Virus record (IMG/VR): IMGVR_UViG_3300020420_000671
Origin: a virus
Taxonomy: Duplodnaviria; Caudoviricetes
Direction: 5' to 3' (one strand)
DNA length: 64,000 nucleotides
The notes beneath the pieces were generated by a model. It had not been told where the DNA came from and made no database searches. It saw nothing but the letters and a program-made list of their open reading frames with translations. Below are positions 1 to 64,000 of this stretch, one piece after another. The position numbers and the translations under genes were made by a program. Position 1 is the first letter of the stretch. Each line of letters begins with the position of its first letter.

Positions 1-1
1 G

Positions 2-472
2 ATGGCTGATAAAGGTGGCGAAGACGACATGGATGACATGGACGACGATGCCGCTGATATGGATATGGGTGATGAAGAGAAGGAAGATGAAGCAGTAATG
101 CCAACTTCCGAACTTGGCGGTGAAGAACTTCCAGTAGAAGACATGGAGCCAGCATTTGAAGGCAAAAAGTCCCAAACTGAAGTTATGCGTGAGTATGTAA
201 ACAAAGTTGCTACACCAAAAGGTGAAGACAACAAAGCTAAAAGCCCAGTAGCAGGTGCTAACAATATGGGTGGAACAGCTAGTAACATAGCACAAGGCGG
301 CGAAGGCGATACAAAAGGTTCAGCACAAACTCCAAAAGAAGATAATATGGGGAATGTAAATGTACCTGGTAACGCTAAAGCACCAGCATACAACAAAGCC
401 AATGGCCACGGAGCTGAAAAGAAAGGCTCAGGCGAAACAGGTGCCGATACTAAATCACCTATCGGTAGCTAA
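2..472 (+). CDS. Acidic low-complexity head-associated protein (5'-truncated), probable prohead core/internal protein
   Basis: D/E-rich N-terminal part, K/G-rich C-terminal part; directly upstream of the gp21-gp22-gp23 block, where T4 has gp67/gp68. Function inferred from position only. Confidence 0.5.
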   Translation: MADKGGEDDMDDMDDDAADMDMGDEEKEDEAVMPTSELGGEELPVEDMEPAFEGKKSQTEVMREYVNKVATPKGEDNKAKSPVAGANNMGGTASNIAQGGEGDTKGSAQTPKEDNMGNVNVPGNAKAPAYNKANGHGAEKKGSGETGADTKSPIGS

Positions 473-490
473 TTGAGGACTAAAGGTTAG

Positions 491-1126
491 ATGTTAACTT
501 TAACTGAAACACTATCATTCGACCAAGCAAAAATGGTCGTGGAGCATGCCGAAAATGAGTCAGGTGGTAAGGACTTGTACTTAAAAGGTATATGCATCCA
601 AGGTGGTGTACGTAATGCTAATCAAAGAGTATATCCTGTTAATGAAATCGGTAGAGCTGTCAACACGCTCAACGATCAGATTAAAGGCGGATATAGTGTA
701 CTTGGTGAAGTAGATCATCCAGAAGGACTCAACATTAACCTGGATCGTGTATCACACATGATAACTGAAATGTGGATGGACGGACCAAATGGTTACGGAA
801 AACTTAAAGTCATTCCAACCCCGATGGGACAACTAATTTCAACAATGATTAATAACGGCGTTAAAATTGGTGTTTCATCTAGGGGTTCTGGGAATGTAAA
901 AGAAGACGGAAGCGGAGAAGTCAGCGAGTTTGAAATTATAACTGTTGACTGTGTCGCACAACCAAGTGCTCCGGGAGCTTATCCAACTCCCATTTATGAG
1001 CATTTGATGAATACAAAACATGGCTACAAGGCATTCAATTTGGCTCGCGAATTAAAAAGCGATGAAAAGGCACAAAAGTATCTAAAGGACTCATTGGTAA
1101 ATATTATCAGTGGGCTCAGAAATTAG
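491..1126 (+). CDS. gp21: Prohead core protease (T4 gp21-like)
   Basis: Motifs N.N.RVYP, LGEVDHP, GVSSRGSG, DCVAQPSAPGA; sits before scaffold and capsid genes. Confidence 0.95.
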   Translation: MLTLTETLSFDQAKMVVEHAENESGGKDLYLKGICIQGGVRNANQRVYPVNEIGRAVNTLNDQIKGGYSVLGEVDHPEGLNINLDRVSHMITEMWMDGPNGYGKLKVIPTPMGQLISTMINNGVKIGVSSRGSGNVKEDGSGEVSEFEIITVDCVAQPSAPGAYPTPIYEHLMNTKHGYKAFNLARELKSDEKAQKYLKDSLVNIISGLRN

Positions 1127-1136
1127 GAGAAACAAA

Positions 1137-2237
1137 ATGTTAGATGCACTGAAAAATCTCTTCGAAAACAACGCAATTTCAGAAGAAATCAGAGCAGAAA
1201 TCGAACAGGCTTGGAACGATAAGGTAAATGAAAACCGCTTACAGGCTACAGCAGAACTTCGCGAAGAGTTTGCTCAGAAGTATGAGCACGACAAGCAAAC
1301 AATGGTGGAAGCTATTGATAAAATGCTTGAAGACAGACTAGGCGCGGAGATTACTGAGTTTGCGGACGATCGTCAAAAACTAGCTGAAGCAAGAGCAAAG
1401 TATGCGGTAGCGATGCGTGAAAACGCAGATCTATTAAAGACTTTTGTTGTTAATCAACTAGGTAAAGAAGTAGGCGAATTGCACGAAGACCAGAAGGCTA
1501 TGGCAGGTAAGTTCCAAAAACTTGAGGATTTCGTTGTTGATTCTTTATCAAAAGAAATCGCAGAGTTCTACGAAGACAAAAAAGACTTGGCAGAAACAAA
1601 AGTACGTTTAGTACGTGAAGCCAAATCCCATCTAGCTAAAGTTAAAGGCAAATTCATCAAGGATGCGACTACAGTTGTAGCAGAAACAGTTGAAAAAGGT
1701 CTCAAGAAAGAGATTGGACAACTTAAAGAAGATATCGATTCAGCTCGTAAAAATGACTTTGGTAGAAAGATTTTCGAATCTTTTGCTAATGAATATGCGA
1801 ACAGTTATCTAAATGAGAAGTCAGAGACTGCTAAACTACTTAAAGTTGTTGACTTGAAGGACAAGCAATTAGCAGAAGCTAAAGTACAAGCTAGTGAGCA
1901 AAAAGCACTAGTTGAGTCTAAAGAGCAAGAAATTGCTAAAGTTACTGATTCAGCTAAGAGAGCTTCAACCATTAGCGAACTTACTGCTCCTTTAAACAAG
2001 AAGCAAAAAGCAATTATGACAGATTTGCTGGAATCTGTACAGACGGACAGACTGAAGTCACAGTTTGACAAGTACATACCGAGCGTAATAGCAGGTGACA
2101 CACCAGCGAAGGACACCAAGGCGACGTTAACAGAAGGCACAGAAGTTACAGGCAATAAACAAAATAATGACATAGATGCAGGTTCGTCTAACACAGATAA
2201 TGTGATAGACATTAGAAGACTTGCAGGATTAAACTAA
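1137..2237 (+). CDS. gp22: Prohead core scaffolding protein (T4 gp22-like)
   Basis: Long charged coiled-coil between protease and capsid genes. ATG 1137 follows AGGAG and is in frame with the 1110 ORF. Confidence 0.85.
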   Translation: MLDALKNLFENNAISEEIRAEIEQAWNDKVNENRLQATAELREEFAQKYEHDKQTMVEAIDKMLEDRLGAEITEFADDRQKLAEARAKYAVAMRENADLLKTFVVNQLGKEVGELHEDQKAMAGKFQKLEDFVVDSLSKEIAEFYEDKKDLAETKVRLVREAKSHLAKVKGKFIKDATTVVAETVEKGLKKEIGQLKEDIDSARKNDFGRKIFESFANEYANSYLNEKSETAKLLKVVDLKDKQLAEAKVQASEQKALVESKEQEIAKVTDSAKRASTISELTAPLNKKQKAIMTDLLESVQTDRLKSQFDKYIPSVIAGDTPAKDTKATLTEGTEVTGNKQNNDIDAGSSNTDNVIDIRRLAGLN

Positions 2238-2247
2238 GGAGAAAAAC

Positions 2248-3435
2248 ATGTCAGAACTACTAGAAAGTCGCTGGCAGGATACGAAAACTGCACTTCTAGA
2301 AGGCCTCGAAGGCAATAAAAAGTCAGTTATGGGTGTTACATTAGAAAACACTCGTAAGTACTTGGCTGAGGCCGCAACAGCAGGTGCATCTAGTGCAGGC
2401 AACGTTGCTACACTAAACAGAGTGATCCTTCCAGTAATAAGAAGGGTTATGCCTACGGTTATCGCTAACGAATTAGTTGGTGTACAACCTATGACAGGCC
2501 CTGTGGGACAAATCCACACACTAAGAGTAAGATATGCTGACAGTATGGCATCATCTGCAACAGCTACTACAGCAGGCGAAGAGGCATTAAGCCCATTCAA
2601 AATTGCTGAGGGCTATTCAGGTGCTGGCGATGCGGCTACTTACAACGACAAAACAGCTAACACAACAGCTTCTTTAGAAGGTGTAGCTGGTAAGAGATTG
2701 TCAATCCAGATCTTAAAGCAAACAGTCGAAGCAAAAACCAGAAAGCTATCAGCTAGATGGACTTTTGAAGCGGCTCAAGATGCTCAAGCACAACAAGGTA
2801 TTGATATTGAAGCAGAAATTATGGCGGCATTGGCGCAAGAAATTACTGCTGAAATTGATCAAGAGATTCTTTCATCTCTACGTACTTTGGCTGGAACAGT
2901 CGAAACTTACGATCAGGCGGCTGTAAGTGGTACAGCAACTTTTGTTGGTGACGAACATGCGGCATTAGCTGTTCAAATCAACAGAGTGGCAAACTTAATT
3001 GCGGCTAGAACAAGACGTGGTGCTGGTAACTACGCAGTGGTATCACCATTTGCGTTAACATTACTACAGTCTGCTACAACTTCAGCGTTCGCAAGAACAA
3101 CTGAAGGTACTTTCGAAGCTCCAACTAACACTAAAATGGTTGGAACACTTAACGGTGCGATGAAAGTATACGTAGACGCTTATGCGGCGGATAGTACAGA
3201 AGTATTGATTGGATACAAAGGTTCAAGTGAATCTGATGCTCCAGCATTCTACTGTCCATACATTCCGTTAATGTCAAGTGGCGTTGTATTAGATCCAAGC
3301 ACATTTGAGCCAGTAGTGTCATTTATGACAAGATATGGTTACATTGAGCTATCTAATGTGGCATCATCACTTGGTAACGCGGCTGATTACCTTGGCGCAG
3401 TAGCAATTACTAACGGCAACGTATCATTTAGCTAA
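2248..3435 (+). CDS. gp23: Major capsid protein (T4 gp23-like)
   Basis: LVGVQPMTGPVGQI, KTRKLSARWT.E.AQD, EI.AEID.EI, FYCPYIPL, F.P...FMTRYG; SD AAGGAG; followed by a terminator. Confidence 0.97.
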   Translation: MSELLESRWQDTKTALLEGLEGNKKSVMGVTLENTRKYLAEAATAGASSAGNVATLNRVILPVIRRVMPTVIANELVGVQPMTGPVGQIHTLRVRYADSMASSATATTAGEEALSPFKIAEGYSGAGDAATYNDKTANTTASLEGVAGKRLSIQILKQTVEAKTRKLSARWTFEAAQDAQAQQGIDIEAEIMAALAQEITAEIDQEILSSLRTLAGTVETYDQAAVSGTATFVGDEHAALAVQINRVANLIAARTRRGAGNYAVVSPFALTLLQSATTSAFARTTEGTFEAPTNTKMVGTLNGAMKVYVDAYAADSTEVLIGYKGSSESDAPAFYCPYIPLMSSGVVLDPSTFEPVVSFMTRYGYIELSNVASSLGNAADYLGAVAITNGNVSFS

Positions 3436-3456
3436 TACCTAAACGACGACAAATTT

Positions 3457-3485
3457 AAAAAGGGCGACTTGTTCGCCCTTTTTTT
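3457..3485 (+). terminator. Rho-independent terminator after the capsid gene
   Basis: AAAAAGGGCGA-CTTGT-TCGCCCTTTTTTT: GC stem plus U tract; the flanking A tract makes it potentially bidirectional. Confidence 0.9.
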
Positions 3486-3518
3486 ATGGATTTTGGTAAA
3501 CAAAATACAAAAAAAGTG

Positions 3519-3547
3519 TTGACAAATGCTTTTTTCTCTGTTATATT
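3519..3547 (+). promoter_or_regulatory. Sigma70-type promoter (extended -10)
   Basis: TTGACA (3519-3524), 17-nt spacer, TG-n-TATATT (3542-3547), A-rich UP-like tract upstream. Confidence 0.85.
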
Positions 3548-3553
3548 GTTTAC

Positions 3554-3808
3554 ATAAGCTAAAAACTTGTAGCTAGAGTTTTTAAATAGTGCAAGGAAGA
3601 GGCGTTTACCAGAGCGTCGAACTTGGCTGTTTAGGGGTGGTACCCAGGCTTGGTAGTAGAAATACGCTGAGTCACATCGCTCTACCGAGCGGAAACAGGC
3701 TCCCTGGTTATCAGAATGGCATCTGTGGCGAGGGGTTGTAGGTATAACCGAGTCCTACCTATTATTGCTTATTTTAAAAGGTGTGCAAGGAAACTTGTAT
3801 ACCTTTTT
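3554..3808 (+). ncRNA. Candidate structured non-coding RNA (~255 nt), family not recognised
   Basis: Lies between a sigma70 promoter and a terminator; no ORF of 60 aa or more on + in the track; GC-rich relative to flanks; several complementary helices (e.g. 3648-3656/3682-3690, 3627-3632/3693-3698, 3738-3742/3754-3758). Confidence 0.6.
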
Positions 3809-3815
3809 CCTTTTC
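3776..3815 (+). terminator. Terminator hairpin closing the candidate ncRNA unit
   Basis: AAAAGGTGTGCAAG-GAAA-CTTGTATACCTTTT: 14 bp with G-U pairs, GAAA tetraloop, then a T-rich tail. Confidence 0.75.
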
Positions 3816-3816
3816 T

Positions 3817-3912
3817 GATAAATACAATGTCTAAGAGAGAACCTCTGAGATGAGGACTTATGCTGTTTAACCCACAGCGTAGACCTAGAACGTCTAACAT
3901 AAGGAGAAAAAA
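3817..3912 (+). promoter_or_regulatory. Late-promoter box followed by a structured 5' leader
   Basis: GATAAATA at 3817-3824; hairpins 3842-3855, 3859-3881, 3881-3895; SD AAGGAG before ATG 3913. Confidence 0.6.
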
Positions 3913-4530
3913 ATGGGAAGACCTATTAATAAAAAACACATTGGTGATGGAGCAGGTAAAATCCAAGTAACTGCGGTTAAATTCGCATCTGGTGGAGAAG
4001 TTACTACTGAGTCACATATTGTGTCACAAAGATCAACAAGAAAATTCATCGTAACTGATGGAAGTAAAACAGAAACTTGTACACTTGTAAACAAGTCAAT
4101 CGGTGGCTTAGGTGCTAGTGAATTCTGCATCAACGTAACTGACAGTGACGGTGTTACAAAACAAGTAACCAAGTTAATGAACAGAAAAATGCAACTTGAA
4201 GGTGCTTCTAACCATAAATGGGCTAGATCATCAACAGGTACATCTGAAGCGATTGAAAAAGCGATTACTGGAGCAACAGCGGCAAATCCATGTGTTATTA
4301 CATCAAATGGACACGGCTTTGTTAACGGAGATAAAATATCTATCCGTGGCGTAGTTGGAATGGTTGAGCTAAACACTGAAACTGCTTACACAGTGGCAGG
4401 AAAAACAGCTAACACATTTCAGTTATCAGGTGTAAACAGTGGCGGCTTTACTGGTTATACATCAGGCGGTATTGCAACTAAGGCGGCGGCTGAAAGCGGC
4501 GGCATTGTAGTTGACGCACAGGCATCGTAA
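3913..4530 (+). CDS. Virion structural protein with a C-terminal small beta domain
   Basis: C-terminal ITGATAANPCVITSNGHGF.NGD.I.I.G..GM..LN...YTV...T..TF.L resembles the E1-FCCH-like domain seen in phage structural proteins; late-promoter box upstream. Confidence 0.55.
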   Translation: MGRPINKKHIGDGAGKIQVTAVKFASGGEVTTESHIVSQRSTRKFIVTDGSKTETCTLVNKSIGGLGASEFCINVTDSDGVTKQVTKLMNRKMQLEGASNHKWARSSTGTSEAIEKAITGATAANPCVITSNGHGFVNGDKISIRGVVGMVELNTETAYTVAGKTANTFQLSGVNSGGFTGYTSGGIATKAAAESGGIVVDAQAS

Positions 4531-4543
4531 GATAAGATATAAA

Positions 4544-4570
4544 TGTTGTGGGGGCAAGTTCCCCACAGCA
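4544..4570 (+). other. Intergenic stem-loop
   Basis: TGTTGTGGGG-GCAAGTT-CCCCACAGCA, 10-bp stem with no U tract; preceded by ATATAAAT. Possibly an mRNA-stabilising or processing hairpin. Confidence 0.55.
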
Positions 4571-4586
4571 ATTTAAGGAATTGTAA

Positions 4587-5537
4587 ATGTCAAAGAATTT
4601 AAATGTAAACAGCGGTAATTATACCATAAGAGTGGCAGATGGTAACACTATTACATTGGATACCGGAGCAACTGGTACTACTACGTTAACCGGCAACTTG
4701 ACTGTTTCTGGAACAACTACAACAGTAAATTCTTCTAATTTAAATTTAAAAGATAATATCATAAAAATTAATGATGGTGAAACAGGTAGCGGCATTACAT
4801 TAAACACAGCTGGATTACAATTTGATAGAGGGTCACAACAAGATGCGTTGTTCTTATTTGATGAGCAAACATCACATAACGATCCTGTAACACAAACTGT
4901 AAGAGCAGGTACTTTTACGTTTAAAGATAATTCAGGTGCTATAAGAGGAATACTAACAAATAGTATATCAACAGGCGGTGGAGATTTGTATCTCATAAAC
5001 AGCGGTACTGGAGTGATTAATGTTAGTGGAACAAACAATTATGAAACACAAGTTACAGCAGATGATGATATTCCAAACAAAAAATATGTTGACGATGCTA
5101 TAACAACAGGTATTCAAACTATTCAGATTACTTCTGTTGCTAGAGGAAACACAGCAGTTAACCTTTTTGATGATAGTTTAGATGCCAGCATAAGTGCTAT
5201 TAGATTTACTGTTGACGGAAATGAAAGAGTTTTAATTAAAAATAGTTCAACTGAAATTGAAAGCATCAGTTTTCAAGATAATTTAATTACAACAACATCC
5301 AGTGGAGCAGATTTAACTCTAAGCAGTAATGGTAGTCCTTTTGTAAAAATAGACGGATTACTTAGATTACCCTTACAAGATGATAGTTCAACAGTAACTT
5401 ATTCACCCACACACGTTGCTGTATATGCCAAAGATCCTGATAAAGGAAAAACAGGAGTGTGGTACAAGAATAAGTATGATCATGAAGATGAATTGATAAG
5501 TACTAATAGATCATTGCTTTATAGTATGTTATTTTAA
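4587..5537 (+). CDS. Tail-fibre/baseplate-type structural protein
   Basis: T/G/N/S-rich fibre-like repeats (LTGNLTVSGTTTTVNS, IPNKKYVD); hydrophobic C-terminal helix. Confidence 0.6.
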   Translation: MSKNLNVNSGNYTIRVADGNTITLDTGATGTTTLTGNLTVSGTTTTVNSSNLNLKDNIIKINDGETGSGITLNTAGLQFDRGSQQDALFLFDEQTSHNDPVTQTVRAGTFTFKDNSGAIRGILTNSISTGGGDLYLINSGTGVINVSGTNNYETQVTADDDIPNKKYVDDAITTGIQTIQITSVARGNTAVNLFDDSLDASISAIRFTVDGNERVLIKNSSTEIESISFQDNLITTTSSGADLTLSSNGSPFVKIDGLLRLPLQDDSSTVTYSPTHVAVYAKDPDKGKTGVWYKNKYDHEDELISTNRSLLYSMLF

Positions 5538-5546
5538 GGAAAGAAT

Positions 5547-5891
5547 ATGGCGATTGTAAATAAACAAATAGGTTTAACAGATACAATAATTCATACGGTG
5601 CCAGCAGGAAGTAGACACGCAATTACTACTTTGCTTATCTGTAATAAGGCGGCAGTAGATACAGGAGGTAGTAATGATACTTCTGTGGACTTACACCTTA
5701 TTCCAAATGGACAAGCGAAGGGTAATGCTGATCCAAACGCAAACCAAATTTTAAATGATTTGGTGATAGCAGGAGCAGATACGTTTACTTTTGACACTGA
5801 AAAGATTGTACTTGAAGGAGGAGATAAAATTGTGGCTGTTAGTCAATCTCCTGCGAATCTAATTGCGACAGTAAGTTATTTGGAAGTATAA
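5547..5891 (+). CDS. Small beta-rich structural protein (~110-aa family, copy 1)
   Basis: Similar pattern to 13548-13877 and 24753-25079 (.TvP...T.....cN ... K.V...). Confidence 0.55.
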   Translation: MAIVNKQIGLTDTIIHTVPAGSRHAITTLLICNKAAVDTGGSNDTSVDLHLIPNGQAKGNADPNANQILNDLVIAGADTFTFDTEKIVLEGGDKIVAVSQSPANLIATVSYLEV

Positions 5892-6409
5892 TGAGATTTA
5901 TTAAAGCACAAAGAACATCTCGAGGAATCAATGCCGACACCAAAGGCTTGAATATAGATGCTTTGGGACTGGCAACAATTAATACTGATAAAGCAGTAAT
6001 ACCACCAAAAGGTGATCAAAATGCTAGACCTTTTACTCCTGTAGAAGGAATGTTGAGATATAATACTGATGTTACAAACTTTGAAGTGTATCAAAATAGT
6101 GCTTGGAAACCAATAAGATTTAAAGAACCTATTACAATCACACAACAAAACTTAGGCAACGGTAATGGAACAGAAACAACATTTGGACCTTTAAATAGTG
6201 GAGATAGTTTTTATCCAGTGCCTATTTCAGAAAACAATATATTAGTAACTATTGAAAACGTTTTTCAGTTAGCAACAACTAACTATACGTTAGTACAAAA
6301 TCCTTCCTCAGGACCAGGCGCACCCTATGCCGCAGGTTGGTATCTTGTGTTTGGCACTCCTGTACCGTCAGGTAAGCCCGTACAAGTGCTACATAACTTC
6401 GACAAGTAA
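5891..6409 (+). CDS. Structural protein with fibre motif P.G...RP..G.LRYNT
   Basis: Motif is shared with 6446, 9814 and 25095; overlaps the upstream stop (TAATG). Confidence 0.55.
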   Translation: MRFIKAQRTSRGINADTKGLNIDALGLATINTDKAVIPPKGDQNARPFTPVEGMLRYNTDVTNFEVYQNSAWKPIRFKEPITITQQNLGNGNGTETTFGPLNSGDSFYPVPISENNILVTIENVFQLATTNYTLVQNPSSGPGAPYAAGWYLVFGTPVPSGKPVQVLHNFDK

Positions 6410-6445
6410 TACAATAAATACAGTTGTTAAATCGAGGGAAATAAT

Positions 6446-9400
6446 ATGGTACAAGTAGCCCGTATAGCTGGTCAGCTTTTACAAGACAACTTACAACGTG
6501 AACTTGCCGACTTGGCATTTGATACGGATCTATTGGTTGTAAAAAGAGATAATACTTTAGGTATTAACACAACCACAACTCCAAGAAATTTAACAATAAA
6601 CGGTACAATGAGAGCCGCATCTGGTAGCTCAGATCCAGATGTAATATTCGGCAACAGTTTTTCCGTTGGTAATCTAACAGTGGCAACTACAGGAATATCA
6701 ACACCAAGTGGTGATGTCAGTATATTGTCAACACATCCTCAAGGATATATTAAAACTAACGGAATAGGCAGTAATAATTTTGCTGTAAGAGATGATGGAA
6801 TAAAAGCATTACAAACTAACGGTAGTGTAGGAATACGTTCAGAAGTATATGACGGACAAACAGCCGCATGGAATTCAAATGGCAACTATGGAAATTACTG
6901 GTATCCCGGACCAATTAATTCGGCTAGTTCTCCACCAAATGATGGAACTAGATTATATGACATAGCTGAATCAATCAGACTAAGAGGCTCGCCTTTTACA
7001 GCACAAGAATTAGAAGTATTTGATTGGGACGATGACGGAAATATTTTGGCTGACGATGTATTAAAAACAGGTACATTGAATACTGCTTACGGCAGTGGCA
7101 CAGCTTTTCCAGCTTCTAGAACTTTAGGAGATCATCCTAGACCAGACAAATTAAAAGCATACATAGAATCAGTATTACCAAGGAGTGCTCCTAAAAAATT
7201 ACAGCTAGACACAGGTAGCACACTGACAGTAACTGGAAATGTACACGCTACAGGAAATATAACTTACGGAGGTACTTCATTAACTATAGGAGATGACTCC
7301 ACAGACACTGCACAATTTTTTAGTGATTTTCATAACGACATAGTACCAGATCAAGATAATGTTTTCCATATAGGAAAAGATGATGACAGTACTGGTGGAG
7401 CAAAAAGATTTAGAATTAATGTTAATACGTTGGTTGCTGACACAGTACAAGCGAACGGATTGATTTATCAAGGAATTGAAGTTTCAAAAGATGTAGGAAT
7501 TATATTTGTATCAAATGGAAATGGTAAAGATACTAATGAAGGAAATAATCCAGGCGGACCTTTTGCTACAATTACAAAAGCATTAAGCGTAGCAAATGAA
7601 AATTCAATAATTTATATCTATCCAGGAACGTATCAAGAAGCGTTTCCTATGACGGTTCCAAGAGGTGTAACTATCCAGGGAGACAATATTAAAAATGTAG
7701 AAATTGTACCTACATCAGCTACCCAAAGCAATGATTGTTTTAAATTGAATCCGGATGCTACTGTAGAAAATTTAACTATTAAGGATTTTTATTATGATTC
7801 AGGCAACGACAAAGGGTATGCTTTTAGATTAGTTGACAATTATAATATAGGAATAATAAATCAAGAAATAGGAAGATCCCCTTACGTAAGAAACTGTACT
7901 GTAATTACAAAGGGTACTACAACATCAGCAAGTGATCCAAGAGGATATGCGTCAGCAGACGCCGGAAGAGGAGCTTTGATTGATGGTTCTGTAGCCCTAC
8001 AGAACAGTAGATCAGCAAGTGTATTATTCCACGCTGTGACTTTTATTACGCCAGGGGTTACAGGACTTGTAGCTAAGAGTGGAGTAAGAGTTGAATGGCT
8101 GAATAGTTTTACATATTTTGCTGAGACAGGAATAAAGTTAGAACAAGGATCAGGAAGAACAGCACCTGATGGTAGTACAGTATATGGTTGTGAACTCAGA
8201 AGTATAGCTAGTGCTAACGTATATGGTAACAAAGGTTTGGTTGCTGATGGAGCAAATAATTTAGCTTACCTCATTAACCATAATTTTGCTTATATAGGCG
8301 CAGGTAAAAATGTTACCAATGACAATACACTTACTATCCAAGCTAATGAAGTAGTTACTACAAATAATGCTAAAGCATATTACACAACACAGGATCAAAG
8401 AGGAAACTACAGAGTAGGAAATAATTTTTTAGTAGATTTAGAAAATGGTAGAACAAGTTTTGATATTGAAAGTATTTTTGCTAGTAACTCTACAGTAAGA
8501 ATAAAAGATGATAACGGAACAGTTACATTATCACCAGGCCAGATAGCTATGGATAATATCTATATCCAAGGAAACACTATTGAAGCAACAAGATCAGCAT
8601 TAGATTTTAATAGTGCTGGCACAATACAGTTCCAAGATAATGTTACTATGCCAAGTGCTACTATGACTGGTAACTTTACCATAGGTGGATCTCTAAACAC
8701 AATTGGTAATTCTCCAACAGACACGGTTGATTTTAACACACCTATTAGTCAAGCATTTGTTCCTGGAGATACAGAAGGACAAAAGTTAGGAACACCTACA
8801 AACAGATGGGCTGAATTAAATTCTGTATCTGCTAACATAAACACAATTAGAATTCAGACAGGACAAATTGGAACTAATGAAACTAATGCTGATTTAAATT
8901 TACAAAGCACAGGTACAGGAAAAATAAAATTTGACAATGTAAGATTCAAGAGCAACATAGTTGATTCAAGCACAGGTGATCTTGTAATAAAACCAACTAC
9001 TGAATTAAAAATTGATGCTACAGGCGAACTAAGATTACCAAAAGGAGAAACAGCTCAACGTCCTTCCACGCAAGGTGGTATAAGATTTAACACAAATTAC
9101 AACGGCTTTGAAGGAACTTCAGTAAGCGGATCTGTTAGCTTACAAGGTATATATGATTCAGACAGAGATACCTATTTAGATTTGTCAAATAATCAGTTCA
9201 ATTTTGTTACAGCAGGACAAACTAATCACACCCTAAATGGTACATTGTTAGAAAGCACAGGATTCAGTTCAGATCATAAACTATCTATAGATGGAAATGT
9301 TGTGTCTACTGACCAGCAAGACGGAACATTTCAGCTTAAATCTAACGGTACAGGAAAAACTGTAATAGGAGATTTACAGTTCCAAGAAAGCAATCTATTC

Positions 9401-9676
9401 AATGATTCTAACAGTAATTTTACATTTAATTTGACAAACACAAGCGGAAATGCTTACTTAAAATTTGATAACGTAAACGGTATGATTCCGCCATTTGGTA
9501 ACACAGCACAAAGACCTACAAGTCCTGAAATAGGTAATACTAGATATAACACGCAACTAGAAAGAGTAGAAACCTGGAACGGTACTAACTGGATTAATGC
9601 CGCGGGAGAAGTTGAAAGTATACTTGCTGGTGACGTTGAAGAATTAGCCTATTTATTCAACCTTATATTAGATTAA
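6446..9676 (+). CDS. Large tail-fibre/baseplate protein with a probable beta-helix domain (paralogue A1)
   Basis: IFVS.NG.D..G..P..PFATI.KAL, IYIYPG.YQE.FP, RSPYVRN motifs; two P.G.TAQRP..G..R.NT repeats; late box AATAAATA at 6413-6420. Confidence 0.65.
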   Translation: MVQVARIAGQLLQDNLQRELADLAFDTDLLVVKRDNTLGINTTTTPRNLTINGTMRAASGSSDPDVIFGNSFSVGNLTVATTGISTPSGDVSILSTHPQGYIKTNGIGSNNFAVRDDGIKALQTNGSVGIRSEVYDGQTAAWNSNGNYGNYWYPGPINSASSPPNDGTRLYDIAESIRLRGSPFTAQELEVFDWDDDGNILADDVLKTGTLNTAYGSGTAFPASRTLGDHPRPDKLKAYIESVLPRSAPKKLQLDTGSTLTVTGNVHATGNITYGGTSLTIGDDSTDTAQFFSDFHNDIVPDQDNVFHIGKDDDSTGGAKRFRINVNTLVADTVQANGLIYQGIEVSKDVGIIFVSNGNGKDTNEGNNPGGPFATITKALSVANENSIIYIYPGTYQEAFPMTVPRGVTIQGDNIKNVEIVPTSATQSNDCFKLNPDATVENLTIKDFYYDSGNDKGYAFRLVDNYNIGIINQEIGRSPYVRNCTVITKGTTTSASDPRGYASADAGRGALIDGSVALQNSRSASVLFHAVTFITPGVTGLVAKSGVRVEWLNSFTYFAETGIKLEQGSGRTAPDGSTVYGCELRSIASANVYGNKGLVADGANNLAYLINHNFAYIGAGKNVTNDNTLTIQANEVVTTNNAKAYYTTQDQRGNYRVGNNFLVDLENGRTSFDIESIFASNSTVRIKDDNGTVTLSPGQIAMDNIYIQGNTIEATRSALDFNSAGTIQFQDNVTMPSATMTGNFTIGGSLNTIGNSPTDTVDFNTPISQAFVPGDTEGQKLGTPTNRWAELNSVSANINTIRIQTGQIGTNETNADLNLQSTGTGKIKFDNVRFKSNIVDSSTGDLVIKPTTELKIDATGELRLPKGETAQRPSTQGGIRFNTNYNGFEGTSVSGSVSLQGIYDSDRDTYLDLSNNQFNFVTAGQTNHTLNGTLLESTGFSSDHKLSIDGNVVSTDQQDGTFQLKSNGTGKTVIGDLQFQESNLFNDSNSNFTFNLTNTSGNAYLKFDNVNGMIPPFGNTAQRPTSPEIGNTRYNTQLERVETWNGTNWINAAGEVESILAGDVEELAYLFNLILD

Positions 9677-9688
9677 TTACATAATTCA

Positions 9689-9813
9689 CATAAATAAGTA
9701 TAATGCAACAAAGAGCAGGCCAAGCTGTTGCAGTACAAACTGTGGTTAGCCGGCAAAGAGCAAATGCTGTAAATCGGGCTAGAGGGACAGGATCCCCGTA
9801 TTGAGGAGTAGAT
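9689..9813 (+). promoter_or_regulatory. Late-promoter box plus structured 5' leader
   Basis: CATAAATA at 9689-9696; helices TGCAACA/TGTTGCA (9704-9710/9726-9732), TAGCC/GGCTA (9747-9751/9777-9781), GGGA/TCCC; SD GAGGAG. Confidence 0.55.
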
Positions 9814-12800
9814 ATGGCAATCGGTCGTATATCCGGTCAGCTCTTGAAGTCAAATCTTACGCGAAATGGTGTAGATTTAGCTTTTGAGACAGACCTTTTA
9901 TATTTGGATGTAACAAATCGCAGGATAGGCGTAAAGACAACATCACCTCAATATCCATTAGACATTAACGGCGTTGCCCGTGTTACAGATCTAGAAATAA
10001 CTAATAATACATTCCAAGTTGGAAACATTACGCTTAATGGTTCTACAAACACTATTTCTACATCTGCTCAAGAATTTAACATTGCTACAGCTGACAATAC
10101 TATTGTAGGTAATAGAGTATTGGTAGGCGATTTAGAAATTAATAATAATCACATTGAAAATACAAATACTAATAGCGATTTGTTTATTAGAGCCAACGGT
10201 ACAGGTAATATTAATGTAATAGGTAACACTAACATTAATGGTAATTTACATGCTACAGGTAATATCTCAGCAGATGGTAATATTACATTAGGTGATGCTG
10301 ATACTGATAGCATCTTTATTAATGCTGATATTGCTAGTGATATCATGCCAGATGTTGATAACACATATGACATAGGTAAAGTAGGAAAACGTTGGGCTAC
10401 TGGTAGATTTGCTAACGTAACAACTAATACATTAACAACAAACGATTTAGATTTTGGAAGCATTGATTTGATTTCAGTGCCGGGTAATATAATATATGTA
10501 GCTACCAATGGTGGAGATACAAAAACAGGAACACACCCACAGGATCCTGTAAGAACTATTGCGAAAGCATTAACACTTGCTTCATTAGGAGATACTGTTT
10601 ACATTTATCCAGGACAATATCAAGAAGCATTTCCGTTGAATGTTCCTCTTGGTGTAACTGTTAGAGGACACAGTTTAAGATCAGTTGAAGTTTCTCCAAC
10701 AAGCGGATCACAAAGCAATGATGCTTTTTTATTACAGGGCGACTCTGCTGTAGAAGATTTAACTATTAAAGATTATTATTACAATTCAGGAAGTGATACA
10801 GGTTATGGATTTAAATTTGCTCCTAACTTTAGAGTGTATTTAAGATCTCCATACATTAGAAACGTTACTGTGATCACAAAAGGAACTACAACTTCAACAA
10901 CAGATCCAAGAGGATTCGATTCAGGTGATGCTGGAAGAGGAGCCCTATTAGACGGAAGCATAGCAAACAGTGATTCAAGAGAAGCATCTATGTTGTTTCA
11001 TGCGGTTACATTTATTACTCCTGGACAAACAGCATTAAAAATTACCAATGGTTCAAGAGTAGAATGGTTAAATTGTTTTACGTATTTTGCTGACAAGGGA
11101 ATTGAGATTGTTGACGGAACCTCTGGACTTAAAGGTGACGGTAAAACAAAAATAAAATATAGTGGATTATCAGGATCAGCACCAGGAGCAGGTAATACAA
11201 TTACACTTTATAATGCGGCTGGTACACAATTAGCAACAGCAACCATAGAATCGGTAGCAACTAATGAAGTTATTATAGACGGTAAACCAACAGGATTTAT
11301 TACTCCATTAAGTAGAGCAAAGAAAACTGTAACAGCAGTTGGAAATGCTCAAATTACAACATCTAGTCCAGTTAAGTTTGGATCTGGAATGGGTCTTTTA
11401 GATGGAACTGGTGATAGATTTAGCATTACAACATCTTCAGACTTTGGTTTTGGAACTGGTGACTTTGATGTTGAGGCTTGGATTTATATTTCAGATGATA
11501 CAGGTACAGAATCATTATTTGATTTTAGAGCAGGTAGTGATACGGATAACGGATTACATGTTTATTTTGTAGATAGAAAGCCAAAGGTGTACATAGGAAA
11601 TACAGAAATTTTAGCACCAAACGTAACTCTTACAAATACAACTTTTTATCACGTAAGTGTAACAAGAGTTGGAAATACTTTGAGCTTGTTTATTGACGGC
11701 TTACTACAACAAAACGTGGTTAATACAACTGACTTAGGCACAACCAAACCTTTAATTATAGGATCTAAGTTTGACGGAAGTTCAAGCGATTGGCAAGGTA
11801 GAGTAGATGACGTTAGAATAAGAAAAGGCACAGGTGTAAGCTCTGCTCCTGGATCAGCACCAACTGCTCCAAAGGTAGTTGACCAATATACTGTTTTAAA
11901 ATTAGACTTCAACGGTGATAATGGAAGTCAATCAATTATTGATGACGATACATTTATACAAGACATTAGATTTAATAACGGAGCAACAGCAACAGCATTT
12001 ACATTAATTGATCAATCCGACTTTGGTGGAGAAATAAGATCAATTGCTAGTGCTAGTGTATACGGAAATTACGGAATATACGGTGACGGACCAGGTGTAA
12101 TAGTATATGCTATCGGAATGAATCTAGCATACATTGGTACAGGTAAAGATGTAACAAATGATACAACACAAGTCATACAAGATAATGAAGTCACAGCGTT
12201 GAATGGTGCTAACATTTATTTTAGCACAGTTGATCACAAAGGTGACTTTAGAGTTGGAGATTTATTTAGAGTAAATCAATCAACAGGAGAAGTTACTTTT
12301 ACCAACGCAGAATTTTTATTTAACAACAACCAAGGAATAACTTTTACCGACGGAGTTAATACAACAATTATCGACGGAACTAAAGTAGAATCTGGTGCTA
12401 TAAGAATTACAGGAAACACAATATCAAGTACAAGTGGTGATATAAATTTAAATAGTTCATCTGGAACTATTAACTTATTAGACAATGTTGCTATCACAGG
12501 AAATTTAGATGTTACCGGAAATGTAAGTGTTGGTGGAAATATTACATTAGGTGATGAAGCTACTGATACAATTGATATTCAAGCTAGAATTGCTAGTGAT
12601 ATTGTTCCAAGCGTAGACAATACTTACAAATTAGGAACTAACTTATTAGCTTGGTCCGAATTAAACGTAGGAAAAGTTGTTGTTGATGATATTACAATAG
12701 ATAATGATACAATTCAATCTACAGGAAGTGATGGAAGTATAAATCTTGTTCCAAACGGATCAGGAAAAGTTGTAATTGATAATTTAAAATTTGATTCTAA

Positions 12801-13536
12801 TATTATTTCTAATGATAGTGGAGACATAGTTTTAGATCCTAGCAGTGAATCTGTACAGATTGACAGCACAGGAGCATTGGTGTTACCTAAAGGAACAACA
12901 GCTCAAAGGCCTGGATCTGCTATCACTGGTATGATAAGATACAATACAGACACGAATGTTTTTGAAGCATATGACGGACAGTGGACTGAATTAGGTGGTG
13001 TATACGATGATGACAGAGATACTTATATTACACCAGAACTAACACCTGGCGCAGATGACGATACAATACGCTTTTATGCTGGTGGATCTGTTGTAGCAGA
13101 CGTTACAGCTAATAGATTTGATGTTAAAAAATTAGAAGTAGATGACATATCTGTATCAGGAAATACGCTTCAAACCATAACAACCAATCAAAACTTGGTG
13201 TTAACAGCAAATGGCGGCGGATTTGTTTCCATAGAAAACTTTAGTTTTAACGGAAATCAGATAACTAATACTATAGACGGTGCTGTTACTACATTAAAAC
13301 AGACAGGTACTGGATATTTTAAAATTGACGGTACTGGTGGATTTGTAATACCTGTAGGCACAAACGCTAATAGACATCCAACTCCTGTAACAGGAATGAT
13401 GAGATATAACAGCGTAGCTGACAGGGTTGAAATCTACGATATAGGTGGTAACTGGGTATCAGTTGCTGGTTCAACTGGTGCTGTTTCGTTTAACGATGCG
13501 GAGGAAATAGCTATCAAACTTGCTTTGACAATTTAG
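9814..13536 (+). CDS. Large tail-fibre/baseplate protein (paralogue A2) with an inserted LamG/ConA-like domain
   Basis: Collinear with 6446-9676; about 11300-11920 reads FG.GDF.VEAWIY...HV.VTR.G..L.LFIDG...G..DDVRI, a LamG-like lectin fold. Confidence 0.7.
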   Translation: MAIGRISGQLLKSNLTRNGVDLAFETDLLYLDVTNRRIGVKTTSPQYPLDINGVARVTDLEITNNTFQVGNITLNGSTNTISTSAQEFNIATADNTIVGNRVLVGDLEINNNHIENTNTNSDLFIRANGTGNINVIGNTNINGNLHATGNISADGNITLGDADTDSIFINADIASDIMPDVDNTYDIGKVGKRWATGRFANVTTNTLTTNDLDFGSIDLISVPGNIIYVATNGGDTKTGTHPQDPVRTIAKALTLASLGDTVYIYPGQYQEAFPLNVPLGVTVRGHSLRSVEVSPTSGSQSNDAFLLQGDSAVEDLTIKDYYYNSGSDTGYGFKFAPNFRVYLRSPYIRNVTVITKGTTTSTTDPRGFDSGDAGRGALLDGSIANSDSREASMLFHAVTFITPGQTALKITNGSRVEWLNCFTYFADKGIEIVDGTSGLKGDGKTKIKYSGLSGSAPGAGNTITLYNAAGTQLATATIESVATNEVIIDGKPTGFITPLSRAKKTVTAVGNAQITTSSPVKFGSGMGLLDGTGDRFSITTSSDFGFGTGDFDVEAWIYISDDTGTESLFDFRAGSDTDNGLHVYFVDRKPKVYIGNTEILAPNVTLTNTTFYHVSVTRVGNTLSLFIDGLLQQNVVNTTDLGTTKPLIIGSKFDGSSSDWQGRVDDVRIRKGTGVSSAPGSAPTAPKVVDQYTVLKLDFNGDNGSQSIIDDDTFIQDIRFNNGATATAFTLIDQSDFGGEIRSIASASVYGNYGIYGDGPGVIVYAIGMNLAYIGTGKDVTNDTTQVIQDNEVTALNGANIYFSTVDHKGDFRVGDLFRVNQSTGEVTFTNAEFLFNNNQGITFTDGVNTTIIDGTKVESGAIRITGNTISSTSGDINLNSSSGTINLLDNVAITGNLDVTGNVSVGGNITLGDEATDTIDIQARIASDIVPSVDNTYKLGTNLLAWSELNVGKVVVDDITIDNDTIQSTGSDGSINLVPNGSGKVVIDNLKFDSNIISNDSGDIVLDPSSESVQIDSTGALVLPKGTTAQRPGSAITGMIRYNTDTNVFEAYDGQWTELGGVYDDDRDTYITPELTPGADDDTIRFYAGGSVVADVTANRFDVKKLEVDDISVSGNTLQTITTNQNLVLTANGGGFVSIENFSFNGNQITNTIDGAVTTLKQTGTGYFKIDGTGGFVIPVGTNANRHPTPVTGMMRYNSVADRVEIYDIGGNWVSVAGSTGAVSFNDAEEIAIKLALTI

Positions 13537-13547
13537 GATAAAAAAAT

Positions 13548-13877
13548 ATGGCAACAAATTTTAGAAACATAGTAGGAAAAGACATAGGAACGCAGAGAGT
13601 GGCGGTATACACAACACCTTCGGCAACTAGCACTACAATTATAGGAATGAACATAGCAAACTTAACTGATTCAATGGTAAATTGTACACTAGAGTTAGGC
13701 GACGAAGGAAGTACTATTGGTACATTAATTAGAAATATGCCAATAGCACCAAACACGGCAATGAAACCAATAGGTAAAGGTGAGAAAATTGTTATGGACG
13801 CAAACAACGTTTTATATGTAACCGCGAGTCAAACAGCATCATTAGATGTTATACTCAGCATAGTGGAGATAGTATAA
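13548..13877 (+). CDS. Small beta-rich structural protein (~110-aa family, copy 2)
   Basis: VYTTPSATSTTIIGMNIAN...GEKIVM; similar to 5547 and 24753. Confidence 0.55.
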   Translation: MATNFRNIVGKDIGTQRVAVYTTPSATSTTIIGMNIANLTDSMVNCTLELGDEGSTIGTLIRNMPIAPNTAMKPIGKGEKIVMDANNVLYVTASQTASLDVILSIVEIV

Positions 13878-14236
13878 TGGCTGATACATTTTTAGGACAA
13901 AGTATTACTGATATGGTTGCTCAAACCGATCAGAGATTCTTTTATGGATTACGAAGAACAGCAGATGGTGAACTTTTTATTGCTAAAATAGATCAACTAC
14001 AGGCAAATGATAGTTTAGTTGTAAACAATGAAGGTGATCCAACACAAAATTATGAAGATTTTGAACAAGGGCAAGATTTTTACGAAGGCAGAAACGTAAA
14101 TCATGAAATTGTTTATGAAAACTTAAATTATGAACAATTTAGATGGGATAACAGAAGTATCAATTACTACATAGATGATAGTGGTAATCTTGTTGCTAGA
14201 ATTAATGAAGGGTACACATACCCTACAGGAGTATAA
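13877..14236 (+). CDS. Conserved-type phage structural/hypothetical protein
   Basis: ORF coupled to the upstream gene (TAATG overlap); acidic, aromatic-rich (FYGLRRT.DGEL, YYIDD.GNLV.RIN). Confidence 0.5.
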   Translation: MADTFLGQSITDMVAQTDQRFFYGLRRTADGELFIAKIDQLQANDSLVVNNEGDPTQNYEDFEQGQDFYEGRNVNHEIVYENLNYEQFRWDNRSINYYIDDSGNLVARINEGYTYPTGV

Positions 14237-14259
14237 TAAATACATAAAAGGTTGAGAAA

Positions 14260-17200
14260 ATGGCAGATTTTAAGTTAAGCAGAGTTAGATTTAATTGGAA
14301 AGGTAGTTGGACCGGAGGCGGCAATTATATCGTTGACGATATGATTGAATACAATGGTTACACTTATGTGGCATTAAGAACACATATTTCCGCAGACTTT
14401 TATAATGATCTAGCAGGTACAGATAAAACTCCTGCTCAACCTAAATGGAAAAAACAATCAGAAGGTGTAAGTTGGAAAAAAGATTGGTCAACTAGCACTT
14501 TTTACTCAGTAGGAAATATTGTAAAATATGGTGCTAGTGTTTATGAATGTACAGAATCACATACATCATCATCTACTTTGGCATCAGGCACTGACGGACT
14601 TGTAGCAGATATTAACAAGTGGACACTTGTTGCTGTTTCATCAGCAGATTGGAAATACAACTGGACAATTAATACTCTTTATAGAATCAACGACCTTGTA
14701 AGATACAATGGTAAAGTTTACAAATGTACAGCTCAACACGTATCAGCCGCAACAATATTATTGGGATTAGAAGCAGACCAATCTAAATGGACTGTTTTAT
14801 CAGATTCTGATACTTGGAGAGCAACTTGGGCAATTGGAACAAGATACAAAGTAAATGATATTGTTAAGTATGGTGGTATTGTTTATAAATGTATTACAGG
14901 TCACACTTCAGCAGACAACACAACATTAGGACTAGAAGAAGATCAATCTAAATGGGAAATACAAATTTCCGGAATAGAATATATTGTTAATACCGATGCT
15001 AACACAGGATTGATATCAGGAGAATGGGTAGGCGGAACTCGTTATAAAGTAAATGATATTGTAAAGCGTGGCGGCAACATAATGAGATGTATTGTTGGTC
15101 ATACAGCAACAGCCGGTGACGCTGGATTCAACACAGACTATGGAACAGGCAAATGGACAACCTACTTACCGGGTACAACATATGACAATATTTGGGACAA
15201 CGGTGTATATTATCAAAAAGGAGATTTGGTATTATACGGTGGTTACATTTATAAAGCGGTTACTTTCAACACAGGCAAAGAACCAAGTCAATACGGATCA
15301 GATTGGAATTTAACATTTGAAGGATATAAATTTAGAGGTGATTGGAACAACGCAGGATCAGCAGATAGTGCGGATGTAAACTATAAAACTGGAGACATTG
15401 TAAGACTAACAGGAAACTTATATATTGCTATCCAAGATAGCACAAACTTACAACCAGATCAGTGGCCAACTTATTGGGAACACCTAGTAGACGGCAGAGC
15501 ATTTAGAAACTTCTGGGAAGATAACACAGAATATTACAAAGGTGATATAGTGACTTGGGCAGGTACTGCTTATGTAGCTTTAGTATATCATCGTTCAACT
15601 GAATCAGCATCAAGACCAGACTTAGATGTAGAACAACCAGATCAAAATTACTGGAAGTTAATGATTCTAGGAAATAGAACTAACAAACTTGCTAGAAAAG
15701 GTGATTTAAAAACCTTTGAAGACCAAGACTCAACTGCTATTGATACACAAAGATTAGCAATAGGACAGGATGGTGCGGCATTAATATCAACCGGTACAAT
15801 GCCAGCTTGGGATTTAATTGATTTAGCAGACAAAGTGTATTATGTTTCACTAGACGGAATAGATGATCCAGATAGAGGAGGCACTCTTAATGCTCCATTT
15901 AGAACAGTAAGATATGCCACACAATATCTATTCCAAGATGAAGTAAACAGAGTAGGTATTGGAGCAACTATTTTTGTAACAGCAGGAGATTATAAAGAAA
16001 TACTTCCAATAAGTTTACCAGCAAAGGTAGCATTGGTTGGAGCAGAACTGAGATCCACAAGTATTAGTCCTGCTATTAACGGAACAGATGTTGTACTTGG
16101 TCCAAGAAATGCCGCAGGAATACAAGAAGCTTTAACAATTCCTTCATTGAACGAAAGAAATAATATGTTCTATGTAAGAAACAGTTGTGGCATAAGAAGA
16201 CTTACTCTAAGAGGATTGACTGGAGTATTAAGTGTAGCAAACGCTTATGGTACAAAAAGACCAAGTGGTGGAGCATTTGTATCACTAGATCCAGGTACTG
16301 GTACATCTGATACTGATGTTTGGATTGCTAGTAAGGCAAAAGCGTATTATACACCTTCAACTGCTTCTTATAATCCAGCAGACGGTGTGTTTACAATGAC
16401 TTTACCTACACAACAGTATACGGTAACTGATGCTACATATGATCCTAAGTCAGGAGTAATGGTAGCTACAATAGGTAATCATACACTAGACGTTGGAGAA
16501 ACAATTAGAATTGCGACAGAAAGCGTATCGTTTACGTGTTCAAAAGACAATTATAATTCAGTCCATGCTTATCCAAGAATAAGTGATCCGGCGGCAGGTA
16601 CAGATATAAGAATATTTGATAAATCTGCTACAACTATTTCAGTAAATGTTGGTAAGAGTAAAGATAACGATCAATATACCCATAAATTTTCAAGTGCTAC
16701 TAACAACGGTATAACTTGGAATCATAATTTAAAAGTTGGTAATTCAATAGCGATTGCCGGCAATGCTTTTACATTTACTTGTACAATGGACGGAAACACA
16801 GCACAGAAGACATATCCAAGAACAACAGATCCTGCTTACAATCAAAAATTAGCAATTACAGCAGTAACTACTGAAACCTTTACAGTTAATGTAGGAAAAT
16901 CAAGTGCTAGTGATCAATATGCTCATACTTTTGTTTCAGTAACACCTGAATCAGTGAGCTTTGAAAGAATATCAGCAGGACGTTCACCATATATCCAAGG
17001 TGTAACAACAATAGGTGATAATTGTATTGGAATGAAAATTGATGGAGCATTACACAACGGCGGAAATAGATCAATCGTTGCTAATGACTTTACACAAGTT
17101 TTATCAGACGGTATAGGTTACTGGGCAACAAACTTAGGACGTTCAGAACTTGTATCGGTGTTTACATACTACGCTCACATAGGATACCTAGCTGAAAACG

Positions 17201-19839
17201 GCGGTATAATGAGAGCAACAAACGGAAATAACTCTTATGGAGACTTTGGTTCAGTTGCTGAAGGATTTGATGCTAACGAAATTCCACAAACTGCTACAGT
17301 CAACAACAGAAGTACTGAAGCACAAGTTGATAATATTTTTACAGATGGTTCACAGGTACTTGCTTTAGAATACACCAACGCAGGTGAAACATATAGCACA
17401 GCATCAGCGGCATTTACACAAGTTGCTGGTACAGGTTTATCTGTGTATTGGGAAGAATTTAGACAAGGCGCTGTAAACAAGATTGAATTACAACTACCAG
17501 ATGACAGTACTAACGTTGGTGGTAGAGGTTTTCAATTTGCTACTAATACAGCTCAAGCAGGAGACTTAACAAGTATTACATTATCACAGTCGGAATCAAG
17601 AACAGCTTCTAGCATTAATGGTTCAAGAATTATGATCACAGAAGGTCCTGGTTCTGGACAATATGGTTATATTGTAAATTATAATGCGTCAACAAAAGTA
17701 GCACAGGTTTATAAAGACAGTACAGGTACACCAGGCTTTGATAATTTACTAGCAGGTAAGGTAAATGCTACAGCATTAGGAGCAACGACAGTTTATGCTA
17801 TAGAGCCAAGAGCAACGATTGCGGCGCCGACATTTAATGTGTCTAACAACAGCATTCAATCAGGTGCTCCTGACATTGGATATAGTGATACACTAGGATT
17901 ATGGTATTATGGAGTAACAGGTACTGATGATTTTTACACATCACCAGACGGAAGTGTATGGACACAAAGACCGACGGCAGTAAGCAATATTGCTTCTCAA
18001 AATTATACAGCATTTTCAAAATCAGGTCCAATATTAGCGGCAGTGGCAAATTCAACAGACACATTAGTATTTTCAAATGATGGAGCTACTTTTGATACAT
18101 CAACTTTACCAGCTACCAACAATTGGACAAGAGTTCAAATAGGTGGACTTAATGACAATGTTATTATGGCAACGGGCGATAACAACAGTGACATTTATGT
18201 TGGCTCACTTACAACTTCAAATGATAGTACTATTGTTACAGGAACTTGGACAACCAAAGCACTTGGCACAGGAAATAAAAACTGGGTAGGTTTAGCTTAT
18301 GGAGCAGGTAAGTGGATTGCTATTGCTACAGATGGTACAACAGTGATTTCCACAGACAACGGAGTAAGTTGGAGTACAGGTTCAGCAGTTACACCAGGTG
18401 GATCAGAAGAATATACAGATTTAATTTTTGGAAGTAATGCTTGGGTAGCATCAATGAAAAATTCAGATAGAATAATTTATAGTGCTGATGGATCAAATTG
18501 GTACGATGCGGCACTACTAGGTGACTCAACAACCAACGCATGGAAAGTTGGTTATTCACAAGGAGCTTTTGTTGCTGTAAATGAAAACGGAAACGCACTT
18601 GAATCAGGTGATGCTCATAATTGGAATACTATTTCTACAATTAATAACTTAACAGCCATAGTTGGAGGCGTAGCTTCAAACAAACCAACTTGGATTGGGG
18701 TAAGACAAAGCACAGGAACAGGAAATATTATTACAGGTGGTAAGAGAGCTTTTGCTAGGGTAGAAATTGCTACAAACAGTATTAGTAAATTTAAACTATA
18801 CGAAGTAGGAAGTGGATATGATTCATCAACACCTCCAACATTAACAGTTTATGATCCAGGTGAGACAGGTGAACCTTATTACCAAGTAAATGTTGCGAAT
18901 GGTGTATTAGGACAGCCAACTTTCTATAACAGAGGTACAGGTTATGCCACGGCAGTCATAGCAATTACTGGTAACGGTTATGCCGAAGCAAAACAAGTAG
19001 GTAACTCAATGGTAATTACAGGAATAGATCTTGTACCAGGTCCTGGAGCAAACGTTGTGTTCACAGGAGATTCCACAGTTTATAGATTGGTTAAAGTAAC
19101 TAAGACTGAAGGCTCTGCTCCTAATAGACAAATTACTTTCCAAATATCTCCAGTACTATCAAGAGGCACAGCACCAGCCCATGGTGTAACAGCTACAATT
19201 AGAGAAAGATATTCACAATGTAGATTGACTGGACATGACTTCTTAGACATAGGAACGGGTAACTTTGCTAATACAAACTATCCAGCACTATACATAGCAG
19301 GACAAACAAGTGTCAACGAAACAGAACAAGCAAATGAAGTACGCGAAGCAAACGGTGGTAGAGTATTCTACACAAGTACAGACCAAGACGGTAACTACAG
19401 GGTTGGTGAACTATTTAAAGTTAGCCAAGCACAAGGTGGTGTTACTTTAAGTGCTGACTTCTTTGATCTAGAAGGATTAGATGAAATTAGATTAGGTGGA
19501 ATTAGTGTAGGGGGAACACAAGCTGTTATTAGAGAATTTTCAACAGAAGTTACTTTTGTTGCTAATAGCAACAACATAGTTCCAACACAAAAGGCACTAA
19601 AAGCCTATATCGAAAATAGATTTACAGGTGGTGGATCAAATCTGTTTACAAACGCACTTACAGCTGGACAGATCAAGTTAGAATCAAGGACTATATCCAA
19701 TACAGCAGGATCAAATAATCCATTGGCAATGGCAACAGTATCACCAAATTTTGAAATTAGGGGGTCGTTAGGCGGAGGACTAGCGGCACTTAATATGTTC
19801 TTTTCATCAAGAACTGAAAGAGATGACTTTAACGGATAA
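14260..19839 (+). CDS. Giant fibre/baseplate protein (paralogue B1): Trp/Tyr-rich N-terminal repeats, beta-helix core, repeat insertion, propeller-like insertion
   Basis: MADFKLSRVRF.WKG.W start, ~50-aa W....Y...D.V.YGG..Y.C...HTS repeats, RSPY.QGVT, HDFLDIGTG, RVFYTSTDQDGN; late box at 14235-14242. Confidence 0.7.
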   Translation: MADFKLSRVRFNWKGSWTGGGNYIVDDMIEYNGYTYVALRTHISADFYNDLAGTDKTPAQPKWKKQSEGVSWKKDWSTSTFYSVGNIVKYGASVYECTESHTSSSTLASGTDGLVADINKWTLVAVSSADWKYNWTINTLYRINDLVRYNGKVYKCTAQHVSAATILLGLEADQSKWTVLSDSDTWRATWAIGTRYKVNDIVKYGGIVYKCITGHTSADNTTLGLEEDQSKWEIQISGIEYIVNTDANTGLISGEWVGGTRYKVNDIVKRGGNIMRCIVGHTATAGDAGFNTDYGTGKWTTYLPGTTYDNIWDNGVYYQKGDLVLYGGYIYKAVTFNTGKEPSQYGSDWNLTFEGYKFRGDWNNAGSADSADVNYKTGDIVRLTGNLYIAIQDSTNLQPDQWPTYWEHLVDGRAFRNFWEDNTEYYKGDIVTWAGTAYVALVYHRSTESASRPDLDVEQPDQNYWKLMILGNRTNKLARKGDLKTFEDQDSTAIDTQRLAIGQDGAALISTGTMPAWDLIDLADKVYYVSLDGIDDPDRGGTLNAPFRTVRYATQYLFQDEVNRVGIGATIFVTAGDYKEILPISLPAKVALVGAELRSTSISPAINGTDVVLGPRNAAGIQEALTIPSLNERNNMFYVRNSCGIRRLTLRGLTGVLSVANAYGTKRPSGGAFVSLDPGTGTSDTDVWIASKAKAYYTPSTASYNPADGVFTMTLPTQQYTVTDATYDPKSGVMVATIGNHTLDVGETIRIATESVSFTCSKDNYNSVHAYPRISDPAAGTDIRIFDKSATTISVNVGKSKDNDQYTHKFSSATNNGITWNHNLKVGNSIAIAGNAFTFTCTMDGNTAQKTYPRTTDPAYNQKLAITAVTTETFTVNVGKSSASDQYAHTFVSVTPESVSFERISAGRSPYIQGVTTIGDNCIGMKIDGALHNGGNRSIVANDFTQVLSDGIGYWATNLGRSELVSVFTYYAHIGYLAENGGIMRATNGNNSYGDFGSVAEGFDANEIPQTATVNNRSTEAQVDNIFTDGSQVLALEYTNAGETYSTASAAFTQVAGTGLSVYWEEFRQGAVNKIELQLPDDSTNVGGRGFQFATNTAQAGDLTSITLSQSESRTASSINGSRIMITEGPGSGQYGYIVNYNASTKVAQVYKDSTGTPGFDNLLAGKVNATALGATTVYAIEPRATIAAPTFNVSNNSIQSGAPDIGYSDTLGLWYYGVTGTDDFYTSPDGSVWTQRPTAVSNIASQNYTAFSKSGPILAAVANSTDTLVFSNDGATFDTSTLPATNNWTRVQIGGLNDNVIMATGDNNSDIYVGSLTTSNDSTIVTGTWTTKALGTGNKNWVGLAYGAGKWIAIATDGTTVISTDNGVSWSTGSAVTPGGSEEYTDLIFGSNAWVASMKNSDRIIYSADGSNWYDAALLGDSTTNAWKVGYSQGAFVAVNENGNALESGDAHNWNTISTINNLTAIVGGVASNKPTWIGVRQSTGTGNIITGGKRAFARVEIATNSISKFKLYEVGSGYDSSTPPTLTVYDPGETGEPYYQVNVANGVLGQPTFYNRGTGYATAVIAITGNGYAEAKQVGNSMVITGIDLVPGPGANVVFTGDSTVYRLVKVTKTEGSAPNRQITFQISPVLSRGTAPAHGVTATIRERYSQCRLTGHDFLDIGTGNFANTNYPALYIAGQTSVNETEQANEVREANGGRVFYTSTDQDGNYRVGELFKVSQAQGGVTLSADFFDLEGLDEIRLGGISVGGTQAVIREFSTEVTFVANSNNIVPTQKALKAYIENRFTGGGSNLFTNALTAGQIKLESRTISNTAGSNNPLAMATVSPNFEIRGSLGGGLAALNMFFSSRTERDDFNG
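14290..15660 (+). repeat. Tandem ~50-aa Trp/Tyr repeats (CBM5/12-like) in the protein
   Basis: About 9 imperfect copies of W....Y...D.V.Y.G..Y.C...H.S; boundaries approximate. Confidence 0.65.
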
Positions 19840-19875
19840 TGATAAATATGTATAATACCAAGAACGGAGCAAAAA

Positions 19876-22800
19876 ATGGCAGAATTTAAACTAGGTAGAA
19901 TTAGATTTATCTGGAAAGACAACTGGGCGGCTACTACGACTTATCTAAAAGATGACGTAATTAGATATGGTGGTAGAACTTATGTTTGTGTAACTGGACA
20001 CACATCAACGTCTAATTTCTACTCAGATATATCAAACTGGAACAATTTCAGTGATGGTACCCAATGGAAAAGTGATTGGAGCGCCGCAACTTTTTACAAA
20101 ATAAATGACATCGTAAGATACGGTGGTATCATTTATATTTGTAACACAGGACACACAGCACAATCAACACTAGAAGCTGATCAATCAAAATGGGATCAGT
20201 TTGCTACATCAATTGACTGGAAAGACAACTGGGTAGCAGGTACTGTTTACAAAGCGAACGACTTGGTAAAATATGGTGGAAACATTTACATTTGTAACAC
20301 TGGTCATACTGCCGCGGCCACGAATGCACTTGGACTTGAAGCTGACATATTAAAATGGGACCTATTCTCCGAAGGTCAAGATTGGAAACAAAATTGGGCT
20401 ATCAATACAAGATATAAAATTAACGATATTGTTAAGTATGGTGGAACACTTTACGTTTGTAACACTGGACATACTTCAAACGCATCAGCATCAAGCGGAT
20501 TAGAAGCAGACCAGGCAAAATGGGATTATTTAAATAAAGGAATTGAATACTTAGGTGAGTGGGCAAATAGCTACAGATACAAAGTAAATGACGTTGTACT
20601 TTATGGTGCGACACTTTGGATTTGTACAACACAACATACTTCAGTTGTAACAAATGCAGATTCACAACTAGGTACGCTACAAGCAGATATTGCCAACTGG
20701 GATAAATTTGTTCCTGGATTAGAATTTGAAAACACATGGCAAGGCGATGAAAGATATCAACCAGGTGACTTTGTTACATATGGTGGTAATCAATATGTTG
20801 CTAATCAAAACGTATACGGTGACATTCCTCCTTCAAGTGCTAAATGGGATCTTGTTACATCAGGATTTAATTTAAGAGGCGACTGGGGTGATGACTCTAC
20901 CAACCAAGAATACAAAATTGGTGATGTTGTAAGACTAGGTGGTTACACTTATCTTGCTACAGCTAACAGCACAGGACAACGTCCACCTAACGCAACTTAT
21001 TGGTCAAGATTGAATCAAGGTATTGAATGGAAAAATACTTGGACCACAGCTACAGTTTACGACTTAGGTGATGCTGTACGTTATGGCTTAATCAGTTATG
21101 TTTGTGTACAAGCACATACATCTGACACAGCAAAACGTCCAGACAATGATTCAGCAGGTGCTTTTTGGAATAACCTAGCATCAGGTGCTGAGGAAAGTAC
21201 AATTACAACGCAAGGTGACTTGTTATACTTTGGTGGATCAGGACCAACTAGATTACCAATTGGAGCAGACGGCCAAGTATTAAGTGTATCAAGCGGAGGC
21301 ATTCCAGAGTGGAAAGACTTTGGTGCTGTACCTGATGTATATTATGTATCAGGCGGAATTGGTACAGATAATCCAACTCCAGCAAACGGGACTACTTTAG
21401 ATAGACCTTGGAAAACAATTAGATACGCATGTGATCAAATTGAAAAAGGTGCTAAAAATCCTAATGCTGTCAGCTTGTTAGAAAAAAATAGAATGTTTAT
21501 AGCATATGAAACTGCTAAATGGGCAAAGAGACAGATCATTGAACAGAATTCTCCGTTCTTTATTGGATTTTCTTTTGATGAAGCCAAGTTCCAAAGACTA
21601 GCAGGTTTTGCTTTAGATGCTATCACAGTTGATTTGAGAAGAGGCGGAAACGTAGAAACACGTAGAGCTGGTCAGGCAATGAAGGACAACGTAACTGGAG
21701 ACTTCTTTGATACAGGTTCAGAAACACAAAACGTTGCGGCATTAAATCATGTCATTTCTTTATGTAGTGATGTAATTAATAGTGCTACACCATCCGCTGA
21801 CTACCAAGCATTAGATGGAGTAGCATCAGCAGATAGATATTTACAAACTAAAGATTCTACAATAACACCAGAACCAACTGCTTTGTCAACTTTAACAACT
21901 AACATGGCTGTCATTACAAGTTCTATTACACTTGGAGGTGGATACACTCTCCCAACACAAGTGATACTTCATAAAGTATTATTAGTAAAGACTGGTAATT
22001 ACAAAGAAGTTCTTCCAATTAGAGTTCCTGAAAAAGTTGCTATTGTTGGTGACGAATTGCGTTCGACTAGAGTTGAACCAGCAGGGCAATTAACGAACTC
22101 AGGAGATACTGTTTATTCATTAGCGGGAATTACTCACATGAAGAGTATATTAGACGATATTATTGAAGGAACATCAATAACACGTCAAACAGGAAATACT
22201 CTCACACAGGATGTATCCAAACCAAATAGTACTTCAGCAGTATCAACTATTGTTACAGATCTTTCACAAGAATTGTATGACAAGATTGACTTTGAAGTTA
22301 ATGGAGCATCAGGAGACTCAACTGCTCCAACTATTAGAGGTTCAAATACAAGAGTAGATGATCAAGATAAGTTTGCTGGTGTTAGAGCAATAATGATGAA
22401 CAAGGACTTTATTGCTGAAGATGTTACAAAATATATAAATGTTAACTATCCATCTTATACATTTGATGAAGCACAATGTAAATCAGATATAAAAAATTAT
22501 CTTGATGGATTTATACATGACTTAACATTTAGTTTCAGCGAAGGATCAAACTATGCTACAATCTACAACGGATTATATTATGGAAATAGCGTAAACGGTT
22601 CTACATTAGAAAACATGTATCTATTAAGAGATGCTACTGGTATTAGAAATCAAACACTAGGTGGATTAAGCGGAACATTAAGTTCAGCAAACCAATACGG
22701 AACTAAGAGACCATCAGCTGGTGCTTACTGTTCATTGGATCCAGGATGGGGACCAGATGATACAAGAGTTTGGATATCAACACGTTCACCATACGTACAA

Positions 22801-24723
22801 GGTGTAACTAACTTTGGTACAGCTTGTGTAGGATTGAAAATTGATGGAGACTTACATAACGGTGGTAATGATTCAATCGTTGCTAACGACTTTACGCAAG
22901 TCATATCAGATGGTATTGGTGCGTGGGTTACAAACTTAGGTAGAGCAGAACTTGTTTCTGTGTTCTCATACTATGGACACATTGGATATCTATCAGAAAA
23001 CGGTGGTAAGATAAGAGGTACTAACGGAAACTGTTCATACGGTGACTTTGGTGCGGTATCTGAAGGCGTTGACGGAAGTGAAACTCCAATAACTGGTGGT
23101 GTTAACAATAGAAAACTTGAAGCAACAGTTGGTAGAGCATTGACTGACGGAAGTAGCATTATACATTTTGAATACACAAACGCAGGTAACAATTATACCA
23201 GTGCTACATACACAATAAGTGGAGCAGGATATGGTGCGGTTATTGCTAATGCTAATGCTGTAAACAATGGTATATTTGAAGTTAGACTAAGAAATCCAGA
23301 CGATGGATCGACTTATAATACTTCTGATGTTGACAATGACGGAGTATTAAATGATCCAGATGTAATTGGTGGTAGAGGATATGTGTCAAGTGAAAACACG
23401 GCACAGGGTGGTAACGCTACTACTATTATTTTATCAAACACTGAAACAGCTAACAGTACAAAATATGTTGGAATGAGAGTTGTAATTACAGCAGGTACAG
23501 GTGCTGGACAATACGCACAAATTACTGCGTACAATCCAGGAACAAAAGTTGCTAACGTTGCTAAAGAATCAGATGGAACAGCTGGATGGGATACATGGCA
23601 CTATTCAAATGGTATTCAATCTACTTTAGATGCTACAACAACTTATTCAATTGAACCAAGATGTGTTATTTCCGGCGGTGGAGGAACAGGAGCTCAAGTT
23701 AGAGCACAAGTTTCCAACGGTAGAATCACACAGTTTTACATAATAAATCCAGGAAGCGGATACACAAGTGGTCCATCAATGTTAATTGTTGATAACAATG
23801 AAACTATTGAAGCACCGTTTGAAATTAGAGTTGGTAATGGAGTATTGACACAACCTACATGGACTAGTAGAGGACTTGACTTTGAGACAGCAGGTGCTAC
23901 TTTGGTTGGTGACGGTTTTGCTGACACATTCCAAAGCAAGAACTTCTTAAACGTTTATGGATTAACAGATCAACCAGAAGAAGGCTCTAACTTAGAAATA
24001 GATGGTGATAGCAGATACTTCAAGGTGGTTTTTGTAAGAGAACTATCAGGTAGTGCTGGAAACTATTCAGCAAACTTACAAGTTTCGCCAAACATTGGTG
24101 TAGAAAAAGCACCTATACACGGTGCTAATATTTCTATAAGAAAGAGATTTAGTCAAGTTAGATTAACAGGACACGACTTCCTAGATATAGGTACTGGTAA
24201 CTTTGCTAGTACAAACTATCCAGGAACTCCGTCTGTACCAAATGACGCAAATGACGAAGTTAAAGAATATGGCGGTGGAAGAGTATTCTACACATCCACT
24301 GACCAAGATGGTAACTTTAGAGTAGGTAGATTGTTCAACGTTGAACAGTCAACTGGTTCTGCCAGCTTAAACACAAGTGCGTTTAGTTTAGCAGGACTAC
24401 AAGAACTTTCATTAGGTGCTGTAGGACTTGGTGAGAGTGGAGCAACAATTAATGAATTTAGTACAGACGGTACGTTTAGTGCTAATTCAAACAGCGTTGT
24501 TCCGACTCAGGCGGCTATTATTACTTACATCAATTCACAAATTGGTGGTGGATCTAGTAGCCTTAACGTTAACGCAGTTACAGCTGGTAAAATAAATATC
24601 ACTGGAAACACGATTGGTACAACTGACAATTCGCAGATCACTGTAACCACTGGAATGAATTTCAATGGTGGAGTATTAGGATCTCCGGTTGCCATGTCGT
24701 ACTTTTTAACAAGTAAAACATAA
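19876..24723 (+). CDS. Giant fibre/baseplate protein (paralogue B2)
   Basis: MAEFKLGRIRFIWK start; same repeats and core motifs as 14260-19839; late box GATAAATA at 19841-19848. Confidence 0.7.
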   Translation: MAEFKLGRIRFIWKDNWAATTTYLKDDVIRYGGRTYVCVTGHTSTSNFYSDISNWNNFSDGTQWKSDWSAATFYKINDIVRYGGIIYICNTGHTAQSTLEADQSKWDQFATSIDWKDNWVAGTVYKANDLVKYGGNIYICNTGHTAAATNALGLEADILKWDLFSEGQDWKQNWAINTRYKINDIVKYGGTLYVCNTGHTSNASASSGLEADQAKWDYLNKGIEYLGEWANSYRYKVNDVVLYGATLWICTTQHTSVVTNADSQLGTLQADIANWDKFVPGLEFENTWQGDERYQPGDFVTYGGNQYVANQNVYGDIPPSSAKWDLVTSGFNLRGDWGDDSTNQEYKIGDVVRLGGYTYLATANSTGQRPPNATYWSRLNQGIEWKNTWTTATVYDLGDAVRYGLISYVCVQAHTSDTAKRPDNDSAGAFWNNLASGAEESTITTQGDLLYFGGSGPTRLPIGADGQVLSVSSGGIPEWKDFGAVPDVYYVSGGIGTDNPTPANGTTLDRPWKTIRYACDQIEKGAKNPNAVSLLEKNRMFIAYETAKWAKRQIIEQNSPFFIGFSFDEAKFQRLAGFALDAITVDLRRGGNVETRRAGQAMKDNVTGDFFDTGSETQNVAALNHVISLCSDVINSATPSADYQALDGVASADRYLQTKDSTITPEPTALSTLTTNMAVITSSITLGGGYTLPTQVILHKVLLVKTGNYKEVLPIRVPEKVAIVGDELRSTRVEPAGQLTNSGDTVYSLAGITHMKSILDDIIEGTSITRQTGNTLTQDVSKPNSTSAVSTIVTDLSQELYDKIDFEVNGASGDSTAPTIRGSNTRVDDQDKFAGVRAIMMNKDFIAEDVTKYINVNYPSYTFDEAQCKSDIKNYLDGFIHDLTFSFSEGSNYATIYNGLYYGNSVNGSTLENMYLLRDATGIRNQTLGGLSGTLSSANQYGTKRPSAGAYCSLDPGWGPDDTRVWISTRSPYVQGVTNFGTACVGLKIDGDLHNGGNDSIVANDFTQVISDGIGAWVTNLGRAELVSVFSYYGHIGYLSENGGKIRGTNGNCSYGDFGAVSEGVDGSETPITGGVNNRKLEATVGRALTDGSSIIHFEYTNAGNNYTSATYTISGAGYGAVIANANAVNNGIFEVRLRNPDDGSTYNTSDVDNDGVLNDPDVIGGRGYVSSENTAQGGNATTIILSNTETANSTKYVGMRVVITAGTGAGQYAQITAYNPGTKVANVAKESDGTAGWDTWHYSNGIQSTLDATTTYSIEPRCVISGGGGTGAQVRAQVSNGRITQFYIINPGSGYTSGPSMLIVDNNETIEAPFEIRVGNGVLTQPTWTSRGLDFETAGATLVGDGFADTFQSKNFLNVYGLTDQPEEGSNLEIDGDSRYFKVVFVRELSGSAGNYSANLQVSPNIGVEKAPIHGANISIRKRFSQVRLTGHDFLDIGTGNFASTNYPGTPSVPNDANDEVKEYGGGRVFYTSTDQDGNFRVGRLFNVEQSTGSASLNTSAFSLAGLQELSLGAVGLGESGATINEFSTDGTFSANSNSVVPTQAAIITYINSQIGGGSSSLNVNAVTAGKINITGNTIGTTDNSQITVTTGMNFNGGVLGSPVAMSYFLTSKT
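19900..21185 (+). repeat. Tandem ~45-50-aa Trp/Tyr repeats (CBM5/12-like) in the protein
   Basis: About 9 copies, e.g. W.A.T.YK.ND.V.YGG..YICNTGHT; boundaries approximate. Confidence 0.65.
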
Positions 24724-24752
24724 TGGCTAAATATAGAAAAGAGGAGTAATAA

Positions 24753-25079
24753 ATGGCAACAGGAGTATTAGGATCAAACGATTTATCAGCGGCGACTGAT
24801 ACAAGCGTTTATACGGTTCCAGCAGATACTTACAGCGTGGTAACTGTATCGTTTTGTAACAGAGGTGCTTCAACAGCAAATATTAGATTGGCTGTAGCGG
24901 CATCTGGTACACCAACAGCGGCAGAATATCTAGAGTACGATGTATCTCTAGGACCAAACGGTGTATTAGAAAGAACTGGTATCGTTGCACAAGCTACTAA
25001 AATTATTGTCGCTCGATCATCAGCTACCAGCGTAAGTTGTGTAGTAATGGGTATCGAGACAGCAGTACCGGCAAGTTAA
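24753..25079 (+). CDS. Small beta-rich structural protein (~110-aa family, copy 3)
   Basis: SVYTVPADTYSVVTVSFCNR...LERTGIV; SD GAGGAG. Confidence 0.55.
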   Translation: MATGVLGSNDLSAATDTSVYTVPADTYSVVTVSFCNRGASTANIRLAVAASGTPTAAEYLEYDVSLGPNGVLERTGIVAQATKIIVARSSATSVSCVVMGIETAVPAS

Positions 25080-25094
25080 AGGATAGGAAAAAAA

Positions 25095-25544
25095 ATGGGA
25101 AGACGGATTTCACTAGGTTCACCAGGTTTAACTATACCTTTTGGGAACACGGCACAGAGAACAGCAAACGCAGGAGCAGGTTCAGTAAGATATAACACAC
25201 AAGTAAATGTGTTAGAACTTTACAACGGAACAAACTGGATTCCTGTGGGTGTTCTAAATGCTAAAACAGTCACAACTACGTACACAGCGGCATCTGGAGA
25301 ACAGTTGTTTGTTGATACTAATGGTGGAGGCTTTACTATTAACCTACCTGGTTCACCAGCAGTAGGAGATGTTGTTAGATTTTTTGATCTAAGAAAAACA
25401 TTTGATAGTAATAACCTTACAGTTGGTAGAAACGGAAAACTTATCCAAGGTGATAGTGCGAACATGACTGTTAACTCAGAAGGTGCGGCGTTTGACCTTG
25501 TATATTCAGGTGATAGTTACGGTTGGCGTATCCTAACTGTATAA
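25095..25544 (+). CDS. Short tail-fibre protein with a T4 gp34-N-terminal-like domain
   Basis: A.SGE.LFVDT.GG.FTI.LP.SP..GD.VRF.D motif plus an N-terminal P.G.TAQR...G..RYNT motif. Confidence 0.6.
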   Translation: MGRRISLGSPGLTIPFGNTAQRTANAGAGSVRYNTQVNVLELYNGTNWIPVGVLNAKTVTTTYTAASGEQLFVDTNGGGFTINLPGSPAVGDVVRFFDLRKTFDSNNLTVGRNGKLIQGDSANMTVNSEGAAFDLVYSGDSYGWRILTV

Positions 25545-25565
25545 TATTATTGGAGAGAGAACCAA

Positions 25566-26405
25566 ATGGCAAGTTACGCAAGTTATAAGAAGGTTACATC
25601 AGAAGGTATCCCAAATGGTGCCATCACTAGAGCTAAACTCCAGCCTGGTGCGGGTGCTTGTAGAAAAGTACAATTCATTTACAATGAACGTGGACTACGT
25701 TGTCACATGTGTGCTAGACAAAGTGGATGCTGTGAACAAGCAAATGGTAAGTGCTGTTATTGGTGCGTACCATCTAACGTTTACAAGGTAACTTTTGAAA
25801 TATGGTCAGGTGGTGGCGGAGGCCCAGGACACACTTGTTGTAATAATTGTTCATTTTCGATCGGTGGATCGGGTGGAAACTACGCATTAAAAACTATTGA
25901 CACTAATCCAGGATGCCAATATACAGTATGTGCAGGCGGATCATGGCCTTGTGGTAAATCACATGGTTGTGTAGCAAGTATGGGATGTCGTTCATATGTG
26001 AACGGACATAACCTATCAAACTTCTGTGTAACGGGCGGATGCGGAGGTTGGATGTGTAATGGTGACGCATGGGGTCAAAGACATATGACTCACAGTTGTG
26101 CTAACTGTTTAATATGTGGAGTATTTGGAGCTGACTTTGGTGGCATGGGAGCTACTGGAAGAAAAGCTGGAACAACAACTTGTAGATGTCACGGACAAAC
26201 AGGTTACAGTGGTGAAGCATTTGGCATGGGAGTCATAGGCGGAACAGCAACTAACGAAGCATGGTGTGCATGTGGTTGTCACATTGTTTGGCCCGCTGGA
26301 GGCGGACAACCTGGAACTTCTAGTTATTGTAATAACTGGGCAAAGTGTTGTGCTGGTGGTTCTGGACAAGGTGGATCAGGGATTGTTAAAATAACATTCG
26401 TGTAA
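25566..26405 (+). CDS. Cys-rich, Gly-rich fibre-tip-like protein, paralogue 1
   Basis: 30 Cys in 279 aa (hand count); FEIWSGGGGG...GGSGG...YTV.AGG...GGSG.V.ITF glycine-rich scaffold. Confidence 0.65.
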   Translation: MASYASYKKVTSEGIPNGAITRAKLQPGAGACRKVQFIYNERGLRCHMCARQSGCCEQANGKCCYWCVPSNVYKVTFEIWSGGGGGPGHTCCNNCSFSIGGSGGNYALKTIDTNPGCQYTVCAGGSWPCGKSHGCVASMGCRSYVNGHNLSNFCVTGGCGGWMCNGDAWGQRHMTHSCANCLICGVFGADFGGMGATGRKAGTTTCRCHGQTGYSGEAFGMGVIGGTATNEAWCACGCHIVWPAGGGQPGTSSYCNNWAKCCAGGSGQGGSGIVKITFV

Positions 26406-26417
26406 GGAAATATAATT

Positions 26418-27254
26418 ATGGCAACATACGCAAGTTACAAAACATTAACAGCAGAAAATTTTACTGATAATAGTATATCTGCCGCTAAATTAGGTGCGGG
26501 AGCAGGACACAAATATTGTACAAAATGGATCTACAATGAACGTGGATTAAGATGTCATGCTTGTTCTGATGCTGGAGATTGTTGCGAACAAGCAAACGGA
26601 AAATGTTGTTATTGGTGTGTTCCAACAGGAGCAAGTAAAGTAACTTTTGAAATATGGTCAGGTGGTGGCGGAGGAGCAGGAAATACTTGTTGTAATAACT
26701 GTTCTCACTCAGCAGGAGGTTCAGGCGGAAGTTATGCTGTAAGAACTATCAGTACATGTCCTGGTTGTCAGTATACAGTTTGTGCTGGAGGAACGTGGCG
26801 TTGTTCTAAGTCACATATATGTACAGCAGGTATGGGCTGTAGAAGCTATGTAAACGGACATAATTTATCGAATTTTTGTGTAACAGGTGGTTGCCCAGGT
26901 TGGATGTGTAATGGAGATGCGTGGGGACCACGTCATACTCAGACATGTGCCAACTGTTTAATATGCGGAATTTTTGGATCAGATTTTGGCATAATGGGAT
27001 CAACTGGAATATCAGGCGGACACGGTGCTTGTCAATGTAAATCAGCTGACTGGATGCAGTCAGGTGTAGCACCATTCGTAGGAAGAACAATGACACACTC
27101 ACACGCAGAAGCGTGGTGTGGTTGTGCTTGTTATGTAAATTGGCCAGCAGGCGGCGGTGGAACAGGAACTTCTAGTTACTGTAACAACTGGGCAAAATGC
27201 TGTGCTGGAGGAAACATGGGAGGATCGGGATTAGTTAAAATCACGTTCGCATAA
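26418..27254 (+). CDS. Cys-rich, Gly-rich fibre-tip-like protein, paralogue 2
   Basis: 31 Cys in 278 aa; collinear with its neighbours. Confidence 0.65.
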   Translation: MATYASYKTLTAENFTDNSISAAKLGAGAGHKYCTKWIYNERGLRCHACSDAGDCCEQANGKCCYWCVPTGASKVTFEIWSGGGGGAGNTCCNNCSHSAGGSGGSYAVRTISTCPGCQYTVCAGGTWRCSKSHICTAGMGCRSYVNGHNLSNFCVTGGCPGWMCNGDAWGPRHTQTCANCLICGIFGSDFGIMGSTGISGGHGACQCKSADWMQSGVAPFVGRTMTHSHAEAWCGCACYVNWPAGGGGTGTSSYCNNWAKCCAGGNMGGSGLVKITFA

Positions 27255-27263
27255 GGATAGAAA

Positions 27264-28103
27264 ATGGCAACATACGCAAGTTATAAAAAAGTACCAGGTG
27301 ATAGCATAGCAGACGGAGCAATTACCGGCGATGATATCGCACACGGAAACGGTAACAATTACGGAGTACAGTGGATCTACAATGAACGTGGATTACAATG
27401 TCACCAATGTGCTAGACAAAGTGGTTGTTGTCAACAAGCAAATGGTAAGTGTTGTTACTGGTGTGTACCAGATGGTGCTTCAACAGTAACTTTTGAGATT
27501 TGGTCAGGCGGCGGTGGCGGACCGGGCCATACATGTTGTAACAACTGTTCTTTCACAATTGGAGGAGCAGGAGGAAATTACGCATCAAGAACAATAGCAA
27601 CATCACCAGGATGCCAGTATACAGTATGTGCTGGTGGCGCTTGGCCATGTGGAAAAGCACATGGATGTACAGCAAGTATGGGATGCCGTTCATATGTAAA
27701 TGGCCACAACCTAAGTAACTTCTGTACAGAAGGAGCCTGTGGCGGCTGGATGTGTAACGGAGATGCTTGGGGACCAAGACATACTCACTTTGCTTGTGAA
27801 AACTGTAGAATCTGTGGTATGTTTGGTAATGATTTTGGAATGATGGGATCAACGGGTTGGAACGTAGGACACGGTGGTTGCCATTGTAATTACACTTATT
27901 CAGGCTCAGGACAAACACCATTAATTGGAAAAATGAATGTATCTGTAACTAACCTAGCTTGGTGTAACTGCGGATGCCATATTGAATGGCCAGCAGGTGG
28001 CGGTATGCCGGGTGTAAGTTCGTACTGCGGAAACTGGGCAAAATGTTGTGCGGGTGGCTCTGGACAGGGCGGTTCTGGAGTTGTTAGAATAACTTTTATG
28101 TAA
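27264..28103 (+). CDS. Cys-rich, Gly-rich fibre-tip-like protein, paralogue 3
   Basis: 29 Cys in 279 aa; collinear with its neighbours. Confidence 0.65.
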   Translation: MATYASYKKVPGDSIADGAITGDDIAHGNGNNYGVQWIYNERGLQCHQCARQSGCCQQANGKCCYWCVPDGASTVTFEIWSGGGGGPGHTCCNNCSFTIGGAGGNYASRTIATSPGCQYTVCAGGAWPCGKAHGCTASMGCRSYVNGHNLSNFCTEGACGGWMCNGDAWGPRHTHFACENCRICGMFGNDFGMMGSTGWNVGHGGCHCNYTYSGSGQTPLIGKMNVSVTNLAWCNCGCHIEWPAGGGMPGVSSYCGNWAKCCAGGSGQGGSGVVRITFM

Positions 28104-28133
28104 AATGATAAATACTTGTAGGAGCAAAACGCA

Positions 28134-28925
28134 ATGAGAAGAATAGAAAAACAGTTTACTTACCCAATTTGGGATGAGTGGAGAACAAACAGCTTTACAA
28201 AAGGTATTACTGGAAACCATACTTACAAAGGTCCAGAATTCCTTACTTTAGAAGTAAACAAGGACAAAGATAGTGAAGATTATGGTAAAGAATCTGGCTG
28301 GTGTTTATATCTTAAAAGTGAATTTGAAAGACCCACTGGTGCTGATATTATGAGAATTACTGTAGATTGTAAAGAAAATCCATTGCTTTGTGAAATTGTA
28401 AACGATGAAGGTCGAGAAGATTTAGTTGATATGCGTCGTGGCAGAAAATGGGAAGTACTTTGGGACGCTCCAGACGGATATCCAGATGTAGAATATACAA
28501 AAGAAGTAGAACCAAGAGACGTTTATGATGATCAAAATGTAAAATACGACTTTGATAACGATACATGGATTATCCCAGCACATGATTGGGAAGCTACAGG
28601 TGTTAACAAATCAATTACTTGGAATGATGTTAGAGACGTAAGAGATTCTCATTTACACGAAACTGATGCTAAAGTAGGACAAACAGACGCTCCAGAAGCA
28701 TTACAAAAAGAGTGGACGGACTATAGACAAAAATTAAGAGATCTTCCTGCTGTAATGGAAGCAAAAGGTTACGAACCATGGCAAGCAGTTATGATGTTTC
28801 CAGCTTATCCAAGAGATATGAGAGATCCAGAAGCGTCTTCAGATCCAAATGATCCATACAGAGACGGTGCTTATCCTATTGATGTTGAAGTACACGCTCT
28901 AAGAACATCTGGTAAAAAAGGCTAA
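28134..28925 (+). CDS. Tail-fibre assembly chaperone-like protein
   Basis: C-terminal W..VR..RD..L..TD...W..YRQ.LRDLP motif; follows fibre genes; late box at 28107-28114. Confidence 0.75.
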   Translation: MRRIEKQFTYPIWDEWRTNSFTKGITGNHTYKGPEFLTLEVNKDKDSEDYGKESGWCLYLKSEFERPTGADIMRITVDCKENPLLCEIVNDEGREDLVDMRRGRKWEVLWDAPDGYPDVEYTKEVEPRDVYDDQNVKYDFDNDTWIIPAHDWEATGVNKSITWNDVRDVRDSHLHETDAKVGQTDAPEALQKEWTDYRQKLRDLPAVMEAKGYEPWQAVMMFPAYPRDMRDPEASSDPNDPYRDGAYPIDVEVHALRTSGKKG

Positions 28926-28955
28926 TCACTTTTACTAAACAACCCACTAAAACTC

Positions 28956-28963
28956 TATAAATA
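28956..28963 (+). promoter_or_regulatory. T4-type late promoter heading tailoring block 1
   Basis: Exact TATAAATA, 30 nt upstream of the GT9 start, in the only intergenic gap. Confidence 0.7.
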
Positions 28964-28993
28964 TTTTCGTACAAAGAAATATTGGAGTTTAAT

Positions 28994-30061
28994 TTGTCTC
29001 GAAAAAAAGCATATTTTATGAACGGTGGAGCAGGCCGTGTAATAGCGTCTATTCCTGCCTTTGAAAAGTTATACGAAAATGATCAAGACTTTATTATTGT
29101 ATGTGAAGGAGGCATGGACTTTTATAAGGGTCATCCACAATTACATGAATTAGCATACGATCATTGGCATAAAAATTTATTTAAAGATTATATCAAAGAC
29201 AGAGATTGTATTACTCCTGAACCATATAGGGTTTGGGAATATTATAATCAACAATGTAGTTTAGCACAAGCATTTGACATAGCCATAAACAACGAAGGCA
29301 TCAGAGATTTATCTGACCCTAAAATTTATATGAACAAACATGAACTTGTTCAAGGATATAAAGTTGTTGAAGAAATAAAAGCAGTCACTGGCAAAGACAA
29401 AGTTGTAGTTTTTCAACCGTTTGGAAGAACAGCAGAGAACATGGGCGACTTTGTAATTGACGGAACATCAAGAAGTTTCCATCTTAATGACGTAATTAAA
29501 ATTTGTAAAGACCTAAGAGATGATTATGCTGTTATCATAATGAGTGAATTCCCTGTGACAGTAGAAGAAAATCCAAAAGTACCAGTAGCAGTTCCACAAA
29601 TACCTGATGTGAGAGTTTGGTCTAGTGTAATTCAAATAGCAGATCATTTTATAGGCTGTGATAGTTTAGGACAACACATGGCAAAAGCATTAGGAACGAC
29701 ATGTACAAGTGTTATTGGTAGTACATATCCTATTAACATTTCATATCCTAACAGTCCAGACTTTGATGTTATAGACTTAGGAGAAGGAAAAAGAAAATTT
29801 AGCCCAATAAGATTATCAATGGAAGACGAAATTGAAAGATACAATGACGAAGTTATGGAGTTAACTGATGAAACCTTTAAACAAATTATATCAAGTGCTC
29901 GTAAAAGGCTTGGTAAGCCTAGGACTTATACGGGAACGTACAAACCCGAACAAGGACAACAAGGAGAAGTCTGCCCAACGCATGGGGTTGTCCACAAAAA
30001 TGATGCAGGAGTAACACACGCAAATCAACCTGCCCAAATTTTAGGAAGGACTGGACAATGA
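28994..30061 (+). CDS. GT9-family (ADP-heptose heptosyltransferase-like) glycosyltransferase
   Basis: N-terminal GGAGR.I...P; C-terminal ADHFIGCDS.GQH.A.ALG...V.GST, the GT9 signature. TTG start chosen from GGAG 6 nt upstream. Confidence 0.75.
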   Translation: MSRKKAYFMNGGAGRVIASIPAFEKLYENDQDFIIVCEGGMDFYKGHPQLHELAYDHWHKNLFKDYIKDRDCITPEPYRVWEYYNQQCSLAQAFDIAINNEGIRDLSDPKIYMNKHELVQGYKVVEEIKAVTGKDKVVVFQPFGRTAENMGDFVIDGTSRSFHLNDVIKICKDLRDDYAVIIMSEFPVTVEENPKVPVAVPQIPDVRVWSSVIQIADHFIGCDSLGQHMAKALGTTCTSVIGSTYPINISYPNSPDFDVIDLGEGKRKFSPIRLSMEDEIERYNDEVMELTDETFKQIISSARKRLGKPRTYTGTYKPEQGQQGEVCPTHGVVHKNDAGVTHANQPAQILGRTGQ

Positions 30062-31881
30062 CACAATGGATAGGAGCAATCACAAGAGGTCATAATGGTG
30101 GTGCCGTGTTATTAAAAGACGGTGAAATTGTTTTTGCTATTGAAGAAGAAAGATTATCAAGAAAAAAATATGATGGTGGTCCATTTGCCGCCATGATAAA
30201 GTTCAAAGAATTTACAGATAAGTTAGATTATCTAGTGGTTGCTCATACTCAACCTTTAGAAGAATCTAGCAGAGTTGATTTTAGCGGTGGAGATATTTAC
30301 ACAGGACTAGCTAGAAAATTAGGATTAATAGATGGCAAAGATTCTGCTTATGATCAAAACTTTAAACATAGGCAAGTAATAGATTTAAGTCATATTCATC
30401 ATAAGCTACATGCCGCTTGTGCTTTTTATAGATCAGGTTTCGAATCAGCAACAGCAGTAATAGTTGACGGGGCCGGAACTTTTATTCCTATGAATATAAA
30501 TTCTGGAACTTTTAATGAAGAATTTATGACATGGGAGTGCGAAAGTGTATTTTCATGTAACTATCCAGATGACTTTAAAACATTGTATAAGCATCAAGGA
30601 GGAAATGGTCCTTATCCTGGCACACATATTACGCAAATTCCTAGTGACAGAGAAGGAGAAGAAGGATTTCATGAATTGGTGTTGGATGACTCAGCAGGAA
30701 TAGTTAAAGCCTACGAAGCAGTAACACAATATTGCGGATTTCAACCAATCGAAGCAGGAAAAACAATGGGCTTGGCTCCATATGGCAAACCAAATTCTAA
30801 TATTCCTGCTATCTATACAGATGGTTCAGGAGGAAAGTGGAGAACTGCTGATAGAAATGTTATTATTCCTACATATCCCAATGCCGCTTTAGTAAACGAC
30901 GGCAAATATGATTATTTGTATACATCAACAGACTTACAAAATAGCAAAGTTGATCTAACCACGTTAGAAAACAGAAGAGATCTTGCTTATGCTGTCCAAG
31001 ACGAATCACAACAAGAAGTTTTAAAATTAATTTTTAAAGCTGTTGAAATGACGGGAAATAAAAATGTTGTATTAAGTGGAGGATACGCACTTAACTGTGT
31101 GGCAAATTATTGGTATCTAGATAAACTTAATAAAGAAGATATAAAGTTATACGTTGAACCTGTATCAAGTGATGCTGGAACAGCTATAGGAGCCGCTTTA
31201 TTATTATATCATCAACTAACAAAAGATAAGAAAGTAAGATCATATACAGAAACAATTTATGAAGGATTCAAATATCATTTGACTCTAAATGACATCGATA
31301 ACATTGCTGAAAAATATGGAGCAAGTACAAGTGACGTTGATCATAAAAAGGTTGTTGAGATCATCCGTAACAAAAATATTGTTGCTCTATGGCAAGATAG
31401 ATCCGAAAATGGACCAAGAGCTTTGGGAAATAGAAGTTTGTTATTCGATCCTACTATTGAAGATGGTAAAGATCATGTGAACAGAGTTAAACGTAGAGAA
31501 TATTTTAGACCTTTTGCTGGAACTATAATGTTAGATCATGCTAACGATTGGTTTGATATGCGTGGTTTAGAACAATCTCCTCATATGATGTACGCAATGA
31601 ATTGTAAAGATGGCGTTGCTGAAAAAATTCCTAGTATAATTCATGTAGACGGAACCTGTAGAATACAAACTGTAACTCAAGAACAAAATAAACATTACTA
31701 TGACATCATAAAAGAGTTTTACGATCAATCCGGTGTGCCTATAATTTTCAACACAAGTTTTAATTTAGGCGGAGAACCGTTGGTAGAAACATTAGATGAT
31801 GCTGTGAGAACATTATATAACAGTGAAATTGAATATCTTTATCTACCAGAATTTGGAAAATTGGTAGAAATGAAGAATTAA
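30058..31881 (+). CDS. O-carbamoyltransferase (NodU/CmcH/TobZ family)
   Basis: EEERLSR.K, HH..HA, DGAG, GKTMGLAPYG, SGG.ALNC.AN, DAG.A.GAA, GPRALGNRS, RE..RPFA, HVDGT.R.QTV, NTSFN. Confidence 0.93.
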   Translation: MTQWIGAITRGHNGGAVLLKDGEIVFAIEEERLSRKKYDGGPFAAMIKFKEFTDKLDYLVVAHTQPLEESSRVDFSGGDIYTGLARKLGLIDGKDSAYDQNFKHRQVIDLSHIHHKLHAACAFYRSGFESATAVIVDGAGTFIPMNINSGTFNEEFMTWECESVFSCNYPDDFKTLYKHQGGNGPYPGTHITQIPSDREGEEGFHELVLDDSAGIVKAYEAVTQYCGFQPIEAGKTMGLAPYGKPNSNIPAIYTDGSGGKWRTADRNVIIPTYPNAALVNDGKYDYLYTSTDLQNSKVDLTTLENRRDLAYAVQDESQQEVLKLIFKAVEMTGNKNVVLSGGYALNCVANYWYLDKLNKEDIKLYVEPVSSDAGTAIGAALLLYHQLTKDKKVRSYTETIYEGFKYHLTLNDIDNIAEKYGASTSDVDHKKVVEIIRNKNIVALWQDRSENGPRALGNRSLLFDPTIEDGKDHVNRVKRREYFRPFAGTIMLDHANDWFDMRGLEQSPHMMYAMNCKDGVAEKIPSIIHVDGTCRIQTVTQEQNKHYYDIIKEFYDQSGVPIIFNTSFNLGGEPLVETLDDAVRTLYNSEIEYLYLPEFGKLVEMKN

Positions 31882-32492
31882 TGTTCATAGATTTATATTC
31901 AATTCCAGTTTTTGCCGAACCATTAAGCACACATGATGAAGTAAAAGAAGATTTTACTAACATAATACAAGATGATAGTAACTTTAACAAGTATCCTAGC
32001 TGGTATTGTAATGTAGACACTACTTTCGGACTTCCAGATTCAAATAAATTACCCTTTAATAACTTTATTAAAGGTGCGGTTGCTGGATTAAACACTTATC
32101 TTTCAAAGTTAGGAGTTGATCATTCAGTATCTTATGGAGTTGAATGTTGGTTAAACAGATATAGTAAAAATCAACACCAAGAATTACACAATCATGCTGG
32201 TGAAAGCGTAATAAGTTGTGCTTACATGCTTAAACTTCCTCCAGATAGCGGTAGATTTGTGTTTTATAGAAACACTTATGACTTCTTCCACGGTAGTGCT
32301 CTACCTAGTTGTAGTTCGGAACCTTTCAAATACAACAACAGGATAACTCCTCCATTGCGTGAAGGAGACATTGTATTTTTTCCAAGTGTTTTAGAACACT
32401 ATGTTACTGTGAATGAAAGTGATAAAACAAGAGCTACTATCAGTGCCAACTTTATTATCAAAGAGAGAACAGATGAAGAAAAACAAAATTAA
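31881..32492 (+). CDS. 2OG-Fe(II) oxygenase (TIGR02466-like)
   Basis: W.N.Y...H.E.HNH, IS..Y, GD.VFFPS.L.H.V, R.TISANF. Confidence 0.85.
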   Translation: MFIDLYSIPVFAEPLSTHDEVKEDFTNIIQDDSNFNKYPSWYCNVDTTFGLPDSNKLPFNNFIKGAVAGLNTYLSKLGVDHSVSYGVECWLNRYSKNQHQELHNHAGESVISCAYMLKLPPDSGRFVFYRNTYDFFHGSALPSCSSEPFKYNNRITPPLREGDIVFFPSVLEHYVTVNESDKTRATISANFIIKERTDEEKQN

Positions 32493-33180
32493 TGAAGAAG
32501 AAGTTTTTGAAATCAATAAAGACTACTCTGTAACTATAAAAAAATTAGGAAGAAAACAGACAGTAGTTGTAGTTGTTGATGATTTTTACAAAAATCCTAT
32601 GAGCGTAAGACAATTAGCTTTGGATATACCAGCTTCATCAAATCAACGTATTAGAGGAAATAACCCTGCTTGGAGAATTAACGCTTTTTACGTTTTAGAT
32701 TCAATGTCTTGGATATTTGATCAGCTATGTAGACAGTATTACCCTAACATAATGTCTAATTGGTCAGCAAACATGATGGCAGAAAGTTTTATGAGGGCTA
32801 CTTTTATGGTAAACGTAATGCAATCCGAAAATTTACCACCTATGTCTCCGCACATGGACAATCCTAGTGGTCTAAATTTTGCTAGTACCATTTATTTGAA
32901 TACAGAAAACGAAAGTAATGGTGGAACTTCCTTTTATGAGTTTGCCGGAAAGGAGTCTATACAAGATCCTGATCAGTATAACTACTATGACAAACAAAAA
33001 ACGACTCCTATAACAAAATATATCACAGAATCAATAGGAGATTGGGAAATGACTGGTATTGTTCCCATGAAATTTAATAGAATGGTGTTGTATCCGCAGA
33101 ACATGTTACATACAGCATACGTTAAACCAGGAATGTTTTATGAGGATTTATATAGACTGAACCAACAGTTCTTTATTTAG
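32473..33180 (+). CDS. 2OG-Fe(II) oxygenase-like protein (DUF6445-like)
   Basis: VVDDFY.NP..VR..AL, PHMD (HxD), ..YLN, GGTSFY, M.FNR.VLY....LH. Start set at ATG 32473. Confidence 0.75.
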   Translation: MKKNKINEEEVFEINKDYSVTIKKLGRKQTVVVVVDDFYKNPMSVRQLALDIPASSNQRIRGNNPAWRINAFYVLDSMSWIFDQLCRQYYPNIMSNWSANMMAESFMRATFMVNVMQSENLPPMSPHMDNPSGLNFASTIYLNTENESNGGTSFYEFAGKESIQDPDQYNYYDKQKTTPITKYITESIGDWEMTGIVPMKFNRMVLYPQNMLHTAYVKPGMFYEDLYRLNQQFFI

Positions 33181-33188
33181 GAGGTAAG

Positions 33189-33764
33189 ATGGAAGGTGAT
33201 TTTAACGGTATAGAAGAATACAAACATGTGTTCCCTTTAGACTATTGTAAAAAGTTAATTGAAACATTTGAACAACGTGCTTCTATGCAATTAACTGAAC
33301 ATCAAACAGGATTTAAAAATCAAGATGAAAGAATATTCATGGATCTAGCTAACCATAACAATATGTTTCATGTAGACGCAGACCTGTGTAAGTTTTTCTA
33401 TCAAACTGTAATGACAACGTATGAAGAGAAATATAGATCAAAATATGATAGTTTAGCCGCGGTTGTACAACATTCTCCAAAAGGAATGAGCATACAAAAG
33501 ACAAGACCACATCAAGGATACCATGCTTGGCATTGTGAAAACGCAGATTTATGTACTTCTTCGAGAGTAATGGCATACACTTTGTATCTAAACGCTGTAG
33601 AAGAAGGTGGAGAAACAGAATTTTTATACCAAGGCGTGAAAATAAAACCAGAACCTGGTAAGTTAGCATTCTTTCCAGCTTATTATACTCATCCGCATAG
33701 GGGAAATCCTATTTACAAAGGAATAAAGTACATAGTATCTGGATGGTACACTTTAGACGAATAG
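33189..33764 (+). CDS. 2OG-Fe(II) oxygenase (prolyl-4-hydroxylase-like)
   Basis: YHAWH.E, YTLYLN...GGETEF, P.PG....FP..YTH.HRG, KYI.SGW. Confidence 0.88.
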   Translation: MEGDFNGIEEYKHVFPLDYCKKLIETFEQRASMQLTEHQTGFKNQDERIFMDLANHNNMFHVDADLCKFFYQTVMTTYEEKYRSKYDSLAAVVQHSPKGMSIQKTRPHQGYHAWHCENADLCTSSRVMAYTLYLNAVEEGGETEFLYQGVKIKPEPGKLAFFPAYYTHPHRGNPIYKGIKYIVSGWYTLDE

Positions 33765-33772
33765 GAGTAACG

Positions 33773-34138
33773 ATGAAATTATTAATAGCAGTACTAGCAG
33801 TATTTACAGCAGTAGCAGTATTTACAGACACAAGAGCAAAAGCAGGAGAATGGAATGAAAAACCTGTCATGTGCGGAGAGGAAACAGAAGTTTTTGGACT
33901 TATGGGTTCAAAAGATGAACAATTATTGTTTTCAGGCGACATGTTTGCTAAAGTAAAAGATCCTGATGAAGCAAATGGATTGTCACCAACACCTGCTATT
34001 TTGCCTTTGGCCGTTTATGTTAATTTTAAAACAGGAACTTTTACTATTGTAGAGCGTCATGGAGATCCTTACAATGTATATTGTATTATTGCCATAGGAG
34101 CAGGTATGAAACTTCCTAATTATGGAGAGATGGAGTGA
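33773..34138 (+). CDS. Small exported protein with a predicted signal peptide
   Basis: MK + hydrophobic stretch + AKA cleavage-like site; SD AGGAG before ATG 33773; two Cys in the mature part. Confidence 0.55.
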   Translation: MKLLIAVLAVFTAVAVFTDTRAKAGEWNEKPVMCGEETEVFGLMGSKDEQLLFSGDMFAKVKDPDEANGLSPTPAILPLAVYVNFKTGTFTIVERHGDPYNVYCIIAIGAGMKLPNYGEME

Positions 34139-35592
34139 AAATTTGTGTTGTAGGTGGTGGTACAGCTGGATTTGTTGCCGCACTTATACTTAAAAAAAGT
34201 TATCCGCAGTATACGGTTGACGTAATTCGAAGCACCAAGATTGGAACTATAGGTGTTGGTGAAGGAAGCACTGAACATTGGCAAGCCTTTATGGATTTCT
34301 GTAACATCACTGCTGGAGAATTAATAAAAGAAACAGATGCAACATTTAAATCAGGTATTATGTTTCAAAATTGGAGTAAAAATGATTTTTTACAAAGTGT
34401 TCATGATCCTTTTGTAGGTGAACACCTTGGATTACCTTTGACTTATGCTAAACTTTTATCAGATAACGTTCATCCTAAAGAACTTGTAGGAGCATACACA
34501 TGGAAGAGTCATCAACCATTCAACAAATATATGGACGAAAGGCCTAATGATACAGGAGTAAGCCAATATCATTTCAATACCAGCAAGTTAAATGACTTTC
34601 TAACAAAAAAAGCAATACAATATGGTTGCCAAGTAGTAGATGATGAAATTACTGCTATCAATATGCCAGACGGCAAAAATATTACCAGCTTGAAAGGAGA
34701 AAAGTCTGATTATCATTATGACTTTTATATTGATTCTACAGGATTCAAACGTTTACTTATAGAAAAGATGGGAGCCAAATGGCAAAGTTATTCTAAATAT
34801 TTAAAAATGAAAGAAGCTATTGTATTTCCAACTGAAGAAGAAGATGAAATACCTGTTTGGACAGTTGCTAGGGCTATGAACAGTGGATGGCTGTTTAGAA
34901 TTCCTGTTTGGGGTCGCAAAGGCAACGGTTATATATATGACAGTGATTTTATTACTCCGGAAGAAGCTAAAATAGAAGCAGAAGCATACCTAGGACACGA
35001 AGTGTCTGTGGCTAAGAATATAAAATTTGATCCAGGAGCATTAGATAAGCCTTGGATTAACAATGTTTGTGCTATAGGATTGTCGGCTAGCTTCGTAGAA
35101 CCACTTGAGGCCAGCAGTATAGGCACAAGTATTAATCAAAGTTTTTTATTAGCACAACGTATTGTAAATTATAATATGCCTACTATTCAAAGATACAACG
35201 AAGAAGTCGAATCGATTATGAATAATATAAGAGACTTTATTTGTTTACACTATATTACTGATAAAGATGATACAGAATTTTGGAAACACATAAAAGAAAC
35301 TGAAATGCCTGATAGCCTAGCAAATAATTTAGACATGTGGCGAACAAGATTACCAGTAGCAGATGATTTTACAGATAAAACCAAAAAAGTTTTGTTCAAC
35401 GAATACAATTATATATTAGTAATGTATGGTCTTGGATTGATTGACACACAAGCTGTAAAAAAACAATATGAAAGTATTCCGCCTGAAGCAAAAGAATTTG
35501 TAAATAGACAAATCACTGCTAAAAAAGAAAATGACAGGTTAAAATGTGTTCCGCATAAACTGATGTTAGACTTAATACGGAGATTATCGTGA
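34135..35592 (+). CDS. Flavin-dependent halogenase (tryptophan halogenase/PrnA family), copy 1
   Basis: VVGGGTAG, GVGEGS, ATFKSGI (catalytic Lys position), IDSTGF, W.FRIP (variant of WxWxIP), FVEPLEASSI. Confidence 0.88.
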   Translation: MKICVVGGGTAGFVAALILKKSYPQYTVDVIRSTKIGTIGVGEGSTEHWQAFMDFCNITAGELIKETDATFKSGIMFQNWSKNDFLQSVHDPFVGEHLGLPLTYAKLLSDNVHPKELVGAYTWKSHQPFNKYMDERPNDTGVSQYHFNTSKLNDFLTKKAIQYGCQVVDDEITAINMPDGKNITSLKGEKSDYHYDFYIDSTGFKRLLIEKMGAKWQSYSKYLKMKEAIVFPTEEEDEIPVWTVARAMNSGWLFRIPVWGRKGNGYIYDSDFITPEEAKIEAEAYLGHEVSVAKNIKFDPGALDKPWINNVCAIGLSASFVEPLEASSIGTSINQSFLLAQRIVNYNMPTIQRYNEEVESIMNNIRDFICLHYITDKDDTEFWKHIKETEMPDSLANNLDMWRTRLPVADDFTDKTKKVLFNEYNYILVMYGLGLIDTQAVKKQYESIPPEAKEFVNRQITAKKENDRLKCVPHKLMLDLIRRLS

Positions 35593-36452
35593 GAATATTT
35601 GCGTTTGGTTGTAGCCTAACACAATATTTTTATCCTACTTGGGCAGATATACTCATTCATCATTACAAAACCAAAGGTTACGAAGGTTCAAACTGGGCAA
35701 AAAGCGGAGCAGGTAACATGTATATCAACATGCGCCTATGGGAAGCTAACACCATACACAAATTTAACAAAGACGATGTAATTCTTTTACAATGGTCAAG
35801 TATGTACAGAGAAGATAGATACCATATGGGCAAAGGATGGTGGACACCTGGAAATTTTAGTAGACAAACAATTAACAGTGAAAATAGTTTTATGTTGAAT
35901 AATTATTTTTATCAAAACACTTGGACCTGGGCAGATATAATGCATTGTACGATGCGTGATTGTGCTACAATAAGTGCTACTCACAAAGCATTAGACACTA
36001 TAGGTTGTAAAGTTTACTCAACTTATTTTAGAGATCCATTTGAGGGTTGGGAAGATGCTCCTAAGCACTTCAATCAAACTAATCCCAAACTTGAACTTGA
36101 GGATGTGGGAGCGGTTTTAGAATCTTACAGAGAAGATATTGCTACTACCTGTCCTCCAATTTTAAACGCACTTGATTTTGGAACCGATAAAGATTTTTTT
36201 GTAACGAGACCAAAAAGTGTTCCTAGCTTGAAGGAAGAACACCAGCACATGAATATACATGAACTACACCCATTGACTCACGAAGCCGCTCAATTTGTCG
36301 AAAAACATATAGAGCCTTTATCTACAGAAACAAAACAATTCGTAGATGATTGGGAGAAAAAATTAACAGCTAATGATCCTATTATACTTGAAGAACTAGA
36401 ATGGCATAATAAAGATAAAATTGGCTGGTCAGATGATAGATGGAGACCGTAA
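35589..36452 (+). CDS. SGNH/GDSL-like hydrolase or acyltransferase
   Basis: N-terminal FGCS (GDS-like), N.A.SGAG, LQWS, late HP motif; GTG start overlapping the halogenase stop. Confidence 0.5.
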   Translation: MRIFAFGCSLTQYFYPTWADILIHHYKTKGYEGSNWAKSGAGNMYINMRLWEANTIHKFNKDDVILLQWSSMYREDRYHMGKGWWTPGNFSRQTINSENSFMLNNYFYQNTWTWADIMHCTMRDCATISATHKALDTIGCKVYSTYFRDPFEGWEDAPKHFNQTNPKLELEDVGAVLESYREDIATTCPPILNALDFGTDKDFFVTRPKSVPSLKEEHQHMNIHELHPLTHEAAQFVEKHIEPLSTETKQFVDDWEKKLTANDPIILEELEWHNKDKIGWSDDRWRP

Positions 36453-37015
36453 TGTCAATACCAGTAATAGGACTAGATAGAGACGGCACAATTAATGAAG
36501 ACATAGGTGGTTACGTTACCAAGCCAGATCAGTTTAAAGCAATACAAGGTAGCTTAGAAGCTGTTAAAATGATAAGAAACAAAGGGTATGACGTAGTCAT
36601 ACTAACTAATCAAGCAGGCATACAAAAAGGTATTATGGACGCAGTTGACGTTGATATTGTTCATAATCATATGATGACATTGTTAGGTGAAATAGGATGT
36701 AAAAGTATAAACGGATTATACTACTCAACCACACCATTTAAAGATGATCCGTATAGAAAACCTAACACAGGAATGTTTAAACGTGCGGCAAGTGAAATAG
36801 GAGTTGACTGGTCAAACGGTGTATATGTAGGAGATAAGATAACTGATCTAAAAGCCGCTGTAAAAGCCAAAGCAAAGCCAATACTTGTTAAGACTGGTTA
36901 TGGTTTAGAGACTGCTAAGAAGTTAGAAACGTTTGCTAACAAAGATTTAAAGAAAAAAACAGAAGTATTTGATAATCTACTAGCTTATGCCCATTCATTA
37001 GTGGATATTTCCTAA
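36452..37015 (+). CDS. gmhB: D-glycero-D-manno-heptose-1,7-bisphosphate phosphatase (HAD family)
   Basis: LDRDGTIN, ILTNQAGI, RKPNTGM, VGD..TDL; the Zn-binding Cys motif of E. coli GmhB is absent. Confidence 0.8.
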   Translation: MSIPVIGLDRDGTINEDIGGYVTKPDQFKAIQGSLEAVKMIRNKGYDVVILTNQAGIQKGIMDAVDVDIVHNHMMTLLGEIGCKSINGLYYSTTPFKDDPYRKPNTGMFKRAASEIGVDWSNGVYVGDKITDLKAAVKAKAKPILVKTGYGLETAKKLETFANKDLKKKTEVFDNLLAYAHSLVDIS

Positions 37016-37071
37016 AATATTAAAGCTCTACATATCAGTGCAAAACGATAAATACAGTATGGAGCAGGTAA

Positions 37072-37587
37072 ATGAATAAACTTCTGACAAACTTTTTTAC
37101 AAAAGGGCAAAATAATTCAATATTATTACCTAGTAGATCTAACTTTAGCTTTAGAGGAAGCTGGGTAGCAGTACAGAGAAATAACACTATTTTAGATAAA
37201 TTTCACCTAGGTGATTTTAGTAGTGCTATGTATCAAGTAGCAGTTGAGTTTGACAGTAATGAAAAAGAAACAATGCAGATTTCTGTGGTTGCTAGACCAG
37301 ACAGAGCTGTTGTTTCCATATTTGGTAGGGCAACAATTAACCAAGAATTAATAACTGTTACAGCGGCAGTAGACGCTAGTAGCGTATATCTATATGCTAG
37401 TCCGAAGTCAAATACGTATTTAGGCAGTAAAGTTACATTTCATGCTACCTATGCTCAGGCAATACATCAGTTAACTCCACCAGCCATAGTCGCAGACACA
37501 TCAACGACGGAGGCATCTGGAATAAATACTTTTGATGCTACAACTAGCACATTTGATAAAACTAATGTAACATTTGATAGGACGTAA
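37072..37587 (+). CDS. Virion structural protein
   Basis: Late box GATAAATA at 37047-37054; C-terminal TFD..T.TFD.T..TFD repeat. Confidence 0.5.
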   Translation: MNKLLTNFFTKGQNNSILLPSRSNFSFRGSWVAVQRNNTILDKFHLGDFSSAMYQVAVEFDSNEKETMQISVVARPDRAVVSIFGRATINQELITVTAAVDASSVYLYASPKSNTYLGSKVTFHATYAQAIHQLTPPAIVADTSTTEASGINTFDATTSTFDKTNVTFDRT

Positions 37588-37589
37588 TA

Positions 37590-39077
37590 ATGGCAAAATC
37601 AGTAATTAACGTAGGTACAGCCGCAAACGATGGAACAGGTGATAATCTTAGAGCAGGTGCCGCCAAGATTAACGCTAATTCTGAAGAGCTGTATAACGCA
37701 CTAGGTGATGGCACTAACTTAAAAGATATCATTAATTCAAATCTTGAACTTGATATTCCAAACGACAACGCAAAAATAAACAAGATAAGTTTTCATGCTT
37801 CAACACTAAACCAAATGAATGCTATTGATGCTTCAACATATCATGGAGCAATACTTCATGTACACGAAGGTGGTTCGGTTTATGTAGCACACGCAGGAGC
37901 ATGGCACAAATTACTTTTAGATGCTAGTGGCGGAGCAATAACAAATTACACAGATCCTTTAAAAAGTGTAGCTTACGTAGGAAATATTAATTCATTATCA
38001 GATGTTGATACAGTTAGTCAAGCTCCACAAACAGGAAACGTTCTTAAATGGGACGGTGGTAAATGGGCACCAGGAACTGATATTGCTTCAGGAGGATCAG
38101 GATTAGATGCTGATACGCTTGATGGACAAGATGGTTCATATTATTTAAACTACAACAACTTAAACAACAAACCAACAGTACCAAGTTCATTAACAGATTT
38201 AAGTATATCAGATGGATCAAACGGACAAGTATTAACAACTAACGGCAGTGGTACGTTTACTTTTACTACGATTAGCACAGGCGGAAACCAAAACATTTTC
38301 CAAACATTTGATGGAGACACCGGTACAACAACAGCTAATTCTACAACTGACACATTAACAGTGGCAGGTGGTGCTAACATTTCTACAAGTGTTGTAGGAG
38401 ATACTTTAACTATTGCGTACACGGGTTCACCTAACTCAGGTGAGGAAAACCAATTTGCGTTTAGTAATGTTCAATCTGATTCAGGATTAGCACAAGCTGA
38501 TTCAAAAACTGACACACTTACAATAGCAGGTGGAACAAATATTTCAACAGCAGTTTCAGGCGATACAGTAACAATTAATTATTCTGGCACTAATAACTTA
38601 TCAAGTTTATCAGATACAACTATAACAAGTCCAGGTGCTGGTGCTTTGTTTGCCTACAGCGGTTCAAGCTGGGTAGACTTAGGTCAAAAAATTGATCAAG
38701 TTGCCTATCAAGCGATAACAAGATTAAAAGTTACAGCAGATTCTTTCAATGGTTACAAATTTGACCAGTATGGTAACACAGAAGATCCTATCATTTATGG
38801 TATCAACGGCACAACACTTGCGTTTGATTTGAATGACAGTTCATTAAGCAGTCATCCATTCCAAATTGAAACAAGTGGTGGTACTGCTTACAGTGAAGGA
38901 CTAGTTCATGTAGCAAATGACGGTACAGAATCAACAGGATCATCAGCTCAAGGTAAGACTTCAGGTACTTTATATTGGAAAATACCTTCAGCTATAAGTG
39001 GAAACTATGCTTATCAATGTACAAGTCATGGTGCCATGAGAGGTACAATTACTATTAAACAGATAAGTGCGATTTAA
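37590..39077 (+). CDS. Fibre/baseplate protein with a T4 gp9/gp10-like N-terminus and a C-terminal cupredoxin-like domain
   Basis: INVGT.ANDGTGD.LR...KIN.N..ELY; C-terminal SHPFQI...YQCTSHGAM.G.I. Confidence 0.7.
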   Translation: MAKSVINVGTAANDGTGDNLRAGAAKINANSEELYNALGDGTNLKDIINSNLELDIPNDNAKINKISFHASTLNQMNAIDASTYHGAILHVHEGGSVYVAHAGAWHKLLLDASGGAITNYTDPLKSVAYVGNINSLSDVDTVSQAPQTGNVLKWDGGKWAPGTDIASGGSGLDADTLDGQDGSYYLNYNNLNNKPTVPSSLTDLSISDGSNGQVLTTNGSGTFTFTTISTGGNQNIFQTFDGDTGTTTANSTTDTLTVAGGANISTSVVGDTLTIAYTGSPNSGEENQFAFSNVQSDSGLAQADSKTDTLTIAGGTNISTAVSGDTVTINYSGTNNLSSLSDTTITSPGAGALFAYSGSSWVDLGQKIDQVAYQAITRLKVTADSFNGYKFDQYGNTEDPIIYGINGTTLAFDLNDSSLSSHPFQIETSGGTAYSEGLVHVANDGTESTGSSAQGKTSGTLYWKIPSAISGNYAYQCTSHGAMRGTITIKQISAI

Positions 39078-39086
39078 GGATAAAGT

Positions 39087-39638
39087 ATGTCAACTGTAAT
39101 AAACGAAAAATTCCAAGCACAGAACGGATTTGAAAGTCCTAATTTTACTGTAGATACTAACGGAAAAATTACGGCGCCTACTATTGACGTACAGTCAATA
39201 TTGCTTAACGGTACACAATTCGTTCAGTATGTACCACCGTCAGATGATGATGACGATACAGGTACTACTGTTTCCAACAGCTTTGAAAGTTTAGCTGTTA
39301 CAGGTGGAGTATTTAAAGTAAACTATCAGAACACAACTAATCTTTCAGTAATTAATGGCAGATTAACAATCAATAATGTTGGAATACCTGGTACTATAGA
39401 CAACGTAGACATAGGTTATACCACAGCAGGACAAATTAAGACATACGGAATTGACATGACAAACGCACCCGACAGTACAGCAAGTCAAATCAATTTGAAC
39501 GGCGCAACAGTAAATGGAGATTTAAATATGACTGACAATGTTGTATTACCAAAGGATCCGTCACTTACTACTCACGCATCAAGAAAAGGATATGTAGACG
39601 CAACGGCAACGGCCTTAGCAGTAGCATTTGGAGCATAA
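39087..39638 (+). CDS. Fibre-like structural protein
   Basis: P....HA..K.YVD fibre motif; C-terminal TALAVAFGA. Confidence 0.55.
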   Translation: MSTVINEKFQAQNGFESPNFTVDTNGKITAPTIDVQSILLNGTQFVQYVPPSDDDDDTGTTVSNSFESLAVTGGVFKVNYQNTTNLSVINGRLTINNVGIPGTIDNVDIGYTTAGQIKTYGIDMTNAPDSTASQINLNGATVNGDLNMTDNVVLPKDPSLTTHASRKGYVDATATALAVAFGA

Positions 39639-39641
39639 AAT

Positions 39642-42600
39642 ATGGCAAAGAAAAAGATTGTAGAGTATAGATTTTATCCGGGGATAGGTATAAACGATAG
39701 CGTTTATCCAAATGCTTATGCTCTAATTACAGCCAATAAAAATTTTATACAAAAAGAAGTAACGGCATGGATTGCTAGACAAGTTCAATTAAATGCTACA
39801 GGTTTTGTAGGATACACATACGATGCGGCCAAGTGTGAAAGAGACACAGGTTACAACGTTGACGCATGGGCACATGACTTAACATATGGCGGTAACCAAG
39901 AAACAACTAGAATAGCAAACACCTACTGGGAAGGCGATGTAGCACAACTTGATGGCGACAGACAAGCTGAGATATTAGCAAAAGGCTTTACAAGAGATTT
40001 AATCAACAATCATATTATTACAAACAGTCCACAAGGTACTCCATATCAAACAGCAGTAACACAAGTTACCACAGCTAACACTGGAGAATCTGCGGCAAGT
40101 ACAAGAATACAAATATTAGCACAGATAGTTATTGATGTTATTACTACAGGTACTAGTGCGTTACCAACTTTCGAAAGAAAAGGATTAGGACACATTAGAT
40201 TCCCAGGTAATTATGACACAAGTGATTTGCTAATTGTTACAAATACAACAAAAGCAACAGTGATTTACAACTTTACTGATCCACTCAAAGGTGGTAAGGT
40301 AACAAGAGAAGATGATGTTACTCCAAGAGACTCGGGCGGATATGTTATCAAATATGATACCACTGATGCGAACAGTGATGCTGATGATGACTTTCCAAAA
40401 TATTTACAAACTACAGACTCAATAGCTGTTTTAGACTTAAACTTTAACACTAGTTCAATGGCAACTAGCGATGAGTTACAAATTTTTATTGATTCACCTG
40501 AACAAACAATTAGACCATATGACTTTGGTACTGATGCTATTGAAAGAATAAGAGTAGCACAACCATTGTCCATGCTAGATGCTGACTTTGAGTACGGATT
40601 ACAGCCAACAAAATGGTCTGCTATTGGTATGATGAGAGGTTATCCAAGTATTTACGAACTTCCAGGCACCGATACACAAGTATTAAGTGTTGTCACAGAT
40701 GCTTCATCAGGCACAGCAGGCATTGGTGCTAGTAGAATAACAGTAACAACCATAGGTGCTCACGGGTTTGAACCTGGTACTCCTATCACAATTAAGGCTT
40801 TAGAGGACGCAGTCGGTGGCGCGGCTAGAGCAGAAGGTTCGTTTATCATTGATGACGTTCCTACTCCTAATACATTTAGATTTTTTGCCAAGTCCAAGGT
40901 TGGAACAACCAACGGACAGGTTCTTTCTACAACATATACACAGCTAAGACAGGGTGCTTTTTACACTGGGGCTAGTGTTGGACAGCCACAATTTATTGTA
41001 GCAAGTAATGGTACCAATGGTACAATGACTCTTGCGTTGGCGGCTCAGACTGGCGAGAATAGATTAGCGTTTACAGGAGACGTACCAGAGATAGGTGCTC
41101 CGATTGTAAATGCGGCATTTCCAACAGGAACACAGGTTACAGGTATAAACAGTACGCCAGGTGGTACACCATTGTCAATGAATTTGACACAAGACATAAA
41201 TCCAGGTAATACTTCCTTTACAGTAAGCAGTACAACAAACATTGCTCAAGGACAAGCCGCTAACAACGGTACAGGAGATGCTATCTTTGTTAACAGCATT
41301 GTGGGAAATACTGTGAATATGAGTGGATCTTTTACTAGTACTATTGCTAGAAACACACAAACTTACACAGGAGTATCTGGAACAATCACAGCACCAGTTG
41401 GAACAAACGCACAGTTTGATATTAATAGATCAGGCGTAAACTATTCTATAACAACAGTAAGCCAAATAGGATCAGGATACAAAGCAGGTGACGTAATCAA
41501 GATTACAGGAAATAATTTAGGTGGATTTACACCAGCTAACGATGCTGAGATAGTGATTGCCACAGTAAATGGTTCAGGCGGAGTGTTAACAGCTACAATT
41601 TCTGGAACAGCGTTAAGCGGAAGCGTAACATACCAAGACGTAGCATCAACATATAACCACGGTAGTGGTACATGGGGAGCGTCAACAGTTGACATAAACT
41701 ATGAAAATGATGCTTATTCAAGCATTTCAATTGCCAGTCCAAACGATACAACAGGGTACGCAGTTAATGACGGTTTAAGAATTGTAGGTACATCAGTACT
41801 AGGTGGATCGGGTCAAGACGGTAGTCAGAATGATAACGGTAATGACATCGTAGCCAAGGTTGCTACCATAGGAGCAGGTGGATCTATTTCAAGTATTAGC
41901 ATCGTAAATGATGCGGCTAGAACAGGTACCGCTCCTGATAGCACGGTAAACTATAGTTTTGGCGGAGCAGGTGGAGCATCATTTACTGGTGGTTCAGGAT
42001 CAAGTTTTGAATTTCAGATAGATAAACAAGTTGGAGCTACAACATCATATGGTATCATGCTATCAAATGGAGGTTCAAGTTACAATACAGCAGATGTAAT
42101 TGTTTGTGCTGGAACTGATTTAGGTGGCGCAAGTCCTGCTAATGATTTATATTTAAGAGTAGTAGCGGTTGACGGTAACGGCGGAATTACTGATGTAAGA
42201 TTAGAGGGTCAAGATATTTCTTCAGCACCAGTTCCATTCAATGGAGGAGTATTTTCTGGTAAAACATTAACAAACTTCAATGGATCAGGAGCAGTTTTTG
42301 ATGTTACTAACAACGGATCTACTTATAGTGTAGCTGTTGATACTCCTGGTACAAATTACATTGACGGACAAGAATTTACAGTAGCAGGAACAGCATTAGG
42401 TGGATCAAGTCCAGCTAACGATGCTACAATCTCAATTTCAGCAACAAACTCAACTGGTGCTTCAAACCAAGGAATTATTCAAACAGTTAGTATTTCAGGC
42501 TCAGCACCTTCATTACCAACAGACTTTAGCAACGTGGCAGGAGCTAACCAAGCACACGCAGGAGCTAGTGGTACATTTGATATTACGAGAACACAAGGAG

Positions 42601-45600
42601 CATATTCTATAGCAATGAATATTGCTGGTACAGGATACCAAGTAGGTAACGAAATAACCATAGTAGGTACAGATTTAGGTGGTGCGGCACCAACAAACAA
42701 TGCTACACTTATAGTGTCAAGTATTGATGGTTCAGGAGGAGTAAACAACGCAACAATCACAGGTACAGCAATAGGTGGAGGAACACTTAATTTGGTAGGT
42801 GGTGTTACGCTTTCAGACTTTACTACAGCAGGTATACCATCTAGTTCAAGTGTAAACTTTGAAGCATTGTCAACTATCGAAGTAACATATCCATACGCAC
42901 ACGGAATAGTGCCTGGAGATACATTTATTGTTGATGTAAATTCAGATGATGGTGGAACAAATAATCACAGCTTGGCGGCAGGATCATTTATAGCAACTCA
43001 AGTTCCTACACAGAAAAAAATTAGATATAACACAAGAGCTCCAGGATCAATAGCAGAATTTGATGCTACTTCTACAGAAGATAGAATACAAGGTAACGTT
43101 TACCTACGTCCAGATAGTTTCTTTGTACACAGACCATATGATGGAGGTGTACAGCTAGGAACAGGTGGACCACAACACGGTGCTCAAGCAATTAGACAAA
43201 GTAAAAAATATATTAGATATCAATCAGGTAAAGGTATTATGTATACCACTGGTGCTTTGTTTGCTCCATCTTATGACGTCAGAAGCATTACAGCTTCTAG
43301 TATAAACATAGGTGCAACATTGACAATCATTACAGATGATAACGATCACGGTGCTCAGGTAGGTGGTAGAATAAGACTTATTGGAGTTGAAACAAAAGGA
43401 TACAACGGCGAATATGTTATCACGCAAATTGTTGATGAAAGAACATTACGTTGCTTGTCTACTAGAAGATTAGGATCAACAAATGCTGTGCTTGGATTTG
43501 GAGCACAGATGACAGTTGTTGGTTGGCATGGTGCTACTGTGCGTTCAGGAGTCTTTGATGATCAGAATGGAATTTATTGGGAATATGATGGAACCAATGT
43601 CAGTGTAGCTCAGAGAACTTCAACAAGACAGATAGCAGGTACTGGTTCGGTTACTCCAGATAGTAACTTGATAACAGGTAACAACACAAGATTTAGAGAT
43701 CAACTTAAAGCAGGTGACAGAATTGTAGTAAAAGGAATGACACATGTTGTATCTCATGTAAATTCACAAACTGAAATCACAGTAACTCCGGACTACAGAG
43801 GTGTAAACGTTTCACAGGCATGTAAAATTAATCTAATAAGTGATAAAAGAGTGCTACAAAATGAATGGAATAGAGATAAACTAGACGGTACAGGCGGTAG
43901 TGGTTATAACATGGATGTAAGATATATGCAGATGATTGGTATCCAATACAGTTGGTATGGTGCTGGTTTCATTGACTGGATGGTCAGAGGTGCCGATGGT
44001 AACTTTGTATACTGTCACAGAATGCGTAATTCAAACGTAAACACTGAAGCATTTATGAGATCAGGTAACTTACCTGTGCGTTATGAAGTGACCAATGAAG
44101 GATCTATGACATCACTTGCGGCAGATATTAATCCTACAGTTACAACGATACCGTTGGTTGAATCTAAGTTTTTCCCAAGTTCAGGAACAGTATTCATCGA
44201 CAACGAATTAATAAGTTATACAACCATAGATCATACTACAAAGTCATTGACAAACTGTACAAGAGGTACAACACTACAAAATTTCCAAGCAGGTGCTACT
44301 AGGCAGTATTCAGCAGGTGGAGCAGACGATCACTCAGCTAGAACAGGTGTAATTTTAATTAGTAACACAATTACTCCACTTATATCACACTGGGGTTCAG
44401 CGTTTGTTACAGATGGTAACTTTGATGAAGATAGAGGATATATCTTCTCATATACAGAACCAGGAATCAATGTTACTACTACAAGAGGTACAGCTTTCTT
44501 GATAAGACTAGCACCAAGTGTATCCAACGCTATTGTTGGTGACTTGGGTGATAGAGAACTACTTAACAGAGCTCAGTTATTGATGCAAGGACTTGAGTTA
44601 ACATCAGATGGTGTTGATCCTGCTAACAATGCCAACATAATTACAGGTGGTATTGTTGTTGAAGGTATTCTAAATCCACAGAACTATCCACTCAACCCAA
44701 ATGATATTGGTTGGACTGGATTGTCAGGACTAGCACAAGGTGGTCAGCCTAGCTTTGCTCAGGTAGCATCAGGTGCTTCAGTTAACTGGAACTCAGGTGA
44801 TACGGCTACCTACTCAACAGTAGCAGTTATGGCTAAGGTTACAACAACAGCACAGCTGATGCCATGGTGGTCATTTAGAACAAATAGAAGCTACGCATAC
44901 TTTACAGCAGACAGTTGGGAAAATTCTAACTTATCAGTTGGTGATATTGTTAACGCAGACGGTGGCGGCAATGAATATTTCCCACAAGGAACTTCAATTC
45001 AAACAGTTGTTGACCAAAGTATTTACGGAAGATATCTTGTTTACTTCTCACAAAATAGTAACTCAAATAGTTCTAACGGTGCTACGCAGACATTTGAAAA
45101 AGGCGGAGATGTTGTTAACAGTACACAAGCATTGTTCTTAAAAAACGCATGGGACGCAGGAGGAGCCAAGTCAGGTACTGAGATTGGTGATTCTGGAGGT
45201 GCTCCGACAGACCAAGGTGATATTACAATGCCAGCAGGAACATACGTTTCAAACGTAGAAGGACCATTGCTATTTGGTGATCAAAGTGGATCAGGTATTG
45301 AATATTACAGAGTAACATTTAATAACGCATTTAACGGAACACTTCAGCCAGGAGACTTGTTTAACTTTACTTTCCAACAACCACCTTACGCACAGCCAGG
45401 TGAAACAGTATTTTCATTTATTGCTACACCAGGTGAAAGATCAACACTTGATCTAATGCTGTTGAAAGAATTAACAAATACTACACTAGGTGGTCGAGGT
45501 ACATTCCCGAATGGTCCAGATGTTTTAGCAATTAACATCTATAAAACAACTGGTGCCGCTACAACAGCTAATTTAATTATTAAGTGGGGAGAGGCTCAGG

Positions 45601-45605
45601 CGTAG
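39642..45605 (+). CDS. Giant (1987 aa) virion structural protein, probably baseplate/fibre
   Basis: G/T/S/N-rich; five internal repeats; DADFEYG.QPTKW and RQSK.Y.RYQSGKG motifs. Confidence 0.6.
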   Translation: MAKKKIVEYRFYPGIGINDSVYPNAYALITANKNFIQKEVTAWIARQVQLNATGFVGYTYDAAKCERDTGYNVDAWAHDLTYGGNQETTRIANTYWEGDVAQLDGDRQAEILAKGFTRDLINNHIITNSPQGTPYQTAVTQVTTANTGESAASTRIQILAQIVIDVITTGTSALPTFERKGLGHIRFPGNYDTSDLLIVTNTTKATVIYNFTDPLKGGKVTREDDVTPRDSGGYVIKYDTTDANSDADDDFPKYLQTTDSIAVLDLNFNTSSMATSDELQIFIDSPEQTIRPYDFGTDAIERIRVAQPLSMLDADFEYGLQPTKWSAIGMMRGYPSIYELPGTDTQVLSVVTDASSGTAGIGASRITVTTIGAHGFEPGTPITIKALEDAVGGAARAEGSFIIDDVPTPNTFRFFAKSKVGTTNGQVLSTTYTQLRQGAFYTGASVGQPQFIVASNGTNGTMTLALAAQTGENRLAFTGDVPEIGAPIVNAAFPTGTQVTGINSTPGGTPLSMNLTQDINPGNTSFTVSSTTNIAQGQAANNGTGDAIFVNSIVGNTVNMSGSFTSTIARNTQTYTGVSGTITAPVGTNAQFDINRSGVNYSITTVSQIGSGYKAGDVIKITGNNLGGFTPANDAEIVIATVNGSGGVLTATISGTALSGSVTYQDVASTYNHGSGTWGASTVDINYENDAYSSISIASPNDTTGYAVNDGLRIVGTSVLGGSGQDGSQNDNGNDIVAKVATIGAGGSISSISIVNDAARTGTAPDSTVNYSFGGAGGASFTGGSGSSFEFQIDKQVGATTSYGIMLSNGGSSYNTADVIVCAGTDLGGASPANDLYLRVVAVDGNGGITDVRLEGQDISSAPVPFNGGVFSGKTLTNFNGSGAVFDVTNNGSTYSVAVDTPGTNYIDGQEFTVAGTALGGSSPANDATISISATNSTGASNQGIIQTVSISGSAPSLPTDFSNVAGANQAHAGASGTFDITRTQGAYSIAMNIAGTGYQVGNEITIVGTDLGGAAPTNNATLIVSSIDGSGGVNNATITGTAIGGGTLNLVGGVTLSDFTTAGIPSSSSVNFEALSTIEVTYPYAHGIVPGDTFIVDVNSDDGGTNNHSLAAGSFIATQVPTQKKIRYNTRAPGSIAEFDATSTEDRIQGNVYLRPDSFFVHRPYDGGVQLGTGGPQHGAQAIRQSKKYIRYQSGKGIMYTTGALFAPSYDVRSITASSINIGATLTIITDDNDHGAQVGGRIRLIGVETKGYNGEYVITQIVDERTLRCLSTRRLGSTNAVLGFGAQMTVVGWHGATVRSGVFDDQNGIYWEYDGTNVSVAQRTSTRQIAGTGSVTPDSNLITGNNTRFRDQLKAGDRIVVKGMTHVVSHVNSQTEITVTPDYRGVNVSQACKINLISDKRVLQNEWNRDKLDGTGGSGYNMDVRYMQMIGIQYSWYGAGFIDWMVRGADGNFVYCHRMRNSNVNTEAFMRSGNLPVRYEVTNEGSMTSLAADINPTVTTIPLVESKFFPSSGTVFIDNELISYTTIDHTTKSLTNCTRGTTLQNFQAGATRQYSAGGADDHSARTGVILISNTITPLISHWGSAFVTDGNFDEDRGYIFSYTEPGINVTTTRGTAFLIRLAPSVSNAIVGDLGDRELLNRAQLLMQGLELTSDGVDPANNANIITGGIVVEGILNPQNYPLNPNDIGWTGLSGLAQGGQPSFAQVASGASVNWNSGDTATYSTVAVMAKVTTTAQLMPWWSFRTNRSYAYFTADSWENSNLSVGDIVNADGGGNEYFPQGTSIQTVVDQSIYGRYLVYFSQNSNSNSSNGATQTFEKGGDVVNSTQALFLKNAWDAGGAKSGTEIGDSGGAPTDQGDITMPAGTYVSNVEGPLLFGDQSGSGIEYYRVTFNNAFNGTLQPGDLFNFTFQQPPYAQPGETVFSFIATPGERSTLDLMLLKELTNTTLGGRGTFPNGPDVLAINIYKTTGAATTANLIIKWGEAQA
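41400..42770 (+). repeat. Five ~90-100-aa repeats in the giant protein
   Basis: G..F.I.....YS....G.GY..GD.I.I.G..LGG..PAND..I.V....G.G.I; boundaries approximate. Confidence 0.65.
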
Positions 45606-45990
45606 GCTCAGGCTTATCGCTTTGGCTATCACCTGGAAACACTCTGTAATTATCTTCTACAGAATCAGCAGTACTTACTTCAGTTATAGAACTACCTCTT
45701 TCCATACAAACTAATTGATGAGGTTGTAATGGAGGATTTCTCCACGTATCTCCTGCCTTTAATTCTTGTTCGTGTAGTTCAGCAGTTTGCGTATCAATCC
45801 ATCTTAACAAGAATCTACCAGCATTGACAAACCAAGATTCGTCTTTTTCTCTGTGAAAGTGCATTGAAAACTTTGCTCCGAGCTTTTCAAATACCATAAT
45901 TTTACCGCAGTATTTTTCATTAGTTGCCCAGATTAGTTCATAACCCCAACCTTTTTCAACTCTACCTTCAAGTCTTTTTGTCATGTACAA
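45580..45990 (-). CDS. Cupin-fold protein, sugar-isomerase-like
   Basis: K.WG.E..W, SMHFH..KDESW (cupin motif 1), GD.W..PP...H (motif 2); overlaps the hldD stop. Confidence 0.75.
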   Translation of the reverse strand: MYMTKRLEGRVEKGWGYELIWATNEKYCGKIMVFEKLGAKFSMHFHREKDESWFVNAGRFLLRWIDTQTAELHEQELKAGDTWRNPPLQPHQLVCMERGSSITEVSTADSVEDNYRVFPGDSQSDKPEPTPEPLPT

Positions 45991-46816
45991 TATCCTTTAG
46001 ATATTCATCTATAGTAATCCAATGCCTTATTGGTATAGTATTATGTATCTTAGTATTATCAGCACAAGTGTATTCCTGATACTGTCCTTTTAGGTGATCA
46101 GGCATATCTATGTACTCTATTTCAGCATCTTGTAATTTAGCAACTAATTTGGCAACAGTTTCAATATCTACAGGCTTACTAGTACCCAAATTGAATATAC
46201 CACTTATATCTTTTGACATCATTTCTTCGTGTATACGCACTACATCGTATACTGACACTAAATCTCTTTTGTATAGATGACTGTCTTTAAATAATTTAAT
46301 TTTTCCGGTCAGTGATGCTTGTTCTTGAAACTTGCTTACCATGCTTTGTTGATCTTTCTTATGTCCTTCTCCTGGACCATATACATTAAAGTATCTAAAA
46401 GATTGAACATTCATTTTAAATTGTGTAATATCATTGTCCAGTAAAAACTTATCAACTAGATATTTGCTCCAAGCATATGGTGTTTGCGGATAAACAGGAT
46501 CTGTTTCGCTAAACATTTCTTTCTTCAATGGTCCATATACTGCCGCTGTACTTGCTAATTGTATATTTGTTCCATAATGATCACATATTTGTAGTAGTCT
46601 CATGGTAAATTCGTAGTTGTGTCTCCAAACTTTATCTACATCTCTTTCTGTGGTATCCGAAATAGCTCCACAGTGAACTACCCAATCATACTGTTCAACA
46701 GCAGGAACTACGTTTTCTACCCAATCATAACCTTCTACTTCATGTCCTTTATGTAAAAGATATTGTGACATATGGCTTCCTATAAAGCCTTTGTGTCCTG
46801 TAACTAATACTTTCAT
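45968..46816 (-). CDS. hldD: ADP-L-glycero-D-manno-heptose 6-epimerase (extended SDR)
   Basis: VTG..GFIG, H.GAISDTTE.D, ASTAAVYG, YAWSK (YxxxK), RYFNVYGP.E.HK, RD..SV.DV. Confidence 0.88.
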   Translation of the reverse strand: MKVLVTGHKGFIGSHMSQYLLHKGHEVEGYDWVENVVPAVEQYDWVVHCGAISDTTERDVDKVWRHNYEFTMRLLQICDHYGTNIQLASTAAVYGPLKKEMFSETDPVYPQTPYAWSKYLVDKFLLDNDITQFKMNVQSFRYFNVYGPGEGHKKDQQSMVSKFQEQASLTGKIKLFKDSHLYKRDLVSVYDVVRIHEEMMSKDISGIFNLGTSKPVDIETVAKLVAKLQDAEIEYIDMPDHLKGQYQEYTCADNTKIHNTIPIRHWITIDEYLKDIVHDKKT

Positions 46817-48063
46817 TGTGTCATTTTTCCTATTATGTTTGTTGTACTATGTCCTTCTACTGTAGGAAATATAACCACTTCAGCCAAATGATTACCAACC
46901 ACTGTCTCTGGAATATAATCACCGCCTTTTACAATAATGTCTGGTTGTACCTTTTCCATAGTTTGTAAAGGAGTATCCTCATCAAAAATTACTACTTCGT
47001 CAATGAAACCAAGTTCCTCAAGGGCTTGTTTTCTAGTAAATTCATCATTGATAGGTCTTGTATCGCCTTTAATTCTTTTAACACTCGTATCACTGTTTAT
47101 GCCTACAACTAATTTATTACCAAGAGTTTTGGCATGTTTCAATAACTTTAAATGTCCAACGTGTAGTATATCAAATACACCATTTGTAAAAACTATTCCT
47201 GTGCTTAAATCTTTTGGAGTAATCACAGCTACGCCACGTTTTTCAACTATTCTAGCCGCGGCAAAACAGGCTAGTTTACACGATTCGAATATATCCAATC
47301 CTCTTTCTATTCCATAGGCAATGACAGATAACACAGTATCACCTGCTCCGGTTACATCAGCAACTTCTTTTACAGGTTCCATAAAATTTTTATATTGTCC
47401 TTGTTCATTTATCACATGTATACCATTGGCACCATCTGTAACGACCAACCAGTTCCATTTATGTTTACGCATATTCTCTAAAGCAGATTCTATTGTAAAT
47501 TCTCCAAACCATGATATGTATTCTTTCATATTTGGCTTTACTAAAAAAGCACCTGCGTAGATTTCTGGACTTTGTTTAGGATCTACTAGAACCTTACAAC
47601 CTTTTGAAACTAATTCTTGAACTGTATTCTCTTGAACAATTCCTTTGTTGTAATCACTTACACAAATTAAAGTGTTAGAAGTTGCGTCAATTAGCAATCT
47701 TTCATACGCTTCTGTACCTTTATAAACTTCTTCGTTGTCCCAACGTACAATGTGTTGGCCGTTTTGTCCAACTAATCTAGTTTTGGTTGTTGTAACCAAA
47801 TGATCTTTTACAACTCTAGCTTCTAAATCTGTATCTTCTAACAGTTCAAGTAGTTTATATCCCTCTTTGTCTTGTCCAACACTACCAAACAGCTTTACCT
47901 GTCCATTGATAGATTGGATATTAAGAGCCAAATTACCTGCTCCGCCTATGCTGAAATGTTGTGATTCTTCTAATAAGACTGGTACAGGAGCTTCGGGGCT
48001 TATCCTATCTGCGTTACCAACTATCCATCGGTCCAACATGATATCACCGTATACTATTATCAC
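46813..48063 (-). CDS. hldE: Bifunctional heptose-7-phosphate kinase / heptose-1-phosphate adenylyltransferase
   Basis: GDIMLD.W..G...RISPEAPVPV, GGAGN.A, DVTGAGDTV (PfkB domain); NGVFDILH.GH, G.NSD.S..R.KG..RP, KGGDY, STT (nucleotidyltransferase domain). Confidence 0.95.
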   Translation of the reverse strand: MIIVYGDIMLDRWIVGNADRISPEAPVPVLLEESQHFSIGGAGNLALNIQSINGQVKLFGSVGQDKEGYKLLELLEDTDLEARVVKDHLVTTTKTRLVGQNGQHIVRWDNEEVYKGTEAYERLLIDATSNTLICVSDYNKGIVQENTVQELVSKGCKVLVDPKQSPEIYAGAFLVKPNMKEYISWFGEFTIESALENMRKHKWNWLVVTDGANGIHVINEQGQYKNFMEPVKEVADVTGAGDTVLSVIAYGIERGLDIFESCKLACFAAARIVEKRGVAVITPKDLSTGIVFTNGVFDILHVGHLKLLKHAKTLGNKLVVGINSDTSVKRIKGDTRPINDEFTRKQALEELGFIDEVVIFDEDTPLQTMEKVQPDIIVKGGDYIPETVVGNHLAEVVIFPTVEGHSTTNIIGKMTQ

Positions 48064-49541
48064 TGATGATTCCTAATGTACTCTGAATTATCTGGCAAGT
48101 ACGTAGTTTTAGCATCAAATTCTTTTACGTGTTGAACGTATGCCTTATCTGATAACAGCGTATCATTGTTGTAAAATAATTCTTTTCTACAAACTTCGTC
48201 TGATAATTTTCCTGTGCCTGCTAGTACATAACTCCATAAAGGCCATCCTGCTGATCCTTCTTGTCTTGGAAACATTGATTGATTGGGTGTTCTGTGTTTA
48301 CTCATTTCATGTATATCTCTAACGAAAGGTGTTATTGTTTTACCACTGTCAATATATCGCCAAAATTCTGTATCTTTTCTACCACAAGTGTAATGAGCAA
48401 CTAAGAAGTCTTTGAGTATATCATATAAATGACCATTTGTATTATTGTATTCAGCCACTTGTCCTATGTTACATGTCTGATCTACATCATTACCTAAACA
48501 CCCGTAAACAAAATGTTTCAGTTGGAATATGGTTGTATGTATACTTGTAGCTTCTAAAGGTTCAGCAAAAGCCGCACACAATCCAACTGATAAACAGTTT
48601 TTTATCCATAATGTTTCTTGTCGGCCGCTTTCAAATTTTAGCAATCTAATAGGTTCTACTTTCTTTCCTATGGTTTGTTCTAGTTCGACTTGTGCTTGTT
48701 CAGGAGTAACGAAATCATCACAGAACACATAACCGCAACCTCTTCTGTTCAATGTAGGAATTTGCCAACACCAGCCGTTCTTTTGTGCCCAAGCATTTGT
48801 TACAGGTTCAATTTTTTCATCTTCATCATATGGTAATAAAAAAGGTAAAGCACTATTTACAGGTAAATTTTCTTTGTAACTTTTCCATTTACTACCTACT
48901 GCTTTCATTAAAATTTGAGCAAATCCACTAGCATCAATAAACATATCTCCTGGTTGTGTTTGACCATTGCTTAACTTTAATTCTTTTATATAACCACTTT
49001 CAGGATGTAATACTACTTCGTTTACTTCCGAATCTATATGTTTTACAGTATCACAAAGTTTTTTGAAATATTTTCCTACCTTGTGTGCGTCAAAGTGATA
49101 AGCGTGATTACCGTTATGATCAGGAAAACTATTTTTATTATGATGTATCTTGTAACCTAGTTCCGTAGAAATGTGTAGTAATTCTTTGTCTCGATATCCT
49201 AAAGCATTTAAAAAAACCAAATCCTGTGAATCATAACTTGTAGGAGACCCATCAATAGGACCATAGTAATGGCTTACTGTATCCGGATTCCAACCTATGT
49301 GTTTTATTCCTAATTTAATTGTAGCGTCACATTCTTCTATAAAGTCTTTTTCAACACAACCTAAGTTATGCATCTCGTTTTGAACTATGTTCGTTAATGA
49401 ACCTGTACTGCCTTCACCAGCTCCTATAATTCCAATTTTACTACTTTCAATACAAGTTACTGAATGCTCTGGACGTATTTTTGAAATCATCAATGCGGCC
49501 AACCAACCAGCAGTTCCGCCTCCTACAATAACTATTTTCAT
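48060..49541 (-). CDS. Flavin-dependent halogenase, copy 2
   Basis: IVGGGTAGW, GAGEGS, ATIKLGI, FIDASGF, GWCWQIP, FAEPLEATSI. Confidence 0.9.
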   Translation of the reverse strand: MKIVIVGGGTAGWLAALMISKIRPEHSVTCIESSKIGIIGAGEGSTGSLTNIVQNEMHNLGCVEKDFIEECDATIKLGIKHIGWNPDTVSHYYGPIDGSPTSYDSQDLVFLNALGYRDKELLHISTELGYKIHHNKNSFPDHNGNHAYHFDAHKVGKYFKKLCDTVKHIDSEVNEVVLHPESGYIKELKLSNGQTQPGDMFIDASGFAQILMKAVGSKWKSYKENLPVNSALPFLLPYDEDEKIEPVTNAWAQKNGWCWQIPTLNRRGCGYVFCDDFVTPEQAQVELEQTIGKKVEPIRLLKFESGRQETLWIKNCLSVGLCAAFAEPLEATSIHTTIFQLKHFVYGCLGNDVDQTCNIGQVAEYNNTNGHLYDILKDFLVAHYTCGRKDTEFWRYIDSGKTITPFVRDIHEMSKHRTPNQSMFPRQEGSAGWPLWSYVLAGTGKLSDEVCRKELFYNNDTLLSDKAYVQHVKEFDAKTTYLPDNSEYIRNHQ

Positions 49542-51043
49542 TAAAAGTCTCCAGTACTATGACATCTTACATACCAATCATAACCCATATTGGTTGTTTC
49601 TATAGCATCTTTATGTGAGATGCTTAATTTATTTCTTATTTCTTCTGATCCCATAAATTCTTGCATAGCAAAATCTATCTGCATTGGACTTAACCTGTTT
49701 AGGTCAACGTTTGTTGGATAGCCCATTTGTATTAACCATAATTGCCAATTCTGTGGATGAAAGAGTGTTTTACTTGACACATCAGAATAAAAAGTTCTTT
49801 GCGGATCTTTTAACCAATCTTCATAAAATAAATGTCTTTGAGATTTTACGTGTTTTTGTTTAACGTAATTCCAAAACTTTGTGTCCCATTTACTATCAGC
49901 ATAATGGCTACCAACGAAATCAACAGCATCACCATACCATGACATCATTGTTTTGTTATACATGTCTATTGAATTTTCTGTATAGGCGTATTGCGGAATA
50001 TGTAAAGCAAGTTCTTGTACACCATATGTCATACTGGCTAATCCTGTTGACTCTAGTGGTTCAATAAATCCTCCACTTAACCCAATTGATACAACATTCT
50101 TTTCCCAAAAGTTTTCACTATAGTACGGTGTCCAATCGATTAATTTCAAATCTTCAGGCTTTATTCTATTGTTCCAATGTTCACAAAAATATTTTTTAGC
50201 TTCTTCTGGGTCAGTAATATTACTATTGAATACCATACCAGAACCAATTCTTGATTGTGTTGGTATTTTCCAAATCCATCCATGGTCCACAGCAGGGCAA
50301 CTTACGTATGGCACACACTCTTTTTCAAAATCTTCATATGGCACATGTCCTGCTACTGCGGCGTTGGTGAATAGTCTACCTGTATCCAGTAACTCCACCT
50401 TTTTCTGGTCTTTTAACAGCGATAAGAAGCCCGTACAGTCCAGGTAAAAGTCTGACTGGTGTGTTGTACCATTCTTTAGTTCAAGGCTGGTTATATAGCC
50501 ATCTAGGTCTTTATTTACTTTGACTACATCGCTCTTGATGATGTTAACTGTGTTAGTGCAAATGTTTTGTAACTCAGTTACAAGTTTGCCAGCATCTATA
50601 TGATATGCTAACGTTTCAAAAGCATTGAACATGTCGACCTTGTTCATCATAGTATTTTGATAACTAGGAACACTATATTCTCTAAAATCTAAATCTTGTT
50701 TTTGTGCCCAGATATCATATTGTGTACATTTCAAATCAAAATATGATCTATTTAAAAAGAATGGGTGATAAATTTTTTTACCTGGCTCTACCCAGTTTGG
50801 AAAATCAATACCGGCCTTGTATGTAGCATCAACGTTTTGGAACCATTGAGGCAAATTAATTCCACATTGTCGTAGGAATGAAGGAAAAGTTAACACGGTT
50901 GCTTCACCAACTCCTATTGGATTACCTACTTCTTTATCAATCACCGTTAAGGGCATGTCCCAAAAATTATTTTGTATATAAGTTGCGGCTAGCCATGCCG
51001 CTGATCCACCGCCAACGATAGTGATGCTTTTAATTTTTCTCAT
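49541..51043 (-). CDS. Flavin-dependent halogenase, copy 3
   Basis: IVGGGSAAW, GVGEAT, ATYKAGI, LDCTGF, GWIWKIP, FIEPLESTGL. Confidence 0.9.
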   Translation of the reverse strand: MRKIKSITIVGGGSAAWLAATYIQNNFWDMPLTVIDKEVGNPIGVGEATVLTFPSFLRQCGINLPQWFQNVDATYKAGIDFPNWVEPGKKIYHPFFLNRSYFDLKCTQYDIWAQKQDLDFREYSVPSYQNTMMNKVDMFNAFETLAYHIDAGKLVTELQNICTNTVNIIKSDVVKVNKDLDGYITSLELKNGTTHQSDFYLDCTGFLSLLKDQKKVELLDTGRLFTNAAVAGHVPYEDFEKECVPYVSCPAVDHGWIWKIPTQSRIGSGMVFNSNITDPEEAKKYFCEHWNNRIKPEDLKLIDWTPYYSENFWEKNVVSIGLSGGFIEPLESTGLASMTYGVQELALHIPQYAYTENSIDMYNKTMMSWYGDAVDFVGSHYADSKWDTKFWNYVKQKHVKSQRHLFYEDWLKDPQRTFYSDVSSKTLFHPQNWQLWLIQMGYPTNVDLNRLSPMQIDFAMQEFMGSEEIRNKLSISHKDAIETTNMGYDWYVRCHSTGDF

Positions 51044-51479
51044 TCTCTAAATATCCTATAAGGTCAAAAACAGTTTTTAGTTTAGTTTGGTTAGTTTTGT
51101 TTTGTAGTGTATTACGTAAACCCATGTGTAACGGTTTTGGCCATTTGCCAAAACTTACCCAACTATATCCATCATGTTCTTCGTTTAGATTAGGAATAAA
51201 TTCATTTTTTGTTACACACAAATATGTATGGAAACTAAATTTTTCATCGCTACTTACAAATGTTTCTAGTGGTATGGTTTTCAAAATTTCTGGTATCTGT
51301 CCAATTTCTTCAGTTATTTCTCTTTGTAAAGCGGGCCACGGATACTCATTTTTTCCATTGGTTCCGCCTACTAAACCCCAGACGTTTTTTTGTTTACTTT
51401 GTGTTCTATGTAGTAGTAGAAACCTTTTGGTCTTTAAAGCATAGAATAAGGCTCCACTACATGTGATTTCACTATTCAT
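51030..51479 (-). CDS. NUDIX hydrolase
   Basis: Nudix box GTNGKNE-x7-REITEEIG; LNEEH.GY.W. Start set at ATG 51479. Confidence 0.88.
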   Translation of the reverse strand: MNSEITCSGALFYALKTKRFLLLHRTQSKQKNVWGLVGGTNGKNEYPWPALQREITEEIGQIPEILKTIPLETFVSSDEKFSFHTYLCVTKNEFIPNLNEEHDGYSWVSFGKWPKPLHMGLRNTLQNKTNQTKLKTVFDLIGYLENEKN

Positions 51480-51492
51480 GTAAATAATTATC

Positions 51493-52995
51493 TTAAAGTG
51501 CGAGGCGCCAAGTACCTTTTTGATACTCACCCTCCCAGCTGAGTATCCATTCTGTACCAGTCCACCTATATTGTACGCCTGTATTTAGGTTTGTGATATA
51601 TTTGGTTGTAGTACCATCATCCGTACTAGCGTCAAATACTATGTGCCACTTAGATCCGTCCCACTCTACAACATCATTTTGTCCTGCCACAAAATCACTT
51701 CCGTCTACGTTTTTCCAAGCATCTGGACCATCATATGGATCTCTACTGCTACCATCACTTGGATCCTGGCCAAATGTCATTAATCCGCCTACGTTAGCAC
51801 TATCATTTATTTTTCCAAGAAGTAACAATCTTAGACCTGCCACTTTTGTTGTCGAATTTGGATTATATTTTTGTGGGTCAATAATATAGTCTACACTACC
51901 TGTATTGTTTCTACCACTTGGACTATTTAAACTAGAATTCGTAGGAATTGTATCTTCGTCCCATACTATTTGTAATTTTGTTCTGTCTAGTTCATTAATT
52001 GTTATACCACCATTGATACTTATTGTACCAGTTTCGCCAGTTAAAAGTTTTCTTTTAATCTGTAATTGTGATAGTCCTGCTCTGTATACACCAGGATGTG
52101 GATCTATTACTTGATCCCATGCTATACTTCCTACCCTACCCCTATCAACTATTTGTGCTGTATTGCCCATTACGAGTATATCATAATCTTTATAGTTATT
52201 ACTTCCTACTGTGATACCATCTTTGATTGTTCTGCCAGTTTGTAAATCTGTTTTTGCTTGACTATTTTCAGTATCAGAGTAAGCTGAAAGGGTAGGCATA
52301 GACATACCTAAGTTTATTGTACCTTTGGATTCATCAAAAATACTCATTATTACATTTGTGATGACTCCTAGTTTCTTAACTTTAGCAGGCAAGTTGATAT
52401 AGATCGGAGTGGTAAATGATAAACTAGCAATATCTATTTCTGTTTCCGTACCTTGCGGTATACTTCTACTTGAAAAGTTCAAACCCGTAAGTTCTACAAC
52501 AGTCAAACTTGACCAATCTACATAGTTATCTGTAGTTTGTATTTCTAAACTTGGATTAAACAACATAAGAAGTTGTTCCATTATTTGTAATTTCATTTCT
52601 GTGTTCGTAGACCAAATATCAACATTCACAGCTAACGTGTAGGGCGACGGCATTATTCTTTCTACAGTATAATTTTTTCCTTGTGTGTTTAGATATTCTT
52701 TATTATTATCATCATAAGCTCTTTCTCTGATATGTACTTTGCTTGTATAACTTGAATCTGCTGTTCTAGTTCTATCTTGTTCCAAGGAAGTAATGTATAC
52801 AGCCATTCTAGGAGCAGAAGGTATTTTATTTTCACTATTATCTCTGATAATGTTAGCAACCTGCCTTGTCATATCTCCATACATCACAGGTACTTGTACT
52901 TCCTTACCTTCACCATCTTTGTATTTGAAGTTACTGAACAGTCTTATTAGCTGAGTAATATATCTTCTAATTTGTCCATCATAAAAATGTTGCAT
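51493..52995 (-). CDS. gp15: Tail terminator/sheath stabiliser (T4 gp15-like) with C-terminal extension
   Basis: HFYD.QIRRY...F, VP..YG, P.PY......IW, Q..EQ.L..FNP; coupled downstream of gp14. Confidence 0.8.
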   Translation of the reverse strand: MQHFYDGQIRRYITQLIRLFSNFKYKDGEGKEVQVPVMYGDMTRQVANIIRDNSENKIPSAPRMAVYITSLEQDRTRTADSSYTSKVHIRERAYDDNNKEYLNTQGKNYTVERIMPSPYTLAVNVDIWSTNTEMKLQIMEQLLMLFNPSLEIQTTDNYVDWSSLTVVELTGLNFSSRSIPQGTETEIDIASLSFTTPIYINLPAKVKKLGVITNVIMSIFDESKGTINLGMSMPTLSAYSDTENSQAKTDLQTGRTIKDGITVGSNNYKDYDILVMGNTAQIVDRGRVGSIAWDQVIDPHPGVYRAGLSQLQIKRKLLTGETGTISINGGITINELDRTKLQIVWDEDTIPTNSSLNSPSGRNNTGSVDYIIDPQKYNPNSTTKVAGLRLLLLGKINDSANVGGLMTFGQDPSDGSSRDPYDGPDAWKNVDGSDFVAGQNDVVEWDGSKWHIVFDASTDDGTTTKYITNLNTGVQYRWTGTEWILSWEGEYQKGTWRLAL

Positions 52996-54155
52996 TATTC
53001 GTTGTCCGGTTTAGCTTTTAAAGCATCTGCTAGGCTCTGTCTTTCTTTTACAGTTTCGCCGCCTATACTTGAAGTTGCTGTATTGTTAACAAATGAACTT
53101 CTTTGTGTTTGTTTAGTATCAGTATTGCTTAGGTTAACTCTAATATTATCTTCCATTTTTACCCACCTTTGGCCATCATATCTAAATAATCTATTCGGAA
53201 ATAAATCTGTTCTTAAAAAATAATCTCCAGTTACGCTCCCAGTAGGAAATCCAATTCCGCTACCAAATGCTTCTCCGTTTGGTGCTATTCCATCTCCTAT
53301 CAAATAACCTTCGTACCCTTCTCTTTCTGGTGTTTGATGTATTCTATCTGCTAATTCATTCTGTGTACTGGCATCTAATGTACTTGTATCTGTTGTTACA
53401 AGTTCTGTAACACCTCGATCGTCAACTTGAAGTGTATATAAATGACTAGTATCATATCCAGATTTCCCTGAGTCTGCTTCTGCTTGTTTTACAACAGCAT
53501 CATTTATTTCTTTTTCTTTGTTATAAGTTGACAGTAAATCTCTAAGTGTCTTGTCACTGCCTTCTTCAGCTTTAGCATCAAGTATGTCTTTGTATTCTTG
53601 TGAATCAACTATTTGTTTTAATTTTAATCTATATAAATGTGGATACCAAGTTTGTGTAAATCCTTCACTTGCTCTGTTAACATCTTCTACTACATAGAAT
53701 CTTTTAAGTGCTAGATCAAAGTCATTTAGAGCATGTGGATCTTTTAAATGCGGTAATTCTATAACATCACCTGACATAATTTTTCGACCTAGAGCATTTA
53801 CAGTATAGTTTATAGGAACTGTCATAAAGACAATATCTTGTGATAAAAATAAACCAAACTGTGATAAATCAAAATCTATATCAGCAACATTATAAATGCC
53901 TCTAATTGTGTATACATTTGGATCATATTTTCTGTCTCTATTTTCTAGAAAAATCATGTCCTGTATGTTGGTTTCTTTTACAGCATCATATGTTGGAGTG
54001 CCTGCTGTAGCTTCTCCTGTAGCAGGATTTTTAGGGCCTAGATACTTGTGTACAAAAACGTCTGTACCACCAATAGTAAACATCTCTTCAATGTTTTTGT
54101 CTAAAAACTGATAATCTTTTCCCTTTTCGGGTTTATATAAACTGAGTCTTGGCAT
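52995..54155 (-). CDS. gp14: Neck protein (T4 gp14-like) with C-terminal extension
   Basis: LS.FGLF, GDVIELPH, F.V..V, .W.PHLY...L. True start ATG 54155 (MPRLSLYK); the longer track ORF overlaps gp13. Confidence 0.7.
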   Translation of the reverse strand: MPRLSLYKPEKGKDYQFLDKNIEEMFTIGGTDVFVHKYLGPKNPATGEATAGTPTYDAVKETNIQDMIFLENRDRKYDPNVYTIRGIYNVADIDFDLSQFGLFLSQDIVFMTVPINYTVNALGRKIMSGDVIELPHLKDPHALNDFDLALKRFYVVEDVNRASEGFTQTWYPHLYRLKLKQIVDSQEYKDILDAKAEEGSDKTLRDLLSTYNKEKEINDAVVKQAEADSGKSGYDTSHLYTLQVDDRGVTELVTTDTSTLDASTQNELADRIHQTPEREGYEGYLIGDGIAPNGEAFGSGIGFPTGSVTGDYFLRTDLFPNRLFRYDGQRWVKMEDNIRVNLSNTDTKQTQRSSFVNNTATSSIGGETVKERQSLADALKAKPDNE

Positions 54156-54163
54156 AACATAAC

Positions 54164-54183
54164 TATTTATCAGAGCATAAATA
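54164..54183. promoter_or_regulatory. Back-to-back divergent late promoters (gp14 and gp13)
   Basis: GATAAATA on the minus strand (54164-54171) and CATAAATA on plus (54176-54183). Confidence 0.7.
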
Positions 54184-54201
54184 CTGTAGCAAGGAACGAA
54201 T

Positions 54202-54963
54202 ATGGCAACTAATTTAAAAACTAAAAAACAAGAAGTATTCAAGTATGTTGAGCTTAATTTAGGCGGAGGCATGATAGATGTTGAATTAGATCCAGATCAT
54301 TACGAAACTGCCCTTACAGCGGCCCTATCTAAATTTAGACAAAGATCAGATAATTCAGTTGAAGAATCCTACATGTTTTTACCACTTGTTATAGATCAAA
54401 ATGATTACACATTACCGCAAGAAGTAATGGAAGTTAGACAGGTTTTTAGAAGAAGCATAGGTAGTAGATCAGGTGGAGGAGATGGAGGTACTCTGTTTGA
54501 ACCATTTAATTTAGCATACACTAATACTTACTTGTTAGCAAGTTCTAACATGGGCGGATTAGCAACATATAATGCGTTTGCCGGATTTCAAGAATTGGTT
54601 GGAAGAATGTTTGGATCATTCATAGAATTTAAATGGAATACTGTAAACAAAAAATTAACACTTCTACAGCGTCCGAGAGCAGACGAAGAAATACTTCTTT
54701 ACGCATATAATTACAGACCAGACTTTGAGTTGTTGGAAGATTACCTAGCTCAACAGTGGTTAAAAGATTATACACTCGCAAAGTGTAAGTATATGCTAGG
54801 TGAAGCACGTAGTAAGTTTGCCACTATTGCTGGTCCACAGGGTGGATCTTCCATGAACGGAGATGCTTTAAAAACAGAAGCACAATCAGAAATTGAAAAG
54901 CTAGAAGCAGAAGTAGCCACGCAAGTAGGTGGCGGCGCAGGATATAGCTTTACAATTGGTTAA
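54202..54963 (+). CDS. gp13: Neck protein / head-tail adaptor (T4 gp13-like)
   Basis: LG...I.VEL...H, W.K.YT.A..K..LG..R.KF, P.GG...NG..L..EA..E. Confidence 0.85.
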   Translation: MATNLKTKKQEVFKYVELNLGGGMIDVELDPDHYETALTAALSKFRQRSDNSVEESYMFLPLVIDQNDYTLPQEVMEVRQVFRRSIGSRSGGGDGGTLFEPFNLAYTNTYLLASSNMGGLATYNAFAGFQELVGRMFGSFIEFKWNTVNKKLTLLQRPRADEEILLYAYNYRPDFELLEDYLAQQWLKDYTLAKCKYMLGEARSKFATIAGPQGGSSMNGDALKTEAQSEIEKLEAEVATQVGGGAGYSFTIG

Positions 54964-54970
54964 ATTCCAC

Positions 54971-54999
54971 TTGACAATCTAAAACTTTTACGTTACAAT
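54971..54999 (+). promoter_or_regulatory. Sigma70-type promoter for the dNMP kinase
   Basis: TTGACA-17 nt-TACAAT. Confidence 0.85.
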
Positions 55000-55024
55000 A
55001 ACTACTATTACGTAAGGACTCACT

Positions 55025-55651
55025 ATGATAATTGGTTTATGTGGACTCATTGGAAGTGGTAAAGGTACTGTCGCTGATATCCTTGTAGATGATCACAAAT
55101 TTGTAAAAATAAGTTTTGCTGACAAGCTGAAAGACGCCGTGTCTACAATGTTTGACTGGGATAGACAAATGCTAGAAGGTGAAACACCCGAAAGTAGATC
55201 CTGGCGTGAACAAGAGGACGATTTTTGGACCAAAGAAACAGGCCGTAGAATCACTCCAAGATTAGTGTTACAAGAGTTTGGAACTGATTGTATGCGTAAT
55301 GGTTTTTTTGACGGTGTATGGGTAAGTTTTGTAAGGAAGAAAATATTAGAAAATCCTGATAAAAATTTTGTAATTCCTGATGTAAGATTTAACAATGAAG
55401 CAGAAATTATACAAGCTATGGGCGGAAAAGTATGGTGTGTTAAACGTGGGCCTGATCCGTTATGGTTTAGGCAATACGTTGATTTAGACATAGAGCCAAC
55501 AGATGTACATCCAAGTGAATGGCGTTGGGCAAAAGTAGCCTTTGAACATAACATTTATAATGAAGGTACTATTGATGATCTTAAAAATCAGGTACGAGGT
55601 CGCCTTGCTTCCACTTTACGCCTTTCTTCTGCAAAAGCCGTTGGCAATTAG
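55025..55651 (+). CDS. Deoxynucleoside monophosphate kinase (T4 gp1-like)
   Basis: IIGLCG.IGSGK.T P-loop, SFAD.LK, TPR..LQ.FGT, VIPDVRF.NE. Confidence 0.88.
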   Translation: MIIGLCGLIGSGKGTVADILVDDHKFVKISFADKLKDAVSTMFDWDRQMLEGETPESRSWREQEDDFWTKETGRRITPRLVLQEFGTDCMRNGFFDGVWVSFVRKKILENPDKNFVIPDVRFNNEAEIIQAMGGKVWCVKRGPDPLWFRQYVDLDIEPTDVHPSEWRWAKVAFEHNIYNEGTIDDLKNQVRGRLASTLRLSSAKAVGN

Positions 55652-55916
55652 CACATATTGTTTTTAAATTATTAAAGTGTGTGTTAGTTAAATTACCATC
55701 AATATGGTAAACATTAAACTGTTCAGCATGTCCTTTGAAACCACACTTGTCGCATTCACTCTTCATTCTATATCCTGCTTTGTACCAGGTAGGTATACCA
55801 TGTCCTTTACCATTATGTAGACAGGACTCACATTGTTTTCTATAATATGTTTTACCAGCCTTCTTGTAGTTAACCGCGGCTGGTCTTTGATTACAATATA
55901 GACATAAAGGACGCAT
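55581..55916 (-). CDS. Zinc-finger / HNH-like protein
   Basis: Four CxxC pairs; HIDGN..N....NL...CANC; late-type box GGTAAATA 4 nt upstream of the ATG. Confidence 0.7.
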   Translation of the reverse strand: MRPLCLYCNQRPAAVNYKKAGKTYYRKQCESCLHNGKGHGIPTWYKAGYRMKSECDKCGFKGHAEQFNVYHIDGNLTNTHFNNLKTICANCQRLLQKKGVKWKQGDLVPDF

Positions 55917-56021
55917 ACTGTATTTACCATCCCTTTTTGCCCCCTTTTATTATGTTATTTCTTGGTATATTTTTATTAAGATGACTAAATACATACAACA
56001 GTTGATATACAGGAGAACAAA

Positions 56022-59000
56022 ATGGCATCATTAATATCACCAGGTGTAAATGTTAGTGTTATAGACGAAAGTTTTTACACCCCAGCTGAACCGGGAATGA
56101 CTCCTATGGTGTTTGTTGCATCTAGACAAGATAAAACAAACGCGGCAGGGACAGGCACAGCCAGTGGAACTACAAAAGCTAACGCTGGTGTACCACAACT
56201 AATTACATCACAAAGAGACTTATCTGATAAGTTCGGAGATCCAGTCTTTGAAACAGATAACAATAATAACCCTATAAACGGCGGCGAATTAAACGAATAT
56301 GGTTTACAAGCGGCTTATTCTTTCTTAGGTGTAGCAAACAGAGCTTTTGTTACAAGAGCAGACATAGACCTAAATGAGATTACGCCAAGTGCTTCTGCTC
56401 CGGCGGCGGCTCCAGCAAACGGAACATTCTGGTTCGATACTGCTTTAACAAAATATGGAATTTTTGAATGGAACGGAAATGCTGTTACTGTAACAGGCGG
56501 ACAGTCATTCACTAACAAAGTTCCAACAGTAATTACATCAAAAACAAATTTAGTAGGTGAATCCAATACAGGAATACCAAAAGGTTCAGTAGGACAGGTA
56601 GGAGACTATGCTGTTGTTACAACCACTACAAGTAATAAAGTATACTACAAAAATACTGACGGTGCTTGGGTAAAAGTTGGTTCATCTGATTGGGTAAAGA
56701 GTTGGCCAACAATACAAGGATCAACTGCTAACCCAACTTTAACGAACGGACAAACAATTATTATAAACGGAAGTACTGTGTCACTTTCAGGAACATCTGT
56801 TGCTAACATGGTAACTGCTATTACTAATGCGGCAATCACAGGTGTATCTGCGAAAAGTGTAGACGGCAAACTTTATATCTACAGTGACGGAAGTTCAACA
56901 ACTGACGGTTCAACAGACGACGATGGCGCCATTTCCATTGCGGCTGGACAAACTGGTACATTGTTAGCTGACTTAGGTATCACAGCAGGAACTTACTTTG
57001 CTCCTGCGTTAGAAATTGCTCCACATACGGCTGTTCCAGCGTTCAAGACTGCAGACACAAAAACAAGACCTTCAGGTTCTGTTTGGTTTAAAACTACAGA
57101 TGCTAACTTGGGTGCTAATTACAAAGTTAAAGTATACAATACTACAACAAAACTTTGGGTAGATCAATCTGCTCCAGTTTACAAAACACACGAAGCGGCT
57201 TTATTTAATTTAGACAAATCCGGCGGTGGTATTAATCTTGCGGTAGGTGCTACATACATTCAAGCACATACAACACTAGCAGAGAATGAAGAATTTGATT
57301 TTACAATTTTTGCTAGAAACGTATCAGGATCAACTACCATTACTTCAAATGCTATTACAGCAAGTACATTTGCGGCAGGCACATTCAATTTTACAATTGG
57401 AGAAAGTAAAGTAGGACAAGCGGCTTTAGACGCAGGTGTGGCTTTATCATTCGTAGCAACTGGTGCTACAGCAGATGCTGACTTGTTTGCTAACGCAATC
57501 AACGCACATGGATTTACTAACATACAAGCAAGTGTAGACGCAAGTAACAGACTTGTTATTTCACACAATGATGGTGGTGAAATGCGTATTAAAGATACAG
57601 ACAATGCTTTCCAAAACGCAGGATTTAGTGCTTATAACTACAGCACAAAATTAGGAACAGCTAATCTTTATACAGCACCAACAGGTGATAGTGCTTTTGA
57701 TTTCCATGCTTCAAATTGGAAAATCTTAACTTACAATGCTGGACCAAATGCTCCAACATCATTAACAACAGACGGCAGATTATGGTACAGTTCAATTGTT
57801 GATGAAGTTGATATGTTGGTACACGACGGAACAACATGGAAAGGTTACGGAAACGTATACTCAAGTGCTGATCCAGAAGGACCAATTGTAAGTGCCACAG
57901 AGCCAACACAACAATCAGATACTACACCATTAGTAACAGGAGACTTATGGATTTCAACAGCTGACTTAGAAAGCTATCCAGAAGTTTACAAATACAATGC
58001 TGATCTTCAAAAATGGTTAGCTGTAGATGAAGGTGACCAAACTACAGAAGATGGTATTTTATTTGCTGATGCTAGATTTGGTACAACCGGTGGTACTAAC
58101 GGAACAAACGGGGAAGCACCAAAAGGAACTATCAAAGAACTATTAGTAAGTGACTTCTTAGACTTTGATGCTCCAGATCCAGCACTTTATCCAAAAGGTA
58201 TGTTGTTATGGAACTTACGTAGAAGCGGATTTAATGTTAAAAAATTCGTTAGAAACTATATAGACTTAACAGCTAAAAACATTAGAAAAAATGATGAGAG
58301 CATGGCTACTTATTATCCACACAGATGGGTAACTGAGTCTGCTAATCAGCCAAACGGTAAAGGTAGCTTTGGAAGAAAAGCACAGCGTAAAGTTGTAATT
58401 CAAGCGTTACAATCATTGGTAAACAGTAACCAAGAGATTAGGGACGATGAATCAAGACTATTCAACGTTATGGCTACACCAGGTTATCCAGAACTTATAG
58501 GTGAAATGATAGCACTTAATAATGATAGAGGCTTAACAGCGTTTATTATTGGTGACTCACCATTTAGATTAAAATCAGATGGAACTACTTTAAACAACTG
58601 GGGTAATAATACTGCTCTTGCTGTTGAAGATAACGATGACGGACTTGTTTCAAGAGATGAATACTTAGGTGTGTTTTATCCTAGCTTATTCACAAGTGAC
58701 AATGCCGGAAATAACGTTGTTGTTCCACCAAGTCATGGTATAATGAGAACTTTTGCTTTAAGTGATCAAGTATCGTTTCCATGGTTTGCTCCAGCAGGTA
58801 CAAGACGTGGTGGCATAACAAATGCTAGTGCGGCAGGATTTGTAGACGCTGAGGGTGAATTTAAATCAATAGCATTGAACGAAGGTCAAAGAGATACATT
58901 ATATTCTTTAAATATTAATCCGATTACATTCCTTACAGGAGCAGGATTAGTTAACTTCGGTCAAAAAACTAGAGCAAGAAACGCAAGTGCTTTAGATAGA

Positions 59001-59312
59001 ATCAACGTAGCACGTTTAGTAATTTACTTAAGATCACAACTTAAGAAACTAGCTAAACCATACATCTTTGAACCAAATGATAAGATTACACGTGATGAAA
59101 TCAAGGCACAAGTTGATAGTTTAATGTTAGAGCTTGTTTCACAAAGAGCATTATATGACTTCTTAGTTGTGTGTGATGAATCAAATAACACACCATCTAG
59201 AATTGATAGAAATGAACTTTATGTAGATATTGCGATAGAACCAGTAAAAGCTGTGGAGTTTATATACATTCCATTGAGACTTAAAAATACTGGAGAAATA
59301 GCAGGACTATAA
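56022..59312 (+). CDS. gp18: Tail sheath protein (T4 gp18-like) with large insertion domains
   Basis: SPGV.V...DES, FGDP, NEYGL.AA, PPS, WFAPAG..RG, ALDRINV.RL, .FEPND..TR, D.SNNT...ID.NEL; late box ACTAAATA at 55984-55991. Confidence 0.95.
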   Translation: MASLISPGVNVSVIDESFYTPAEPGMTPMVFVASRQDKTNAAGTGTASGTTKANAGVPQLITSQRDLSDKFGDPVFETDNNNNPINGGELNEYGLQAAYSFLGVANRAFVTRADIDLNEITPSASAPAAAPANGTFWFDTALTKYGIFEWNGNAVTVTGGQSFTNKVPTVITSKTNLVGESNTGIPKGSVGQVGDYAVVTTTTSNKVYYKNTDGAWVKVGSSDWVKSWPTIQGSTANPTLTNGQTIIINGSTVSLSGTSVANMVTAITNAAITGVSAKSVDGKLYIYSDGSSTTDGSTDDDGAISIAAGQTGTLLADLGITAGTYFAPALEIAPHTAVPAFKTADTKTRPSGSVWFKTTDANLGANYKVKVYNTTTKLWVDQSAPVYKTHEAALFNLDKSGGGINLAVGATYIQAHTTLAENEEFDFTIFARNVSGSTTITSNAITASTFAAGTFNFTIGESKVGQAALDAGVALSFVATGATADADLFANAINAHGFTNIQASVDASNRLVISHNDGGEMRIKDTDNAFQNAGFSAYNYSTKLGTANLYTAPTGDSAFDFHASNWKILTYNAGPNAPTSLTTDGRLWYSSIVDEVDMLVHDGTTWKGYGNVYSSADPEGPIVSATEPTQQSDTTPLVTGDLWISTADLESYPEVYKYNADLQKWLAVDEGDQTTEDGILFADARFGTTGGTNGTNGEAPKGTIKELLVSDFLDFDAPDPALYPKGMLLWNLRRSGFNVKKFVRNYIDLTAKNIRKNDESMATYYPHRWVTESANQPNGKGSFGRKAQRKVVIQALQSLVNSNQEIRDDESRLFNVMATPGYPELIGEMIALNNDRGLTAFIIGDSPFRLKSDGTTLNNWGNNTALAVEDNDDGLVSRDEYLGVFYPSLFTSDNAGNNVVVPPSHGIMRTFALSDQVSFPWFAPAGTRRGGITNASAAGFVDAEGEFKSIALNEGQRDTLYSLNINPITFLTGAGLVNFGQKTRARNASALDRINVARLVIYLRSQLKKLAKPYIFEPNDKITRDEIKAQVDSLMLELVSQRALYDFLVVCDESNNTPSRIDRNELYVDIAIEPVKAVEFIYIPLRLKNTGEIAGL

Positions 59313-59344
59313 ACGGATAAATAAAAGTAATAGGAGCATATAGA

Positions 59345-59974
59345 ATGGCAATTTCAACACTTTCAAAGTTAACAGTACCCTTAGATAGTAACGCAAGTGC
59401 ATCTAACCAAGGGTTATTGATGCCAAAATTAGCATACCGTTTTAGGGTATCGCTAGAAAATTTTGGTGTATCAAGTCCAACAACTGAACTAACAAAACAG
59501 GTAATGGACATAACTAGACCAAACGTAAGTTTCGATCAAATGACTGTTGATATTTACAACTCAAGAGTATACCTAGCAGGTAAACATACTTGGGAACCTA
59601 TTACAATTACTTTACGTGAAGATGTAAGCAACAACGTACAAAAATTTGTTGGTGAACAATTACAGAAACAGTTAGACTTCTTTGAAATGTCAAGTGCGGC
59701 GTCAGGAAGCGATTACAAATTCGTTACTAGAATGGAAATACTCGATGGTGGTAACGGTGCTAATGCTCCAACAGTACTTGAAACATTTGAGTTATACGGA
59801 TGTTATGTTGAGAGTGCTAACTATAATACTTTAAACTATGCTGAATCAGCACCAGTAACTGTAACGTTATCAGTAAGATACGACAATGCTATACAAACAC
59901 CACAAGGTACAGGTATAGGTACAGCAATTGGTAGAACAATTAACACAGCTATTACAGGCGGTGGTAACGGTTAA
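59345..59974 (+). CDS. gp19: Tail tube protein (T4 gp19-like)
   Basis: YRFRV, RP...F, Y.AGK..W..IT.T..D(E), E.F.L.GC; follows the sheath; late box at 59316-59323. Confidence 0.88.
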   Translation: MAISTLSKLTVPLDSNASASNQGLLMPKLAYRFRVSLENFGVSSPTTELTKQVMDITRPNVSFDQMTVDIYNSRVYLAGKHTWEPITITLREDVSNNVQKFVGEQLQKQLDFFEMSSAASGSDYKFVTRMEILDGGNGANAPTVLETFELYGCYVESANYNTLNYAESAPVTVTLSVRYDNAIQTPQGTGIGTAIGRTINTAITGGGNG

Positions 59975-59995
59975 TAGTTAATAAACTAATTACAT

Positions 59996-60023
59996 AAAAA
60001 GGGCCTTCCGGGGCCCTTTTTTT
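59996..60023 (+). terminator. Rho-independent terminator after the tube gene
   Basis: AAAAA-GGGCC-TTCCGG-GGCCC-TTTTTTT. Confidence 0.9.
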
Positions 60024-60069
60024 ATGACCAAAAACTAAATACCTGTAAGTAGCAAAAAAGGAGATTCCA

Positions 60070-60513
60070 TTGAGTAATAGATTTCATTTGGCCGTCGAAG
60101 GTGGCGACCTTTCAACAACCGTTCCCTGGTATCAAAAGGTTTTAGGTTGTACTTTAGATATGGCAGAAGAAGGAAAATGGCAGGACATAGATTTTTGGGG
60201 TAATGAATTAACATTACATGAAACAACACCAAGGCAAGGTAAAGGTCCTGAAAGAGAAAGACACAGCGTAGACATGGGCGAAGTTTGTGTCCCACACTTT
60301 GGTATACATTTACCATATGATGACTTCAAGATAGTCAAAGAAAGCGTCGAAGCGAATGGTGGTTTTTTAGACACACCTTATGTAAGATTTGAAGGCACAG
60401 ATTATCAGCAAGAAACATTTTTTGTAGAAGATCCTAACTTTAATGTACTTGAAATAAAGTCTATGGCAAAAGATAATCCGCTAGATTTCGAAGTTCATGG
60501 AGTAGGTTGCTAA
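60070..60513 (+). CDS. VOC/glyoxalase-family protein
   Basis: FHLA...DL.....WY..VLG, DFWG..L.LH, VPHFG..L, TFF..DP..N.LE.K; TTG start with AGGAGA; box ACTAAATA at 60034-60041. Confidence 0.85.
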   Translation: MSNRFHLAVEGGDLSTTVPWYQKVLGCTLDMAEEGKWQDIDFWGNELTLHETTPRQGKGPERERHSVDMGEVCVPHFGIHLPYDDFKIVKESVEANGGFLDTPYVRFEGTDYQQETFFVEDPNFNVLEIKSMAKDNPLDFEVHGVGC

Positions 60514-60555
60514 TCTTATTATATACGTACTTAATTACTATGGATAAATATTAGT

Positions 60556-61776
60556 ATGGCAAACTTTTTAAATGGATTTTTAGACAACGTAGTATCAGGG
60601 GCTTTGAACCCAAAAGGAACTCTTGCTGATTATCAACATGGTGCTAGACTTTATGTAGATGATAGTCATAGGTTATCTCCTAAAGTAAAATTTCTTTATC
60701 ATGTGTCAATCGATATCAATAGAGAAGCATCAGCTATAATTCCGCAATTAGGAGCAAAACATATTAACGAACTTAATATGCTTGTCAAGTCAGTTGATCT
60801 TCCAAGATTCAATGTACAAACAGATGTGAAACATCAGTATAATAGAAAACGTGTTGTTCAAAAACGTATTGACTACCAACCTATAACTTTAACATTTCAT
60901 GACGATGCTTTTGGAGTTACTACTGCTTTGTGGGAGGCATACTACAGATATTATTATAGAGACGGACAATATTCAAGAACAATGCCAGCAGGAGCACCAG
61001 ATCCTTCAGTGCCAGAATTTCATAATCATGGTGCTTACAATAAAGGAGCGATATATGGAAAAACAATGTATCGATATGGCTTAGATAATGATAGTTTTGC
61101 TCCTTTCTTTAATAATATTACAATTTACCAACTGTCTAGAAAAAGATATACAGCTCTTACTTTAATAAATCCTATTATAGCATCTTGGTCACATGACACA
61201 ATGGATAACAGTGATGGCCAAACTCCTGTGGCTAACCAAATGGTTTTAGAATATGAAACAGTACATTACAGTAGAGGACCGATTGGTAAAGCAGGTCCAA
61301 AAGGTTTTGCTGAAGAACATTACGACAAGAGTCCAAGTCCTATTTCACTATCAGGTGGTGGAGCAGGCAGTTTGTTAGGTGCCGGTGGTGTATTAGCGGG
61401 AGCAGGTTCCGTACTAGCCGACATACAAGGCGGCAATGTTAGTTTTGGAACAGTTCTAAGAGCGGCAAACTCTGTACAAAATTTAGGTAGTCTTTCAAAG
61501 GCCGGTATAGGCCAAGAACTTATAGGTGAAGGATTAGATGCCATCGGACAAACAACAGGTATTGATGTTAGCGGTGTTGCGGGTGTAGCGTTTCCAAAAG
61601 GCGGCAGTGGTGGTCTTGGCGGAGGAAAAACTTTAGCACTTGCTGGCTTGGCAGTAGCAGGAGCAAAAGCATTTAATAATATGTCATCAAGTGGAGCTTC
61701 ATTATCCAAAGCAATGCCAGACACTAGTGGTACAAACGGTCCTGGATATGATGATCCTGATTATATAGGACCATAG
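60556..61776 (+). CDS. Tube-like baseplate hub/tube initiator protein (gp48/gp54-like) with a Gly-rich tail
   Basis: LVKS.DLP.F...T....QYNRK...Q..I.Y.P.T..FHDD, a gp19-fold paralogue; late box 5 nt before the ATG. Confidence 0.65.
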   Translation: MANFLNGFLDNVVSGALNPKGTLADYQHGARLYVDDSHRLSPKVKFLYHVSIDINREASAIIPQLGAKHINELNMLVKSVDLPRFNVQTDVKHQYNRKRVVQKRIDYQPITLTFHDDAFGVTTALWEAYYRYYYRDGQYSRTMPAGAPDPSVPEFHNHGAYNKGAIYGKTMYRYGLDNDSFAPFFNNITIYQLSRKRYTALTLINPIIASWSHDTMDNSDGQTPVANQMVLEYETVHYSRGPIGKAGPKGFAEEHYDKSPSPISLSGGGAGSLLGAGGVLAGAGSVLADIQGGNVSFGTVLRAANSVQNLGSLSKAGIGQELIGEGLDAIGQTTGIDVSGVAGVAFPKGGSGGLGGGKTLALAGLAVAGAKAFNNMSSSGASLSKAMPDTSGTNGPGYDDPDYIGP

Positions 61777-61784
61777 GAAATACT

Positions 61785-62159
61785 ATGACTGAAACAAATT
61801 TACCAAGAAAACCAGATTCAAGAGATTCTTCAACAGTTGTAAAAAGATATTTTAATACCTACTACGGAAAAGAACTTGCTTTTCCAAGTAATGATGTTGA
61901 TGCTGTAATCGGCTTTTTAGAAAATAAAGGATTTGATAAATCTGCCGCACTCAGTACAGGAACAATATTATTAAAACAAGCAAAACTTGATGGTATCAAA
62001 GTATTTGAATTATTAGATACTTTGAAAGGTTTGGACAAACTACAATTAAGTTATACCGTTACACAGGTTTTAAATTTTAACAGACAAAAAATAAGCACTC
62101 TAGGATATAGAGTGACTGACACACGCAAGCCTACAGAATCCAGAAACATCATGGGGTAA
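61785..62159 (+). CDS. Hypothetical protein, probably virion-associated
   Basis: Intact ORF with SD in the late operon; no recognisable motif. Confidence 0.5.
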   Translation: MTETNLPRKPDSRDSSTVVKRYFNTYYGKELAFPSNDVDAVIGFLENKGFDKSAALSTGTILLKQAKLDGIKVFELLDTLKGLDKLQLSYTVTQVLNFNRQKISTLGYRVTDTRKPTESRNIMG

Positions 62160-62162
62160 CCA

Positions 62163-62600
62163 ATGAAGCGTTGGGCTCAGGGTAAGTACACACTTAAAAA
62201 TCCAGACAAGTATGTAGGAAACAAAAGTCCAACTTATAGATCAAGTTGGGAATTTCATTTTATGAAATTCTGTGACGAAAATCCAGCGATAGCATCGTGG
62301 GCAAGTGAAGCTATTAAGATTCCATTTAGAAGTCCGTTAACAGGAAAGCCAACTGTATATGTACCAGACTTTTTTATCCAGTATAAAGATAAAAAAGGCA
62401 GAGCAAGAGTTGAGCTTATAGAAATTAAACCAAGCTCACAAGCAATGCGTGAAAATATAGGAAATAACAAACAGAATCAAGCGTCATATGTACTTAATAT
62501 GGCAAAATGGGAGGCCGCAAGTAAATACTGTAAGTCAAAAGGCATTAGATTCCGTGTAATTACAGAAATGGAATTGTTTCACCAGGGCAAACGTAAGTGA
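62163..62600 (+). CDS. gp4: Head completion nuclease (T4 gp4-like, TnsA/PD-(D/E)xK fold)
   Basis: N..KY.G....YRSSWE..FM..CD, W.SE...IP, Y.PDF, IEIKP, KW.AA..C...G..F..ITE. Confidence 0.9.
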   Translation: MKRWAQGKYTLKNPDKYVGNKSPTYRSSWEFHFMKFCDENPAIASWASEAIKIPFRSPLTGKPTVYVPDFFIQYKDKKGRARVELIEIKPSSQAMRENIGNNKQNQASYVLNMAKWEAASKYCKSKGIRFRVITEMELFHQGKRK

Positions 62601-62632
62601 TAAATAATAGTAGCATATAATGGATTCAAGCT

Positions 62633-63121
62633 ATGAGTAAAAAATTAGAAGAACTGCTAGATTTACCAGACTCAAAGGAAATAATCAAGCAGGAAAAAGA
62701 CAAAGAAAAACACGAAGTCATTCAGCAACAGAACGATACTTTACGTGACATAGCGGAAATGGACAAAATTTCTGCCGCTTTACCACAAGTAAAAGGCCTT
62801 GGAGAGATGGCTGATAAAGAACTAAATGAAGTAGCTGAAAAATCTATGGAAGCATATGAAGATTTAATGGATTTGGGCATGAATGTTGAATCAAGATATT
62901 CAGGTAGAGTATTCGAAGTAGCTGGTCAAATGCTTAAAACCAATTTAGATTCCAAAGTAGCTAAATTAGATAAAAAACTAAAAATGGTAGAATTACAACT
63001 TAGAAAAGAAAAACTAGATAAAGATGGCAAACCTGATGGTGACTCTATAGTACAAGGAGAAGGCTATATAGTTACAGACCGTAATAGTTTGCTGGAAAAA
63101 CTAAAGAATATGGATAAATAA
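62633..63121 (+). CDS. Putative terminase small subunit (T4 gp16-like)
   Basis: Helical, R.FEVAGQM.K motif resembling gp16 R..EV...L; late box at 62599-62606. Confidence 0.6.
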   Translation: MSKKLEELLDLPDSKEIIKQEKDKEKHEVIQQQNDTLRDIAEMDKISAALPQVKGLGEMADKELNEVAEKSMEAYEDLMDLGMNVESRYSGRVFEVAGQMLKTNLDSKVAKLDKKLKMVELQLRKEKLDKDGKPDGDSIVQGEGYIVTDRNSLLEKLKNMDK

Positions 63122-63138
63122 TTTATAAGGACGGGAAT

Positions 63139-63702
63139 ATGTTTGAAAAATACCTAACAGAAGCAAAAAAAGAGTACAAATTTTCAATTGGTGTGGCAGG
63201 AGAGCTACCAGAAGGTTTTGCTGATTCTATGGAAACAGCATTACAACGTTTTAACGTTGTGTCAATGAGCCCAGGTAAGAAAACTCCTATACAGGAAAAA
63301 CCACTGGATTTTCCACAACTTTCAAACAGCGAAGTCACATACTATGAAGCAACATTAACATATCCGACAACACCACAAGTATTGTCAGAATACATTCCAC
63401 AGTGCACTGATATCGAAAGAGCTAGTATTATTGTGCGTACCGAGAATGATCCTGCTTTAGAGTACCAATCACAAAAAGAAGAAGACCCATATCAACCAAA
63501 ACTTGATACAGAAGATATGGGACAAGCTGTACCAAACGCACAGGAAACTGTTGGTGGTGAAAGAGTTATGAGTCTTTTGAAAGAATTAGAAACAGCTAGA
63601 AAAGAAACAGAAAACAGTCCAATAGCCGATGTCAAACCAGCACCAGAGAGCAAAGACATAAGCGACAATATTGGAACTAAATCACCGATAGGGAGTAAGT
63701 AA
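63139..63702 (+). CDS. Acidic putative internal head protein
   Basis: N-terminal YLTE|A, C-terminal TKSPIGSK; late box at 63113-63120. Confidence 0.5.
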   Translation: MFEKYLTEAKKEYKFSIGVAGELPEGFADSMETALQRFNVVSMSPGKKTPIQEKPLDFPQLSNSEVTYYEATLTYPTTPQVLSEYIPQCTDIERASIIVRTENDPALEYQSQKEEDPYQPKLDTEDMGQAVPNAQETVGGERVMSLLKELETARKETENSPIADVKPAPESKDISDNIGTKSPIGSK

Positions 63703-63703
63703 T

Positions 63704-64000
63704 ATGAATATGAAAGATATGATTCAGCAGATGACAGACATCGAAACTGAAGCAAAATCAAAAAAACAACAAATTAATGAAGCGGCATCAATGAACATTT
63801 CTATGACTGCTGATGATGCTGGACAAGTTGGACAGCTAATGTCAATGATGAAAAACGCAGGAATGAATCCTAAACCAGTAGGCGGAGATATGCCTATGCC
63901 AATGAGACATGACATTGATAAATTTAGACAAGCTGTAGACGCAAAATATGATGATCCAAAAATTCCAGGCAAAGACGATGTGCCAGGAGATATGGATCTT
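63704..64000 (+). CDS. Putative internal head protein (3'-truncated)
   Basis: Read by hand: MNMKDMIQQMTDIETEAKSKKQQINEAAS..., open to the window end; INE|A motif. Confidence 0.5.
   Translation, partial: MNMKDMIQQMTDIETEAKSKKQQINEAASMNISMTADDAGQVGQLMSMMKNAGMNPKPVGGDMPMPMRHDIDKFRQAVDAKYDDPKIPGKDDVPGDMDL

Follow-up and report, generated by a model that had tools for sequence, protein, structure and literature searches.

ROOL and GOLLD are large structured phage-linked RNAs of about 500–800 nt that form multimers. They resemble the manA RNAs studied here in being stand-alone, highly structured phage ncRNAs that are often found beside tRNA genes (in S-CREM1, manA lies between tRNAs), but they are far larger and unrelated to manA in sequence and structure. 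The manA motif was described in marine and cyanophage sequences, where it is located in potential 5′ UTRs, and was regarded as a probable riboswitch (Weinberg et al. 2010, PMC2864571), a view that later work repeats. According to a cryo-EM preprint, manA RNAs form decamers as well as a 60-subunit icosahedral-like cage in vitro, which are built from pentamers via L5–L7′ and L8–L9′ kissing loops or an L6 GNRA–receptor contact (bioRxiv 10.64898/2026.07.01.735769). With regard to genomic organization, the PeSL cassettes of T4-like phages are related systems, i.e., a terminator stem-loop and an early sigma70 promoter bound a variable insert within a hyperplastic region between core genes (PMC2839356, PMC4122927).

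We searched the window, i.e., the whole stretch of 64,000 nt that was analyzed, with Infernal cmscan against Rfam. The sole above-threshold match in these 64 kb is RF01745 (manA RNA) at positions 3561–3768 of the plus strand, on which all features given below are located. The match scores 59.0 bits compared to a gathering score of 55.2 (E-value 1.8e-12) and spans model positions 1–192 of 192, i.e., the RNA is a canonical, full-length member of the manA family. This search had been named beforehand in the preliminary description, which took the RNA to be novel and saw no hallmark of a known RNA; a match to a known Rfam family was listed there among the outcomes that would remove the novelty. 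Given the RF01745 match, both statements are wrong, and a new RNA class is refuted. The margin over the cut-off is small (about 4 bits); cyanophage manA RNAs score 120–173 bits, while close homologues of the window RNA reach 55.5–57.9 bits and some of them fall below the cut-off. By its score, we assign the window RNA to a divergent subfamily. It has the same multi-stem architecture as the described motif (PMC2864571), with GUGGU and ACC motifs in its loops, and likewise occurs in marine T4-like phages. Compared to catalogued manA, its helix P6 is longer and an outer helix P0 is added.

ARAGORN reports no tRNA or tmRNA gene in the window, and neither ROOL nor GOLLD is matched there at Rfam gathering thresholds. 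Weak Rfam matches in the region of capsid terminator and promoter (ctRNA_pT181, SraG, sraA and others) score far below their gathering scores and were discarded as terminator or AT-rich look-alikes. Among catalogued phages, only Pelagibacter phage Mosig shows DNA similarity to the RNA, while the manA type of the distant family member L061 has no DNA match among them. The window overall is matched by catalogued phages at about 71% identity and only for a part of its capsid gene; these matches are jumbo enterobacterial phages. The carrier is an uncultured marine myophage, for which related contigs suggest a jumbo genome.

For comparison, 80 loci were taken from at least 598 relatives of the capsid protein in viral contigs and 120 further loci were gathered by searching for a conserved word from the RNA core; nhmmer provided 129 matches. 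The homologue set comprises 82 non-identical full-length instances with flanks, which correspond to 74 distinct RNA sequences. From the latter, RNAalifold recovers the Rfam helices with 54 consensus pairs, for which 96.7% of the alignment cells are canonical. Double-sided (compensatory) changes are observed for 40 of the 54 pairs, which supports the Rfam helices. When the 3′ partners are slid by 1–3 columns as a control, only 35–51% of the cells are paired and 12–16 pairs show double-sided changes. The predicted 261-nt transcript of the window has a minimum free energy (MFE) of −91.6 kcal/mol (z = −4.38), and none of 200 shuffled sequences folds as well.

In the following, helices are named P1–P9 by our own mapping, i.e., hairpins are numbered in order. 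The core starts with the hairpin P1 (3561–3566/3578–3583) and is closed by P2 (3585–3589/3759–3763). It further comprises P3 (3592–3595/3622–3625 plus 3601–3606/3613–3618), P4 (3627–3632/3693–3698), P5 with loop GUGGUA (3634–3636/3643–3645), P6 with a GAAA loop (3647–3658/3663–3673), P7 with loop CUACCG (3677–3681/3688–3692), P8 (3701–3707/3730–3736 plus 3712–3715/3722–3725) and P9 (3738–3742/3754–3758). The preliminary description had located several helices by eye. Of these, CTGTTT/AAACAG (P4), GGG/CCC (P5), CCCT/AGGG enclosing CAGA/TCTG (P8) and GTAGG/CCTAC (P9) are recovered, as is the GC-richer stretch, with 48% in 3561–3768 vs. 30% and 35% in the flanks. The remaining proposals have to be given up. 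A 9-bp helix (3648–3656/3682–3690) is incompatible with P6 and P7, which both covary, and reaches only 78% pairing across homologues without compensatory change. Likewise, the AGCGT/ACGCT pseudoknot (74% paired in homologues) and the alternative AGAGCG/CGCTCT pairing (77%) lack compensatory changes and are in conflict with helices that covary. Finally, the end-closing helix 3584–3594/3765–3774 is replaced by two conserved closures, i.e., P2 and the outer helix P0.

P0 is formed by AUAAGC (3554–3559) and GCUUAU (3767–3772) and lies outside the Rfam model. It pairs in the MFE fold of the window, and its compensatory variants in homologues include AAUGC/GCAUU, AUAUGC/GCAUAU and AUAAGU/ACUUAU. Its median duplex energy is −6.2 kcal/mol compared to −1.6 kcal/mol for shuffled sequences. 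P0 links the predicted 5′ start, which is located just upstream, with the 3′ tail directly before the terminator. Since this helix is conserved outside the model, the functional RNA should cover at least 3554–3772, i.e., it extends slightly beyond the Rfam model.

The signals that surround the RNA define a compact unit. The upstream neighbor is the major head (capsid) protein gene (2248–3435; phrog_138 major head protein, E-value 4.2e-97), followed by an intrinsic terminator read in the sequence at 3456–3485 (an A-run, a GGGCGA/TCGCCC stem at 3462–3467/3473–3478 and seven Ts); relatives show an equivalent hairpin with a T-run 3′ of the capsid stop codon. The near-consensus sigma70 promoter claimed previously is found at 3519–3547, with −35 element TTGACA (3519–3524), a 17-nt spacer, a TG extension (3539–3540) and −10 element TATATT (3542–3547), i.e., 11 of 12 matches plus TG, and a predicted start near A3552/A3554. 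At least 10 of 12 matches are kept in 64 of the 82 flanked homologues, for which the −10 element ends 4–15 nt (mostly 12–15 nt) before the 5′ hairpin. The same holds beyond this set: TTGACA-N17-TATAAT is found directly upstream of manA in the cyanophages P-HM1, P-SSM2, P-SSM4, P-RSM4, S-SSM5 and MbCM1. Except for P-SSM4, where the promoter comes without a hairpin, these phages show 5–9 nt before the RNA a hairpin that contains TTGACA, a T-run and TGCTATAAT, with TGCTATAGT in place of the latter in P-RSM4. On the 3′ side, the claimed terminator is confirmed by both MFE and centroid folds, i.e., a 14-pair GAAA-loop hairpin at 3776–3807 (core GGTGTGCAAG-GAAA-CTTGTATACC, 3780–3803) with a T-rich tail that extends to 3815.

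Taken together, we consider an independently transcribed, trans-acting free manA RNA unit (promoter, clamped fold and terminator), possibly with loop-mediated assembly, as the best explanation of the locus, with a probability of about 0.72. Transcription from the host-type sigma70 promoter would start near 3552–3554, the RNA would fold into the multi-stem manA core with its two ends clamped by P0, and the intrinsic terminator would end the transcript near 3806–3812, which results in about 255 nt. The RNA is probably made early by unmodified host polymerase, may accumulate as a stable free molecule and would act in trans. The comparative data agree with the earlier proposal of a stand-alone, host-type sigma70-driven ncRNA with its own terminator that is located between the capsid terminator and a late-promoter-like element.

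Sequences from RNA libraries provide a weak hint at a discrete transcript. A 481-nt stretch is found in many marine DNA runs, and about 41–48% of its sampled words are present in six metatranscriptome runs. Contigs identical to the window were assembled from four of the runs, i.e., from four separate studies: X15 covers 3566–3783, X16 covers 3572–3688 and 3659–3773, X17 covers 3517–3729 and X18 covers 3631–3757. Such contigs give neither ends, strand nor level of a transcript, and DNA carry-over is possible. Their 3′ stops are scattered (3729, 3757, 3773, 3783) with no common end, and the X17 contig begins upstream of the predicted transcript start. Positions 3796–4215 are uncovered by the contigs of the four runs, a gap that does not count as evidence of termination. 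Similarly, the depth of 122 for manA in X16 compared to about 10–13 for identical capsid-gene contigs cannot rank expression.

Among the alternatives, we first consider that the RNA is a cis-acting riboswitch or attenuator, for which the hairpin 3776–3807 would be the expression platform that decides whether transcripts started at the sigma70 promoter continue into the downstream 205-aa gene. This is how the family is catalogued, with manA listed among cis-regulatory riboswitch candidates in Rfam as well as by Weinberg et al. 2010 (PMC2864571). Moreover, transcriptional riboswitches classically place a terminator behind the aptamer. Several observations on the terminators speak against this reading. 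A terminator is present in 49 of the 82 flanked homologues, and 48 of these start 4–15 nt 3′ of the RNA. Behind the constant manA 3′ end, the 48 terminators show 30 different, unrelated 5′ arms, i.e., there is no conserved antiterminator pairing. The median energy of the terminator hairpin is −14.6 kcal/mol, while the best pairing of the respective arm with manA reaches only about −8 kcal/mol, and the hairpin is formed in 42 of the 48 MFE folds of full transcripts; for the window it is formed in the direct fold. No antiterminator that competes with the hairpin is evident among the 48 loci. In the window, the terminator begins 8 nt past the Rfam-matched end and overlaps with neither P2 nor P0. 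Given the variable stems and the missing overlap, there is no basis for an antiterminator, and mutually exclusive pairing as used by riboswitch expression platforms is not found at the locus. Most of the terminator-bearing loci belong to one clade and are located downstream of a related capsid gene, such that the number of 48 overstates their independence; the turnover of the stems nevertheless shows maintenance of the terminator.

The region downstream of the terminator is also relevant in this regard. ATAAATA follows 3′ of the terminator in 40 of the 48 loci and a new TTGAC in 9; 44 loci have either of them. In the window, GATAAATA at 3817–3824 resembles the T4-type late promoter core TATAAATA and is the presumed promoter of the next gene, with its late-promoter action derived from T4 biology. 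It is followed by a freshwater-2-like 5′ leader (3841–3915) that includes an AAGGAG ribosome-binding site and the ATG. Its RF02980 score of 46.1 bits is below the gathering score of 49.9, while 12 of the 20 relatives scanned exceed the threshold at the same position with 50.5–76.6 bits; our literature search on freshwater-2 returned nothing relevant. The 205-aa gene itself (3913–4530) carries a Pfam E1_FCCH domain (2.3e-11), its product weakly matches phrog_584 ‘major tail protein’, and it probably encodes a structural protein. The catalogued manA is a 5′-UTR riboswitch candidate, i.e., it would be transcribed into the gene it regulates. The window RNA is in contrast closed by its own terminator, and no such arrangement is found in the window because the terminator, GATAAATA and a separate conserved leader intervene before the next gene. 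A 5′ UTR position is an inferred property of the manA family that lies outside its sequence definition.

To what extent the downstream gene depends on manA can be read from relatives. Among 60 evaluable relatives of the capsid gene, 10 carry manA, while in 9 the capsid terminator leads straight to GATAAATA, the freshwater-2 leader and the ATG. Other inserts occupy the slot in 22 relatives (for those of about 300–350 nt, 8 of the 11 inspected show a conserved ORF of 85–92 aa), and 19 have neither manA nor the leader. Given this variable presence, the promoter-RNA-terminator cassette is an optional insert and the downstream gene has signals of its own. Since the latter lie beyond the variable slot, the manA cassette would not control that gene. 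Furthermore, downstream genes vary among the loci. In six loci the next ORF is convergent according to a crude length-based ORF caller, and in cyanophage S-CREM1 the annotated manA is embedded between a tRNA-Leu that ends 1 nt before it and a tRNA-Asn that starts on its last base. Processing of these tRNAs should release manA as a discrete RNA, a step we infer from the arrangement. On the other hand, some layouts fit the published cis-regulatory view: in the Mosig-like pelagiphage group, which keeps the same promoter and P0 and lacks a terminator, an ORF follows 18–27 nt after the RNA (in Mosig it encodes rubrerythrin), and manA of P-SSM2 ends 16 nt before purL. Overall, we consider regulation in cis unlikely for the window RNA.

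The location next to the capsid gene gives rise to a further alternative, namely that the RNA serves the capsid mRNA as a 3′ element. It would mostly originate from transcripts that read through from the capsid gene, and it would stabilize or localize that message. This would explain the frequent post-gp23 position. Based on manA positions from Table S7 of PMC9964418, manA is located 60–70 nt after gp23 in P-HM1, P-RSM4, S-SSM5 and MbCM1, i.e., it directly follows the major head gene and has the same type of promoter, as in the window. In 33 of 65 pattern-derived loci, which were not selected via the capsid gene, a capsid gene lies upstream of manA at a distance of no more than 1.5 kb. The upstream start of the X17 contig also fits read-through. 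Still, a capsid-gene terminator precedes the cassette both here and in relatives, a strong promoter is conserved between this terminator and the RNA, and the same RNA is found far from any capsid gene in Mosig, P-SSM2, P-SSM4 and S-CREM1, such that a role as a 3′ element is highly improbable. For the recurrent position itself, a hyperplastic slot is at least as likely an explanation as a functional link with the capsid.

If the slot is hyperplastic, the cassette might also be a mobile promoter-terminator unit of the PeSL type that recombines into such sites with the RNA as a selfish or neutral passenger, i.e., without benefit for the phage. Close relatives differ as to whether the cassette occupies this slot, and the composite hairpin of the cyanophages, with the −35 hexamer inside and the −10 element next to it directly upstream of the RNA, resembles the terminator/early-promoter motifs that are said to shuffle cassettes of T4-like phages (PMC2839356, PMC4122927). 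There are also differences: the published PeSL cassettes carry ORFs and come from T4 relatives of the coliphage and vibriophage type, while the cargo of the window is an RNA. In addition, the cyanophages show a hairpin fused with the promoter, while in the window the capsid terminator and the promoter are about 33 nt apart. The 40 compensated pairs across diverged phage groups and the conserved loop motifs point to selection on the RNA itself, which makes a mere passenger very unlikely. Mobility and function are compatible with each other.

Finally, the 50-codon GTG frame at 3589–3741 from the ORF list of the window could be read as a small protein gene, which the homologue comparison effectively refutes: the frame is open in just 11 of the 74 homologues, no conserved short ORF was found when looked for, the lengths of the stretch in homologues fall into all three residue classes modulo 3, and substitutions track base pairing rather than codons, so the RNA was rightly described as non-coding.

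Returning to the free, trans-acting RNA, its loops offer a candidate mode of action. The window loops L5 (GUGGUA, 3637–3642) and L7 (CUACCG, 3682–3687) are mutually complementary, and this complementarity is kept in 96% of the cells, which in the main set reflects conservation rather than covariation because L5 was fixed by the search pattern. The distant member L061 shows UAGU/ACUA for L5/L7 where the window has GGUA/UACC, and for L8/L9 the GG/CC pairing is changed to GC/GC on both sides in three sequences. Covariation cannot separate intra- from intermolecular pairing. With its GNRA-capped P6 and complementary L5/L7 and L8/L9, the window RNA retains elements of the kind that reportedly hold together the manA homo-oligomers of the preprint (bioRxiv 10.64898/2026.07.01.735769), i.e., its loops and the GAAA-capped P6 look compatible with assembly. 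The oligomers were formed by other family members in vitro, while the window RNA is known from its sequence and its loop numbering follows our mapping. By analogy, the likeliest action would be self-assembly into closed oligomers via L5 GGUA with L7 UACC and L8 GG with L9 CC.

One may go further and speculate that manA RNAs are not riboswitches but early free-standing phage RNAs that self-assemble into RNA-only cages within infected cells, and that the post-capsid position reflects their role. We regard this as a doubtful though conceivable extension. If true, the RNA would be released in different ways, i.e., by its own promoter and terminator, by processing of flanking tRNAs or as the leading part of an early message. 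The recurrent position after the capsid gene of distantly related marine myophages would then not be chance but indicate a role in particle formation or in protecting or sequestering something during infection.

Since 2010, manA has been an orphan ‘riboswitch candidate’, and the preprint on 60-subunit cages is silent on its biology. Several annotated ‘hypothetical proteins’ in cyanophage genomes probably represent manA RNA. For experiments, the locus offers constructs that cover 3554–3772 with or without the terminator, while P-HM1, P-RSM4 and S-SSM5 are culturable carriers with the same layout after gp23. In the window and about 80 relatives, the RNA is packaged as a gene of its own: the host-type promoter is conserved, a helix clamps the two ends, and the terminator evolves but is maintained. 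Given this packaging and the empty slot in close relatives, a trans-acting free RNA is favored over a cis-regulator. That is, the architecture of the window argues against the cis-regulatory label under which the family is catalogued, and the comparison supports extending the reading as a stand-alone phage ncRNA to much of the manA family.

In the phage group of the window, freshwater-2 RNA (RF02980) forms the 5' leader of the next gene after the capsid gene. The conserved GATAAATA and the leader together take up window 3817-3915; the leader, which recurs in the related loci L002, L008, L019, L042, L061 and L071, among others, begins shortly 3' of GATAAATA and extends over AAGGAG, the ribosome-binding site, and the start codon ATG. 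The window copy scores 46.1 bits, i.e., below the RF02980 cut-off of 49.9, and 12 of the 20 relatives scanned carry the RNA at 50.5-76.6 bits.

The variable site upstream of this leader contains manA RNA in the window. Four of the relatives (L071 2734-2783, L008 3972-4021, L002 4234-4281 and L019 4666-4713) carry, between the capsid gene and manA, an aptamer of the glutamine riboswitch class (RF01739, 47-58 bits); the window has none. There, the aptamer apparently precedes an ORF of 50-80 aa that ends about 62 nt 5' of manA. In other related loci (L027 4170-4503 as well as L025, L065, L060, L057, L073, L079 and L018), this variable site carries a different cargo in place of manA, namely a conserved ORF about 89 aa long that has a TTAAATA-type element upstream.

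In cyanophage records, the manA RNA is overlapped by annotated 'hypothetical proteins' (T4-GC 524 and 428), namely in P-HM1 (L207 112705-112881), S-SSM5 (L209 116417-116623) and P-SSM4 (L206 164884-165057), which are probably spurious ORF calls. In S-CREM1 (L204 10132-10501), the annotation places manA between two tRNAs, within an array that also includes wcaG and abiF RNAs: tRNA-Leu ends 1 nt upstream of manA, and the first base of tRNA-Asn coincides with the last base of manA.

A contig assembled from the metatranscriptome library X16 links window position 3773 through CTT back to 3659, resulting in a cyclic path of 118 nt (window 3659-3773). This junction does not correspond to an end-to-end joining of the manA RNA, and the path could have arisen artefactually during assembly or reverse transcription.

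With regard to genome size, the related contigs L022, L025, L027 and L136 (at most one manA copy each) span 176-210 kb at a CheckV completeness of 49-60%, and the nearest catalogued relatives of the capsid gene at the DNA level are enterobacterial jumbo phages of about 350-380 kb (Serratia BF, Erwinia pEa_SNUABM and E. coli phages). Given both observations, the window may derive from a marine jumbo myophage. Elsewhere in the window, very long ORFs (1240, 1859, 1615 and 1987 aa; 9814-24723 and 39642-45605) lie downstream of a 1076-aa protein with matches to baseplate-wedge and tail-fibre families, and their products are presumably structural. Four consecutive ORFs of 263-279 aa (25566-28925) look like a tandem paralogue array, the first two of which share 67% identity, are rich in Cys and Gly and terminate in GGSG-VKITF.

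Finally, a divergent manA-like RNA occupies the manA site in the related locus L013 (3319-3673), with a promoter as for manA, the ATAGTGCAAGGAA motif and a terminator. It was not picked up by nhmmer, which suggests that the manA family is broader than Rfam or the models built here can detect.

Follow-up and report, generated by a model that had tools for sequence, protein, structure and literature searches.

We propose that two gene blocks in a 64,000-nucleotide stretch of viral DNA (IMGVR_UViG_3300020420_000671; hereafter the window) encode a late system that builds a glycan and is linked to the tail-fibre module, and that decoration of the virion is the best-supported reading of it, with a probability that we put at about 0.45. 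HldE, a GmhB-type phosphatase and HldD would make ADP-L-glycero-D-manno-heptose, with a conserved cupin probably supplying the missing first isomerase step; a phage-specific GT9-fold enzyme would transfer the heptose, and a NodU/TobZ-type enzyme would O-carbamoylate it once transferred. The acceptor would be a coexpressed fibre-module protein, most likely the three Cys/Gly-rich tip paralogues encoded just upstream, and progeny virions would then carry carbamoyl-heptose on their host-recognition parts. The halogenases, oxygenases, SGNH-like protein and NUDIX hydrolase would be lineage-specific additions to this core. The reading draws on gene identities and predicted folds, on the arrangement of operons and motifs, and on synteny, from which we infer the enzyme specificities, the role of the cupin and the acceptor.

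The phage is an uncultured marine T4-like jumbo phage. A jumbo genome of ~360 kb follows from its closest large relative, which has 262 kb at a rated completeness of 73%. A DNA search for near-identity with both blocks gave no match among 50,697 phage records, and the phage has no close sequenced isolate. A cyanophage identity was dropped because psbA was missing from all five related records searched, among them one complete 364-kb genome, itself a distant relative (53% transferase identity). Block 1 (28994-37015) lies on the + strand and block 2 (51479-45580) on the - strand, so placed that the cassette forms two convergent late-type units flanking a fibre/baseplate block (Table 1). All the genes that the original prediction had listed for the two blocks were present at the positions it gave, and it had correctly placed block 2 behind gp14-gp15 and on their strand, the entire unit being on the - strand in the order, from 54155 downwards, gp14-position gene, gp15, NUDIX, two Trp_halogenases, HldE, HldD and cupin. 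The fibre chaperone that it had put ahead of block 1 was borne out by its Pfam score. Its label gp14, right as to position, did not survive as a homology label, because S-SSM7 gp14 searched against the window gave no match, and we use it in a positional sense only. One block 1 gene, for a protein of 131 aa, was absent from the original list and is found only in some close relatives.

Table 1. Features of the two blocks and their neighbours in the window
Feature	Position	Strand	Remarks
Three tandem Cys/Gly/Trp-rich paralogues, glycine-rich-domain fibre-tip type, phrog_4205	25566-28103	+	
Tail-fibre assembly chaperone-like gene	28134-28925	+	PF16778 31.2 bits, above cut-off; phrog_9740/4912
(T)ATAAATA, late-type promoter motif ahead of block 1	28956-28963	+	motif position
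GT9-fold glycosyltransferase, phrog_8954, T4-GC 302	28994-30061	+	predicted fold
NodU/TobZ-type O-carbamoyltransferase, T4-GC 303	30058-31881	+	PF02543 101 bits, PF16861 189 bits
2OG-FeII_Oxy_5	31881-32492	+	oxygenase-like
DUF6445, HxD...H pattern, PHROGs label 'minor coat protein'	32413-33180	+	
2OG-FeII_Oxy_3	33189-33764	+	oxygenase-like
131-aa protein, N-terminal hydrophobic segment resembling signal peptide	33743-34138	+	no family match
Flavin-dependent halogenase 1, GGGTAG, WLFRIP variant, Lys and Glu kept	34135-35592	+	Trp_halogenase 315 bits
SGNH/GDSL-like fold protein, 287 aa	35589-36452	+	fold; no sequence match
GmhB-type HAD-IIIA phosphatase, DxDGT motif	36440-37015	+	PRK08942 4.8e-41, best match, below cut-off
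Next late motif after block 1	37048-37054	+	ends block 1 unit, starts fibre/baseplate unit
Metal-binding cupin, T4-GC 307, phrog_7851, labelled 'cysteine dioxygenase'	45580-45990	-	
HldD-like ADP-heptose 6-epimerase	45968-46816	-	TIGR02197 1.3e-64, best match, below cut-off
HldE, heptose-7-P kinase / heptose-1-P adenylyltransferase, fused	46813-48063	-	PfkB + CTP_transf_like
Two more flavin-dependent halogenases (Trp_halogenase)	48060-51043	-	25-33% identical mutually and to halogenase 1
NUDIX hydrolase, REITEEIG box	51030-51479	-	follows gp15
gp15 tail-sheath stabiliser (PF16724) and gp14-position structural gene	51493-54155	-	first genes of - strand operon
Divergent late-motif pair TATTTAT-6 nt-ATAAATA	54164-54183	.	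sole - strand ATAAATA upstream of block 2

The 7-mer ATAAATA was taken as the working late motif; 12 of its 15 + strand copies lay 10-40 nt ahead of an ORF start (binomial P ~2e-17) and, as in T4-type late units, it stood ahead of the unit and was enriched upstream of structural genes in the window. The original prediction had noted an exact TATAAATA ahead of block 1. A late-type motif does stand there, but the window had TATAAATA itself only once, with 8.6 copies expected. Among 41 distinct upstream regions of transferase orthologues, 34 kept ATAAATATTT, often after a terminator. The fibre chaperone gene has its own ATAAATA at 28108, and the fibre/baseplate unit that follows block 1 comprises a 171-aa gene, a gp9-like gene, a 183-aa gene and a 1987-aa structural gene. 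No ATAAATA was found inside block 1 or block 2; as the block 2 genes overlap and no copy occurs past the divergent pair ahead of the gp14-position gene, we conclude that they share an operon with gp15. Two sigma70-like sites reported elsewhere, at 3519 and 54971, proved real (11 of 12 matches each) and, as had been claimed, nothing comparable was present in the short gaps before either block. We infer from the motif that both blocks would be transcribed late. The assembly-time expression first proposed would accordingly take the form of a late-type promoter heading block 1 and cotranscription of block 2 with the neck genes. Contigs from four seawater metatranscriptome runs contained pieces 90-99% similar over the transferase, carbamoyltransferase, GmhB, cupin/HldD and structural genes; these contigs come without timing, strand or transcript starts and may reflect DNA carry-over, and they were not counted as support.

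The GT9 assignment of the transferase, made in the original prediction, stood by fold but not by sequence. Against Pfam PF01075 the protein gave E 0.18 and 11.6 bits (cut-off 22) over 40 residues only; as Pfam, NCBIfam and phmmer searches of the PDB returned nothing significant, membership from sequence alone was dropped. The structure model (pLDDT 78, pTM 0.80) has a GT-B fold, and the top 30 matches in a PDB fold search were all GT9 enzymes or TibC (E 7.7e-10 to 5e-6), the best being 3tov (7.7e-10) and others being WaaC, WaaF and TibC; a search of Swiss-Prot models agreed that the fold is GT9. We placed the start at TTG 28994, with GGAG 7 nt upstream, the ORF listing beginning 12 nt earlier, at 28982. 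The phrog_8954 family is phage-only, and none of its 2825 relatives has a Pfam domain; the N-terminal signature GGAGR recurs as GGxGR in a Vibrio phage homologue. A profile-based comparison with E. coli WaaC/WaaF gave short, weak alignments, used for motif positions only. In these the C-terminal donor motif D227-S-x-G-x-H232, with D227, S228, G230 and H232 invariant, aligned with DSGLMH of WaaF (weak, E 0.19), and an invariant Arg19 fell at the position of the WaaC catalytic Asp13 (GAGR against SMGD; weak, E 0.08). Because of this Arg, the chemistry or the acceptor of the enzyme may differ from that of every known GT9. The linkage of its gene to those for HldE, HldD and GmhB suggests that it moves heptose from ADP-heptose.

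Both domains of the carbamoyltransferase passed their Pfam cut-offs (24 bits for Carbam_trans_N, 27 for Carbam_trans_C). HldE matched PRK11316 (4.7e-103), TIGR02198 and TIGR02199, below the equivalog cut-offs. An SIS-type GmhA was not found in the window, and PF13580 had no match in the five related records, of which one is rated complete. The conserved cupin is probably the isomerase for this missing step, a candidate sedoheptulose-7-P isomerase replacing GmhA.

The three tip paralogues, of 279, 278 and 279 aa and each with 29-31 Cys, 49-55 Gly and 8-10 Trp, are the most likely candidate acceptors. A complex prediction for the transferase with the first of them gave a median of 0.22 against a mark of 0.32, which counts neither way on binding. 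No Ser/Thr acceptor motif was conserved across the tip family, and this, like the Arg at the catalytic Asp position, counts against decoration. An N-L-S sequon in the tip proteins was dropped as an acceptor because it is lost beyond ~35% identity, as was the Ser/Thr-rich 'TFD' tail of the 171-aa protein (37072-37587), which distant relatives keeping the core lack. A fuller version of the proposal, in which the atypical GT9-fold enzyme heptosylates the Cys/Gly/Trp-rich tips, the sugar is then carbamoylated and, in this lineage, tips or glycan are also halogenated and hydroxylated, with ADP-heptose supplied by a cupin-started, GmhA-independent route, would seem unlikely as a whole.

The link to fibre genes held across relatives. 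The transferase and carbamoyltransferase genes occurred together within the fibre module in all 80 related viral loci, usually directly after three Cys/Gly-rich fibre-tip paralogues; of 10 distant loci (47-63% identity), 8 had tandem triplets of this type next to the pair and one more had a single copy, and such triplets also adjoin it in S-SSM7 and S-CAM1. Three cultured cyanophages, S-SSM7, P-SSM2 and S-CAM1, carry the same cassette between fibre genes. The heptose genes were variably adjacent, abutting the pair in loci L064-L066 and L069. At least three unrelated groups of phages have the transferase gene beside fibre genes. Distant phrog_8954 members are so placed in Aeromonas phage HJ05 and an N4-like Vibrio phage, with no heptose genes nearby.

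All three halogenases matched PF04820 (293-315 bits) and kept the catalytic Lys (DATxKxGI) and Glu (EPLE), GxGxxG being canonical in two of the three and WxWxIP in two of the three, and HxD/E...H patterns were present in the three oxygenase-like genes. The SGNH-like call agreed with the fold search, in which nearly all matches were SGNH proteins, although weak (PDB 1.4e-3, AFDB 1.9e-5, TM 0.35-0.5); Ser9, Gly40, Asn43 and His227, assigned by eye, were invariant. The original prediction had joined all these enzymes in one donor-transferase-tailoring pathway. The logic of donor, transferase and carbamoyltransferase was upheld, but no support was found for placing the halogenases, oxygenases, NUDIX and SGNH-like proteins in it; the halogenases and most oxygenases were absent from distant relatives that keep the core.

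This distribution also bears on a rather improbable alternative, that only the core (transferase, carbamoyltransferase, heptose genes and cupin) is one system and the halogenases, oxygenases, SGNH-like and NUDIX genes are independent accessories gathered at a permissive fibre/neck site. Halogenases, DUF6445 and the SGNH-like gene were limited to loci with at least 82% transferase identity (except for a partial SGNH-like match in L077), the P-SSM2 halogenase lies ~60 kb from the cassette, NUDIX also follows gp15 in PA5oct-like jumbo phages, and the low identity among the three halogenases suggests separate acquisitions. Against such a mosaic, gene order in the close lineage is fixed, with overlapping genes and no internal promoter motif, and the S-SSM7 cassette itself contains a halogenase and oxygenases. 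We consider it highly improbable that the genes make a soluble halogenated, glycosylated and carbamoylated metabolite. ADP-heptose feeds heptose-containing antibiotics, the mix of Trp halogenase, glycosyltransferase, NovN/TobZ-like carbamoyltransferase and 2OG oxygenases is like that for a natural product, and the halogenases match PrnA, RebH and VirX1 and retain the Lys and Glu of free-tryptophan halogenases; but the genes include no scaffold-forming enzyme and would lie under late structural-gene control, and most lineages with the core pair, which always lies within fibre genes, lack halogenases.

Another target for the same sugar would be the host envelope. Phage ADP-heptose and the GT9-like enzyme would modify the host LPS core or a surface glycan late in infection, which could block adsorption of progeny or competing phage to infected cells and debris. 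This possibility we regard as doubtful. GT9 enzymes form an LPS-core family, and in fold the transferase matched WaaC, WaaF and OpsX as well as or better than the protein heptosyltransferase TibC, which counts against decoration. A 7-O-carbamoyl-heptose is a known feature of the Pseudomonas LPS core, one block 1 protein has a signal-peptide-like N-terminus, and late expression would also fit masking of receptors on lysing cells. The traditional view points the same way, as T4-GC 304-308 were filed as LPS genes, the function of the homologous cyanophage genes being given as unknown and possibly that of stuffer DNA (Sullivan 2010, PMC3037559). On the other side, the transferase belongs to a phage-only family and lacks the WaaC catalytic Asp, its gene keeps company with fibre genes across unrelated phages, and a late motif and a neck-gene operon would set the rebuilding of the cell at an odd time, near lysis.

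Were the glycan on the fibre tips, phages abundant in the ocean would be chemically altering their own host-recognition proteins, and host range, resistance to proteases and grazers, and adsorption would be affected. Decoration, if true, would give a function to a gene set found in thousands of marine phage contigs that has gone under the names 'LPS genes' or 'stuffer DNA' since 2005-2010, define a phage-only GT9-like branch with altered catalytic residues and provide a role for viral halogenases; self-tailored tips would make this the first heptosylated, possibly halogenated, virion. If the host envelope is the target, the story is an ordinary auxiliary-gene one.

Homologues of HldE, GmhB and HldD from the bacterial ADP-L-glycero-beta-D-manno-heptose pathway (GmhA, HldE, GmhB, HldD) are present and have these families as best matches, whereas all the phage scores fall under the NCBIfam equivalog cut-offs and a cupin travels in place of SIS-type GmhA. 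The carbamoyltransferase has both Pfam domains of NodU/CmcH/TobZ and NodU as its best NCBIfam match, but scores 127 bits where the NodU equivalog cut-off is 1000. The transferase is like the LPS heptosyltransferases WaaC/WaaF (2gt1, 1psw, 3tov) in its GT-B fold, best structural matches and donor motif, and differs in its ~12% identity, the unmatched Pfam model, the Arg and its phage-only family. With TibC/Aah (BAHT), which use ADP-heptose to modify protein, the adhesins TibA/AIDA-I, and are encoded beside that repetitive substrate, it shares a GT9-like fold, TibC being among its top matches; unlike TibC, it shows no sign of the extra domain and has a shorter aligned part, and its candidate substrates are Cys/Gly-rich tips rather than beta-helix autotransporters. 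The halogenases share family membership and the catalytic Lys/Glu with cyanophage VirX1 (PDB 6qgm) and PrnA/RebH, but a single phage here has three divergent copies, of which one lacks WxWxIP and one has a variant GxGxxG. The core is not new, and the novelty implied by the original prediction is lower, since it corresponds to T4-GC 302-308, the 'LPS gene' set that papers of 2005-2010 described from cyanophages: PSSM2_307-313 in P-SSM2, SSSM7_120-133 in S-SSM7 and SXBG_00222-216 in S-CAM1. The two have in common an orthologous transferase (59%), the carbamoyltransferase (64% identical to S-SSM7_121), HldE parts, cupin and epimerase, and a place after Cys/Gly-rich small genes among fibre genes, whereas in this phage the cassette falls into two convergent late units around the fibre/baseplate block, HldE is fused, and three halogenases, an SGNH-like gene and a full-size GmhB are present.

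As the structural region of a divergent T4-like myophage, the window codes for a prohead protease, major capsid protein, sheath, tube, baseplate wedge and giant fibre proteins and gp13/gp15; a DNA search of 50,697 phage records found no close relative. Two tightly packed gene runs make up the region in question (see table). The genes of both tailoring blocks were found as named in the original prediction and in the layout it described, with block 2 on the same minus strand as gp14-gp15. The closest matches to the gp15 protein, at 31% along its whole length, were those of the jumbo phages PA5oct and Atu_ph07. Five to six CBM_5_12 carbohydrate-binding modules were present in each giant fibre protein (E about 1e-43), which suggests polysaccharide binding. 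Behind block 1, the 171-aa protein has a Ser/Thr-rich C-terminal tail in which TFD is repeated three times; this tail was conserved in close relatives only.

Positions of the two blocks and of other features discussed
Feature	Position	Strand	Remarks
Block 1	28994-37015	+	nine genes, in the order below
355-aa phrog_8954 protein (transferase)	block 1, gene 1; 28994-30061	+	
NodU/TobZ-type carbamoyltransferase	block 1, gene 2; 30058-31881	+	
2OG-FeII_Oxy_5, DUF6445, 2OG-FeII_Oxy_3	block 1, genes 3-5	+	
131-aa protein	block 1, gene 6	+	signal-peptide-like N-terminus
Tryptophan-halogenase-family enzyme	block 1, gene 7	+	
287-aa protein	block 1, gene 8	+	no sequence matches
GmhB-type HAD phosphatase	block 1, gene 9	+	
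Block 2 operon	~54155 down to 45580	-	gp14-position structural gene, then gp15, NUDIX, two halogenases, HldE, HldD, cupin
gp15	51030-52995 together with the NUDIX gene	-	500 aa
Cupin	45580-45990	-	HxHxxxE metal site
1987-aa structural gene/cupin gene overlap	45580-45605	+/-	convergent, 26 nt; no terminator-like hairpin between the genes
Giant fibre proteins	14260-24723		1859 and 1615 aa
Cys/Gly/Trp-rich paralogues	25566-28103	+	three; 29-31 Cys, 49-55 Gly, 8-10 Trp
171-aa protein	37072-37587		
manA RNA motif (Rfam RF01745)	3561-3768		59 bits (gathering score 55.2), E 1.8e-12
T4-GC 306, S-SSM7_130	L081 (S-SSM7):28708-29043		annotated 'phosphoheptose isomerase'; HAD DxDxT motif
T4-GC 306, P-SSM2_311	L082 (P-SSM2):16024-16368		annotated 'phosphoheptose isomerase'; HAD DxDxT motif

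Predicted late expression of both blocks is well supported by the placement of the 7-mer ATAAATA, which equals the T4 late-promoter core. It occurred 17 times in the window (29.6 expected), and 12 of the 15 plus-strand copies were located 10-40 nt upstream of an ORF start, a placement with a binomial P of ~2e-17 when 2.5% of positions qualify; the genes downstream of the copies were structural genes. One copy stood at the head of block 1, the next (37048) followed the last block 1 gene, and there was none within the block. The exact TATAAATA was present once, at 28956, relative to 8.6 copies expected. Upstream of the transferase gene the late motif was kept in 34 of 41 distinct orthologous regions, often behind a terminator and with divergent flanks. 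The only minus-strand ATAAATA upstream of block 2 was at 54170-54164, and the block 2 genes all overlap or abut, placing the heptose genes in one operon with gp15. This minus-strand copy and the gp13 promoter are divergent and make up an inverted repeat (TATTTAT-6 nt-ATAAATA). Only 8 nt separate the end of the minus-strand copy from the likely start codon (ATG at 54155) of the gene in the gp14 position, whose mRNA would be nearly leaderless. Across the whole window both TATAAATA and ATAAATA were depleted outside promoter positions, which suggests selection against stray late promoters. The two sigma70-like promoters cited in the original prediction are real (11/12 matches each); one lies upstream of a non-coding RNA region and the other upstream of a dNMP kinase gene, neither of them before a structural gene. 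The manA motif is closely preceded by the capsid-gene terminator and the strong sigma70-like promoter at 3519-3547 and is followed by a late motif at 3818.

Sequence methods did not place the transferase (Pfam GT9 E 0.18; no PDB or NCBIfam matches). We aligned 32 homologues and predicted the structure (pLDDT 78, pTM 0.80). The best 30 PDB matches of the model were GT9-type enzymes throughout, including Veillonella 3tov (7.7e-10), E. coli WaaC and WaaF, and the protein heptosyltransferase TibC, and a search of Swiss-Prot models again gave GT9-type families. The predicted GT9 assignment thus held for the fold and failed for sequence membership. In short, weak alignments, the donor motif DSGLMH of E. 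coli WaaF matched the invariant D227-S-x-G-x-H232 by profile, and catalytic Asp13 of WaaC fell on invariant Arg19 (SMGD vs GAGR); a GGxGR signature is common to the transferase and a 25% identical Vibrio phage homologue. We read the protein as a phage-specific GT9-fold offshoot in which the donor site would be kept and the known catalytic base would not.

We then fetched 80 viral loci via the transferase and scored each one against every gene of the window. The transferase-carbamoyltransferase pair was found in every locus with enough sequence, always within the fibre module. The gene order of the entire block 1 was conserved in close relatives (82-99% identity); distant relatives (47-63%) retained just the pair, flanked immediately by fibre genes on one side and by the 171-aa and 1987-aa structural genes on the other. 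GmhB, cupin, HldD, HldE and NUDIX adjoined the pair in four of the fetched loci (L064-L066 and L069) and otherwise lay across the big structural gene. Beside the pair, 8 of 10 distant loci carried three tandem genes (250-410 aa, 8-12% Cys, 15-22% Gly) and a ninth carried a single one. They are homologous to the three paralogues in the window, and the family shows the pattern of glycine-rich fibre-tip domains. The halogenases, DUF6445 and the SGNH-like gene were limited to the close lineage, save for one partial SGNH-like match in a single locus (L077).

The best-supported reading is a late donor-transfer-carbamoylation system acting on a putative fibre-module acceptor: heptose donor would be supplied, transferred and then carbamoylated, and the product would end up on a protein of the fibre module, for which the Cys/Gly-rich tips are the likeliest candidates. 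We favor such a target mainly because the transferase adjoins fibre genes in several phage groups, namely T4-like phages, an N4-like Vibrio podophage (between a 'tail fiber' and a 41-Cys tail protein) and Aeromonas myophage HJ05; no heptose genes were found near the homologue in the latter two. Remodelling of the host envelope instead of the virion stays a serious rival, since GT9 is an LPS family, and a small-molecule product is a further, minor possibility.

The proposed decoration pathway was borne out in part: genomic context ties donor supply, transfer and carbamoylation to the fibre module, but the patchy distribution of the halogenases, oxygenases, SGNH-like protein and NUDIX makes it doubtful that they share this chemistry. 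In PA5oct-like phages, moreover, gp15 is likewise followed by a MutT/NUDIX gene. The three halogenases are only 25-33% identical to one another. Each has both catalytic residues, Lys and Glu, and they matched the cyanophage enzyme VirX1 as well as PrnA and RebH. HxD/E...H patterns were present in the oxygenase-like proteins. For the 287-aa protein, named SGNH-like in the original prediction, a predicted-structure search gave weak but consistent SGNH/GDSL fold matches, with Ser9, Gly40, Asn43 and His227 invariant.

Neither psbA nor a SIS-type GmhA was present in the five related records searched, which reach 262-365 kb (CheckV completeness 73% and 100%). Phage records label the cupin 'cysteine dioxygenase'; it always travels with HldD/HldE. 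Its orthologues gave sub-threshold matches to D-lyxose isomerase (6/7) and mannose-6-P isomerase (3/7), families also borne by its atlas neighbours, making it a candidate cupin-type sedoheptulose-7-P isomerase that could substitute for GmhA. The ~111-aa T4-GC 306 proteins of the cyanophages, with the HAD motif at the start, weak HAD matches and no SIS match, look like small phosphatases, so S-SSM7 and P-SSM2 would lack GmhA too.

Transferase homologues 44-59% identical occur in cyanophages S-SSM7, S-CAM1/3 and P-SSM2/5, where they head the T4-GC 302-308 cassette: a hypothetical protein, Nol-like carbamoyltransferase, split HldE, 'phosphoheptose isomerase', 'cysteine dioxygenase' (the cupin) and epimerase, flanked by small Cys-rich genes and fibre genes. 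These were termed LPS genes and noted to occur together in phages from widely separated isolations; whether they are functional or 'stuffer DNA' was left undecided (Sullivan et al. 2010; PMC3037559). Fibre heptosylation was neither proposed nor tested in the literature that we found. Compared with this cassette, which has been known since 2005-2010, the gene set of the window is a variant that is extended, split in two and specific to its lineage.
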